This document shows, piece after piece, positions 1 to 64,000 of a stretch of 64,000 nucleotides of DNA (positions within the stretch are counted from its first letter, which is position 1; each line of letters starts with the position of its first letter). Origin of the DNA: Catajapyx aquilonaris (taxonomy: Eukaryota); assembly GCA_000934665.2 (NCBI GenBank), contig KZ538113.1, positions 1 through 64,000 of the forward strand, given 5' to 3'. The notes below the pieces were generated by a model that saw nothing but the letters and a program-made list of their open reading frames with translations, did not search any database and was not told the DNA's origin. The position numbers and the translations under genes were made by a program.

Positions 1-757
1 CATCGGTCGCGTATGTTTCCCTGATTTTAGCCCTTCTTATTAACATTCCAATTCTAGACTCTCATTTGATTAGCAAGTCGCTTCATTTCCACCTTAATCT
101 ACGTCCCATATAACACGAGCTTCCTTGGCACAAGTTTCTCCCCATTAAGCCATAACGCGAATGTACTGATAATCCAAACTTCCCCCAGCATGTAGAGAGT
201 ATAACCCTCCATATCCGAGACGAAGCCAATAATTTATGTCCATAAATGCAGTAGGGGGAAAGAGATTGAAGGCCTCTGGGAAGGAGAAGGGGGGAGGGGG
301 GGGGGGGGAGAAAACTCGTGCAGAGATTTCCAAAACGTGTTATAGGGATGAAAGGGGGATAAGTTTTTATATGGCGGCCCCTAACTTGATTTATTCCTGG
401 CCAAGCATTTATTTACATGTCTCTTTTATTCCAGGCCTCGTTAAGACGTTGAGAGGAATATCAAGAGCTAAGGGTTTAACCTTACCCTTCACCGGACTTT
501 GGAGGGAGGCCCCCCTATGTTGTCAAAACACGGAAGCCATATTTGGGCCACATTGTTGGGAGGTCACTGATTCATATCATACAGAATTGGCTAGGTGTGA
601 CTTTGTCCAGACACGCGTTGACTCGTCACCTATGTAGTTACCATATTTACCACGTGGAGATAGGGAAGATATGCGCCATCTGGTTGTGGCATGTCGTACT
701 ACGGCCAAGTGAGGTCTGGGCGGTGTTGCCAAACTTTGGGTACACTACCGGTACTAC

Positions 758-1323
758 CATGGAGCATATAGGGCCGAATTCAGAGAGGTTGCTTAACGTA
801 AACGCGCCCGATTCAATCCTTTAGTCATCCTCGATTAGCAAATTTAAAAGTGCTAGCAAGTGCGATTAGGGGGTGTTTAGCGCTAATCGCCGTCTTTGTA
901 TTAGCAGGTTGATTCAATTTGCTAATCGAGGCTGACTAAAGGATTTAATCGGGCGCGTGTACGTTAAGCAATCTCTCTGAATTCGGCCCATACTACATAA
1001 GAGGCGCAAACATCCGATTTCCGCGTCTCTCTGTTTGTGGCCGTTGCTAAGGCTGGCGGCCATATTGAAGTGTGGGGAACGCCAACGAGGTATAAATAGG
1101 GTACAGGCAAAACTAGGGTCCGCCATCTTTGATGGTTTTGGCGGCCATGGCAACTACACGGCAAGAACACGCGCCAATCAAAGAGTTTTGCATGTACCCT
1201 ATTTATACCTCGTTGGCGTTCCCCACACTCCAAGATGGCCGCCAGCCTTGGAAACGTTCCCAAACAGAGAGACGCGGAAATCGAATGTTTGCGCCTCTTA
1301 TGTACGGTAGTATATGCTCCCTG
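758..1323. mobile_element. Palindromic MITE family A, copy 1 (hAT- or P-like; 7-8 bp target duplication)
   Basis: Ends CATGGAGCATATA...TATATGCTCCCTG with long internal inverted arms, flanked by (g)gtactac on both sides; highly similar to 10954-11313. Confidence 0.85.
771..989. mobile_element. Palindromic MITE (PIF/Harbinger/Tourist-like) inserted into the left terminus of family A copy 1
   Basis: TIRs GGGCCGAATTCAGAGAG...CTCTCTGAATTCGGCCC; 3-bp duplication ATA. Removing it restores gagcatatactacata as in copy 2. Confidence 0.85.
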
Positions 1324-2298
1324 GTACTACACTGTATTAGTTAGAAAATAAACAAACTGTTCGGGACATAAAAATTGTCAATTGTCGTCCTTTAATGGGA
1401 CACGAACCACCAATTAATTACCAGAAACCAGTAATTATCGTTATTGGCTTAATTGCCCGGTGGGGTTTTAGAAATTTGGGGGGGGGGGGGGGGNNNNNNG
1501 GGGGGGGGGGACGTTGCTCGTAAAAATATGTTAATTGGCACGGGGGGGACAGTATACAGGAGGGAGATGTCGTCAGATTATGACAACGTTTCCGCCTTTA
1601 ACGACATGCATTTGATGAAAGCCGTTTTACTTAACGTAGCATTGCGCATTATGTGGCCGTAAATCTCTTCACGCCTCGACACGAAGGGGACTTTGCGTGC
1701 TTCTTATTTGTTTTCTGGGGAAGAACAATTTAACAGGCGGTTTGTTGCAACTGGAGATTTTTTTGGGGGGGACTGCGGAAATGTCCGGATGGTTTTTTAA
1801 GAGAAAGTGTCTCTCACAGAACGGAGCGATGAAAATCGGACGCTGTTGGAATTTGTCATCCGTTTTTTTTCTTTCTTTCTTGTACCGCCGGTACATGGGA
1901 AAATATTACGTTTCACCACTTTGCCTCTACGCACCTTTCACACGCTGACATTGTACGAGAGTTATCGATATGTTACAGGCAAGAAAGTGACTCCGGCGGC
2001 GGCCTTTTTTAATCAGCAAACTTACGGTGTTATACATGGTGCCGCCGTCAAAGAGTTCCTAAGCTTGCTGGGATTTACCGGGGTTAATACTACAAGTGGT
2101 GTTTGCGGGTACTTGACATGAAACAGCCGAGCAAAAATTATTAGGACAGAGATTGCACTAAGTAGCTCAAGGAAGGTCCTTTTGTTTCGCAACAGGTTGA
2201 GTCTGTTTCTCTGTTTGTCCAGGGTGGTCAGTCCAAGGGAAAAAAAAACTGCACGAGATTTCTGGGATTTTGAGTTGCCAGACGCAAACGGAGCTCGA

Positions 2299-2545
2299 CA
2301 TATCCAAGTTGAATTAAAACATTTCCCATATGGCATCTGGACATTTCTCCAGGGTAAACATAAGGGGACGAGGTGAAATTTTGGAAGGAAAAAAAATCAA
2401 CACGGGCTTATAGTCTTTTCCAGGGATGCCTAGGTGCATGTAGTACCAATTGATATACGCCATACCCACGTTGAATTAAAAATTTCCCATCTGGCATCTG
2501 GACATTTCTTCAGGGTAAACATAGGGTACAAAGTGATTTGGAAAA
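2299..2545. repeat. Local direct duplication (two ~85-bp copies about 160 bp apart)
   Basis: gttgaattaaaa-atttcccat-tggcatctggacatttct-cagggtaaacata occurs at ~2308 and ~2470. Confidence 0.75.
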
Positions 2546-2570
2546 ATCCAGGGCTGCCTAAAGGTGCACG

Positions 2571-2640
2571 TAGTACCACTACCCCTCGCACGACCCTGAG
2601 AGCGGCAGTAATTCGCCATCTATGTGAGGGATATGGTACT
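2571..2640. mobile_element. ~70-bp mini inverted-repeat element, copy 1
   Basis: tagtaccactacccctc...gagggatatggtact; near copy at 47690-47760. Confidence 0.6.
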
Positions 2641-3254
2641 GCCATATCGTGTACACACGCTGTCCGTGACGTCAAAGCAACATCCATTCATACGTATATT
2701 TTATACACACACAAAAAAAGAACGATAAAAAAATAACTCTGCGGTCTGGACAAGAAGTCACGAGCAGACCATTTCGCCTCATTACCGAACATTGCAAATA
2801 CTCGGGGAAGAGCAAACTCGGACGTTGAAATTACATACCAGGCTAGTATATGTAGGCTGAGAAAACTTCGGTGGGGGAACATTACGGGTCTCTCGTTGCA
2901 ACCTTGACCGACATCTTTGCAATATATATATTTTTTTCTCTCTTCTTTACCATTTCATTTTTCCTTTTCAAGTACCCTCACCGACTCAACTGTGTCACTC
3001 CACTTTCCAACCCACCTAATCTCGATGCCTTCCATTTCAGAGTAATGGTCCTCTGATTAAATGAAAACGCCGACAGATATTAGGTCCACATGTCAAGGAC
3101 TCTCAACCAACACAATGGCCAGAATTTTTCAAACAATATGTTTATTTTTGCCAATTAATTCAGCATCAATTTGGGCGATTATTAATGCATTTATTGGCGT
3201 TATTTACCCAGACATACATAATGAATATGCGTATTATTTAGTGGCACACTTATT

Positions 3255-3790
3255 TACGCAAACGTATGCACGTACTTACGTAAACGTATACACGTACTAA
3301 TTTATAAGTATACGTAAACGTATACGCGTACTTACGTATAAGTCTAAGTAAACGTATTTTGCGTAAACGTACACGTATTTACATAAACGTACTTGCGTAT
3401 AAGTATACGTAAACGTACACGTATTTACATAAACGTACTTACGTATAAGTATACGTAAACGTACACGTATTTACATAAACGTACTTACGTATAAGTATAC
3501 GTAAACGTACACGTATTTACGTTAACATACTTGCGTATAAGTTTACGTAAACGTATTTTGAGTAAACGTACACGTATTTACATAAACGTACACGTATTTA
3601 CATAAACGTACACGTATTTACATAAACGTACACGTACATACATAAACGTATTTTGCGTAAGCGTTCACGTACATACATAAACGTATTTTACGTGTACGTA
3701 CACGTGCTTACGTAAACGTACACGTGCTTACGTATAAGTCGGCGTAAACTTATTATTTACGTGTACGTACACGTATACCATACTTACGGA
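3255..3790. repeat. ACGT-rich minisatellite (46-bp and 20-bp units)
   Basis: Unit gtaaacgtacacgtatttacataaacgtacttacgtataagtatac repeated, then ataaacgtacacgtatttac repeats. Confidence 0.9.
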
Positions 3791-4936
3791 AACGTAATAT
3801 TTGTGTTTGATTTATTTCATTATTTTTACTTATTTTATAGTTATACATGTACTAATGTATTTACTACTCTTTTATTTGTATGCAATTACTTGCCCCGTCG
3901 TTTACTCGTTGAATTATCAACTCCGGTGGCGTACTTGACACGGTAATATTGATATAACAGGGTCTAATTCAGCTAATTGTCACTTGCTTTCACCGACTCT
4001 GTTACGTGCACCTGTGACGAGTAAATCGCATGGAATTTTTGTCACCTCCTTTTAAAAAATCGGACCAACGACCTGCGGTGACAATGAAACGCGTGATGTC
4101 GCAACAACCTCACCACTTAATAGTACCCGCCATATCCGACTATAAAACTTGTACAATATCTTTCTTTCTTTCTTTTTAGCTAAGGGGGGGAAGGGCGGTT
4201 CCATCCTTTTTGGCGCAATTTTTATCCATGCGAAGGTCAGCAATTCACGACTTCTTTTTGGGGTCACACATGACCCCGGCCTATGACACGAACCGCACTC
4301 AAATTATTTATGAGTTTCTACTTTTGTAAGGGTCATTGTGAACATGCCCTGCAGAGGTGGGTGGGTGGGAGGTATAGTGGCGGGGGGGGGGATCTTAAGA
4401 AATGACAGCTAAGAGCAGACACTTGACCCCGATTTCCACTGTTAAGAAACGTTTAAGATAAATCGTTTGCCCAATCTTGAATCCACTCTCTTTAAAAACA
4501 AAAAAAGAAACGGCACATTCACCCGGTTTATTTATGAGATTTCGTGCCTATTCATAAATAGAATTGAATGTCAATTTTAATTATTAATGGACTGCCAGAG
4601 AGTATAGACTACGCCTCTTTTTTTTAAAAGACAAATGGTGCCGGCTATTTGTGCCGTTTCCTCAGGTCAAATAATTTTGGGAACGACACCTAAAAAAATT
4701 ACGGTATTTTTAAATGACATTTTTAAAAGGGCTGGTTTCCTGCTGTTGGGGGAAACGACCACCTATACACACACACTTACTTTCGAAACGAGCCGAGCGA
4801 TTAATTGATTCGTCTATGGAGACTCGATTCCAGGCCCAATTAGGAACAAAGCAAGGTTGCAAACTTGCTCAACAATGCGAGCCTAATGAATTCTGTGCTG
4901 AGTCAGGCGATGCTAATTTTGTGTTTTAAACTTTAC

Positions 4937-5128
4937 CTCTTTTTTTTGTTTACTGTGTAGTAACGTAGTGCATGGGCTCTCCAAACTACCGTTTTGCAAA
5001 GGAAGCAATGAGACTGACTAGTTGATTTTCGAACCGAGGTCGAGTTCGGGTCAAATGCAAAGAGGCGCGTCCAATGTACACTCCCATTTCCTTGTGACTG
5101 TTCGTCGAAGTCAAACGCCAAAAACTTC
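4937..5128 (-). other. Candidate internal exon of the leftward gene (coding status unknown)
   Basis: Acceptor caacttacag, donor GAG|GTAAAG; 192 nt with one frame open throughout. No recognisable protein. Confidence 0.25.
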
Positions 5129-5379
5129 CTGTAAGTTGAGGCACAGCGGGTAATGTTCTTTACATATGCATGTATTCGACAAATATTTAGAAATGGTTTG
5201 AAATGCTTTTGCAAGTACAGTATAAGCAATTCAATATATTGGTTGAAAATTGTAATTGATGTCGTATAATGTAACTTTTATTAATAATTGAATATGTATT
5301 ATTTAACTTGGGGAGTATTCCTGGAATAGGAGTCCTTAATAAGATCTTGTTTATACTGTCTTCTACGTGTAGGAACATT

Positions 5380-5930
5380 CTCTACAGCTATGAGCAACTT
5401 CTACGTCTACGATCATCCTCTACGTCTACGAGCGTCATCCACGTCTACGAGCGCCCTCTATGTCTACGAACATCCTGTACGTCTACGATCATCCTCTACG
5501 TCTACGAGCGTTCTCTACGTGTACGAATATCATATACGTCAACGAACAACCTCTACGTCTACCAGCATCCTGTACGTCTACGAGCATCCTGTACGTCTAA
5601 GATAATTCTCTACGTCTACGAACATCCTCTACGTCTACGTACAACCTCGACGTCTACCAGCATCCTGTACGTCTACGAGCATCCTGCACGTCTAAGATAA
5701 GTTCTCTGCATTTACGAACATCCTCTACGTCTACGTACAACCTCTACGTCTACCAGCATCCTGTACGTCTACGAGCATCCTGTACGTCTACGAGCATCCT
5801 GTACGTCTACGAACATCCCGTACGTCTACGAACATCCCGTACGTCTACGAGCATCCTGTACGTCTAAGATAAGTTCTCTGCATTTACGAGTATTCTCTAC
5901 GTCTACGAGTGTCCTCCTACTCCTACGACA
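5380..5930. repeat. 19-bp minisatellite (ctgtacgtctacgagcatc)
   Basis: Clear 19-bp periodicity, most homogeneous at 5755-5865. Confidence 0.92.
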
Positions 5931-6916
5931 TTATTTTACGGAGAACATCAGCTCAGCTCTACAGCACATTTTTCAGTCCAACAAAACGTAGCATAACGCA
6001 ACATAAGAATGGAAATCCCAGGTTTGTATCAATCTCACTGCAACTTCTTTTTCACACATCACGAATGAGAAAACAAAAAAAGGGGGGCCCTCACTGGGCA
6101 TCCACAAAACAATGCCCTGGCCAACAATTAATGGCCTGCCATGCGATAACACGTAACATGACGTAGCAATCCCAACCCGAGTGACCCTCAGTGTCACTTT
6201 CCTGAGAGTTGGCCATAACTTTTCCGCTCAGATTGCTACCGGAAACGTGCCTTTAAAAAAACCTCAGCTGGATTTTTTTTTTTTCAACCTCATTTTTGTC
6301 TGAAGAGAAGGATGGTTTCGGCCACTGATGGAAGCTCGTTTTCTTCTTCGTCTTCTTCCCCACCACCATGCTTACCCCTCCTTGGATTCCCCTTGACCTC
6401 CCAGATAGCGTCCCGGGAGGGTCACACACACCAGCCCCCCAAGGTGAGACTTCCCTTGATTCATTCCTTCTTCCCCAAAAATCGCTCTTTGAATGTTCCG
6501 CCTCAGAACCAGACAAAGAGAAACCTGAACCCTCCTCCCTCCATCTTCTCAACCTTTCATTTATTCACTCCTCTTTCTTTTTTTCTTTTTTCCTTTCCAG
6601 AAGACAAAATATACGCTCTCCTTTCTCGTAACACTCGTGCTTTTCCTTGTGTCAACTAGGCAGGACACGAGTGTTTGCCTAACAAAACGGGGCTTTGGAA
6701 CAACAATGCTGTCCTGTATGGGAAGTCTCAGTCACGATTTTTTTGTGGGGATCGTAGATTTATTCGCAGTCAAAGCCGCAAAAATAACCAAATATTTTTC
6801 AGAAAGAAAATGTTAATAACTGGTCAGGGTTTGTACGTATTGAGTAATAATAAAACAATGAAATAACCGCCAGTAAATTTGATCTGAGCAGACATCACAC
6901 ATTTAAATATTTATTT

Positions 6917-7236
6917 ACAGACCGTGAAAAGAACGGGCTCCGCTGCTAGTTAATTAATTAATTACTAGCAAACAAACTTTTCCGTATATAAGTATACTAT
7001 CTGTCACAAAAAAAGTTTTGGCCGAAAATGAACGGAAAACTGGGGCAAAAGTGGCCAAAACTTTTTGCGATATAGATTGTACATATGAATGGTTTTTTTT
7101 CCTCTTCATATGTATAAGGGAAAGTTTGTTTGTTTGATTATCCATGGCAACAACACTATAGCAATGATGGCATGATGTCAATAACTGTTGATTGCCATGG
7201 AAACAGGCCTTGCGAAGAACAGGCTCCGCTGCTAGT
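6917..7236 (+). mobile_element. Two Helitron-like 3' termini in tandem
   Basis: acagaccgtgaaaagaacgggctccgctgCTAGt (6917-6950) and acaggccttgcgaagaacaggctccgctgCTAGt (7203-7236): short hairpin, then CTAG followed by T. Confidence 0.5.
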
Positions 7237-8023
7237 AAGTAAGTAAATAAATAAATAATTCCCAACCTATAATATTAAAATCCTTCGTTGTTTGTATAAG
7301 CATTCTGATTGGTACGCCGCTTATTGCTGTTACCGCGACGCTTCCTATTGGCCCACGTCCTGCTCATGCGCAATGGAGCGGAGGCAGCGCCTCTAGTATA
7401 TGCAATGATTGCGCGAGTGCACGTTAAAGATCCCCAGAGTGGCCAAATTTCCAGGAGGAGGACCACCCCCTGGCGTCGGTGTTTAGCCTTAGCAGCAGAA
7501 ATACTAAAGTATAAGCAATGAAAGATTTTGGCGTCTCGGACCACAATTTTCTGCTCCTGGACATACAGAGGTAATTGGGTAACTTACTCTTGAAGTATAA
7601 CCGCCAAAGTAAATCAGGAGTAAGTTACCTATTAAGATGTCCAAATATTTCGAGGAATTCGGCTTAAACTTGGGCCAGAAGCTTCCCAGTGTTTCAATCA
7701 ATGGTTTTCTTTCCTCCGTTTGCAGCAATCGATCAACCCGTATCAAGCAGTGACAGGTGGAGATAAACAAGACACGAGAGTACGAGGAAGAGCTTGATCC
7801 GGCTTAATTAAACCTGACACACGTACAGTGCTCCTGGTCTAAACAACCCGGCTTTATCTACATCAGGTACGCAATAATTACGTCACGCGTACGTGCGTGT
7901 ATGTCCACAAGCACTTTCAGGTGACATATCGCTAGACAACTCTTTTTTCTTCCAACCCCCCCTCGAGTGCTTCATGTGTCAGGTGCAGACACTTAGTCAT
8001 AGCTGCTAATTTCGCGGCTGCTA

Positions 8024-8768
8024 CAACTTAATTAGCAGGTTAGAATTAGCGTCTTACCAATTAGCAAAAGAGTAGCTGCTAAAATTAGATACTAATTTTA
8101 GCTTTAGCTCGTGACTGTAACATATATTACTCTAAGCCAGTATGAAAATTTAGATAAATTGCAATGCAAAACGACATAAATGAATGTGAGATAAATCGAA
8201 TCAGTTAGGTCTACATACAAATTTAATACATTGGGTGAATAAATATAAATTATTTCATAGGGAAATACAGCGTAAAATAAAGTGAAACTAAATGCATAGG
8301 AGTACAGCGTAAAAAAATCAGACCATTAAATGAACATAAGTAAATTAAATAAGTAATAGAAATTAAATAAATATGAGTAAATAGAGTAAATAAATGAGTA
8401 AATATAGTAAATTAATGAAAATTAGTAGGGTAAATATAGTAAATTAATATTAACAGATATAGTCAAAAAATGAAAATTAGGGTAAATAAAGGAAAACTAG
8501 AGCAAATAAATGAGAAGATAAAATTAATTCACGAACAGGCAAAAAATAAAACGTGTAAATACTGTAACATTAAAAGTGTACGGCTTTATGCCAATAAATA
8601 AATGTAAACTAATTATGTATAAAAATAAATACAGGGATAAATAAATAATAACGTACGTATTAACAAAACAATTTAAATCTAAATTGCAGAAAAACAAATA
8701 AAATGGATTAAAACCATTTAATTTGGCTTATCTGGTAGTGCTGAGTAACCTGCTAATTAGTAGTTGCT
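8024..8768. repeat. A-rich low-complexity tract bounded by an inverted repeat
   Basis: taattagcaggtta (~8029) versus taacctgctaatta (~8746), enclosing agtaaataaat-type degenerate repeats. Confidence 0.45.
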
Positions 8769-9340
8769 AAATCTTCGTTAAGGGCCACACACATGTAACT
8801 GTAATGTAATTTAGCACTTTTCCTGTCAGTACTGGAAATCTGTACTCCATATTTTTTTTTGCTACAGTGCCATCTCTCCGCGGGCTACGAGCACGAAAAA
8901 GAAGTAAGAGAAGAAGAAGAAGAAAAAAAAAACTGGTAGAGGAAGTCTGGCACGTAGCTGTTGGGTATCCTTTCTCCAATTCCGGGATAATTACGGAGCC
9001 CAGTCTGGAGAGAAGATGCCTCCCCTCGTCTCTACCTCTACCCACCACCAAACCTTACCTAGGCTGCCTAACAAAAGTAAAACTCCGTTTAAAGAACCGC
9101 AGGGGTATAGTTTGGATGCACGTCTTACGAGTCACGGACACTGCGTGGACAGGAAGTGTATAGTTTTTAAAATACCTGGCACCTGAGCTTGATTGAGATT
9201 CAAGGCGATAAACCTTGGGGTCTAATTGGCTGTGGCTAAGCGTGGCCCCCCCTACATATTGGCGAGGCAGAGACTATCGCACGTGTTGTGAATTTGCAAC
9301 AATGGACAGAAGAGTGAAGTGCAGCAGCATTTTTTTTTAC

Positions 9341-9413
9341 CTTGATCTCCGTTAAAGTTGCTGGTAACGATGCCGTGTCCTCCGGCTGTCAACACTCATG
9401 TTCACACTCCATC
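9341..9413 (-). other. Candidate 5'UTR exon of the leftward gene
   Basis: Acceptor cttattgcag, donor AAG|GTAAAA; contains two short ATG-stop uORFs. Supported by splice signals only. Confidence 0.35.
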
Positions 9414-9469
9414 CTGCAATAAGTCATTCCTACATTAGGCACGGGAATCGAACCAAAGACTGGCTTAAA

Positions 9470-10040
9470 ATATATCGTAAATCAATCCTAAATTCAATTG
9501 AACGAAAATTCATTTACAATTGTTGTAAGTGGAGTTATTGATAACGACTTGTTAAATATTTTTTTCCGGACAACCGAGTTGTACTGTAAGTTCGGGTATT
9601 TCGCTCGCACGTACACTAAGTACACTCCATTGCTGCAGTACTTGCCTATTGTATCGTAAATCACATTAAATTCAATTGTAAGTGCAGAGGTTCATTTTGA
9701 AATCCCCTCCGGAAAAACGAGTACCGGTACTGCAAGTTCGGGTATGTCGCGCGCACACACTCACACTAAGTACTAGTACGTTAGTGTACCAACACATCGT
9801 ATGGCTTGAAATAATTATATTGTATCGTAAAATCATGAATTCAATTATTAGACGTTGAGGTGTTGATATCTGTTTGTTCATTTTGAGGAAAACAGTAATG
9901 AATGGAATTTTCATTCCACTGCTAGCTACTGCTAACTTAGAAGTACCATTGCCAACACTGGCACTGCTACAGTAACTATCAGCTATTCCACCGAATGTTT
10001 CGGACACTGCAAGTCCGGGTATTTCGCACACACATTGTTG
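9470..10040. repeat. Degenerate tandem duplication
   Basis: tatcgtaaa...aattcaatt occurs three times and actg.aagt.cgggtat.tcgc three times. Confidence 0.55.
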
Positions 10041-10180
10041 CAGTACACTTCCATAACAATGCACCTCAAGGTTACGACACAGGCTCGTCATGCATACCGA
10101 AGAAACGAAAAAAAAACCCGGACGTAACACCATAGATTAATTGTTCCTGGCGCAATTGCAGGCTAATTACCACACAGTAC

Positions 10181-10340
10181 CTGCCACGGTTCGGAGGAGC
10201 TCCTGTACAACACGACCTCCAGACAAGCCGAGAACTGACGGACTGAGAGAGGCTCTAGGGGGCTGGGGTTCTCCCTCTCTCTCTCCCTCCTCCTCTCCCC
10301 AACCCTCCAACCTCTCCTCCTCCTCTCTCGCTCGGCTGCT
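10181..10340 (-). promoter_or_regulatory. Inr+DPE core promoter and short non-coding first exon of an unidentified leftward gene
   Basis: Minus strand TCAGTC (10246-10241, A+1 = 10244) with GGTCGT (RGWYVT) at exactly +28..+33 (10217-10212), a second TCAGTT at 10238-10233, a GA-rich tract upstream, and donor CAG|GTACTG at 10180. Confidence 0.65.
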
Positions 10341-10953
10341 TCCAACCCAAAAAGACACAGACTCTTCTCTCGTCGAAACGTTGCCAACTTTGAAACCCAG
10401 GTAGATACAGGAAGTCGTCGAGCAATATTCCTATTTAGGCAGGTAAACAAGATGCAGCCCCACGACCTTCATTTTTAGGGTCAGCTTTCTTGTATAGGAC
10501 CAGATATGACTGTGTGGAGAGAAAACGCAGGATTGGGGCAGGTTTTTGGGGTGTTCAAAAGGTGCTGTTGAGACTGGCAATAATATTCAGTAACGTTTCT
10601 ATCGCAAATTGATGGGAGTGTGGTCGCACGGCATGGGCGCCGCCATGTTTGATCCGGATTTGGACACAGCTTCTAGGTGGCATTTTTGGAGCGAGAAAAG
10701 TTTGTCTGTATGTTCGGGCTGCCTAACTCACTTCCTGACTACTGAGCCTGCTAAAACTTGGCACACTGCTGATGTCTTACTCGCCTCTGATTGAAGGAAA
10801 AGTCAGAGAACTGCACTTTTTTTTTTTTTTTTTTTAAAAAAAAAGAAGTCTACACACCCAATAAATGCAACAGAATGTCTGGCTGCCATATGGAATCGTT
10901 TTATGTCAAGTACAAGCCAAGCTAACACTGTTCAACATTGTTGACACCTATGA

Positions 10954-11313
10954 CAGGGAGCATATACTACATAAAAGGCGGAAACTTCGGTCAGCGCCAT
11001 TGATTTCCGCGTCTCTCTGTTTGGGGCTGTTGCCAAGGCTGGCGGCCATTTTGAAGTGGGGGCAACGCCAACGAGGTATAAATAGGGTACAGGCAAAAAT
11101 AGGGTCCGCCATCTTTGATGGTTTTGGCGGCCATATGGCAACTACACGGCAAAAACACGCGCGAATCAAAGATGGCGGACCCTATTTTTGCCTGTACCCT
11201 ATTTATACCTCGTTGGCGGTGCCCCCACTTCAAAATGGCCGCCAGCCTTGGCAACGGCCCCAAACAGAGAGACGCGGAAATCGGATGTTTGCGCCCAATT
11301 ATGCTGCTCCCTA
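10954..11313. mobile_element. Palindromic MITE family A, copy 2
   Basis: CAGGGAGC...GCTCCCT(A) with near-perfect long inverted arms, flanked by (a)cctatga on both sides. Confidence 0.85.
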
Positions 11314-14300
11314 CCTATGAGGTAGCCTATTAGCAACAATGTTGAACAATGGTGACAAACAGAAATGTTTATTAAATGAGCTAGACACACAGGAAGTGAA
11401 TGTTGTAGTCATGTTATGGACTAAAAATGGCGGCGGATGCGTTCGACACCAACTGTTCTAAGTTGCAATGGAACTCTTGCTTACAATTGTCGTTGAGAAG
11501 TTGAGCTGAATAAGTCTATATTGCGAATTGGGTACATGTGGACTCGGCACTCAACCGGACAGTAAACATTTGATGAGTCGCACACTGTCCTATATGCGGA
11601 AAATATTACGCCTATATTCCGCCAATATATCTACGGGATAATCGGGGTTAAAGGTCTTATTCCGTGTGTAATATTGATCGTGCTATTGTTAGAGGGATTA
11701 AGCACAGATGATTAGATAATTTTAGGACATATCCTGAATGATAATTAACTAGCACGTGGCATTGTACGTTTGTCAGTTCATGATTAATTATAATTTTTGT
11801 TCTTAAATGAGTCCGATGTGATAAATATCAGCCTTGTCTTGCAAAAAAAAAATCGCCGTTTTAAAGAAGCGTGAAACTTTCGGCCAGATATATTCAGCCC
11901 GGTCGCACAAAAAAAAATTGACCACAAAATGACATCATTATCAGTTACATCACAGTGCACAACAATACGTGGCGATTACCCGTAATTCACCATGACTATA
12001 ACTGCTATCAATTCCCTGCGCAGTCATTTATAAACTGTACAAGTAACGAAAGTTGGAGCGGCGCACAAATTTTTGTTGTTGTTGCAGCATCCGGGGCGAT
12101 ATATGATTTATTGCGCTTCGTAACATATGATTTGCGGTGCGCGTTGAATTATAGCCCGATAACCATTTACAGACAGGTCAATTTCTCTGCTCTCAGTTCT
12201 AATTCCCATTGACCTCATAATGTCCGGTTTTTACTCGCTGTTGCCTGCTGCAATTGGTTGTCACTAGAAAATGCATCGTGACTACAAAAACACTAAGACG
12301 TCCCAACTCTTTTGCTCTTCTTCCGGTCTGGAAGCGACCGAGACAAATCGCATCGTGACTATTCTCCGATTCCTTTTTTTTATGTTGCATCTTGAACAAG
12401 TGTTGGAGGATGGTTTTCTCTCTCTCTTCGGCCCATTCCTTTCAACTACACGAACTGGTTTGTTTTTTTTTCGTTTTCTTCCAATTACTCACACACACAC
12501 CCCCTTCAGAAACCGTCACACATGTTTTGTTGTTATCGAGAGTTGATCAATGCGAATGGGTGTTGAAGTCTTAAGGTGCCAAGGTGATTTAGCCGAGCCA
12601 ATGCCACATCGGATGAGCCGGTTAAATATTACCTGCTGGATAGTGTATGTATGGTTGCAGGTATGGACAGGATATAGTTTTTTTTCGTGACTTGAAAAAG
12701 TCGGGGGTGCATGACTCGGAAGTTGTTGTTGTTTGACGGTTTTGCAAAGGATGCGTGTTGAGACGGACACGACATGAAAACGTGTTTTGCTCTCGCGATT
12801 ATAACCGTATAGGCGTATACACCAGAATGGAGCGACCCTCGTATATTAGTTTTTAATCCAAAAAGTGGCAGCCCCTTACTTTATGCCCTAAGCAATTACA
12901 ACTATAACTTCACCAAGTTGCTGCACTTACTTGGGACAACTTCATAAAGATTACTGGTCGCCATAACACACCATGAACTGCATCCAAGGTGTAAATAAGG
13001 CATGAAACGATATATATTTTTTACTACAACCATTTTTGAAAAGTAGAACACACTGCCAGTGAAAACCACTCAATCAGTTGGACTAAGTGGCCTGGTTTTT
13101 CGAGTTTCTCCATATAGGCAGAAGGGTGGTGCACTGCCCAGAAGAAGTTACGGATTGTTCACTCCAGCAACCAGCTCTTAAACGACAAACAACAGACACT
13201 ACAGGCAGGAGAATTAGGCTTCTCATTAAACTGGTATATAAATTACATATGGTTATATTGATGGAATTTTTTTATTTTATTCCACTAAAACATGACTCGA
13301 TGTAACGAAGGCCGTTGCAAACACATCTCATTGAATAGTAACCACAAATTGCGGAGCATTTTAAATATTAAAAAACTTGCTATTTTCGAGACCCGTACCA
13401 TAAAAATTCATGGCAACATATTGTCGTAATAATAATGGTCTGCCCTTGAAAAAGGAAGCCCAAATAATCATCTGATTACATGTTGCAGTAGTTGCAGGAA
13501 GGACGAGAGCAAATTGGTGGGGTAAAAAAATGTCAACTTTTGTTCATTCATGTCATATCGGATCTACTTTAGGGGCAAAAAAAAATGCGTGTACATTTTT
13601 GAGTAATTACGTATAGGCGAAAAATTCAGGAAAACGCAATGATTTTTAAAAAATAATAATAATAAAGGTGCAGTGCGACTGACGCGGTGGTCATTCTTAG
13701 TGAACTCCCCCGGGTGGTTTAGTCTGTAGGAAATACCACCCAAGACGAAGCCAGAGGTGACCCTGAACTCTGCACGTGATTAAAAAAAAACAATTGCACA
13801 CTTTTCCTCCATTTCCATTTCTGCATCTTACATGTATAGATCAGCAAGTCTGTCCGTATGTTTATGTCCCTCATACCTAACCCACTTCCGGACTACTGAG
13901 CACATTGATGGCTTACCTCAAAAGTCTGAAAATCGCACTTTTTGTAATCTAAATACCATAAAATTTATGCTAATATTTTCTCTAGCATTGTGACCAATAA
14001 AACTATCATTACAATGTAACCCAACGAAACAATCATCAATGAACATCACATCGTGTCTTAATTAACACAAGAAAATGATGATAATGAGCAGCTTACGGTT
14101 CAAATCGAATTACAGCACAAAACCGGTACCGTTTGCCTCAAATGGTCCTACTGACCCAATGGCCCAGAATATTCGGAGAGGGGGGGAGGACTCCTCGCGA
14201 ATATATATAATATATTTTTTGCTAACCCAACCGACAAGTTTACACAGCTTCCCATAAAGCAGCAGCAAAAAGGAAGCTTTAAAACTCCTCCTCCCAAACA

Positions 14301-17300
14301 CCAACCTTGCATCGAGCATGTGTCGTGAGAACCTGCAATTACTAGGATATCGTGGCTTTTTTTTTTTAACCAACCTCGTGCTCCGGGTGTTGCTCGCCCA
14401 TGATTGATTGCTCGCAAAACCGCTTCAGGTTTGATGGAAGGTGAGAGTTGATGCTCGCCAAAATATATGCAAAAAAAAACAAAACATATATATGGGAGAA
14501 AGCGGCACGAGCTCATTCAGAAACTGTGTCCTTGAAACTTCCAAAATAAAGTATGAATTGAACAAATTAGATGTGCTTCTAATCTGGACAATACAAAGGT
14601 GGTCGTCCGTGAACTTGTTGTGTCAGCCAGTTATGACACTTGCACCGGTGAAAACTGGAAAATGACAGAAAGCATATGCGGAAATGAGATCTTTTGGTCT
14701 GATATTTATCTCCTTAAGTATGTTGTTTAAGGGGGAAAGAAAAAGTGTTTCAAATCTTGTCAGACACACACACAAAAAAGAAGAGGGGGCGGAAAGAAAT
14801 GGCAAGTAACGCCTAACATTTAAAGTCTCTCTTTTTGTGCCGTTGAATGCCGCCAAGTGTGTGCGCATATGTTAATGGATTTTTCTTTTGAGAAGAAAAA
14901 GTGCGGCAGGGGTCAAAATGTGAAGTCTGGTCCATGGGAGATATCGCATGCAGTTATCTCGTTCACACACACACACACACACAAAACCTGTCCATAAGTA
15001 AGGAAATGAAACTCATGTACACACTACGGGCTATTTACACCATTGCCATGTATTTCTAATGCAAACAGCCCGTACTTATATCATTCAACACTTACAAACT
15101 ACGTACCAATCACTGTGGAAAATAAACTTGCGGATGATAAAAGTTTGCAATTTATTTCAAACAGTGCCAGCTATCCGACCAAGCAAGTGCTTTTTATATC
15201 ATTGTCCCTTTTTTTGTCATATATATATTTATATTATTTATATAATATACACACACATCCGCACCCACACACACATAAAAACAGGGGACGTTGAGTCCCC
15301 TTAAGTGCAATGTGCATAGAATCATCGAGAGTTGGGGGGTGATAAATGCGGAAAGGTTTAGTGTGACTTGCACTTCATTCTCCGCACACTGCTCACATGT
15401 CCAAAATAACAGTGAAAGATATATATTATGGAAAAAAAAAATGTCTGGTGTTACACACAAATCGCCCTTCATCGCTTTATCTCTCTCTCACTCACTCATT
15501 GTTGGGAACTACCAAAGTGTTGCTGAAACCATAGGAGAAAAACCTCTTTAAAAAAAAATTACTCACTGCACGACACGTGGAAAGCGTCCAGGCAATAGTG
15601 TGAAAGGTATAAATATTTTTATGTTTTAATATTTTGAAATCAACAAACAACAATCCAAAAAAAAAAAAAAAGTACCAAAGAACAGCAAACGTAAAATGGT
15701 TAAGTACAGGTAAATGAAAACAGACTTGATTCTCAAGAGTCGCCATCTCACTGCTTGCAAAAAACAGTATCGTATAACAACACCAATTATTTTCCATTAT
15801 AGTCTATTAGGGTGCATCATAAGTTCAAAAAGTGTTCTCAATGAACTAGCATTGTCATGGAGGAACTCCTACCCTTTGCAAGCTCTGTATACATAGTAGT
15901 GTTGAGAGCGTCTGAAATACATTTAAGCTACTTTTTTTTTCTCCTCATGATAATTACTTTTTTTTTGGGATACAGTTAATGGTCAGGATTAAGTATTAAG
16001 TATCGACTTGAAAATACCAACAAGGAAAAGTTCTGTCGTTGAACGTGACATGTTTTCCAAAAAAAAACGAAAAAAACATCCCCCCCAATTGCACACTAGA
16101 CGTCCAGTTATAACAAAGTGTGCGGCGTCTTCAAAAACAGCGTCTCTGCAGAGTAAAAAGGCACAAACTTTGGCATTTCCATCCAAATACTTCCTATCAC
16201 ATGGTTGGAAAACGAGACAAAGAGCTACTCTCACAAGTACCGATACAATATGTTGTGACTTTTTAAAATATATCCCACTCAACTAAGGAGGAAAGGCACA
16301 TAAATAAGTAAAACACAATAACCATGTAACAGTGATTTAAAAAAAAGAGGCTTATATAACACTCTTTTGCCCCACATCATCCTTGAGCCGACTCGAGTTT
16401 CCAACTACAATTCTCAGACAACCCGTCCCTTCTAAAACACTCATCTTCACATATGTTCTCGAAACTATTAAAAAAAAACATGGCTTGATATCATTCTCAA
16501 CTAATACGTACAAGATACAGTGTCAAAGTTTTCATGGGAGACGTCTCAACTTAGGAAGACATGTGGAGGACTGAATAAGTTTTTTTTATATATATGTACT
16601 AGCGATGGTGTGTAAGACCCACCCTTTTATAACATGCAAACTACAAAAAAAGCTGGTTGTTTCAGCTCCTTAAAAATACCCAGGTAAGCATGTCTCATTT
16701 TTCGATTTAATTCGTGATTTAAGTACACACAACTTGTGAGTCGAGTCGATCGACTGCAACTCAAAAATGTAGTACACTGGCCAGTCTTTTTCTGTTGTAT
16801 TTTCTTTTTCTTTTTTTTGCGCTTCATATAACAAGAAATACTGCACCATTAGTTGGTAGTAAACAATAAAGAAAAACTTGTCTCTTTGAAACCTGGAAGA
16901 ACTGTTGGAAACTGTCAAGTTTGGCAATTACAAATTGATAAAAAGTTTGAAGATAAGAAGGAGAGGAATTGCGTTTTTTTTTTTTCTTTCTCAATATGTT
17001 GGCACTCCAATACTTTTAGTTTAGTAGTATTGAAAATATTAATACTTGTAAAAATTCAGGTTACAGGTCTGTTACCCCACCATACACAAGCAAAAATTCT
17101 ACCGCAAATATAACCCGATTATAGTACACCTTTTGCGCTGCAGCAGTACGCACGAAAAAAAACAATTTACATGATTTCACACAGGTTTAAAAACATAGCC
17201 GTTTGAACAATCGCAGCGGGAGAATACATCAGGTATTGCCCAGCATTTTCGACACCACTGGCACAAGAGTTTACCGAGTTAATAATCTGGATTTCTTTAC

Positions 17301-18445
17301 AACAACTTGCAACAACCCATGCAAGTTGGATTAAAATGAACAGCAATTACGTTGTGCTTGCAACAGCAAAGGCACTACCAGATATATCAGATTTTTTTTT
17401 TTTTCTTTTCCTACCATGAATCATTTTGATTTAAGTAGAGGAAAAAGGACAAGGGCAGGGATTTTTCGGTGCCAGAGGCTTCCTGAGTGCCTTCATATAA
17501 CAACGATACAAAATAAAACTTTTGAATCCCCAACAATAACAGTTGAACATTTCACAATGATAAGACCAACCAGACTGAAGAAGAAGAAGAAGAAACCAAG
17601 ACAGACAAGGTTCGCAGCCTTCTCAAATAATAACGAACGACAAAAGATAATTTTCATAGTAGCCCCTAATAACGGAAATTCCAAATTATTAACTCAAAGC
17701 ACACTTTGTTTAGAAATTAACGAGAAAACTCTACAAGTGAGGTAACATTCTCATCACTCATGAACACTGATATCAATTAACGTCTGATCCATTTTTGCAA
17801 AAAACAAGCTGCTAGCATTAAATTTTTACAGCAGCATCTATTCTTTAATTGGGCATTACTTGTATTTTTTTCCCCCCCTTGCAGTGAAAACAAATCACAG
17901 TGAAATTGATGTTAAGACGTCATTGTACTTGACCTATGTACTGTATATTCGAACACTTTTTTTTATTTTTTCATAATATATTTTTTTTAAAGAGCGAGTT
18001 TTTTTTTTTTTCATTGTATCCAAAGTGAAATTTGATATTTAAAGAGCTCTTGCAGAGTTGATTAGAAATGCTCACACCCAAAAAACCGCATTCACACGAA
18101 AAAACCATAACAAAAAATTAACCCTCCACCTAAGAAAAAAGTTATCAACAAATTCATAACAAGAAACAGGTTCGCAAATATGCCTGTTCCGTCCATAAAC
18201 AATCTAGAAAAAGTCGAGTCTGTTAGCAAGTTAATAATTCATGGGGGGGATATTATGTACAATTCGCAAGGATTACAAACAATGAGAACTGACGCTGTCA
18301 GTTACAAATTTGCATTTGATGCTTCCAGAGCATGACTCGACTTTTAAGAGCAAAGGTGTTTTACCAACTCGAGTTTGGCTAAGTACCCCGGCGGGGGGGG
18401 AAAATTAAGATCATTTTTTAAATCTCGATATAACCAACTCCCCTA

Positions 18446-18715
18446 TCACTTTTTAAGTTTTAAGAGAGACTTGAGTTGCTCCTGTGCTTTGAGGAATGGT
18501 GCTGAGCCGGCCACACCACTCTTCGGATCAGCTTCCAGGTGGCTGGGAGGCAAATGAATCTGAAGGGGATCCCTCAGGCGGCGCAGGTCGGCCTCTAGTC
18601 TCGCAATTCCATCCTTCAGCTGGTTGTACGTGTTAATGTCCAATCCAGATTTGCGGGCCTTCTTGTGCAGCTCTATTAGATACTGCCGGTCTTTCACGTC
18701 GGGAAGGAGGTATTC
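18446..18715 (-). CDS. MCU: MCU last coding exon, juxtamembrane loop, coiled coil 2 and C-terminal tail (EYLLPDVKDRQYL...LRRLRDPLQIHLPP...LLKLKK*)
   Basis: MCU motifs EY..P...DRQYL and YNQLKD.IA..E.DL.RLRDPL..HLP. Acceptor ctttttcag in phase 0; stop TGA followed by TAG. Confidence 0.96.
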   Translation of the reverse strand, partial: EYLLPDVKDRQYLIELHKKARKSGLDINTYNQLKDGIARLEADLRRLRDPLQIHLPPSHLEADPKSGVAGSAPFLKAQEQLKSLLKLKK

Positions 18716-19960
18716 CTGAAAAAGCCAATTTGGTCAGGCAGGTGTCTCAATATGAACAATTAAAATATCTGGGAGGAAACAACTGTACTAAACGTCAAGC
18801 AATCCTGTGTAATGTGGCCATAAGCATAAAGTAACGCCAAGTAACCAATATTACCCTCAAATTCAGAAAATCAGCAAATCTGCATAATATTCCTGTCGAA
18901 TACATCCTTCAAAATAATGCTACATCATGATGTGGCTTGAAGATCAATGCATTTGATGTATAATTTTTGCTAAAACGATATCAACATGTAAATGTATTGC
19001 ATGTAGTGCACATCATATGCTTCTTACATTGTTATTCTGCTGTGATTATGATCATTCTGGGTACTTGGTACAATCTATTAATAGAATCCACTTAATTTCA
19101 CATCCTACATATTTCAATGAATTTTATGAGATTCTCAAGCTAATTAGATTAGATGGTGGAGTCTAGATGAAGCCGAAGCAAACATCTGGAATATGTGAAA
19201 CTGTAATGTAATTAAATGGATTCCACTGGATAACAAAGTGTCTCTCTCTCTGGGCACTTTTGCTTTAGCTGTGCAATTCTCAGTCATTAATTAGACGCAG
19301 GAAACTTCCTGAGTAATTAGCATAGTAGTAAATTGCAGGTGGAGCTACAAGTGCTCAATGCACTTTGTGTCAATACTGTCTGTAGGCAAATTCACATTTA
19401 CACTACTAATTACTCCTCCTCTGGTGAAATATTACGTGCAGTAAGTAGCACACTTTACATAGGATTTTCCTGCATGGTCAGCCGAGGTATTATGTTCCAT
19501 CAGATTTACATCAAGGCCTAATATATCTGCAAGTTTCGTGCAGCTATCAGTCCTTGCTGTTTGCATAATTACACCTTGCTAATTGTTCAAAAGCCTCCAC
19601 TTGAGAAGCCCTTCAATAGTGCATGTGCTGCAGGGCAGAAGTTAAGATGAATTATGCTTTTGGCCACGAGGCCAGCACACAGCTTGTGACTGACCTTACA
19701 AATATGTTCATCATGTCATTACCCCAAACGACAAAAGCGCTGTTTAGGAAAACGTGTGGCTTCAATTCATCTGCAACCTTTCACCTCGGCTGCCATTCAT
19801 CATATTGCCACACACCATGATAATGTGCTTCTGACATCACCAATTTGCATAACAGTACATCTAATAATTATCAAGTACTCTGGTGATGTCAGTCACACCT
19901 TACTTTCTACTATCTGCATAAGTAATAAGGAGAGCATTATGGAAAAATATATTCACAAAC

Positions 19961-20164
19961 CTGTCTTGCAAGTACAAAGTATGCATAGCCAGCCATGGCA
20001 GTTCCGTAAGTCACAAAGTAAGTCACCGGCTCCATGATATCCCAGGAATACTCCCACCAGGTGAGTCGGGCCAGGATTCCAAACTGAACTGACATGAGTC
20101 CCAGACCTACCCATGTTAGGACATTGGTGCGCCTCTCTGCCATCTCGGCCAGCTCTTGCTTCTT
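19961..20164 (-). CDS. MCU: MCU coding exon, TM1 - WDIMEP selectivity filter - TM2
   Basis: [28 protein letters not shown] is the diagnostic MCU pore signature. Acceptor ttttcag, donor CAG|GTTTGT; 204 nt, phase 0-0. Confidence 0.98.
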
Positions 20165-21110
20165 CTGAAAATTTCAACACTCCCATTAAAATCACATCAG
20201 TTTCAACGTGCAGCATATTAGACATGGACTGATGCCAGTTTGGGGCGGAAGCCTTAAAAAACTCAAGGGGTATAGAACAGGAAAATGGCTTTTCAGAGAG
20301 CTGTTTATTTTTGAAGCTTGAAAAATTTGGGTTACTTTGGCAGTGTAATGCACATGTCACAAACTTTGGACTTCTTTAAAGCTACAGCTAATGTATGTGC
20401 CAGTCTTCATTAGAGTAGAACTTTCACTCTTCATTTTTAAATGGGCAGAAAGAGCCACAGGGTGAAAATTTTAATGCCTCTTGCCAAACGCACTGACACA
20501 CAGTAAAGCATGTACAGTATGTCACTCTTTGCATTGTTACCAAGAATTTTTATAGACCACTGAGATATTTGTAATGAGTGATGTGAAAGTGGAACTCTTG
20601 GAATTCAGAACATGCACTTTGTTCTTCCTGAGTTTATAAAGTGTCCAGACCATTTAAAAATCTGAGGCAACCCATGCAGATATCAGATTTCCTTAAATAA
20701 CTAAGTAGGCCCATGTATACTGCATCAAACATATGTATGACCATTATCATATATAATTCATCACAACATACTTCGCATTAAAAATTGGTGAAAGGATTAT
20801 TCCGAACTAATGTATGCATTCAATCACTCATTACGAATCAACAAAAGCTGCCTTAATTATTACAAGGGTACAGTACAACGAAGCGACAGTGCATTTCACA
20901 TGCTAAAGAGAATCAATATTTTTTTCCCCTCGCATTGAAATAATGCACCTTGCAGCTGCAGTATAATTTGTGGCAACATGAAACAGCTTTGCCTACAGTA
21001 TATTATGGAACAATATACTGTAGCTTGACTTACAAAATGTTTACCGGCCTTTAATAAGGTGCGGCTCAAGCCTTCCTTATTACCTGCACTTAATTAGGAA
21101 ATGTACCCAC

Positions 21111-21376
21111 CTTTTCTAACGGCTCTAATTGCACCTTCAGTTCTTCAAGCTGTGTACAAATCTCCCTTTCCTTTATCAGCTGGTGCTCCTCTATGTTAAG
21201 TGCTTCGTACAGTTGGCTCACTAGGTTCCTAACGTCAGATAACCTCTGCATCTCCTCTTTTGTTACCCGCTCCTGCTGCGGTGTCTTCACTCGATACACT
21301 CGATCGTTGATGACTAGATTAAAGTCGTGCTCCATGAGGATTTCGATTGTGCTAGACGACGCTATCCGGGTCCCAT
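21111..21376 (-). CDS. MCU: MCU coding exon, end of N-terminal domain and coiled coil 1 (DGTRIASSSTIEILMEHDFNLVIND...QLEPLEK)
   Basis: MCU motifs DF.LVIND, LSDVRNLVSQLYEALNIEEHQL, QLEPLE. Acceptor ctccttttgcag, donor AAG|GTGGGT; 266 nt, phase 1-0. Confidence 0.96.
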
Positions 21377-21468
21377 CTGCAAAAGGAGAATGCGAGTCAA
21401 TCAAGAGTTTTAGCCTCTTCTACAGGGTGCAACTTGAACGCTAACAATTCACAGGCTGTGCCAGTGTT

Positions 21469-22160
21469 TTGACTACAGATAGTGACAGTGTCTGTACGTT
21501 TGTAGGTATAGTTAACTACAGATGGCGACAGTGCTACTGTACATTTCTTTGCAGTTAACTACAGATAGCGCCAGTGTTTCCGTATATTTTCTACATTTAA
21601 CTACAGATGGCGACAGTGTTTGTATGTTTTCTACATTTAACTACAGATGGCGACAGTGTTTGTACGTTTTCTATGTTTAACAACAGATGGCGACAGTGTT
21701 TTTGTACGTTTCTCTGCAGTTAACTACAGATGTCGCCAGTGTCTGCACGTTTTCTATATTTAACAACAGATGTCGCCAGTGTCTCTGTATGTTTTCTACA
21801 TTTAACTACATATGGCGACAGTGTTTCTGTACGTTTTCTACATTTAACAACAGATGTCGCCAGTGTCTCTGTATGTTTTCTACATTTAACTACAGATGGC
21901 GACAGTGTTTGTACGTTTTCTATGTTTAACAACAGATGTCGCCAGTGTACGTTTTCTACATTTAACTACAGATGGCGACTGTGTTGCTGTATGTTTTATA
22001 CATTTAACTACAGATGGCGACAGTGTTTCTGTACGTTTCTCAGCAGTTAACTACAGATGTCGCCAGTGTCTCTCTATGTTTTCTACATTTAACTACAGAT
22101 GGCGACAGTGTTTCTGTACATTTCTCTGCAGTTAACTACAGATGGCGACAGTGTCTCTGT
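21469..22160. repeat. ~40-43-bp minisatellite (17 units) filling an MCU intron
   Basis: Unit ttaactacagatggcgacagtgtttctgtacgttttctacat, with a variant core cagatgtcgccagtg. Confidence 0.95.
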
Positions 22161-22241
22161 GATTCATCTGAAGGTGACGACAGTAAGCACTTAGTACATC
22201 TGAAGTAGAAAATAAAAGGAAGTAATCTATCGTGTTCAAAC

Positions 22242-22412
22242 CGGGAGCCTTGACAGCAACTCGATCCACGCCCCGATCTTCGAGCTGGATCATGCGGAGA
22301 AAGTCGCCGACGGTGTGCGTGACAGGCCGAAGTGTGAAGCGACACATTTCTCGTCGAGACGGAAGAGGAATTGTCACCTGAGGCAGGCCCCTGAAGTACA
22401 CCACAGTCACTT
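22242..22412 (-). CDS. MCU: MCU coding exon, N-terminal domain (EVTVVYFRGLPQVTIPLPSRREMCRFTLRPVTHTVGDFLRMIQLEDRGVDRVAVKAP)
   Basis: Recognisable MCU N-terminal domain (LPSRRE.C.FTL.P, EDRG.DRVA). Acceptor tttcag, donor G|GTTTGA; 171 nt, phase 1-1. Confidence 0.95.
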
Positions 22413-24053
22413 CTGAAATCACAAAAAAAAGGAGGCACATTAGACGTTACAAAAGAAAATTTTCGAGCCAACAACATAAATCACTCCAAATTAAACCACC
22501 CCGTGGCTCAAATGAGACTTAAAAAATTACTCTTTTTTTCCTCTCTCTCTCCCCTGATTTCACTCGTACACAAAAGTCTATAGGGAAAAGCCCCCCCAAA
22601 AAAGTCTGATTTTCTACCCACTCCCTCTGGCTCCGCATTAATTAATTAAAGTGGCAGCGACAACCAGGTAATGAATTTAATCGCCGCCGCCGTTCATTAG
22701 TTCTTCTCTTCGCGCCTGGGACCTTCCCTCCAGTCCGCAGACTCCCAAGCACGAAGAGCTGTCAACATTTGGAGGCTGCCCGAGAGAGCTAGATTCCTTT
22801 TAAACTAGGTCGTGTGTGTATTCAAAGCTTCCCATACATCACTTGGATAGACAAGCTCGAGACGTGTACATATGACAACACCGGCATCTTGTCACGGACC
22901 ACTGACGACGACACCTGATTTTTGCATGACCCAGTAGTACAGACACCGGTACTTCAAAACGTGCGGATTTTCTTCCTGCATTTTTTTTGGCACAGTCCAA
23001 CCTTTCCCTCCCACCCAAAAAAAAACATTTTTTCCTCCCAATCACTCGCGAATTGGACTCAACCCCCGGGGTGTCCCGCTAGATTGGAAGGTGCAAAAAA
23101 AAATTGCGACTGTCCGCCACAGGGTTCGCAATTTGTTCCATCTTTAGTCGCAAAAAAAAAATGAGGACCAAGCTTTCTCTCCAGGCTCCTTATTCCTAGC
23201 AATAAAACCATTCGCAATGCAAAGAAAGCCCCACCCATTAATTACATAGGGTGACGCATAGCCCAAGTCGCAAATTGTTCTCCCTAGCAACCATCTCAAA
23301 GCTGGGAGGCAAGTTGTGTGCTTGAGCAATGAGCCACCCTGCGTTAAAAGTCACCTGAATTCCATGCAGTCAAACAGAGCGAATCTTCATGAACACACTT
23401 GAACTTCTAATTTTTTTAAGCAAAAAGGGGGATTTTGGGCGTGAAATTTTCAAAGGGCGCCTACATTTTTTTTTTAGTCGTCTAACTTTCGCGAGAACCT
23501 GTGAAACCGTGTACAGTATATGTTCAAAACCGTATTAAATTACTCATCAATTATTTTCTACCGCAACTTCCTAGCCCGGCCAGACGAATTAATGGCTGAC
23601 GTCGTTAACCTTTAGTCACGAAAGCTTCCCAGATTTGTTTGAGTAAACAGATTAAGGGCCCGGGGAATTTGATGGCGAGGGGGGGGGGGGGGNCTGGGGG
23701 GGCTTTCTAGTGTTCACAAGACATGCAAATGAGTCCCCGATTACCATGAATAATTATTATAACAATAATGAGGAGGAGGAGGAGGAGGAGGGAAAAAAAT
23801 TGTCCGGTTCTGATTCGTGCAATCACGACACTTTTTGTTTGTTTATTTATTGATTTTTTAAAATTAATATCAAAGGCTTTGTTCTAGTGAAGTCACGCAA
23901 TCATCCGCAGTCAGCATTTCGGCAATTACATAATTTGGTAAAAAGTGAATCGGTCCATTTACTCTCGGAAAATATTTCTCTCGTGCAATTGTGTTCCAAT
24001 TTTTCTATTTATCATTCGTTACTTATCAACTAATTATGTTTCGGTTTATTATA

Positions 24054-24220
24054 CAATTGAATCCGGATATAACAGACTCGAAAGACTGGCTCCCCCCATA
24101 CTTCCATACATGGCCTGTGCATTTGGCTATAACATACCTCGGTTATAACAGTCCCAGTTATAACAGTTACCGTATAACAGTCCGTAGTCCCATGAAGTCT
24201 GTTACATCCATATTCAACTG
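24054..24220. mobile_element. pogo/Tigger-like (Tc1/mariner superfamily) MITE
   Basis: TA|CAATTGAATCCGGATATAACAGAC...GTCTGTTACATCCATATTCAACTG|TA; termini related to 56084-56528. Confidence 0.7.
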
Positions 24221-26113
24221 TACTGCTATATTATTTATTCATTTATTGTTAATTTACTAGCTATTACTTCTATTATTTGTCATATTTAAATTTTCATCAA
24301 CAAACAGTATTTTAACTGACTGTTATGCAGATAGTACAAAAAGGACTGGTCGCCGATTAAGAAAAATGGCCGATTATTACGTATTCACAATGCAGATAGT
24401 TTTAACTGACGTTCGTAAAACGGACTCTTAATTGGTAAAAGATATTGAAAAAGGTGTTCGCCAAATATTGGCAAAACTTTGTTTGGTTACTTAAAATTAG
24501 CACTTTTTATTAAAAGCAAACATGGGGNNNNNNNNNNNNNNNNNGGGGGGGGGGGCAAAATCCAACTGAAACGGACACTTCAACTAGAACAGTGCATTAA
24601 TGTTTTTACCTAATTGCTCACAGTGCGAGGAAAACTATGCGAATATCATCCCCTTGACTCGCAACGGTTTCCAGGTAGCTTCACATCTGGAATAATTCGC
24701 AGGTGAAAATTATTGTCTCGAAGAGAGAAAAAAAAATCCGGTTCTATAATTGAAACCGTTTTTGTACAAATCCGTCGTACAACATCCTCTCGAGATACGC
24801 GGCTAAAAAGCAAGGCTTTACCTCTGTTTCCAGATTCATGATGACATGTCCGCAAATAGCTTAATTCCTCCACGACATATGGAAGGTGACACGCAAACGT
24901 CACTTGTGTTTTACGGCACCCCCGCGGTTTCCATTGGTCACGAAAACCACTGATAAAGAATAAAGGGGGAAAAAAAATAAATCTAGCTGCCTAGATTAGT
25001 TTCCGCAGTTTCTTATTGCACTGCAAAGGTCAACTTCGTTACAATCGATCACATCGTAAGTGCAATTTTCATTCAATGGTCCGAGTAAGATATATCACAC
25101 AATTGCACAAATTACATACCGTGCATGGTATGATTTTCGGCTTATTATCCTTTTAAGTCAGCAACAATCCAAACGTTAATCAATTTTGCACAGCATGTAT
25201 ACTACACAGGGTGGCACACAGCTCACGTTCATAATTTCAACACAGGTTCATTCCTGCACTTAACTGAATACTTGGGGCAATGTACCACCCTGTATATACA
25301 GTCACGACTTTTCATACAGTCGTGCAACATATTGAACCCGACGTATCGACTCACACCACACAAAAGAGCTTAGAAAACACACGCAACCCGCACGCCTTTT
25401 CATTTCCGCAACACCCGTACCACACGACACCTGTCAAGTCCCGCAACAATGTATTAAAAAATCCGCAACAATATTATGGAGAGAAAAAAAAGAAACACTT
25501 TCGATTCCTGCTTTTAACACGTGCACGAAAAAAATAGTTCCGACATGAGGGCGTAGCCCTTTTATTTTATTTTTTATATTGTTTTTTTGTGGTAACAGGA
25601 TACTACTATCCAACAGGTGAAGCTTGGAAATGTCAAGGACCTGAACATTTTTATTTACCACAGGGCTTGAATATTGCAACAAAAGCGACACATTCAGTGT
25701 CCGCCCTAGAGTTCCTCGCTGGACCATTGTTCCTGTCCAGATTTTTTTTTTTTAAGAGGGGGGGTGGAGGGTTGGAGGGGTTCATTTCCGGAGATGTCAT
25801 TTGCATGACACGTCAACCGGATCAGATCTAGGGGGGTCCTCTGGGATCAGATGAATCCTCTGCCTGTGCTTTTCACAATGGCTATATATTACTGAAAGCG
25901 GAATATTAGTCCGCTCTTTTTTCCAGGCAGAGGCCAATCTCCGTTTCCTCACGCAGGTTCGAGCTGTTAAATTGTCACATTCGGGTCAAGGGAAGGCATG
26001 CAACCCATCACTCTCTCGAAAAGGTTAATCCATCTTTACGTCAAGTGTTTTTTTCTTTTCTTTCTTTCTCTCACTTTGCATTTTCTCACCACTCTAACAG
26101 TCCAACAAGGAAC

Positions 26114-26590
26114 AGAAATTCTGCCTGTTACAACAAGCCGAAAGTGTTACGTTATTTGTAGCAGTTATTTCAGTCGGCTTTTGGGGCAGAAAAAAGCGAC
26201 GTGTGAAAATACAAGCTTGGGGCACACATTTCACGACGTGACAAATGTCCTCATATTACCAGCAAAATTTCAGGTGCTGGGAAAGAGCCAGGCTGGTAGA
26301 AATTCTGCCTGTTACAACAATACAAGCATAAAGCTTTTAGGCTATTTGTAGCAGTTATTCCCGCCATATTTCCAGGCTGAAAAAAGCAACGTGTCAAAAA
26401 TACAAGCTTGGGCCACACATTTCATGACTAAATGTCTGATGCATTTAATTAGCAAAATTTCAGATGGGAAATACAGCCTGTTGTAGATTCTGCCTATTAG
26501 AAGAAGCAGAAAGTGTTAGGTTATTTGTAGCAGTTATTCGAGGCTGATTTTTGAGGGCAAAATGGGCAACAATGTCAAAATACAGGCTTG
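26114..26590. repeat. ~185-bp tandem repeat, about 2.5 diverged units
   Basis: aga(a)attctgcct...tatttgtagcagttatt...aatacaagcttgg at ~26114, ~26298 and ~26485. Confidence 0.85.
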
Positions 26591-27298
26591 ACAAGGCATG
26601 ACAAGACGACTGATTGCAAAATTTCACATTAACTAAAACTCAAACAACCCTACTAATATTTCCTGCTTATTGGAACTCAGCTAAAGCAGCTTGCCCTTTC
26701 TTGTTGGATGTCCCTGTGACATGGTGGAAAACGAGCAGATCAATGAGTTCACTCGACATTTTTCAAGCCCAGAACCCGCTTGTTTAAATATGTATGCCTG
26801 ATGGTAATGCAGGCAACGATCCGCCAAATGAAACTGTGAACTTCACTGTAGATGCTGCGGGACTCTATGATTTGCGCACAAAAATTTGGGCAATCACTAA
26901 GTCAAAGGCTCTCAGCTTAATTTTAAATATGCAGCGCGATCCATTGTTATTAATTGCGCCAATAATAATCGACGCTTATTAAGCCTTCTATTAAGCTTCC
27001 ATTAGCATACAGTATATGCAGAAGCGTGATTGAGTAACTCCATCCAAATTAATACAGGTATTGATTCGGTTAATCAGTCCAACATCCATATACCTTATGA
27101 AAGTTACGTCAGGTATTTTATGTAAGACTGTTATTTTATCCAGTAGGATTACGAACACAAAAAAAATCACGAAATAAATAAATAAATCTAAACAGATAAC
27201 GCGTTTGTGCAAAATTAAAAGTAAGCCATCTCTATGCCATCACAAATGGCGTGACGTGATAAAACGAAACCGTCATGAAATAAGAAGACATGTAACAC

Positions 27299-27301
<3 letters not shown>

Positions 27302-27361
<60 letters not shown>
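27302..27361. repeat. (TC)n microsatellite
   Basis: Pure TC run of about 60 bp. Confidence 0.95.
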
Positions 27362-27364
<3 letters not shown>

Positions 27365-30300
27365 CCATTTCGCATATTTCCTCGAAGCTCCGCCAAAATT
27401 CACGCTACCATATTTAAAATCCAGCCGTAATTTTTCTGCAATAAAAAACCACCAAAAACATCTGAATACTTGGCTTATAAAAATGTCAGCGGCTCAGCCT
27501 GTTCTTTTCAAGTCTGGGGAAAAAAAATATCTATAGACTAATAGGCTCCGAATCTATGTTTGTATATATCAATATTCCTACATTAATTTTGCGTGTACAA
27601 GACCAAAGTTGCAAATGCTCCATTTTTTGACTGAAACAGGAACACTGGCTGCAGAAAGACCAAAAAAGCCAGCCCTCCTTTTTCCACCTATGCAACCAGG
27701 TGCATCGACACCTCCCCCCCCCCCCCNNNNNNNNNNNNNNNNNNNNNNNNCCCACCCCCGCAATACACAATTTCTGGTACAACACAACGGAAACGGTGAG
27801 CTCACTCCCCCCTCGGACCAGCAGGTGAGCCCCCCCTCTCACTAAAACGAGTGACGCCCCATTCAGTACGAAGGGAATCCTCCGCCAGTGAACAGGTTGC
27901 TCACCTCACAGCAAGAAAAACCATGGATTGTTTGTGCCTCTGACTCACCCAGTAAGTACATCCGATCAATGTTCATTTACCTCAAACTCCATATTTAAAC
28001 GATGCGTCTAATGTTTATGAATATCGAGTGATGGTGCTGTGTGTACTTTGTAATCACAAGTGAAAGAATAGTTTTGGAAGCCTTTTAGTAGTGCTTCTAA
28101 AAATCATTGAACCGTGAGTAGGATTCATGCCCTTTCACATGAATGTTAATGCAGGGCTCTAGTGCGCTGGTTTTTTTTTTGTGAGTGAGTGCGTGGAGTT
28201 ACGCCCTGAATAGTGCTTCAGTTGAACGTGGAAAATTATCCATGCAGTGATGCCTGGAGAAATCAAGTACGAACAAGTGGATAATTTTAGTGATGGTTGC
28301 AACCAAATACAGTATGGTGCATTGATGATAATATTTCCATAGCCTTCTGATGTTGCTCCAGTTTACCTATAGTCATGTTATTATAACCCGGGCCAACTGT
28401 CAAACTTCACAGAAAATATTGTGCTAAAAATGTACTCAAAAATGAATCACAAACTGCTGGGATTGTTCGGCCCAGCAACCAGTTTGGAAATCAACCAGTG
28501 AATGTGGCCTTGTTGATTCTGAAGTAAACAACAAACAAATTTTTTCCCTTGAAAACTGGTGACAATGATCATTCTTTCCCTCAGATTTCTCTCGACACTA
28601 TTCCGACAGTTTCACAGTTAATTCCTCGGTTAATTCCGGTATTTTGAACAAAACGTGAGTGAAACTCTTTCCCCCCCAAAATTTATACAAAAATTAGTCC
28701 CTAATTTTCAACCAATATTCACTGTATACTGGTTGTTTGCCCCCAGCAACACCCTCAATCATGGCTTCATTTGTGGTAACTGATTCACTGTAAACTGGTT
28801 GACTGTAGATCTGGGCTACATAACCGACCAAAAAAACTGTCCCATACATTCAGGCAAAATCAGGTCCCTCTAGGCCTACAATGTACTATTTAAAAAAAAA
28901 AGTTCCATACATTCGGCCAATTGAAGCCAGCAAACGTTTTTCCACGACTGTAAAAGGCCTACTTTTTCCTCCCACAACCTGTAATTTTCCGCCATAAAAA
29001 TCATAATAAAAGCTCGCTGTTTTTTTTATATATGCCTCCAACTCTCTTTCCCTATATAGTTGGCAAAAGAATGCAAGGGAGTCAGTCACAAACATTTTCA
29101 TTCCTATAATCGGGGTGCCGCACCATTCCTTCGGCCTGCTAACACAACAATCTCTCAATAGCCACATATCAGATGCAAGTCACGCGACTTTGAATCCCAC
29201 AAAAAAATTGTCGAATGAATAAAGAAGGGAGGGCAAGCCATATTATACGAGGCATGTGATATGTATTTTTTTTTAATGTATTGTCACGCCCTTACAATTA
29301 AGGAGGTCGGAACCTGGCGGTCCTTTTTTTTTTTCTCCTTCTCGGGCGGTGGAACTTTCGGTACGACACACATTCCTTTGCTTCCTCGACCTTAACTCTT
29401 CCCCAAGAACTTTCTCCAAGGACCACCCCCGTTTTGTTCTACACTACAGGAACAAAAGTATGTGACGCGGCGCCGTGGTTTGTTTGAAAAAGCTAGTTAC
29501 AGGTGACCGTGTCGGGTAGGCCAAGGGTGTGCTACAAAATATTGGTCGCACAAAATCTACACAAAAACTATTCGGATTTGCACTCCTTTTTAACATAGCT
29601 AAATCCTGTACTTTTAATAAAATTGCGGACTACAAGTAAAAAGTATGAAGTGCAAATTTTTGCATTAAGATTCGACCCCTGTTACAGCTCAGCTATCACC
29701 ACTATTTACCGGTGCTTACATAATTACCATCGCAACAATTTTAAAAATATACAGTAGCCTATCTTAGAAATCACGCACGTTATATCCAGTAGCTAACTAC
29801 CGGTATTGGTACCGGTTTTTTTTTTCTCTCTCTCTCTCTCTCATAATTTCGCCACGTCAAGTGAAAGGCGGGTACATGCATGGCATTTTGAAATATGTAT
29901 ATAATGTAACAGCGTTCTGGTATGTTTATGTCCCCTTGAGCTCGAGCCTTATCGAGGATGCATTAGCAGGAAGGCTCTTCCTTCTAAAGAGGGCCAACAA
30001 CTTAACCTGCAATTTGGCGTCCATTACCAGGGGGGGTTCGGAAGGAAGGTTATTCCCTAGAGAAAGATGCTCCATGAAAACAAGAGGTTAAAACCTATCG
30101 TCGCCATTATCTGGGAACGTCAAGGCCTGGATGCCATCAAATGTCTTGGCTGATTCCATAAAATGATACAAAGTTTTGATACATTACGAAACACCCTGTA
30201 TGTCTCAAAATAGAGGAAAACTGAAAACACGGAAACACAGTTTGATGGGGTTAATCGGTGCTAAAGAGAGCGTGCTGATCCGATGTTGCAACAGCCGCAA

Positions 30301-33300
30301 AAACCGATTTTGTGAAGCAATTTAACACATCCACTCCTCTCAAAAGCGGTGCCCTAACATGTGCAATTAGCCATATTTGACAACAAAATGGCACGCAATA
30401 ATGCTCAAATCTTATATACCAGGTTATGCAAGGTTCAATCGAGGCGCCGCAATAACTCTCAGAAGTCAAGCAACCATTTTCTCGAGAGTTGCTGAGGGTA
30501 AAAAAATAAATCTCTGCTTTTTTTGATGGATTCTATAAAAGTGCAGATTGAACTTCCGCAAATCGAATCCTCTACAAGTCTAACTTTTTTTTGATGGCCC
30601 CCCTTGTTGGCAAAAGTTGCGGAAGTTCGAGTGGGGGGGGGGAAGTCGTAATTTCGCGAACTGGTGTCGATACTATTGCAAAGGGTGCTTAACGAGCTGT
30701 AAGGACCAACCAGGGGGGGGGGGGGGTTACACACGCCCAATTGAGCCTAATAGGGTCACTTTTTTAAAACGATAGCAATGGTGGTCACGGAATCGCAATT
30801 TCGATTCATCCCAAATGCCATTTTCGCAGGTTTTTAACTGTTATCCAACCATTCGTTATTGCTGAGAGTGGGGGGCTGTTGCTTTCAGGCAGTGCTGGGT
30901 GCGACTAAATAAACGAAAAATATATATACAGCGCGATATTGCAGCAGATGTTGGCAATATTCCGACTTCACAGCTATATAATTTGAAGGATGGAATGAAA
31001 AGCAATATTACAGCACTTGTAAGGCTGTCAAGAAATCGGATCCCTGAAGAAGAAAGGCTGTGACTTTTAAAAAATTGTTGGAATAGTAGATATTTTTTTT
31101 TCTTCCTAATTTTGTACGACCATATTTTTTCTAGTATCCCAAGTAATATTATATTCGATAATTTTATTTATTATTAATTTTACCTCTCTCCCTTTACAAT
31201 ATTGTGCGAAAGGGAGGTAAAATTACCGACAATTAATAAATTAATATTTGACAATTTTTAAAGTATCAGCGCAAATATCAGCAATATTCATATACAGTAT
31301 TTATTAATTTAAAAAAGAATGCGTCTGTATATTATAAAGAAGCCCTCTGTGTTACTGCTATTTCATATCCATTTTAATAGTTCATACATTTTTATATTTA
31401 AAAACGTTAAATACCCCGTAGGCCTGTGCTTTTTTGGAAGAAAAAATAAGAGCTGTTGAAAATATGTAAAACTCTCAACTTATCTTCATCTTATCTAATA
31501 TCTTAAAAGATTGCGTTATCAAGATTATTATGTAATTCACAAACATTCCGATTTAAAGGTCGAAAAATTTAACACACGAGGCTATACCGCCTCCAAGAAT
31601 CGGAAATCCGTAAAAGGAAAAACCCATGTTTGACGAGAATAAACTTAGTCATTCTGGATTTATGCAAAAAAGTGCGTCTCATGCCATCTGACGCCAACCT
31701 CGTTTCCCATCTTTCAAAAGATTGGGTGGATCAACATTTTATGAGATTTTGCTCTTCAAGGGTTCAATTTTGCAGCTTTCTTCGGATGAAAAAAAAACTC
31801 CGCTATAGATTCTTTCCAAGTACATGCAAAATGCTGTAATAAAATATCCGCTAATTTCCTGATCTATGTCGCTTTTTTATGTCCTGAAATATCCGTCAGC
31901 TTCTTCACCTCCGGTTGGATAAAGACGGTTCGAAGTAGCTGGATATCTTTCGGTACAAAGAGAGAGAAAGAAAAAAGCCGTTGACAGCAGTGGCTACGGA
32001 GAAAACACTTCTTTCAATTTCCAAGTTTGATATCTGGAGTGGAAACGGAGACGGCTGTGGGGACAGCCAGACAGAGCTAGACACAGAGAGAGTTGTTTCC
32101 AAAAAACCTTTTCCGGAACCTCCTCTTCACATGCTTAAATTCGAGGCTTGTCTTTTAAATGCAATAATCGACTTAACGCCACATTACGAAACAGAATAAA
32201 AATAACGCGCCTGTGAAATTCCCTCACGCCATATTATTTTTTTTCTACTGGTCAGAAAATGTCAGTCGCAAGAGAAAACTTTTGCTATTTTTATAAAGCA
32301 GAAAAAGACACTTCCTCTCTCAAATGCAACACAATAAGGAAATGAGACCTGTGGTATTTGGCGCTCATCTTTTGAACCACAACCACAAAGCAATAATCCG
32401 GCAAAACTAACGCCATAGTCGAAACATGTAAACCGTTACTAAATGTGTAAAAAAAATAAATATTTGTTATACCTAAACCATCGAAACGGATCTAACTGCA
32501 AGAATTCAATTCACTCGCAGGATCAGATCCTCGAAAAGGCCCGCAATGCGTGAAAATATTTTCTGGCAAACCTCGGTAATGCGTCAGGAAGGATTCCAAC
32601 TCTTTTAGCACGCAAAAAAAGAGGGCAGGGCCGTGAACTCCCTTTAATCGGATTCTGCAAAAATCGGCGAGCACCGGATATGCAAATCAGATGGAAAAGC
32701 TGTTTATATGGGCCGCAAATTTCTATGAATATCGAAAATCGAAGGGCAGCTATCGGAGCGTGACCAGCTCGAAGGCTATAAGGCAACAATGCAGGATTTT
32801 GAATGTATTATTTCTAGTCGTGGACCTGTTGACAAAATTTGGCAACACTGCTTGGTCCACCCCGTAGTACGATAGGAGACAACCAGTTGGCGCATAGGCT
32901 GTCCCTCTGCGCACTACTATAGGGAAGGTAGAACTACATGCACGTTGGTGATCAGTCATCGCGAGGACAAAGCCCACCCGTATGTGTCTCGCCTCCATTG
33001 AAGTGGACCGCTTTATGTATTCTCATTGTTGAACAGGGAAAAAACTATGGCAACTACTGCCTATATAGCCGATGAGTCAACACGGACAAAGAAGCGGACA
33101 CACAGAAAAAGGGGATTAGTATATAGGATGTACACTGTCCACGTTTCATCGTCATCATGATTCATTTAAAAAGTGGCGGCACTTAATCTACGCCGATTCT
33201 GCCCATCGTACCACTCGCTTTAATTGCAATCTGCCAGGCACATATCACTCCGAATTATCCAGTTGGAATCACAATAACACTAGACTTCCCTTCATTGCAT

Positions 33301-36300
33301 TGTGTGGGCCGAGAGACCCGATTATTCCCCAGGCCTGATGAAAAACGTCACTAAAAAAACTGACAAATATTACGCTCCAGACAAGTGGAGCGGCACACGG
33401 GAATCGGACACACAATAGGTCCCAAAACAGGTCCGGTGCAAAATTTTTTTTAAAAAAATCTCCCAAACAAAATTTCGTGCGAAACATGCCGCGGATTACT
33501 AGACAACAATGGAATCGAGCATTATGGGCTCCAGACTTGTTCTACTCAGCCGCGTTTGGGGCCGGGGACGTTTCTATTTGTCTCCATCCCTTAATGTCGC
33601 TCATTAAGAGGCTGGGGTGTACAGGACTTTCGCTTCAATTAATTTCCGGCAGACGGCGAAACCCAGGGCTTTTCAATAGCTCCGGTTGGAAAGGCAGTGG
33701 GGGGCCGGATAAACAATTTCGGGAGACTCTCTGGCTTGATTACGCCGTTTGCCGTTTTAGTTGTTGGCATGTGATCGGCAAGCTTGAGTACAAGACCATC
33801 CTTGTCCTGTCAAAGGATCGTAAAAAACCAAGACCTAACGACAGATGGTATATTGACCTACTCGGAATAGGTCTTTTTAACGATATATAAAAGAGGCATT
33901 GATCTGAAGGGGGGAAAGAACCACACCCTGATGTTGGGAGAGGTCACGATTCATTGCTGTGGAAAATATTAAAAGGAACTGGAACGTTCCGGAGCGATCT
34001 GGCCATATCCGGCCCATTTCATCAAAACAAATCAATTGAAAATCTCCGATTAAGTGTCACAGATAATCAGAGAATTTATACTAGTACATTCGTTGTATGC
34101 GTGCTTTCACTGTTGACCTTGCCATTCCATTCCATTATGCATATGAAAATAGACGATGTTATGATTCGCATAATGCGCTCGCGTTCAGGTCAAATACCTG
34201 GAATGCTCGGGCGTAATGTTATGGCAGCTCAAGTACTTGGTTTGCATACGACAAATATTTCCTGCTCCACTTCCAACCAGTGCAGATTCATCCCGAGGGG
34301 TTAATTAGGCAGGGTAAAATAATCACACTTTAAAAGAAAGTATTGAACATATTCGCATACTTAAATGCACTTTTATGTAACAACGGATGTAAAGTTCGCT
34401 GGATTTAAGAGGGTTCATAACATAATTAGAGTGCTTGATGAATCGAAGAGTTGGTTGTGGCCGTCGAATAATAAATGGCTTTAATTTAACTACGTAAGAA
34501 TCTCACCCCTTTGATAGCACATGTCACACTTGATGACCGGCTTCCAAATGGATATGCGAAAAAAGTTTCGCTTTCAATGCAAGGTTCTCAAAGCTACATT
34601 TTTTTTCCCACCCACACTAATTACGATGGCCTGTGAAGCATCAGTCCTCGGGGTTAGCAAAGGCTCGGAACCAACCAGGGCTACTAATCTGCCACAATTT
34701 GTTGGCGAAACAAAGGCTCCAGGAAACGGCTGTAGGACCAGGCTCTCTTTACTGATTATTATACCGGATGTACGTACTCTCGGCCATTTCAGAAAGCACG
34801 CTGCTATATGAAGTCTTCAAATTAGATAATTTTCTGGCCTTCTGGGTAACGGGTCACGTTTTGCCAAAATTCCAATTGTAGACTGAGTCGGCCTGCAAAG
34901 TCCATTAAAAGCCAGCTGAAAAAAATAGAGAGAGAAGTCCTTGAAACGGAACAGAAAAGACCACATCTCGAGGGAAGAGTAGAGAACTGCAGCAGCGTCG
35001 CTATCGATTCCAGCAGCAAACCACTTGCAGTTGTGCCAATGTAGACCACCCCATCCCCCACTACATACCTCCAGTCTCAACCCCCCCTAGAAATTCGGAT
35101 TCAGACAGCATCGCCCTTTATCTCCTACTAGCTCTCTGACCGACGAAGAGTAGATCGGGCAAAGAAATTTGCACTTTAATTCGCACCTTCAATGAGCTGA
35201 GAACACGTTTCATCCTCTTTTGGAGAAGGGGGGGCTGGATGAGACCCAATTCTCTACTAACCACGGTGTTTCCCAGGTATTTCTTATCTCACTTAAAATC
35301 TCCATCCACCTGCTGTACCACGTACCGGTGACCTCAGGCACAAGACGTTAGCGAAGAAAGAGGATTAAAAATGGCGGCCCGCTGCAGAGAACCTACCCGC
35401 AGCATACACCTGAACTGCACGTGCCATGTTGCCAAATGTTATAACAATTTGAAAGTCTGTATCATATTTCCTGCGCTGCTGGTTCGACAGGTTCTCTCTG
35501 TGTTCACGTGGGTTTTATTGGGGTTCTCCAGCAATTCAATGTCCAATAATTTTAATACTACAAATGAATGCGTCGATTAAGCCACTATTTTCACCTTTAA
35601 AAAGAATGTGTGCCATTTCAGGTTCAAAGTGAGTGAAAACCACTACAAATTATTTGGCGAATTGGCACGTGTAATGATGCTTAGAGGTATGCCCTAATGC
35701 GCTCTTTTGGCATGAATACACTCGAAAGTGGAATTGTTAAACCCTGTGTTTATCCTCTCCCGATGCACATCAGGCACAAAACAGTGAAAACTGATTAGAA
35801 ATGGCGCCCAGTGTTACAGCAGACAACCAACCCGATTCATATAGACATCCCTACAAATGCTCGGTTGCCAAACTTCACAACTACAAACTAGAAGTTTATC
35901 CCCACCTGGAAAGCTTTCCAGGTGAATTACGGCTAACCTGCTGGACGAAAATTAAAGTGGACATTCCCCCTGAATATGGCTGGAACTGGCTTGCAGGTTC
36001 ATCAGACCTCAACACAGTTCCCTGTACAGGCTAGCCAGTCAACCTCGAAGGAAAAGCATCGGGCCTGATAAGCCACTTGAACCGGATCCGTAATTAAACC
36101 TTTGTTCCTCGGAAATGTCAGGAACGCACCACTAGAGCCCTGAAATTTGGGATTGCGGTGAAATGCACCCAATTTTTTTTTTGTCCCTTTAAAAAAAAAC
36201 ACAAGCTCAGTTATCCAGCTTTTAATGGATTTTGATATCGCCCTGCGCTTTAGCCCCCATAGAGAAAATCCCAGTTCGCCTGGTCTCTTCTGGCCTGGCG

Positions 36301-36869
36301 CTGTATAACGTGTGGGAACATCATGCGGGGGAGCCTTATTGTACTTGTAATTCCGGCACACGGATGAGTAGGCGCTCAATGACCGTAAAATATGCAAATC
36401 ATAATTATGATATTTAGGGGGAGCATCTTGGCACATCTCCCGTCGAGCGTAACACACAATTAAGTACAGGCCAGTCAAAAAAAATACGACGGAAATGACA
36501 AGAATTGAATGCAAAATTTCAAAATTCGCTCAATATTCGTTCTTAAAAACCTGCAATTTTACAGAGGAAATTTTAAATGCCATAAATTAGCACACAGGAT
36601 GGTCCAACATGTTCGATTGCTATAGAACAATATTTCGCCCTAGTTGATGATGATGAAGTTAAATATTAAAGCAGTTTAGTGTAATAAATCACTGTATCAA
36701 CCTGACAAATATTTATCATCACCCTGCATAAATAAAATCAATTACAGATCAAATAAAATAAATTCTCGTAGGCTAAATCAAATCAATCGTGAAATAATAA
36801 AAATGAAACAAATGAAACAAATAACAGAATTATTTTATTTTTGTTTAATGTATTATTTAATAATAACGG

Positions 36870-37160
36870 GTGTAGAATTTTCGTCCCACTGCTAGATACT
36901 GCTAACTTATCAGTACCAGTGGTGGCAATGGTATACTGCCAAGTTAGCAGTAACTGGACGAAAATTCCACACACTATTTATTTATTTTATTATTTATTAT
37001 ATTGCTATTTGTTTCAGTTTCTTTATTTTATTATGGTATTTATTTTATTATCTAAACACATTGGGTGGGATTTTCTACCACTGCTAATTACTGCTTAGTA
37101 GTAACCATATCCAACATTGGTACTGCTAAGTTAGGAGTAACTAGCAGTGTGACGAAAATT
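36870..37160. mobile_element. Two adjacent ~100-bp hairpin elements of a dispersed family (third partial copy at ~9903-9985)
   Basis: gtgtagaattttcgtcc...ggacgaaaattccacac (36870-36972); shared core ccactgcta...tactgctaa at 9916, 36886 and ~37078. Confidence 0.6.
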
Positions 37161-40100
37161 AAATAATATATTATAAAAAGATAACTAATATAAATAAGAC
37201 GCACACAATGAATCTTTACATTCATGAATATAAAATGGAGCGAGATGAAAGTACTGCCTGGCTCATAGTTCAGCTTATCAATAATTGACTTCTTTGATTT
37301 CCAAAGCGCATGTCCAATTAGCAAGTACGCTGCACGTGTATAAGCAACAACAGTCATTAGTGCCATATCCCTTAATGACATAGCCTGTAGACCACGTCAC
37401 TAATTCATGAGTCCAGGAACATGCACAGCCAATGGGCATCGGAGCAAATGAATAATTCCGCACAACCTGGATACAACCGCAGACTAATTTGGGCAAGATC
37501 CGGCCTCAAACAGAGCACACAATTTGCACAAGTTTCCGAAACGCGCCACAAATGCAGGTTAAAGAATTCGCCCCTTAGGATCAATACGTGCTGCCTAGAC
37601 ACAAGTTGAAAAAAAGCTTGATGACATTTACATTACGTGTCGTCGACCTCCCCTCACCTCTCTAATAATAATAAAAAAAAGGTACAGTGCACGGGGACAA
37701 TAATCGCGCCACGCCCCACCCCCCCTCTATAAATCCTAATAACCCAGTCGGATATTAATAACCCGTCTCTCTTATAGTAGGGGGGGTCAATCTCCTATAA
37801 CGGTCGCATGAGTTTTGTCTGATATTGTTCAAAAAACCGCCGTGTTTCTTTCCTTCCCCATCAGAGTGGAAAAGGGAACCCCCAGTAGAAAACATGGCAA
37901 GTGACGTCATTCCGGTGCTTTTCACGCTAGTGGGTCACGCTCCGCTGACTTTTTTGGCAAAAGAGGGAAGTTTACATTCAGTACAGGCTGGTACACTGCC
38001 CAAGTCCACAGTTCAACACGTTGTTTGCAGAATCGGGAGCCAACAAACAACGTTCGAACCAGCCACCATGTATTTTTTTGCCTATTGCAACCAACTGCTA
38101 ATAAATAATAATTGGCAGAGATTAAGGATGCGCCTTCCATGTGAGAAATAGGGTACTATGTGGACAGTCGGGAGGGCAGGGCAGTGTTGCCAAGTTTTCA
38201 ATATAATTAATTTAATTAATTAAAGGGGGCGACCTGCGGAGTTCCAGGTCCATACAAAGTGCGGTGTGTTTGTATCTCCGAAATTTGGCAACCCGTTGGG
38301 CTTTTGGGACCCCCCATAATAAGGAGCACAGAAATGTTGCTATGGCCCGCAAGTTTTGGTGGTGTACGAGTATAGGGAGGGCCAAAGGGGGCGATGCGGT
38401 AGATGCGCTTCCGGGGGCGCCTGGAGATGCGCACTCAAGATTTAATCACTGGGCCGTTAAGGATGAAGAGCAAAACATGAACGTTGCCAGGCGCCAGGTT
38501 TCCGCAATTATTTGCAAGCGCGGATATTTCAATATCCAGGGTCCTGAAGGTTTAAAGAGCAGCCGAGGGGGTCAGAGTGTCCAGATCCGGAAATTGCCTG
38601 AAAATACGGCACAGCTATAAACAAACTCAGTGAAATTTGCGCATAAAATAATATAATCACTCCTTAACCTTATAAGCAACGATTTTCTGCTCAATTCGCC
38701 TTTTTGTACAAAAATTGATTTACCAGTTGTGTGCGTCAAAAATTAGTCACAATAATTGAACTGCTCCTCACTCAAAATGCGAGCGATTTGTTCCTTCCTA
38801 TAGAGGGAACTTGACTCATGTTCTTCGGAAAACCGGTCAGGATGAGTCAGGAAACTATCACTCACTTCTCCAGCGGAATTTGCCATCTAAATATTTTCCA
38901 GCGAGGAGGAATCTTCCGCACGCGAATCCCAGTGTCGGAGGTGCACCGAGCAAAATTTTAATGAGCAACCCCCCCTTGTCCAAAGCTATACATTTGGGTG
39001 TTAAAATTTTGTCGTGCTTTCTTGTTATACAACACTGTTTTTTTAAATTCCCACGAGTGTTCATTAGTGTTGTTCAAACAAGTTGATTGGAACACCCAAT
39101 GGGGGCGAATTTGATGACTTACGCTTATTGACAGGGGGTTGTTACATAATTTTTTAGCCAGCTCCCCGGAAACGGTGAAAAAAAAAAAGTTGGGCATCAA
39201 AGCATTCCGGCTGTCCATAAAAAATGGACCCTTGTTGTTTTCCCAAACTGGTGCTATCTACAACATCAACCTCCACGCTGTCCAAGGAGCAGAAAATAAA
39301 ACACAATGGAATCCCACTGGACAGGCCGAAGGTTGGGAGCCTGGTGAGAATATATAAAAAAAAGTACGAGGCTGGCGTGGGAGCTCGAATATTTAATTCC
39401 CACATTTAATCCGGCCACCTCATCATGGTGCACTTAAGTCAGTACAGTGACCATAGATTCAGCCAAGGTCAGGTGAATGGTCAGGCTGATTGATTGTCAC
39501 GCTTCAACGAAGACAATACGGGACTAGAAAGGTTTCAACGGACCGGTCTGCATGAACAAAAAATTGGTCAAATCTCCGATTATGTGGAGGGTTCACAATT
39601 AGCTACAGACTATATACTCCGTCATGTCGTGCCGTTACAGAATTTCGGAAGGAAGCAGAGTGCGCTATGTCCATACGAATTTTTCATAAATTGTATACAA
39701 GAGAGTACAGAACTTTCCAGAACTGATCATTTTTTTCCCTTATCAGTTATCAACAAGAAACGAGACTGAAAACATTCTATGTCATTGTTGTCCTATTTGA
39801 ATTCCCTTGGCAATAAATGAGAAAAAGGCGTGATTTGCCAATCTTGTTTTTCACTCTTACTCAACAATTTGTATAATACTGTAAAAATGATTTTATCACG
39901 AACTGTTGCCGTGTGAATGTTCTCAATCAACCTAGAAGGTCTTGGGCGAATTATCCTGTGCAATTTACAATTCTGATCTCCATTAAATCAGAGGCCTGAT
40001 CATGCAACTTGACTCACTTACCAAACTGACACTCTCCTCAAAGTGCAGTATAAGGAAAGGGGGTTGATAGGAGTAGGAAGGAAAGGGGTTTGAAACTAAA

Positions 40101-43100
40101 TTAGTGCGGGTATCCTCTCAAGGCATTGGAGAAACCTTGTACTTGAGAGTCCGCTTTTGAAAGCACCAAACCCATACCCACTTCCAGAAACTTGCACTTG
40201 CCAAGCCAAATTGCTCCAGTCTCCGAAAGTCTCAAAATGTAATAACCTAATTCCTGCAGAAATTTCCCCTCCCCCCAGTCAGTCCTGGAGTAAGTTTCTA
40301 CCCTCACGGACACACACCTTTACTCGAATCCCATCCAACAGAGACGCCAATCAGGGGAAAGGATATATGCTATCATTTGAGACTTCCCCACCAATATACG
40401 GATGCAAATATTTCCTATTTGCACACTAAGCTTATTTCGAGATTCCCGCAGACTCCAGATTGGATCCGCAACTTGCGCAATTCCAACACTATTATGTAAA
40501 CACTGCGTCAAATCGTATCTTCCTGCTCTGTTATTCAAGGTGCTGTCCTGTGCGACAGACGTGGACACGACTTTCCCACAGTAGATATTGGCACAAATTT
40601 TTTTTGTCGAAAAGTTACCTAGGGAGGGAAGGAAAAATAAAATGGCGAGAGATTTTTTTTTTTCTGTCTCTTTCTAAACGAGGTCGAACGAGTTGCGTCG
40701 AGCGTGACGGACTAGCAGTTCATCATTGTTGCTGCCGCTGGGATCCTCTTTTGCTGGTTTTCGGGAGAGGTAGGGATGTCACTACCACTCTCTCTCCGGC
40801 TTGGAAATGGAGCGCGGTATCATAATGTGGAGGGAAGGTCGTCGCGGTGGGGACAAACATGGCTGCCCCCAATGTATTTTTTTCTCTCTCTCTCTCTGAG
40901 GGTTAAATGGAGAAGCTGAGCAGATGTAATCAGCTTCTGTCGCGGCTTGTCAGTTGAAGGCAGCTTGATCCGGACTAAAAATGGCGGCGCTGTATCCACG
41001 TGACCTACTTCATTAAAATGGGACGGGAGTATTTTTAGAGCCAATTATCTCGGTAACGAAGCGGCGTGTGTCAAATGATATCTCTACATAAAGCGATCCT
41101 CTGGCTCAGACGAGTCCGATCGGTTAGTTGGCATCATTATGGAACACCCTGCATCGTACAGTACATGGGATATTTGCGCAACTGCAATCTTACATGCAGG
41201 ATTCCCTTGCTATAGCTAACGAAGGTTCCGGGATAAGCGAGGATGAAGCATAATCAGTTCCTATTGTACCCAATCGGCCGGAAGTCGGCATGAACATGAA
41301 TCGAAGGCTGCAGGGGTTGCAGAAGCGTATCATCGGAAATGCTTGCAAAATGAAGCGAGGTGCCAAATAATGAAGGACAAACATGCCTCCCCCCTGCATC
41401 TCTCGGGAGCGCTGCTTTTCTTTGCTTGACGCCGTTGACGGATGACGGAGAAGCAAACATAATCAGCAGCACATTGTGTTGCTACTGTATACGACCCACA
41501 AGCTGCGGAAGTCTTCAAGGGCCTTTTCGGCAGCAAAAGAGGCGACTATGGGAACACACGGCTTGCACGATCTAAAAATATTTGAATATTAGGCCAAGCC
41601 ACTTCCTTATCTGCAGAGCTGTAACACACGGGTGCGAAATGCTTCCTGGGACAAACAACACACTCGGTTGCATGTGCGAAAATCTATTCTAGGTCGGAAA
41701 AGATAAGCGTCTCATGACAACGTAGCCAAGGTGCTTCTCTGCAAGGCCTTTTGTCACTTGCAACAGAAGCCGGATATACTCGAGACCACGAAAAAAGTAA
41801 CGATATTTCTTATGTTTCAATTGAGCTGGGTTCACACCGAGGTCGTTGTTTTTGGGGGCAGTGTATGATTTATCTCACTGTCATCCCTAGAAACTTGACG
41901 TGCCTCGTACTTGTCACCCAGTAATAATCCTCAGACGTTGCTCTCGGCATTAATATAACCCAGTCGCACGGGGGGCTGTCAGGTGAGCAGAATAGAGCAG
42001 GACGACACCCCAATAGCCGGGTATTGTCTCTTCCAACAAAGTAATGAGTCACACGGGGCGTTGGCCTCTTTTTCGAAAACGCTCAGTGGTGCATTTTGTC
42101 TCCGAACAATAGGTCCTGCACCGATGTTACTCCCGAAATTTTACTCTCTCGGTTTAATGTACGGATCGACTTTCTTTTCCAGCATCACTTTCCCTTCATC
42201 AGACTGTTGGGAGGGCGATACATCCTGTGCCTCATCATCATCATGTTTCGCAGGCGAATCCGAACCGCTCGCCCATAAATAATACTCTATCAAAGATGAA
42301 ACCTAATTACGGCCAGAGCACCAATCCGCGCCTCCCATGCCAGCCATTATTAGGAAAAAGCGGTTCGTTGTACAATTTCCGGCTTGGCTAATCAAGGACG
42401 GCAGGGTAAAGTCAACACACACCTTGTGAAACGGGGATGCCCCCTCTAAAAATTGCAATTTCTGATCGCAGTCTTGGAGCCATGACAGCTACTTAACCAC
42501 TTGTTAAGCTAACGGCCGTTTAAACGAGCTTAAATGGTTCCTAGCCTACATTTTGCAAAATCATGTAAAAAATGTCCGTATTTTAAAATTACTTTCGGTG
42601 TTGTTTGTTTGAAAAAATACCTATTAGTTTTCCAGCTATGGGCTATCCATAAGATAATATTAATTACCGTATACGTTATCGTCCTGCCCTCTGACGTCAC
42701 TGTTCCCAAACAGATCAGCGCAGAGGCAGGAACGCACCCGAGCTGCTTTGTTTCTTTCTTTGTTACCGACGAATTGAATGACCGCCAGTAAAGCGGGTGG
42801 ACCAGTCTGTTTACGTCACTATCGTGCTAACTATCATCGGGCAGGAGTCGGAATGCGTCCTAGGCCACGCCCTCTTTTTTCGAGCCAATTTGAAATTGAC
42901 TTATCCCTCGATAATTTAGCGAGGAATGATATTTGGGTACTGAAAAGTGGTGGAAATTCCCAAATCCCAGACGAAGGCTCGGACCCCACTGTTGGAAAAT
43001 GTGGCAAGCCGAGCAGCTGCCCTAAACTGTCATGGCGGCCAGCAGTGTTGCCAGATGCGCACATCAGAGTTACCAGACTGCATAGCACTGTTGCCAGATG

Positions 43101-43243
43101 TGTTAGGCAAGGTCGGATGTGTCAGCTTCCTGCAGCAGCCTCCTTGATTTTTATGTATTTCAAGCGCGATTTTTCCCCTTCAGATTGCAGTCACCAGTGG
43201 GCAACCAAGCCTGTCCTCTCCTGCCTGTACCGGTACCCAAGTC

Positions 43244-43479
43244 ATGGCCAGAGGCCGTCTGAGGCGTGGTTGTAGCCTGGAGGTCATCCTGGAGGAAGAC
43301 GGCGATATGCCCGGCCACATGCACCGGACTCACTCTGTGGACTCCCTGGACTCGCTGGAGTACACGGTGTCGGAACACAACGCGTCTCCTCTCTGGCGGA
43401 TCCGGATCGACGACGACCGTCGCGACGCCGACGCCGGAGGAAGACGCGCTCGCAGCCTGGATTGGCTCATATGCAACGG
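43244..43479 (+). CDS. jv: Nested gene, coding exon 1 (MARGRLRRGCSLEVILEEDGD...RSLDWLICNG); probable javelin homologue, identity tentative
   Basis: GC-rich coding-like segment. Acceptor tttttccccttcag just upstream (43183), gtcATGg start, donor GG|GTACGT in phase 2 matching the next exon. Confidence refers to coding status; the name rests on recalled Drosophila MCU/jv linkage. Confidence 0.75.
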
Positions 43480-45766
43480 GTACGTAGACCTTGCCTGTGA
43501 CGTGCGGTTGCGTCATACACGTGTGTACTAAGTGTACATTGCACAACCCGCGATCAGTAGTAGCATTGGTCTACACAATGGACCTGTCGACCTTCGCCCA
43601 TCTGAAAACACCAATGGTAGACACGACTATGAATGCCGAACGCACGATCCGCGCCATTCGGAGGTTCTCGCGGGTTCAGGTCGGATCGACGCTGCTGTTG
43701 TCCCACGTTAAGGATGCAGCCGGTAAGTGCTCTCATTACAACATCCGGAACAATTCGCGTGACGTTGTCAGTTCGCAGTGCCATAGCACAGTACAGAAAA
43801 CCCATAACTGCCCTACTTCCTATAGTTCAAACTATGTACTGTACAGTGCACACAGCATAACTTCTCAAGAAAGGGGATTAGGGACCCCCTTCAACTCCAC
43901 ACCAGCAGACAAGATCAGCTTGGTGGGTACAGTGCGGTACAAAAGAAATACTCATTTGAAACTCTGCCGTGTATGACTTAACCATAGGTCGCAATATTTA
44001 GGAGATTTTTTTTTTTTGAGATGTTATGATGTGGGTACTGTAGAAGTGTCGGATTGTTCCAGAGCGGTTGCTGGGGGTGCGAAGAGGTCGCGTTCGAAAC
44101 CGGCAGCCCAATAAACTCATTTGCACACACCAGTTGATCCTACAAAATGAACGTCGAGCCATTACACCTATGCAAGACCCAAACTTGACGACACGCTATC
44201 GGACTTGTGTCAATCAATTGTTGTGCCTGCCTTTTATTGGCCCCGAAGAGTACAGGATAAAAAAAAAACCCACATCGAAAATCAATGCAACATATAGGTT
44301 CGAACCCCATCCCCGCATGTATACACTCCATGGAGCAATCCACTTTAAAACATTAGCATCAGATTGTCAATGCATTTTACACCGCTCTTATCACGCACCA
44401 TGCTGATAATTCGGGCATCACGCAACGCTAATTTCGAATCGAAAAAAAGCAACCCCTCGGATATAGTAGTTGGGGTGGAGCTCCGCACGGTAGCCACGGC
44501 TAAGCAAAACACAGGCGTGCTCCACATGCCATTCTTGCATTCTTAAATTTCCCAGACCAACATTCCCTCTGGCTCTCTACAGCAGGAAACAATTATTTCA
44601 CAACCGTTCCGGTGTGTCCATCCACACATATAAGCAGAGATCGATCACTGCACGCGTTAGGCCCCCTCACGTGACATCTATGCGCATGTCCACACCTAGA
44701 GGAATGATAATCGTTAGACCAGAAAAGATCCTGTGACACCCCAAAAAATTTCCAAGGGTCTATTTTTGGAGTTGACTTTCAATATTTTTGCCAATCGCAG
44801 ATTATGTGGTATCCTATCTTAAAAGCCGGTTGCATCAACACAAATAATTAGAAGGAACATCTCTGATTAAGTAGAGGCATTCACAGTGGATATAATAGGA
44901 ACGTGTGACTCTCAATGTAAAACAAAATCTCTGAGTAAGTACTGTGGATTCCTGCACATTATCAGTGAATAATTTAGTACTGTATTAGTAGTAATCGATG
45001 CATAATTTACCCTTAATATTTGCTCGTGAAACTGGGTTTTAGGACAGGTTCTTTAAAGACTAAGGAAATTTTCAGTCGTGTCACATTTTATGTTGTGAAA
45101 TTTTTGTGCCTGTACGTACATAAGATCCCATTGTAACAGTGCATTATTATTACTATTACCAAACAATATGCATGTAAAAACAGAATATCATCCATCATTG
45201 TTATGCCTTCTGCGGGCATTTTAAATGTCAAAAATATTACCGGAATAAATCCACAATTTTCATGCCCATATAGTGTTGCAACTCAGGAAGCATGCATCTA
45301 GTTCACTTTATATCCTATTATTATTGCACAGCTTTCACTAAGAATTATTATGCTCATTACAAAACCAGTCCTGGAAATATTGGCTTCTTGTCAGTTGTCA
45401 CACAAACCAGCTGCATTGGCCTTCTACACACAAAAATCACATTGCAAAGTTTGCCAACTCCCGCCCTGTTGCTGGCATTTAATCGCGGATGCCAGAAGCA
45501 CAGCGAGTGTGTGTGACATGCGTTTCGTTTTCTCCGTGTGAAAATCCGTATTCATTGCTATGAAAAAGTAGGTTTACGACAAAATTACGCTCAACAGTGT
45601 AAAAATATGAGTAGGCCTATATTTGCTACAGTCTGTGCGACGTCCAGCACCTGCAATCCTCATTTGAGATCAAAATTCTCCCCCACTTCCTCTAACGTCG
45701 TTTGAATTGACGGTCCTGATCGTAAAACCGCCTCCCGAGTGTGTCACTCATTCACTCTCTCGACAG

Positions 45767-46043
45767 AGACATGGACGTGAACTACTCCCCATGGGACCTG
45801 AATGGAAGCAGCTATGAGGAAGAGCTGGATGTGGACATAACTCCTGACGACTCAACCAACTGCTCCGTCAGTCCAAGGCTGGAGGAGGACAGTCCGGCCA
45901 CCAGGGCCAGGATCAGCAGGAGGCAGATCGCCAGCACCTGGAGCGACAGGGACTCGCCCTGGTTCATGGACCAGGCCAGCATCAACAACGGAGAGTCTGA
46001 AGACGGGACAGACGGAGACGTCACTTTGTCCACCATACAACAG
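45767..46043 (+). CDS. jv: Nested gene, coding exon 2 (DMDVNYSPWDLNGSSYEEELDVD...DVTLSTIQQ); probable javelin homologue, identity tentative
   Basis: Acceptor cactctctcgacag, phase-2 start completes GGA, open acidic frame, donor CAG|GTACAC in phase 0; 277 nt. Confidence 0.8.
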
Positions 46044-46083
46044 GTACACGCACTTGATTAAATTGGGCGCCTCTGGGAATAAG

Positions 46084-46225
46084 CGATGGGGGTCAAACGC
46101 ACTCGCGCATGCGCATACCAGTCCAGCCTAGACCTACTGCGCATGCGCATTATGTTCATTTGAAGATCCTGATGTGTAGGCTGAACTGATGTGCGCATGC
46201 GCAACAGGACGAATCTTCCTCCATG
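46084..46225. mobile_element. Palindromic element carrying three GCGCATGCGCA motifs
   Basis: gcgcatgcgcataccagtccagccta versus taggctgaactgatgtgcgcatgcgc; motifs at ~46105, ~46138 and ~46192. Confidence 0.55.
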
Positions 46226-47689
46226 TTTAACCCAGCCCCATTGCGATTGGGCACATAAACTGAACCGGATCTAGACCCGATCCACTATTTGGTTGCATTA
46301 ACATGGCACAACGTTCAGCCCATGCTCCGGTAGTGGCACGTTTACAGATTAACTAATTGCATTTTTTAAATTACTCCAATTACGAGTAATTTTATAATGT
46401 CCATTGCATTTCAATTTCATGAACGCAATAGTCGGAATTTACGTAGGCCCTACTTTTATTTTAATAATAGCTTCCTATAATTAATCGTTTTCACAATTAA
46501 TTGCTTTGGAAGTTACAATTTACGGGAATGAAAATAACTACTGTGCTAATAACATTGAACTTTTGTGCTATGCCAATTAGTCCGGATATAGCTAACCTAG
46601 TGATACAATTCGACCACCTCATTACATGTCAACATAAAGGATATCCGATGGAGAAACAAACAGTAACAAATACTCAACTGTGCCAACAGAATCAATCAAA
46701 GCCGACATCTAATTAATCAAGGTTGCCAATACTGTACGGAGCAATAATCCAACAGTGGTCCTGCTGTATAGACATGATTTCAGAGAGCTTGTTTTCAGTG
46801 ACCCGATTTAGTTGGGGGAGATGTCAAACTTGGGTAGCGTACCACCCTGTGTACGTAGCGTGCAAAGAGATGTATGTTTGTTAATAAGCTTGCATGTCGC
46901 GCACGTCCGGGTCATACGCAAGGTTCCGGAGGTGTGAAAGCGACGCGTCTTGATGAAGATGGGTCAGTAGAGCACGCGTCAGGGTGAGGTTCACGTCACA
47001 CCTCGCACATATCCCGGATTTTGAGAATAATTTATTTACTCTTACGAATAACAACAACAACAACAACCGTCATCGCCATCATCAGAAGACAATTCCATAC
47101 CCATTTGCTTCATATAGCAATTTTTCGGTCGTTTTTTGTGTCTTGAAGCCAACTGAAAAATGGCAATCGATAGTCATAACCCCGAACTTCACTTTTTTTT
47201 CCATCTCACCCATTATTCAAAAGAAGCCTGTAATAAAATTATTATACCGAGAGGCCATGGGTGAAGTGACCCCTTGGACAGGGTCCTTTTGACCCCCTCC
47301 TCTGTAAATTAAATTAGCGACGGACCACGTACCTCTTAATACGCTGAACTTGAGCAATGTCCAGCCTGCCCGTGCAGGTAAAAGCTTCCCTAATTACCCT
47401 CAGAGTCAGGTGCACACACACATGCATATGCACGCTCGTTCGCACTGCCAAAAATGGGGAGCGTATTTCCACTTGAAACGATCCAACCTGCTCCTAAAAT
47501 TCGTACCACATTCTGAAGCTTTTTTGTTGTACACTACTAGTACGAATATGTAGCTATATTTTAAATATCAATATTAAATGTAAAAATTTCTGTAAGCTGT
47601 TTCTTATCGTTGGACTGACCTGTATTAAAATATTCATACGATTAATTGGCTGTCTTTCTGCTTGTCCGGGGTGAGTCATCGCGGGCATT

Positions 47690-47760
47690 TAGTACTACTA
47701 TCCCTCATACGACCCTGTGAGTGGCAGTAGTGCGCCATCTACGTTATGGATATGGTACTA
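47690..47760. mobile_element. ~70-bp mini inverted-repeat element, copy 2
   Basis: tagtactactatccctcatacgaccctg...gcgccatcta...ggatatggtacta; matches 2571-2640. Confidence 0.6.
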
Positions 47761-47867
47761 GGTAGACAGCCCCGGGCAGTTGTTCACTAGTTGTATCTAT
47801 TTGATTAATTTTATAAGTGCTATTGCGTCAAGGTCATAAACTAAAGTGTATCCCAATTTCCTTCCAG

Positions 47868-49328
47868 GTAAAGAGCATGTTCGAGGAGCGCGTGCGACGC
47901 AACCAGCAGAAGATGGCCAGCTGTCGTCACGGCTCCTTGGAGCGGTCCCGGAGCCAGAACAGCAATCCGGTACCCTCGGTGCACTACTTGGCAGACTACG
48001 ACATACCGGACCTGCTCCTGAACAACAACGTGGTCATAGTGGAGTCACGACCTTCCAGCAAATCGGGAGGGAACCAGAACAAACCCGTGTCAGTGGGCGG
48101 GTTCTGGCCTCCTCCGGGTATCAACCAAGTGTTTCGGGTCACCAAAAAGTCAGGGGACGGCACCGCTGATGGGGCAAAGACAGTACCCAGAACTGTTGGG
48201 TGGCGTCCGACTCGTTTACGGAACAAGGAGCTGGTGGACACCGAGCTGCCCAAACCGGATACGGTCAAGAAAGTACGGAGTGTGTTTGAGAAGACTCTGG
48301 TGTTTGACCGCAAGATGGACGGAGGAGAGGATAAGATGACCGCGGTCAAGTCTAATCCACGGAGCAAGATCCTCAGGTCCGATTCGTTCGAGCGACGAGG
48401 CAGACCAGTGGTGTCCAAGCACAAGTTCGCGACCATACACAACATGATAAGCCAGATCAAGCCGAGGCATCCGCAACAGCTGTATGTCAAAGTGGTCAAT
48501 GGCGACAAGCCTAAAGTTAATAAGGAAGAACCGCCGGAGGTGATCACAGTCGCGGTCAACCCTCCTAATGGTTACAAAGCACCGCCGCCGCCTCTGTCCA
48601 AGACAAGCAGCTGTCCGTCGCTGGTCAACAAGCCTCGAAGCAGATACCATAAGCGACAAACTGCTCCTCCGGTGACAAAGCCGCCACGTAAGGAAGAGTC
48701 AGACGAAGAAGACGACATAATGGACGAGGACGACATGCCAAAGTACATACCAAGAGAGGTCATGGAGCGGATCAGAGCATGCGGTACGTCCATAACATAT
48801 TTCGGCGGACAGGTCGTCTCAGCGGCCACCAAATCGCCGTTGAAGACCTTGGACATAGTCGCTGAGATTCACAAGGGCAGCACGACCCTTCCGATACGGA
48901 AGAACAACCACAACAACAACCAGAACATCCGCGATAATCTGAACAACATCCTGAACAACTATGCGACCTTACCGCGATCCGAGGTCAGCACTCCAAGGAT
49001 CGTGTCGGTCGTGCCCAAGTCCAGGTCGCGACAAGTGGCCTCCATACGTCCCACAGGTTTCAGCGACTCGGAGGACGACTCCAGCCAAAGTCCTGAAAGA
49101 TTCTCCTCATCTCCGTCCCCAGCCTTTTCCTCATCCTCCTCGTCCTCTCCGACCCTCAGGGATCGACCAACCCAGGACAGTAATCACAGGGCAAACATGG
49201 CCCCCAAATTCGGACAGCACTCCGTTACGTTCAATTTCACCGGCATCTCCTCTTCCATCAAGCCCCACGTGCCTCAGAGGAACTCGGAGGAAGACGAGTA
49301 CGGGCATGTGGAAGAAGCCTGGTTCTGA
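47868..49328 (+). CDS. jv: Nested gene, last coding exon (VKSMFEERV...EEAWF*), largely disordered protein; probable javelin (actin-associated) homologue, identity tentative
   Basis: Longest ORF in the window, with coding-like composition. Acceptor aatttccttccag in phase 0. Conserved-looking islands ELPKPDTVKKVRSVFE, PKYIPREVMERIRACGTSITYFGG and HSVTFNF. Spliced total is 1974 nt = 657 aa plus stop. Confidence 0.88.
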   Translation, partial: VKSMFEERVRRNQQKMASCRHGSLERSRSQNSNPVPSVHYLADYDIPDLLLNNNVVIVESRPSSKSGGNQNKPVSVGGFWPPPGINQVFRVTKKSGDGTADGAKTVPRTVGWRPTRLRNKELVDTELPKPDTVKKVRSVFEKTLVFDRKMDGGEDKMTAVKSNPRSKILRSDSFERRGRPVVSKHKFATIHNMISQIKPRHPQQLYVKVVNGDKPKVNKEEPPEVITVAVNPPNGYKAPPPPLSKTSSCPSLVNKPRSRYHKRQTAPPVTKPPRKEESDEEDDIMDEDDMPKYIPREVMERIRACGTSITYFGGQVVSAATKSPLKTLDIVAEIHKGSTTLPIRKNNHNNNQNIRDNLNNILNNYATLPRSEVSTPRIVSVVPKSRSRQVASIRPTGFSDSEDDSSQSPERFSSSPSPAFSSSSSSSPTLRDRPTQDSNHRANMAPKFGQHSVTFNFTGISSSIKPHVPQRNSEEDEYGHVEEAWF

Positions 49329-49698
49329 GAGCAAAAGACTACTGTTAATAAGTCAACAGCAGACGGGCTTTTTGGTGGACGGAAATGACTTAAAAGGAGG
49401 CCTGGACTGGTGGTGGAAAATTTGTAAGCAAACAGAATCAAACGGTGTGATGCTACTGTGGTTATATACTGTAATTATCAGGGAGGGGGGGGGGGGAGGG
49501 TTAATTGCAGATAAATCGTTGAGCCAATACGACAACAGTGACTAATATGAACAATGTACCAACTAAAAGGCACGAGGAATTTCATTAAAAAACTGAGCTT
49601 TAATATTGGTTCCGCGCTATGTCCATATTAAAAAGCGGCTCCATGTCTTTAGACTTCCCCCCCCCCCTCCCCCATTTAAAAATATGTGAAAATCAAAC

Positions 49699-50348
49699 AA
49701 TAAAAAAATGAGCAAGCCCACTCGTACCCGTTATGTTCCTTTAGTCGACTTGCACCCTCCAAACCCGACAAGAATATTGCAAGCCTTCAAGCACTTTCCG
49801 CTACAGCCTCCGGGCCCTTTTGCAAAGTCTCCGGAAAACTTTTGCAACTCATTAGCACAGCGACAAAAGAGCAAGAGGGAGAGAGAGAGAGAGAGAGAGA
49901 AAACTAAACATTCCTCAGAGAACTTCATGTGGTTATAAGGAGACAGCGAAGAAGAAAAGTAAGTTGAAAAAAAATAAAATTTGTTATCCTTTTTCATGAG
50001 GTCGGGTCTGCTTCACAATCTTGAAGGAAGAATCAGACCTACTCGCGCCAAATTATCGCCTCTTTTAATAATAGACCTTGCTCCATATATTTCGAGACAA
50101 TTTGAGCCTTTTTCTGCGAAGCGAGACAGTAAGTGCTGCAATATTCCAAGATTTCGTGTCTACATTTGGTGTGAACTTTTTTGTTCCAATTCTTACAGGT
50201 ACATCGTGGCAACTTCCCTTGAATATTACGACGTAAAATGGAATGGCTTTTAACTATATTTCTTTAAAAAAAAATGTAGACAATGTATCAACAACACTCA
50301 GAACCTCATATTTGCAAGGAACAAATTCATGTAATAGCTAACAATAAA
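49699..50348 (+). terminator. Candidate polyadenylation signals of the nested gene
   Basis: AATAAA at 49699, 49973 and 50343 downstream of the stop at 49328; which is used cannot be told from sequence. Confidence 0.3.
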
Positions 50349-51830
50349 TCCATTGGCATACACTGTAAACCGGAAAAATATATTAAAAGAGCATCATTGG
50401 TGAGTCTTTAATGCTCTTGCGATGCTTTGTGGCTCAACAAAAAACAAAGCACCAAAAACTTGTAATGTTTTTCGGTTTACAGTTTAGATGTTAGCAATTG
50501 ATAAGCTGTTCCAAAGCACGAGAAGAAAATGCAAGGTTGGTTGCCTAGAATCAGGATAACAGTCATGCCTGTCCTACATTTCGCAACCATTTCGCTAAAA
50601 TTTTCAGTTGTACAGTACCACACATCTCCAGCAGCTGATAAAATAATAAGAAAATACACCGCACACTTTAGCTAACTTTTGTCTTTACAAAGAAGCAGAC
50701 TGTGCTTTCATGAATATTTCCCGCACACCCTTTTGTTCACACGAAGTTAGGAATAGACAATTAAATTTTCAATTTAGCATCGTACACTGTAACCAGTCCT
50801 GGGTACACCCATTTTTTGTGAAAACTTGCGCATAAACAAGCCGCAATTTAAACCCGGAGCCGACTATACCGACAACAAAAGCGGCTCCCGTAACAACACC
50901 CCCCCACATTTATGTAATTGATAATGTCAACGTGTGCTGAATGTGCAGCGCCAAATGTCATCAGCCTAATTCACACCCCTCTAACTAGTGCTTGCTCTTC
51001 TTGGATGTTATTTTTCGTCACTAATGGTGGCCCCACGCTGCAATCGACCAGGTGAAAAAAAAAGAGATGCTGCTGGACCACTCCGCCAGCAAATGTCATG
51101 GCCGATTTTTTTTTAGTCAGCAAGTTTCTCTCCCAGGCCGACTTTCTTCGTCGGAGTGTCGCTCGGTACATATCGAAATTCCGATCATGTGTGCCCCAGC
51201 ACCGTGTGGATATCGCCAAATTGGGAGGACCCCTGCAGCACTGTGGGCGTCACTCGTGCGCTTCCACAAAAAAAAAAAAAAAAAACGACGTCGATATCCT
51301 AGCCAGTGAGATATATTCGCAAGAATGCTATGTGAGGAGAGAATAAAAGCGCCAATTTTCCGCTCCTTATCACTGACGTTACTACCGTAAACCAGATTTT
51401 CAGCCTCATTTCTATCACAATCTCCAGGAAAAACTGACGTTCAATTTCTCCTTCGTGTCTGTCCAACTCCGCCATTTTTTTTTTGTGTGTGTGTGGCACT
51501 GGAAGATTGGAACGTCAACCGACAAATCAGCGGAAAAGTGCACGAAAATGAAGCGCTCCAACAATAGGATATCAAATTAATATACAGGCGCCGACCGCCA
51601 CGCTCCATTTGTAACAGGTGCGTGTCAATGATAATAGTGCAGGAAATGTTGATATAGCTATACGGCGAAAATAATGGAGCTTTCCAAAGACAAGGACAGT
51701 CAAATAAATGTACTGAGATGCAATAAATTCAAAAATTGTGATGCAGTTCAAACAGTTTGAGTAATAAATGTACACAAAGTCTGCCATTTTGACACTTTCT
51801 GAAAGACACAATTTTGGCCAACACATTTTG

Positions 51831-51867
<37 letters not shown>

Positions 51868-53425
51868 AAAACGCAAACTTCTCATAACAATCCTGCCCGA
51901 AAGGTATCAAAGTAATGTCAATTTCTCTCCTCTTCATCATTGCTTCTGACCAACTGCTACTAGACAACGCATCTGTCGTGTCTCCATCTGTGTGACCTCA
52001 TAAGCCATCCATCACACTTTTCCTATACTGTGTCAGGCTGTTGCATCAGCCCAATATGACATCAGCTCCTTGCTGTTACGTCCACACACAAAAAAATGAA
52101 TCAGCTTTTGTACACATCCATCACATAAGCTTCTGGGGCAATACAATTTTATCCAATGACTCCCCCATCTGATCCCGCCAGTATTAAATTCGTGCAACAG
52201 CTCGACTCTATAAGCTTTTTTTTACGTCCTTATAATCCTCTTAAAAATATTGAGGTCGTCGACCGCCCCCCCCCCCCCCCCANCCCCCCCCAATATAGAA
52301 ACGACAACATGCGTGTGTACCCTTTTTCTATTCTCCTCGCAAAGATCTATCCGCAAGACCAGGTCCGCTTGCTGCGATCCTATTTTCCTCCATGAAAGGG
52401 AAGTCTCTTGCGTTAAAAAATTCAGCGGATCTCCCAGCCGCACAGCTGCTATATATAGGAGAAGATCGCCCTGGAAAAGCAGCCTCTCTATTCTGTCTTT
52501 TGAGACCGATGGAGCAAGACGTGCGCCGGGAGGCAAATTCAAGATGAAGGGACCAAGGAAGCCACGGAAGAAAAAAAAAAAGTCCGCAAAATTTTTGTAC
52601 CCGATACAAGCAGGACCTGCGTGTGAGGCATACTCCTTGCATTATACAGGGTGTTGCAAAAAAAATGCCGACACCGGATGTACAGTTTGCAAAAGTCTCC
52701 ATCGATATGACAGAACACAGGGCTCCACTTTGAGCTGTCTAGACTGGAATCAATGAGAGAATATTGCAGTCGGCTGGGTCAAAGTTTGCCGTCTGTCAAA
52801 ATGCCGGCTGCAAACACTGGCAGAATCATTACGCTCGACTATTTCGGACTATTTCGTTACAACCCAGCAGCACAGCGCTATTTCCGGGACAACTATTTTG
52901 GCAAGTGTTTCCTCTGAGTGAAAAGCACTGGCTTTCTACACCGAGCACAATTTGCACAACAAACCTAAACGATTCATCTTGCTCGAGAAATCCTCTTTTT
53001 TATATAGAGATTCCCTTTCCCTCTCTCAGGCTTTTCTAATCGATTCCGTTGCAAAAACAACATGCAATTCAATATCTGCGCCCCCACCCCCCCAACCCAA
53101 CATCCTATCCCACCCTCTATACCCGCCCACAACCTTCTATTTTTTCCCACATATATATGCTAGATTTGTGCGGTCGAGTTTCGGTTAGTATACCCCCCGC
53201 AGGAAAGAGTATACAGTCGCTCCGATTCTATATCAAATAACAAGGTGTACCAAAAAAAGAGTTGGCTAAATTCGCAACAGATGTAGGAAACATTTTTACA
53301 GCACTTAGTTAGTCACATTATTTGTCGATGGATACACTTAAACTAACTGAAACTAACTAATATATTCTTATATATGCACACGGCTCGTAGACTGAATAGG
53401 AATCTATTAAATTACTAGCACGGGT

Positions 53426-53971
53426 ATTGTGCTGAATACAGTCCAATTGAAGGATTTGACCTGGCCAAAATTACTGTGTCTACAGTATATCAAAGGCAAA
53501 GTTTGTGTGTTTGTCCCCATTATACCCATTTTATTCGCATTTAATACCAATGTTATACCATTTCAATTACAGTATATGAAATTTCGCATATTAAATTTAT
53601 TAATTAAATGATAAAATTTCATATCTGAAATGAGTATAAAATAGGTACGGTATACAGGGTGGTCCAAGTTCAAGTGTCGTTTTATAACGGCGATTAATAG
53701 CAGTGATTTTGCGATGACGTAGCAGCGACGCGTAAAATGTCCCACGTCGGCGCATCTTCGGCGCAATCGAAGTGGGCAATATTACACGTCGCTGCTACGT
53801 CATCGTTAAGCGCTTCTATTAATCGCCGTTATAAAACGACACTTGAACTTGGACCACCCTGTATAATGTGAACAAACAAACTTTGCATTTTACTCGTATA
53901 TACATGTAGGAAATATTTTTTCCGCTATGATTTTTGGTCGGATCTTTTCATTGGACTGTATTCAGCACAAT
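53426..53971. mobile_element. Older inverted-repeat element hosting a younger MITE
   Basis: attgtgctgaatacagtccaat...attggactgtattcagcacaat termini, plus an inner inverted match gcaaagtttg / caaactttgc. Confidence 0.65.
53655..53861. mobile_element. Palindromic mariner-like MITE
   Basis: TA|CAGGGTGGTCCAAGTTCAAGTGTCGTTTTATAACGGCGATTAATAG and its exact reverse complement ending CACCCTG|TA. Confidence 0.9.
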
Positions 53972-54402
53972 TTGCAGACTGTGCCAAGTTCTTTGAAATT
54001 TGCTAACCGACTTACACAAAATAGTTGCCTTTCGGGAATTAACTTTCTGTAAGCTGAACTGTAGGAAGCTACTTGGGCCAATTAGTGTGTCTCGAAAACA
54101 AACAAAACTTCTGTGTCATCTCTCACCCCTAAAGAGGTCACGAGCTTTTCGGTACACTGTGTTATGATGCGGGATGAAAAATGGTCTGATTGGTGGGTTG
54201 TCAGCACTAATGGATCCTGCGGATTACCAAAGTCCCCAGACCGAATGCGGGCCTCCAAAAAAAAAAAATGGCAAAAGGGGATTAAAACTAGTGATGTTTT
54301 TGTGCGGTTTTGGCTTGATGCTGGCCATGCTGGGTGAGATGGAATGTCCTCAGGGTAGAGAGGGCTAAATCCGACATTTTTGGGGCCCTCGACATGACTT
54401 AC

Positions 54403-54526
54403 CACCACCGGGCAAGGCAGATTCTTCCGCTGGTTGCTGGCCAGGTTGCGTGGGTTCGTTGATTCCGGTGCTGCAGTGCCGGGTGCACCAGCGCCAACTC
54501 CGTGCGTTTCGGACGGAACATGCCTG
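54403..54526 (-). CDS. MCU: MCU coding exon (second exon; end of the mitochondrial presequence region), (Q)ACSVRNARSWRWCTRHCSTGINEPTQPGQQPAEESALPGG
   Basis: Not in the ORF track. Pyrimidine-rich tandem acceptor tttattcag/cag (start 54526 or 54523), open frame, consensus donor G|GTAAGT at 54402. It ends in phase 1, matching the phase-1 acceptor at 22412 (G+AA = Glu). The Arg-rich, acid-free start followed by R-H-C-S-T resembles a presequence cleavage region and the YCST segment of human MCU. Confidence 0.75.
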
Positions 54527-54597
54527 CTGAATAAACGGAAATGGATTATGTAGATGTAGACCAGAGGATTACAGCATACACGTGCTCTAGGTAGCTA

Positions 54598-54850
54598 AGA
54601 TGAATTTTTACGAGCGCAATCGAGTGCGCACCACAGTTTGCGCAGCTTGCACGGTTGGCATTATCAATGAGACCAGGTAAGATCACTGTAGAGTGGGTGA
54701 ACTTATTTCCAACGCTAGGCTTGTTGCCAAGGCTCTGGAACAAACCTCAAAAGTTACGGGTTCCTGGAGAGTAGCTCTGGCAACGTTGTTGTCACAGCAA
54801 AGCTGCGCGATATGGGTGCGCACTCGGTTGAGCTAGTGAAAAATTCATCT
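54598..54850. mobile_element. Diverged inverted-repeat element just upstream of the MCU exon-2 acceptor
   Basis: agatgaatttttacgagcgcaatcgagtgcgcacc versus ggtgcgcactcggttgagctagtgaaaaattcatct. Confidence 0.7.
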
Positions 54851-54970
54851 ATAGTAGTGAAAAGCTGGCAAAACTGCCCATCCCTCCGACTGTCCACGTA
54901 ATATCATACTTATCACATAGATGGCGCTCTCTGTACAACTCCCACTCTCAGGATCATGTGGAAAGTGGTA

Positions 54971-55132
54971 CAGTACTGGCCAATAATCGAGGCAACGACT
55001 AGCGACATTTTCCCGAAGCGGCAGAAGAAGGAATCTTGCTCGCCCGGCTTGTGGCATGCTTATCTTCGATTCCTTCTTCTGCCGCTTCGGGAAAATGTCG
55101 CTAGTCGTTGCCTCGATTATTGGCCAGTACTG
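54971..55132. mobile_element. Tc1-like palindromic MITE with perfect 65-bp arms
   Basis: TA|CAGTACTGGCCAATAAT...ATTATTGGCCAGTACTG|TA; terminus resembles Tc1 (CAGTGCTGGCCAA). Confidence 0.9.
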
Positions 55133-56083
55133 TACTACATGCACCTGGCTGATGACTCACCGCGGACAAACTTCATGGCCTTTTCCACTAATTTTTTCAC
55201 ATAAAATCCTCCTTTGTTAACAAGCAATTTATGAAAAGCCAGCTCTCTCTGATGTGGTGCTGAACTCTTGTGAGTGGCAACATCATCATAATCCCTAATG
55301 CAAAACCGTGACTATCTCAGGCTTTTCCCTGTTAATTCGCAAGCCCCATCCAAAGTGCCAAAGTGCCTCACAGTAACCGGCTACTGCGAGTACATTTGTG
55401 CATCGATTAAATGTCCACATGAGTTTTACGACCGGTCCCTTCCATCACAGGGTCACCACCGGGAGGGTTAATCTTGGCGAATCCCGCAAATGTGCCCTAA
55501 AGTTCGTATTGAGAAATTCCAGGTTAGAAGTCGAATTTATCACCCACGACTTGGAAGGAATGCCAAAGGAAAAGGGACCACCGACCCATTGGGTGTGTGG
55601 TGGAGAGTTTGGGGTTCGGCCAAAATTCCAAACCGATAACCAAGGTCCATTCATCACGGATTCAGCCAGGAGAAAAGAGACTCTTTGGAAAGCGGTAAAA
55701 AATGGCGACATCGGAACCCATTTACAAACAATGTGTGTCTGGGTCAGGCCAGCAAAGCCGGTCGGACCCATTGAAAAGCTCGCCAACTGACCAGGAGCAA
55801 CCACCGAGTTTGTCCACACTCCGCGGTTACTCCACAGGGTGTTCCGTAATGATCCACACTTCTATAGGGTGAATCCTGAGCCCCAGAAATGTACGGGTTG
55901 TTCCAGAAATAATTTGACTTTTCAAACGTAAGACAAAATATCCTGAGAGATATGCACCCCTCCACACGACCTGCCACTTTCATTTTTCTTTAAAAAAGTA
56001 AGTTAATTAAAAATAATGTAATTAAGTGTGTCAGTCACTCATCAAGTGGTGGAAGTGTCTTAGGCTGTATCCGCAACATAATA

Positions 56084-56528
56084 CAGTTGAACCCTGATAT
56101 TACAGACTTCAAGACAGCGGAAAAAGTCTGTTATAGCCAAATCGTCACTTTTGCAACTAATACACGAAGGTTTCTGCTTTCCATATGCCTGTAATGTACT
56201 GTACTACACTATTACAAACTGATTAATGAAATCTCTCAAAAATGGAATACTGTATTAGCTCACCCGAAAATTATGCAGGATAAAAAAAAATCCGAAATTT
56301 TCTTCTGCCGTCTCCTTCTTTGCCAATACATTTAATACCAGAAAAGTCATATTTTCTCACCTAGGGGCCAAAAAAATGGTCTGTTATACCCGAGGTGATG
56401 TGAAAATGAGTCTGTTATATCAGGAGTAAAGATACACAGGGCCTTAAATAGTTAAATGGACCGGCCTTTCGAGTCTGTCATAACGGAAAGTCTGTCATAG
56501 CGGAGGCTGTTATATCCGAATTCAACTG
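56084..56528. mobile_element. pogo/Tigger-like MITE
   Basis: TA|CAGTTGAACCCTGATATTACAG...CTGTTATATCCGAATTCAACTG|TA, with repeated subterminal tctgttata motifs. Confidence 0.75.
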
Positions 56529-57873
56529 TAGAATAATGCAGTTCTAACCACTGTTAAATGTATGTAATTCTGCCTTTCGTGTACAGAATTGGCCGATTAA
56601 AAATTACAAATTCGAACTCATGCCTATTAATAAATAATTGATTTAAAAAGTGGAAGGAATATGTCACTATGAATTTTTCCATTCTATAGCAAGAAATTAC
56701 AATATTCCAAGTGAGCATTTTTCTCATGTAAAATGTATAGGCAAACCCCACTTTAATACCGGCTTTGCAGCCACCACAGATGTTAATTTGTCCAAATCAT
56801 CCCCCGTTTTTACCCGCAACATCCGGAATAACACGGTATCAAAAACATGATAGGAGTAATCCGTAAATTGCTTGTCCATCCCAATTTGAACTGCCAGCTT
56901 CCATCACATTCAACTTCCCCAGTTCAGGCCTGATCTAGATCAAAACGGAAATTCGCTATCACAGCATGTTACCTGCACCAAAAAGCCCTTCACAATACAC
57001 CCCCGATAGAGCTTTATAAAAAACTTGACGTTCCTGTATATGGCACCCGAGTTATAGCCGTATGAGACACCCCCCCCCCCCCCAACCTGCTGGTCTCCCA
57101 TGAGAGAAACTGGGGAGGTCCCACCTCTCCTGGTGCTATTCATGATAAATGACCCCAAGATGGCTGCAATGAATTGGTCCCAAAGGGCCCCCGCCACGGA
57201 AGTCGACCGGTACAAAAACACCCCGGGTCCACCCCCGCAATAATCGAGGAGGCGTGTCCCCTTTTTCCTGTATTTTTGGTTCCGAGAGTGACACCCGGTC
57301 TGAGGGGCCATAAATAACTGGTCACAAGACACGAATTACTTGGACCACGGCCTGGTTCTGATGTGAGCTAACGTTATTATCATGTAGCAGCTTGCAGCTG
57401 GGCAAACCAAGGTTGCCCGGAAGAGGATTGCAAATTTATGCAGATTTTGCTTCCTAAATGTATGGAAATTTTGGGGGGCTGTCAAAGTCGGAAGTTTCGC
57501 TTTTGGGCTTGGATGACAGCGGGTGGAAAAAAAATTGAATTTGAATCGCAGCAAAATGACAACATCGGGAAACCTAATCGGAAATGTCAAAAAGTGATGG
57601 TGAAGTCTGCTGGGGGATTACACTGTATACACATGGTACCATGGGTTGTATCATATCGTATCCACTTCACTAATTCTGAAGAAAATTCGTACTGAACAGG
57701 TCATTCAAATTGTTCCTCTTATTTATACGTATATGTGCATTGCGTATATTTAACCTAACCTATATTGCACATGCGTAACAAATAATTAGTTTCGAGGAGG
57801 TATTTATTGCACATTAATTTTATGCGCTAAAAGCCGCGGTATATTCACAGCAGGGCGAATTACATTATGGTCA

Positions 57874-57875
<2 letters not shown>

Positions 57876-57941
<66 letters not shown>
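57876..57941. repeat. (CT)n microsatellite
   Basis: Pure CT run of about 65 bp; shorter runs at ~51833 and ~49879. Confidence 0.95.
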
Positions 57942-57944
<3 letters not shown>

Positions 57945-60900
57945 CACCATCCCCCCATTTGCATTTTTCAGGTAATCAAATAATGAAAATGGAGCGACCC
58001 AAATGAACTGCACTCAATAAACTATTTTAATTATAGTTATTCATGGGGATGACCGGCGGCGGCCACCCAATCGTTATGTGCAAATATTTACACTCTTCAT
58101 CTGCGTGCTGTGTTTTCTATTATTTCCCTCGCCATCGCCATTCACTCTGGCATTCAGCAAATTCTCTGTTGCCCAAGACATTTTTGCACAAAAGGTTTAC
58201 TTCGCAGTATAATTTGAACTAATACACAAATTAAAATACAACGTTGCCAATAGGCATGAAGTTCAAAAAGTGACATCAAGTAAATATTTTTTTAAAGATT
58301 AACAAGATTCAAACAATTATGCTGATAAATTGTAACGTCTACTTATTTAACCAGCTGAATAGGAATATACACATCCCACGTAACGACGACAATCAATGTT
58401 ACATATTTACGCGTTTGTGTTTGCAAGGTTGTCATTAATTATTTATAATTATTACATTCGAATGTCGCACATTAATTATGTCATTTGTTTGGACTCGCAT
58501 GTCATTTTCCATTGCTGACTACCCATTTTACAGGAAGCAAATTATTTACAGCAAAATTAAGTGTCGCAATATCTCATTTTATGACGTCATCGCCCAAATT
58601 TAAACTTGCCCACTGTAAGATAGTCAGCAACATGTGCTTTCAAGCCCATTCCACAGTAGTTTTATCCAGCCGCTTGTTCCTTTTCCCAGAGCCTGCTAAA
58701 TACCAACCAAACACAGCAGCACCTCCGCAGTGCGCAATTTGCTCCCGTCCTCCCCAAAAAGCTGCACCAAATTGGCCAATTTCTCACCTTGGGAGCTCCC
58801 ATAATGTGTTAAAGTAAGGGTGGTAGGAAGTATAGTAGTATAGTAGTAGGTTGTGGGTAAGGGCGTACCATGGTCGGAAATTAGACCCGAATTAATCTAC
58901 AAATAGATTTATTGTGAGCGTGGGGATCAGGAAAGGCGCAGGAAGAATGGTGACCCCCAATGGAGGATTAAATCGCCGCACGTGGTCTGTACAACCATGG
59001 GGGTCGTCCTGTGATATATCTCGACAGGATGAGCCCACCAGCGTTTTGCAAAAGGTTCATTTTAAACGGTTGCTCGGGACTTACAGGGCACCCACTTTTT
59101 ACAGAGGAAAAAAAAAAAGTCACCTGTGTTACGAGCTTCGGCTACATTTAGGTTGGAATGGGAACAAAACATTGCAGTGGATCACAGCGCAAAAAAATAG
59201 GTTAGATCGCTAAATCATGGCAATCAGCTTATTGTGATACGTATCTGAGTTGGTCAGCGGAGTAAGCGGATAACATTACGCCGATTGCTGTAATCTGGTT
59301 GTAATTGTAGTACTGCACGTACGCGAGATTAGTATGTAGTGGTGTTGCTGTAAATGGCGTTTTTGGCTTTTTTTTCCAGCGGTAACGTTCCCTGCGTGTT
59401 CACCCATAGAATGTTGCAACCGTACAATTTTGGCCTATTAAGCTTAAGTGATATATTTTCACACTTTGAGCTGTGCGAAAGCCCCACAGTTCAAGAGGCA
59501 GATAAGGATTGGTTTCCCCTACACACGAACCAGTTGAAATGTTCAACAATCAGGTCACAATTACTTAACAATCTTGGGATATAGGGAGTTGAATTATTTC
59601 CATTGCTAATTTATTCCTGGCATAAAAGTTGAGCCAAATACGCTCGTACTTTCTTAAAATTCTAAAGAAGTTTTTTTTTTTTAAGTTCAAAGTAACCGTG
59701 TTCGTTTCTTTAGCTGCAGGACTCCTTTCCCACTGAACTTTTTTGCCAAGATGGGGGTCTAATCAGCACGGAACCATGAATCGTTCAAAGAGTCGCAGGT
59801 GGGGGGGCCTACTGCACAGTTAATTTAACATTACTAATTTTTCCCCCTTAAAACTTTCCGGACTATCGATTTAAGCTTAGTGCACAATCTATGAAGTATC
59901 AGATTTTTTAAAATCTTCCACCACGTATCTACTATTTTACATAAAAATAAATACATCCACCGATCCGCCCGCGGACAGAAATGTACTCAGCGCATTCATG
60001 TATCCTCCACAGAGAATACATAGTCCCACAACTTATTTTCCCTCCAACCTTGGTCCAATTTATATGCAAATTTCAAGGCATTACAACCCTCATGACGTCG
60101 CAAATGCATATGTATAAAAATCCTCCATCCTGCCCGCCAAAACTCCGGATGCATTTTCGCATAATCCGACAGAGAGCTTTGAATTCCAACAAACCCGTAT
60201 AGCACAGTACATTACGCTTTTGCTTTGTACATTTTTTTTGGAGGAGGGGGGGGGGCGTATAGTCTCCATTCTCCGCCAATTCACGTGACAATTTCCGACC
60301 AGCTTTTTGCGAGAATGCAACAGAAGTGTAATCAATGCGTCATATCGATTGCAGTCAAATGCAATTCTAAGGCTCCCAGCCACTTTCCAAAGTGAGACAA
60401 GACCTCGAAATGGGCCTCGGGTTCTTCTCTTTTGAAGCTCAACCCCTCCAAATTGTTCCCTCGAAAGTTGAGGCGGCACCCTCCAAGTGCCTCTTTCTTC
60501 CTCTACAACCCACCAAAGGTCGAGCCCCAATCTCGGGCTGTCCAACAACTGCTTACTCTGCTTAATAAAGCACTACCGGCGGTATACTCCTGGAGAGAAC
60601 TTGATCTTGGCTTTCCAATCTGCATTCTAGTTTCCTGCTGGAGGGAAGTGTGTCGCAAAGTCACGGAACGTTACCTTCTACTCGAGTTTAAATGGGACTG
60701 GTGGCGATTAATTAAACTTTCCTGGAGCTGATCCCTTCTTAACATCACCTATTACGTCCAGGCCTCACGCAGGATGATGAAAAAAAATAGTCGTCATTCC
60801 GCATTCCCAGTGTAAAGCAGCTCCCCCGGATTTATTCGGTGCATAATTTCCCGGGGTAAAGGATTGCGGACTTTTTCTCAGCCTGCTGTGAGATTTATGC

Positions 60901-63856
60901 ATGAAATATTTTTTTTTTGTAAACTTTTTGTGCAGCAAAGCGGGCGTTCCCTCGGTTAACTTCGGAATGCCTTTTAGCGAATTCCCCCCAAAAAATTTTA
61001 CTGTTGCAAAAAAAAAGGGAGGGGAGGGAGAAAGGAACAAACCATCAAGAATTCCATTTGGAATAATAATGTTCCGCCGGGCTATTCAGTTGAACTGCCC
61101 AAATTGCTACAGTATAACACATGTTAACAGGGATGTCAAATAACCATTCATACACGCCGCACGTTGCAAAGCTGGACTAATTAAGTAATTTATTTATGGC
61201 GCGGACATAAAATATCCAGTACCGTACGAGCTGACTAACGACCTGCACTTGGTAATTGCAACATAACGACGAAAAACTTTCATACAAATAATTTGAAGTT
61301 ATCAGTCTCTAGTCGGCTTTCATCCCACGACTAACGCCATATTGTACACTCTGCTATATTATTTAAATCTACTTAATTGTTATGTAACGCTGCCTATATC
61401 GCTCAAAAAGGTGGCGACAATTTTGTCTTGAAACCATATCTATGGCATCATCTTTTTGAACGATATAGTATTGTATACATGCGATTCTATCACTACTCAA
61501 CGATTTAGATAATGTCGTTCTGGCACACCAGTCCGACCCAATTATGAAACTCGACTAATCTCCAAGCCCATTTCCCAATCACAATCCTAAATTCCAATTA
61601 ATCCGAAAAAAAGAAGGCTGCTGACAATTTTATCTCCAATCCCGTCTATGTCCTAAAACGGGCCTCGATGCCTTGGCCGTTAGCCATTGATTCTACCAGA
61701 CGAGCCCTTTTCTACATTCTGCTTCACAGTTTCGAGTTCTCTCGCGGGGAACAAATGGAGCCTGAAACCTCAACCAAGATAAATGGAATGGTATCCAGCA
61801 ACAGTGTACGGTCAGAGTTAAAAAAAAAGAGAGAGGTCCGTTTCGGTTTGCGCCCAAACTGTTGACCATTGCAGAAGCAGGCTTTGTCTTTTTTTTCGCT
61901 GCAATTCGCTCAGGTATAAAACCCGACCATCACTTTGGCTGAGGCACACTTCGAAATCTATAATTCAGGATGTTACACTTCCTAGACATCCTGCAGGAAT
62001 GTGCCTGCTTGCTTTTGAATGAAACCAACAAAGCTACAGACATTAACATGAAGCATGATGCATTAACAATGGAGTCATTGTCAAGTGAAGCCCTCGATGC
62101 CAACAAGCTTAGGTTAATGCAGAAAAATAAGGCTCTGCATCGATAATTATAGGTTCATGTTCATTGTTTCACGCCAGGTGTACTAGACAAGATCTGACGT
62201 GACATGGTGTGTAAGGGGTCGCAAATGGAGTTCGTGTGTGCTAAATTGTTGATGACCTATTCACGAAGTTTCGCAGGTCTTCGTGATCGCAAAGGCAGAG
62301 TAAATACCTCGTTAGAGCACCGGGACTATTATACGCATATCGGTGTCGATCTAAAAGGGCAAGTGAACTAAGGACAATGACAAAAATAAGGCATAGCTTA
62401 AGCAGTACACTAGGACATAATTTTGTTATCAAACACTGCTCGGAAAAATTAGTGATGCTCATTCTACTATTTTTCTTGTATGCAGGTATATGTTGGGTGA
62501 AGAAAACATATATCTCTAAGTGCAGAGGGAATGATTGGAATTGTGTCGGCAGAAGCAAACACAATAAAATCCTGATCCCCCAAAAAAGCCTTACTCTCAA
62601 GCATGGATGGAGCTAAGATGCTGTTCAGTGTTTTTTTGCAAATCGGATTTATAGGGGTCAGTGGACCGTACAAACCCTTTTTGTGAGGTTCAGATTTGTT
62701 TCTAGTTCATTGGCGTTACACGTGAATGAACAGTGAGATGTTTTTAAGCCTCGGCATTGCACAATTGTCAACACTAATGTCGCAGAATGACAGTGTGGAT
62801 TATCAGTATTCGCTCAATGATCACGTCAGTGCCATGCGTTTGGAAATATTACTGGACACTGCACGAAGGTAATTCAGTTTCTGCGGCAGTGCATTGAGTT
62901 CCTATAATTCATATGGTGATATAACCTGCATAGGTACCTACAGTGCGCATAATTTTTTTTCCGATTCGCCAACAGAATGTTTATTTAACTGTCCAGTATA
63001 ATTATGTTGCTGTTTCAAACTATATATACACACTGCCATGATCATAAATCCTGTTTTGAATGTACTGTAGATTCCACAAGGGGCTGTCTTCCAAAACACA
63101 GTTTGGACCAAGTTCATGTGCAGTACATGTCCCTCTAAACCCCTCCCGGCATTCCCCAAACAAAAATTCCCACTACAGTTTTTTTAAAAAATCACATCGA
63201 CACCTCTAAAAGTTCCCAGCTAATTATACATTACACCACATCGTTAACAGTTCAACTGTCTGCACTGTTACATGCGCGTAAAATTCTTCTTCTTCCTAAT
63301 AAACCTAAACCTATTGTTAATGAGTTAAAAATCATATTATAAATATTTGACATTCAATGATCTACGCAATATCGCCAATATCGATTGCTAGTAATCGACT
63401 TGGAATATAGAATTATCTTTAGGACCACCCTGCGTGCCTAGCCAAATTCTCGCGAATAAAGCTCCCCTTGTTCGGGCACCACACTTGGCAAGCGGACTTT
63501 TCGAACTCCTCCGATGCATAAAGTATGAAAGTCAATATTTCCTCTCGGCAAATCCGATGCACGCCTCCTCTCATACCTCAGCTCAGCAGTGTTAGAACTC
63601 GACCAGGCGGAAGCCCCCCTTTTCACTGGAGGGTCGCATTGTTATGAGAATCGCCCACCTCGGCCTCTCAACAAACGAAGCCAGAAATACCGCGGGTTCC
63701 TACCCCGCAACGCACAGAGCGTTGTAATTCCACACTTTCATCAATAGTTTCGAAAAGCAGAACAGACTGCCATCGACCCAACCCTCCCAATTTTCCAGGC
63801 GAATATCAAGCCCGATTACCTGGGAGGCCTATCCCAACCCGAGCGTGTAGATTCTA

Positions 63857-63937
63857 CAGGGTGATCCGTATGAGAGAACAACACTGTATCTTGCAAGAGC
63901 GAAATAAACAGTGTTTCTTCCTGGTTGAACCACCCTG
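63857..63937. mobile_element. Short mariner-like relic (CAGGGTG...CACCCTG); a similar one lies at ~25207-25293
   Basis: ta-cagggtgatcc...gaaccaccctg-ta. Confidence 0.55.
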
Positions 63938-64000
63938 TATAAACATCTCGAGGGGGCGCAATATGCACATAAGCAGATGGAAGTGACAAGCACGGTAAAT

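What the first reader, a model, noticed from the sequence alone, without database searches (positions are those of the whole stretch)
22413..54402. Complete antisense gene nested in a 32-kb MCU intron; probable conserved MCU/javelin arrangement
Seen: MCU exons flank this interval with matching phase 1, and inside it three plus-strand exons splice in phases 2 and 0 into a 657-aa ORF. Recalled knowledge, to be verified: in Drosophila, javelin (jv, an actin-associated bristle gene) lies at the MCU locus on 3L. Inference: this is the jv orthologue, much shorter than the fly protein as I recall it. If so, the nested architecture is ancient and may explain why one intron of a housekeeping mitochondrial gene is so large, with possible transcriptional interference between the two genes.
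Basis: partly seen in the sequence, partly recalled or inferred. Interest (0 to 1): 0.75.

Follow-up and report, generated by a model that had tools for sequence, protein, structure and literature searches.

The report
Javelin gene inside an MCU intron
A short crustacean-type relative of the fly bristle-actin gene javelin lies backwards inside what is probably a 32-kb intron of the mitochondrial calcium channel gene MCU; this is a tidy but ordinary nested gene pair.

Summary
The plus-strand gene is real. Three exons (43244-43479, 45767-46043, 47868-49328) splice in phases 2 and 0 into a 657-aa ORF.

It belongs to the javelin family. Exon 3 finds 94 relatives at E<=1e-3. They include proteins named javelin from Anabrus, Anastrepha, Papilio, Agrilus and Drosophila willistoni. 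Exons 1 and 2 carry motifs shared with Daphnia magna and with a metagenome contig.

MCU is real on the minus strand, with four homology-mapped exons from 22412 down to 18446.

Nesting rests on one upstream exon, 54403-54526. Points for it:
- a GTAAGT donor;
- the right phase, with a G that rebuilds the conserved Glu;
- an almost unique GC peak.

Points against it:
- no in-frame ATG;
- no significant similarity to MCU presequences;
- no RNA evidence.

I put nesting at about 0.7.

MCU-javelin linkage is older than this genome. A Drosophila paper calls the two genes neighbours (PMC6506686). In Agrilus both proteins are recorded on a 1,678,871-bp scaffold. Whether nesting itself is conserved could not be tested.

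This is an ordinary nested gene pair of low interest.

The parts
43244..43479 (+). javelin-like gene, coding exon 1 (start codon; 78 codons plus 2 bases)
   Evidence: ATG and GTACGT donor. The N-terminal motif GRLRRGCSLEVILEED matches residues 2-17 of Daphnia magna isoform X1 (12/16, E 4e-5). It also matches L001 3981-4067 (62% over 28 aa; read). GC is 0.64 against 0.42-0.43 in the introns.
45767..46043 (+). javelin-like gene, coding exon 2
   Evidence: Splice sites and phases fit. The motif RISRRQI is colinear with RLSRRQI in Daphnia (weak, E 0.2) and RVSRRQI in the L001 ORF 5173-5673. GC 0.58.
47868..49328 (+). javelin-like gene, coding exon 3 (486 codons plus stop); holds every family-wide conserved block
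   Evidence: phmmer gave 94 hits at E<=1e-3, best 2.2e-16. Names were looked up. The C-terminal ...EEAWF aligns with ...GAWF ends of relatives.
47979..48305 (+). conserved block A (exon-3 residues 38-146): NNNVVI.E... and ELPKPDTVKKVRSVFE
   Evidence: Invariant columns E126, P128, P130, V133, F140 in 72 sequences. Predicted helix 130-149 with pLDDT 90-96.
48693..48911 (+). conserved block B (exon-3 residues 276-348): ...ERIRACGTSITYFGG...
   Evidence: Near-invariant I302, R303, G306, T310, G313, G314. Predicted helix, hairpin, helix over 296-336, with 10-residue-block mean pLDDT 65-82.
22413..54402 (-). putative MCU intron of 31,990 bases that would contain the javelin-like gene
   Evidence: Bounded by the acceptor at 22413/22412 and the donor at 54403/54402. 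Length. Its status as a single intron is inferred.
54403..54526 (-). putative MCU presequence exon (internal as read; no in-frame ATG)
   Evidence: It is the only one of 5 minus-strand GTAAGT sites in 22413-64000 with at least 35 open codons in the phase-1 frame and a leftover G. GC is 0.637; only 3.3e-5 of other non-exonic 124-base windows reach this. A pyrimidine-rich acceptor ...tttattcag precedes it. Similarity to MCU presequences is not significant.
22242..22412 (-). MCU exon, start of the N-terminal domain (EVTVVYFRGLPQ...)
   Evidence: tblastn with 7 arthropod MCU proteins, E 1e-19 to 5e-25. Boundaries.
21111..21376 (-). MCU exon
   Evidence: Pfam PF04678 at 40.1 bits, above the 30.8 cut-off. 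tblastn E about 1e-32 to 2e-38. Boundaries.
19961..20164 (-). MCU exon with the transmembrane helices and the WDIMEP pore motif
   Evidence: tblastn E 1e-33 to 1e-38. Translation read.
18446..18715 (-). MCU last coding exon with stop
   Evidence: Pfam MCU C-terminal part, E 2.1e-5, below the cut-off on its own. tblastn E 1e-21 to 2e-27. Boundaries.
63485..63574 (-). speculative MCU first coding exon (ATG, 30 codons, weak donor CAA|GTGTGG, phase 0)
   Evidence: Tied for best of 894 ATG-started ORFs of at least 20 codons in Smith-Waterman score against 6 MCU N-termini. Random ORFs score nearly as high, so this is not significant. It would give a 374-aa MCU, against 375-396 aa for six of the seven relatives used. 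GC in 100-base windows is 0.46-0.58 around 63400-63900.

Best explanation
The window holds two ordinary protein-coding genes of an arthropod, probably a non-insect crustacean.

On the minus strand is MCU, the pore subunit of the mitochondrial calcium uniporter. Its conserved exons lie at 22.4-18.4 kb.

On the plus strand is a complete three-exon orthologue of javelin (43.2-49.3 kb). It is the short 'crustacean type' of the family: a mostly disordered protein carrying a few short conserved helices and motifs. In Drosophila the family member associates with actin bundles in bristles.

Most likely MCU transcription starts above 54.5 kb. An exon at 54526-54403, encoding the basic, acid-poor presequence, is then spliced to 22412. 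The javelin gene would thus sit antisense inside a 32-kb 5' intron of MCU.

Shown: both gene identities, the javelin gene model and the MCU exons from 22412 down.
Inferred: the 54403 exon, and hence the nesting.
Shown from a paper and from scaffold lengths: MCU and jv are linked in a fly and a beetle as well.
Not shown: any functional coupling between the two genes.
For: Javelin identity:
- The 657-aa ORF is confirmed.
- Exon 3 gives 94 hits at E<=1e-3 and 20 at E<=1e-10.
- Of 30 representatives looked up, 9 clusters hold a protein named javelin. These include Drosophila willistoni (P0066, E 7.5e-7), Anabrus (1.5e-14), Papilio (1.4e-9) and Agrilus (1.0e-4).
- A family profile recovers 361 proteins at E<=1e-5, many named javelin.
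- The motifs of exons 1 and 2 and the C-terminus are shared with Daphnia and with metagenome relatives.

MCU: Pfam PF04678 lies above its cut-off. Four exons were mapped with 7 arthropod MCU proteins. Exons from 54526 to 18446 splice in frame into 344 codons.

Upstream exon:
- It is the only GTAAGT site of 5 with at least 35 open codons in the phase-1 frame and a leftover G, and one of 2 among 11 GTRAGT sites.
- GC is 0.637; outside the listed exons only one other place in the window reaches that.
- Its first 24 residues hold no acid and 4 Arg.
- No candidate below 43 kb has a GTRAG donor together with a leftover G.
- tblastn hits of MCU N-termini in 22.4-43 kb carry stops or lack a start.

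Linkage elsewhere:
- PMC6506686 calls jv a neighbouring gene of MCU.
- Agrilus planipennis javelin and MCU are each recorded on a contig of 1,678,871 bases.
- Anabrus simplex javelin and MCU are each on one of 1,806,822,858 bases.
Against: - The phase-matching frame of the 54403 exon has no ATG. The ATG at 54521 is out of frame.
- No convincing first exon was found upstream. The candidate at 63574 is not statistically distinguishable from random ORFs and has a weak donor.
- Similarity of the exon to MCU presequences is weak. Smith-Waterman ranks are 4, 10, 13, 63, 6 and 60 of 3285 ORF pieces. tblastn gave nothing at E<5. Two presequence profiles gave E 28, and E 170 at rank 295 of 2478.
- An alternative ATG-started mini-exon (42483-42423, 20 codons, donor AAG|GTGTGT, leftover G) exists 0.8 kb from the javelin start. 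It would make the genes head-to-head neighbours.
- In Diploptera punctata, javelin and MCU are recorded on contigs of different length, 3,102,874 and 2,014,808 bases; both models are partial.
- The papers say 'neighbouring', not nested.
Confidence: 0.7

Rival explanations
1. The two genes are head-to-head neighbours and not nested. MCU's real first coding exon lies between 22.4 and 43.2 kb, for example the ATG at 42483, and shares a divergent promoter region with javelin.
For: The mini-exon 42483-42423 has an ATG, 20 codons with 1 acidic and 3 basic residues, a donor AAG|GTGTGT and a leftover G that would also give Glu. GC is raised across 40-44 kb, at 0.47-0.50. The exon at 54403 lacks an in-frame start.
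Against: A presequence of 20 residues is far shorter than the 66-92 residues before the conserved EVTV/DVTV motif in the seven arthropod relatives used. GC of this piece is 0.475, not a peak. Four such ATG-to-donor pieces with a basic start occur in the 41.6 kb scanned, so it is what chance gives. It has no GTRAG donor.
Confidence: 0.15
2. The genes are nested, but through a different 5' exon. The piece at 54403-54526 would be a chance match or belong to something else, and the true MCU 5' exon(s) would lie elsewhere above 49.3 kb or beyond the window's end.
For: There is no in-frame ATG, no significant presequence homology and no convincing exon 1 inside the window.
Against: The coincidence of a consensus donor, the right phase, a leftover G and a near-unique GC peak is hard to get by chance. 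No other candidate above 49.3 kb looks like a presequence; 55161 and 58788 are acidic or hydrophobic.
Confidence: 0.12
3. The javelin-like ORF is a decaying or unexpressed copy and not a working gene.
For: No RNA evidence could be obtained. Outside the conserved blocks the protein is low-complexity and predicted disordered.
Against: The 657-codon frame is intact across three exons with canonical splice sites. All invariant family residues are present. The N-terminal and C-terminal motifs are kept. Exon GC of 0.55-0.64 stands out from intron GC of 0.42-0.43, as in the MCU exons.
Confidence: 0.03

Closest known systems
Drosophila Javelin (Jv), an actin-associated bristle protein (Shapira et al. 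2011, not held and known only as cited; Jv described in PMC8070096, passages seen)
   Same: Same protein family. Drosophila-genus Javelin proteins are hit directly: D. willistoni at E 7.5e-7 and D. ironensis at 2.3e-6. They share block A (ELPxPDTVKxVRxxFE) and block B (IRxCGTxxTYxGG). The gene also neighbours MCU in the fly (PMC6506686).
   Different: 657 aa against 1912 aa (PMC8070096). The window protein lacks the insect motifs KSNSCxSRLELxGT and MEFEEFEV. It has instead VKSNPxSKILRSxS, TPRIxSVxPK and a C-terminal AWF. No actin data exist for the short form. The fly coiled-coil domain (aa 759-832) was not located here.
Daphnia magna LOC116921197 (uncharacterized protein, isoforms of 607-681 aa) and unnamed metagenome relatives (P0016, P0019, P0049; locus L001)
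   Same: Same short architecture. It shares the N-terminal GRLRRGxSLEVIxE(D/E) motif (Daphnia; L001 reads GQLRRG...), then R(L/I/V)SRRQI, block A, VKSNPSSKILRSES, block B and (Q/T)PRI(V/I)..(L/V)PK, all colinear.
   Different: Only 23-32% identity overall. The Daphnia C-terminus differs (...SPMYV). Genomic context relative to MCU is unknown for Daphnia. L001 holds no MCU hit in its 20.6 kb, but only 3.98 kb lie upstream of its exon 1.
Intronic nested genes of arthropods (host and guest on opposite strands), a common arrangement in Drosophila (general knowledge, recalled)
   Same: A complete gene would lie on the opposite strand between two exons of a host gene, inside a long 5' intron.
   Different: Here the upstream host exon is inferred and not shown. 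No transcript data exist.
MCU (Pfam PF04678), pore subunit of the mitochondrial calcium uniporter
   Same: The domain lies above the Pfam cut-off. The WDIMEP pore motif is present. Identity to arthropod MCU proteins over the 109-aa query exon is 59-78%.
   Different: The 5' end and targeting sequence are not settled in this window.

Membership tests
Javelin protein family (no Pfam model) | Significant sequence similarity to proteins annotated Javelin, including the genus Drosophila | tested here: met
   phmmer gave 94 hits at E<=1e-3. Anabrus 'protein javelin' scored 1.5e-14, D. willistoni 'Protein javelin' 7.5e-7, Agrilus 1.0e-4. D. melanogaster Jv itself was not among the looked-up hits.
Javelin protein family (no Pfam model) | Block A motif ELPxPDTVKxVRxxFE with invariant E, P, P, V, F | tested here: met
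   E126, P128, P130, V133 and F140 are invariant in 72 aligned sequences, and the window has all of them.
Javelin protein family (no Pfam model) | Block B motif (E/Q)(K/R)IRxCGTxxTY(Y/F)GG | tested here: met
   I302, R303, G306, T310, G313 and G314 are at least 90% conserved, and the window has them.
Javelin protein family (no Pfam model) | Insect-type C-terminal motifs KSNSCxSRLELxGT and MEFEEFEV | tested here: not met
   Absent from the window protein. In the 22-sequence alignment they are also absent from Daphnia, P0016, P0019, P0041, P0049 and P0067, and from two short sequences, P0013 and P0015. They appear to mark the insect subgroup and not the whole family.
Javelin protein family (no Pfam model) | Coiled-coil domain (fly residues 759-832, PMC8070096) | tested here: inconclusive
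   The AlphaFold model shows helices only at 2-18, 130-149, 296-304 and 325-336, with mean pLDDT 55.6. No coiled-coil predictor was run, and the fly domain was not aligned.
Javelin protein family (no Pfam model) | Association with F-actin bundles | not testable with these tools
   Needs cell biology or biochemistry.
MCU (PF04678) | Pfam MCU domain above the gathering score | tested here: met
   40.1 bits against a 30.8 cut-off on exon 21111-21376 alone.
MCU (PF04678) | Pore motif W-D-I-M-E-P between two transmembrane helices | tested here: met
   Read in the translation of exon 19961-20164. That this motif defines the pore is recalled knowledge.
MCU (PF04678) | N-terminal mitochondrial targeting sequence with a start codon | tested here: inconclusive
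   The candidate exon 54403-54526 is basic and acid-free at its start but has no in-frame ATG. The exon 1 candidate at 63574 is not significant.
Nested (intronic) host-guest gene pair | The guest gene lies wholly between two exons of one host transcript | tested here: inconclusive
   The lower host exon is proven by homology. The upper host exon is inferred from splice signals, phase and GC. No transcript evidence exists.
Nested (intronic) host-guest gene pair | Host and guest on opposite strands | tested here: met
   Javelin is on the plus strand and MCU on the minus strand.

The most novel reading that the evidence does not exclude
MCU and javelin form a host-guest pair kept since before insects and this crustacean-type lineage split. 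The antisense guest in the 5' intron would be retained because transcription of one gene tunes the other, tying mitochondrial calcium uptake to actin-bundle building in the same cells.
Probability: 0.1. Interest if true: 0.5.

Novelty: new member of a known kind. Interest (0 to 1): 0.25.

Why it matters
The main value is for annotation. The work gives a supported gene model for a short, crustacean-type javelin. The family has no Pfam model or solved structure, and its conserved motifs are now listed.

It also flags that the 5' end of MCU in this assembly needs transcript data.

The MCU-jv linkage seen in a fly (paper), a beetle (same scaffold length) and this genome is a small, checkable case of long-kept microsynteny. 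If the nested form proves to be shared, it would be a usable example for studying how nested antisense genes persist. It does not open a long-standing question.

Tried and rejected
- RNA evidence: the look-up of sequencing runs on 47000-56000, kind rna.
- Whole genome: none is held for this window.
- Earlier scan notes: nothing relevant in four look-ups.
- Search for the MCU 5' end by homology:
  - tblastn with 7 MCU proteins gave no N-terminal hit better than E 0.049. That hit lies on the wrong strand, and the next best has an internal stop.
  - A profile of the first 55 residues gave E 28 for the 54403 exon ORF.
  - A profile of the presequences from residue 26 gave rank 295 of 2478, E 170.
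  - Single-exon ATG-to-phase-1-donor candidates: 19 found, 4 with a basic start, none convincing.
  - ATG-to-phase-0-donor candidates above 54530: the script counted 6 (5 printed), none like an MCU start.
- Synteny in another crustacean-type genome: the metagenome scan gave 7 loci. Only L001 is long (20.6 kb), and it has no MCU hit at E<=5 worth noting. The window's candidate MCU exons find nothing there either. The rest of that contig could not be reached. This is uninformative and does not count against nesting.
- Function of the javelin blocks:
  - Pfam gave 0 families for the three exon peptides at E<=1.
  - Pfam on 22 family members gave only one stray Bet_v_1 hit.
  - A PDB profile search gave 0 hits at E<=1.
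  - The AlphaFold model is mostly disordered (pTM 0.26), so no fold search was run.
  - The ESM Atlas ranked a 'protein javelin' cluster first at 0.85, which is only a lead.
- Other genes in the window: 103 ORFs of at least 95 aa gave no Pfam hit except MCU. There were no Rfam families and no tRNAs.
- Papers: the 2011 javelin paper is not held by DOI or PMC id. 'CG32397', a gene number I recalled, is in no held paper. 'javelin' with 'sulfateless' finds only the MCU paper and its preprint. Their supplementary figures on jv expression were not opened.
Full report
**What is in the sequence**

- Exon 1 runs 43244-43479. It has an ATG, and its donor GG|GTACGT carries two bases over.
- Exon 2 runs 45767-46043. 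Its acceptor is ...cgacag|A and its donor CAG|GTACAC is in phase 0.
- Exon 3 runs 47868-49325, followed by a stop at 49326-49328.
- Spliced, they give 657 codons before the first stop.
- Exon GC is 0.64, 0.58 and 0.55. The two introns have 0.43 and 0.42, and the rest of the host interval has 0.42.

**What the plus-strand gene is**

Pfam finds nothing in any of the three exons at E<=1.

A full HMMER scan of 1.84 billion representative proteins with exon 3 found 94 proteins at E<=1e-3. Of these, 20 were at E<=1e-10 and none at E<=1e-30.

I looked up 30 of these representatives, and 9 clusters contain a protein that a source names javelin:
- Anabrus simplex, E 1.5e-14
- Anastrepha ludens, 1.4e-9
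- Papilio machaon, 1.4e-9
- Drosophila willistoni, 7.5e-7
- Episyrphus balteatus
- Periplaneta americana
- Hermetia illucens
- Polistes fuscatus
- Agrilus planipennis, 1.0e-4

The others are unnamed, 'hypothetical' or 'uncharacterized'. One Polistes dominula record in a javelin cluster carries an unrelated automatic name.

A profile of 18 family members recovered 361 proteins at E<=1e-5 among 7,998 scored candidates. Many of the 120 listed are named javelin: Anopheles, Lutzomyia, Phlebotomus, Aedes, Tribolium, Zophobas, Anoplophora, Leptinotarsa, Onthophagus. The javelin assignment is therefore sound.

Homology is confined to two blocks of exon 3:
- Block A, residues 38-146: NNNVVI.E, then ELPKPDTVKKVRSVFE.
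- Block B, residues 276-348: ERIRACGTSITYFGG.

**The gene model beyond exon 3**

- Exon 1 starts with GRLRRGCSLEVILEED. This matches residues 2-17 of Daphnia magna isoform X1 (12 of 16, E 4e-5). It also matches an ATG-started exon about 5.8 kb upstream of the main javelin exon in metagenome locus L001 (62% over 28 residues).
- Exon 2 carries RISRRQI. This is colinear with RLSRRQI in Daphnia and RVSRRQI in L001. The match is weak on its own, E 0.2.
- The C-terminus ...EEAWF aligns with ...GAWF ends in three unnamed relatives.

The window protein shares VKSNPxSKILRSxS and TPRIxSVxPK with Daphnia and these aquatic-metagenome relatives. It lacks the insect motifs KSNSCxSRLELxGT and MEFEEFEV. It is therefore a short, crustacean-type javelin of 657 aa. 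The fly protein has 1912 aa (PMC8070096, passages seen).

An AlphaFold model built on 72 sequences is mostly disordered (mean pLDDT 55.6, pTM 0.26). The confident parts (10-residue-block mean pLDDT above 70) are short:
- helix 2-18;
- helix 130-149, which is the PDTVKKVRSVFE motif (pLDDT 90-96);
- most of a helix-hairpin-helix at 296-336, where block means are 65-82.

No PDB sequence matches the family profile at E<=1.

How it works is therefore inferred, not shown. It is probably a disordered scaffold whose short conserved helices are binding sites. In Drosophila the protein decorates and lengthens actin bundles (PMC8070096, abstract and passages seen).

**The minus-strand gene**

MCU is certain.
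- Seven arthropod MCU proteins map by tblastn to four exons, with E-values from 1e-19 to 1e-38.
- With splice sites, the exons are 22412-22242, 21376-21111, 20164-19961 and 18715-18446.
- Pfam PF04678 scores 40.1 bits on one exon alone, against a cut-off of 30.8.
- The WDIMEP motif is present.
- The exon at 22412 begins with AA and needs one base from the preceding exon.

**Is javelin nested?**

This depends on whether 54403-54526 is an MCU exon.

Evidence for the exon:
- The donor is GTG|GTAAGT.
- In one frame the exon is open for 55 codons and leaves a single G. G plus AA rebuilds the Glu of the conserved G-E-V-T-V start of the domain.
- Five GTAAGT sites lie on the minus strand between 22413 and 64000. 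Only this one has at least 35 open codons in that phase and a leftover G. Among 11 GTRAGT sites it is one of two; among 44 GTRAG sites, one of four.
- Its GC is 0.637. Only 3.3e-5 of the other non-exonic 124-base windows reach that value, all at one place, 10213-10339. The GC peak sits exactly on the exon.
- Its first 24 residues have no acidic residue and four arginines.
- It is preceded by a pyrimidine-rich acceptor.
- Spliced to the four mapped exons it gives an open 344-codon frame.

Evidence against the exon:
- That frame has no ATG.
- The ATG at 54521 is in another frame and would end in TGA at the junction. So one of two things must hold. Either a further upstream coding exon exists, or the assembly is one base off just after that ATG. 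The window has several small N runs.
- The best upstream candidate has an ATG at 63574, 30 codons and a weak donor CAA|GTGTGG. It would give a 374-aa MCU, in line with relatives of 375-396 aa. However, its score against MCU N-termini is matched by obviously random ORFs.
- Similarity of the 54403 exon to MCU presequences is not significant. Smith-Waterman ranks are 4, 10, 13, 63, 6 and 60 of 3285. tblastn finds nothing. Profile E-values are 28 and 170.
- No RNA run could be listed, so nothing could be checked against transcripts.

The rival is an MCU start below 43 kb. It has one candidate, 42483-42423: 20 codons with a basic start. It is the kind of piece chance gives four times in this interval, it has no GC peak, and it would make an unusually short presequence.

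I put nesting through the 54403 exon at about 0.7. Nesting through some other upstream exon gets about 0.12, and head-to-head neighbours about 0.15.

**Is the arrangement conserved?**

[quoted passage not shown] It does not say nested.
- In Agrilus planipennis the javelin protein and the MCU protein are each recorded on a contig of 1,678,871 bases, almost certainly the same scaffold.
- In Anabrus simplex both are on a contig of 1,806,822,858 bases. This is a whole chromosome, so the evidence is weak.
- In Diploptera punctata they are on contigs of different length, and both models are partial.
- The one long crustacean-type contig I could fetch (L001) shows the same javelin 5' exon pattern but no MCU within the 20.6 kb held. 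Only 3.98 kb of that lies on the side where the conserved MCU exons would be expected.

Linkage is therefore old. Whether nesting is old is untested.

**Verdict**

The nesting is probable but unproven.

The wider ideas remain speculation:
- That the guest gene explains the intron's size. The javelin coding span is 6,085 of 31,990 bases.
- That the two genes interfere in transcription.

Nested antisense genes in long 5' introns are commonplace in arthropods (general knowledge), so this is an ordinary arrangement and of low interest. The useful by-products are a supported model and motif map for a short javelin subfamily, and a flag on the unresolved 5' end of MCU.

Noticed in passing
window 54519-54521 (minus strand): An ATG sits inside the candidate MCU exon, one base out of the MCU frame. 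As read it opens a 39-codon frame that would end in TGA at the 54403/22412 junction. A one-base length difference just after it would make it the MCU start. So it is either an upstream mini-ORF or an assembly indel.
   Followed up: partly
window 21468-22160: A 42-base tandem repeat with 16.7 copies and 80% matches fills most of the MCU intron between exons 22242 and 21376. It creates several spurious ORFs of about 100 codons on both strands.
   Followed up: partly
window 5362-5928: A 19-base tandem repeat with about 30 copies, downstream of MCU.
   Followed up: no
window 994-1304 and 11002-11295: A fold-back element (arms 994-1114 and 1184-1304, 93% complementary) has a second copy 10 kb away at 95% identity. 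It is probably a small mobile element.
   Followed up: no
window 10213-10339: This is the only non-exonic place in the window, besides the candidate MCU exon, where a 124-base window reaches GC 0.637. The ORFs there are low-complexity.
   Followed up: no
L001 3981-4067, 5173-5673, 9851-11158: The unnamed metagenome contig carries a javelin relative whose database gene call (436 aa) covers only the last exon. The conserved first exon and an RVSRRQI exon lie 5.8 and 4.2-4.7 kb upstream, so that protein record is probably truncated.
   Followed up: partly
window 1494-1499, 23693, 24528-24544, 27727-27750, 52283: Small runs of N (1-24 bases) mark assembly gaps or masked bases, three of them inside the putative MCU intron.
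   Followed up: no
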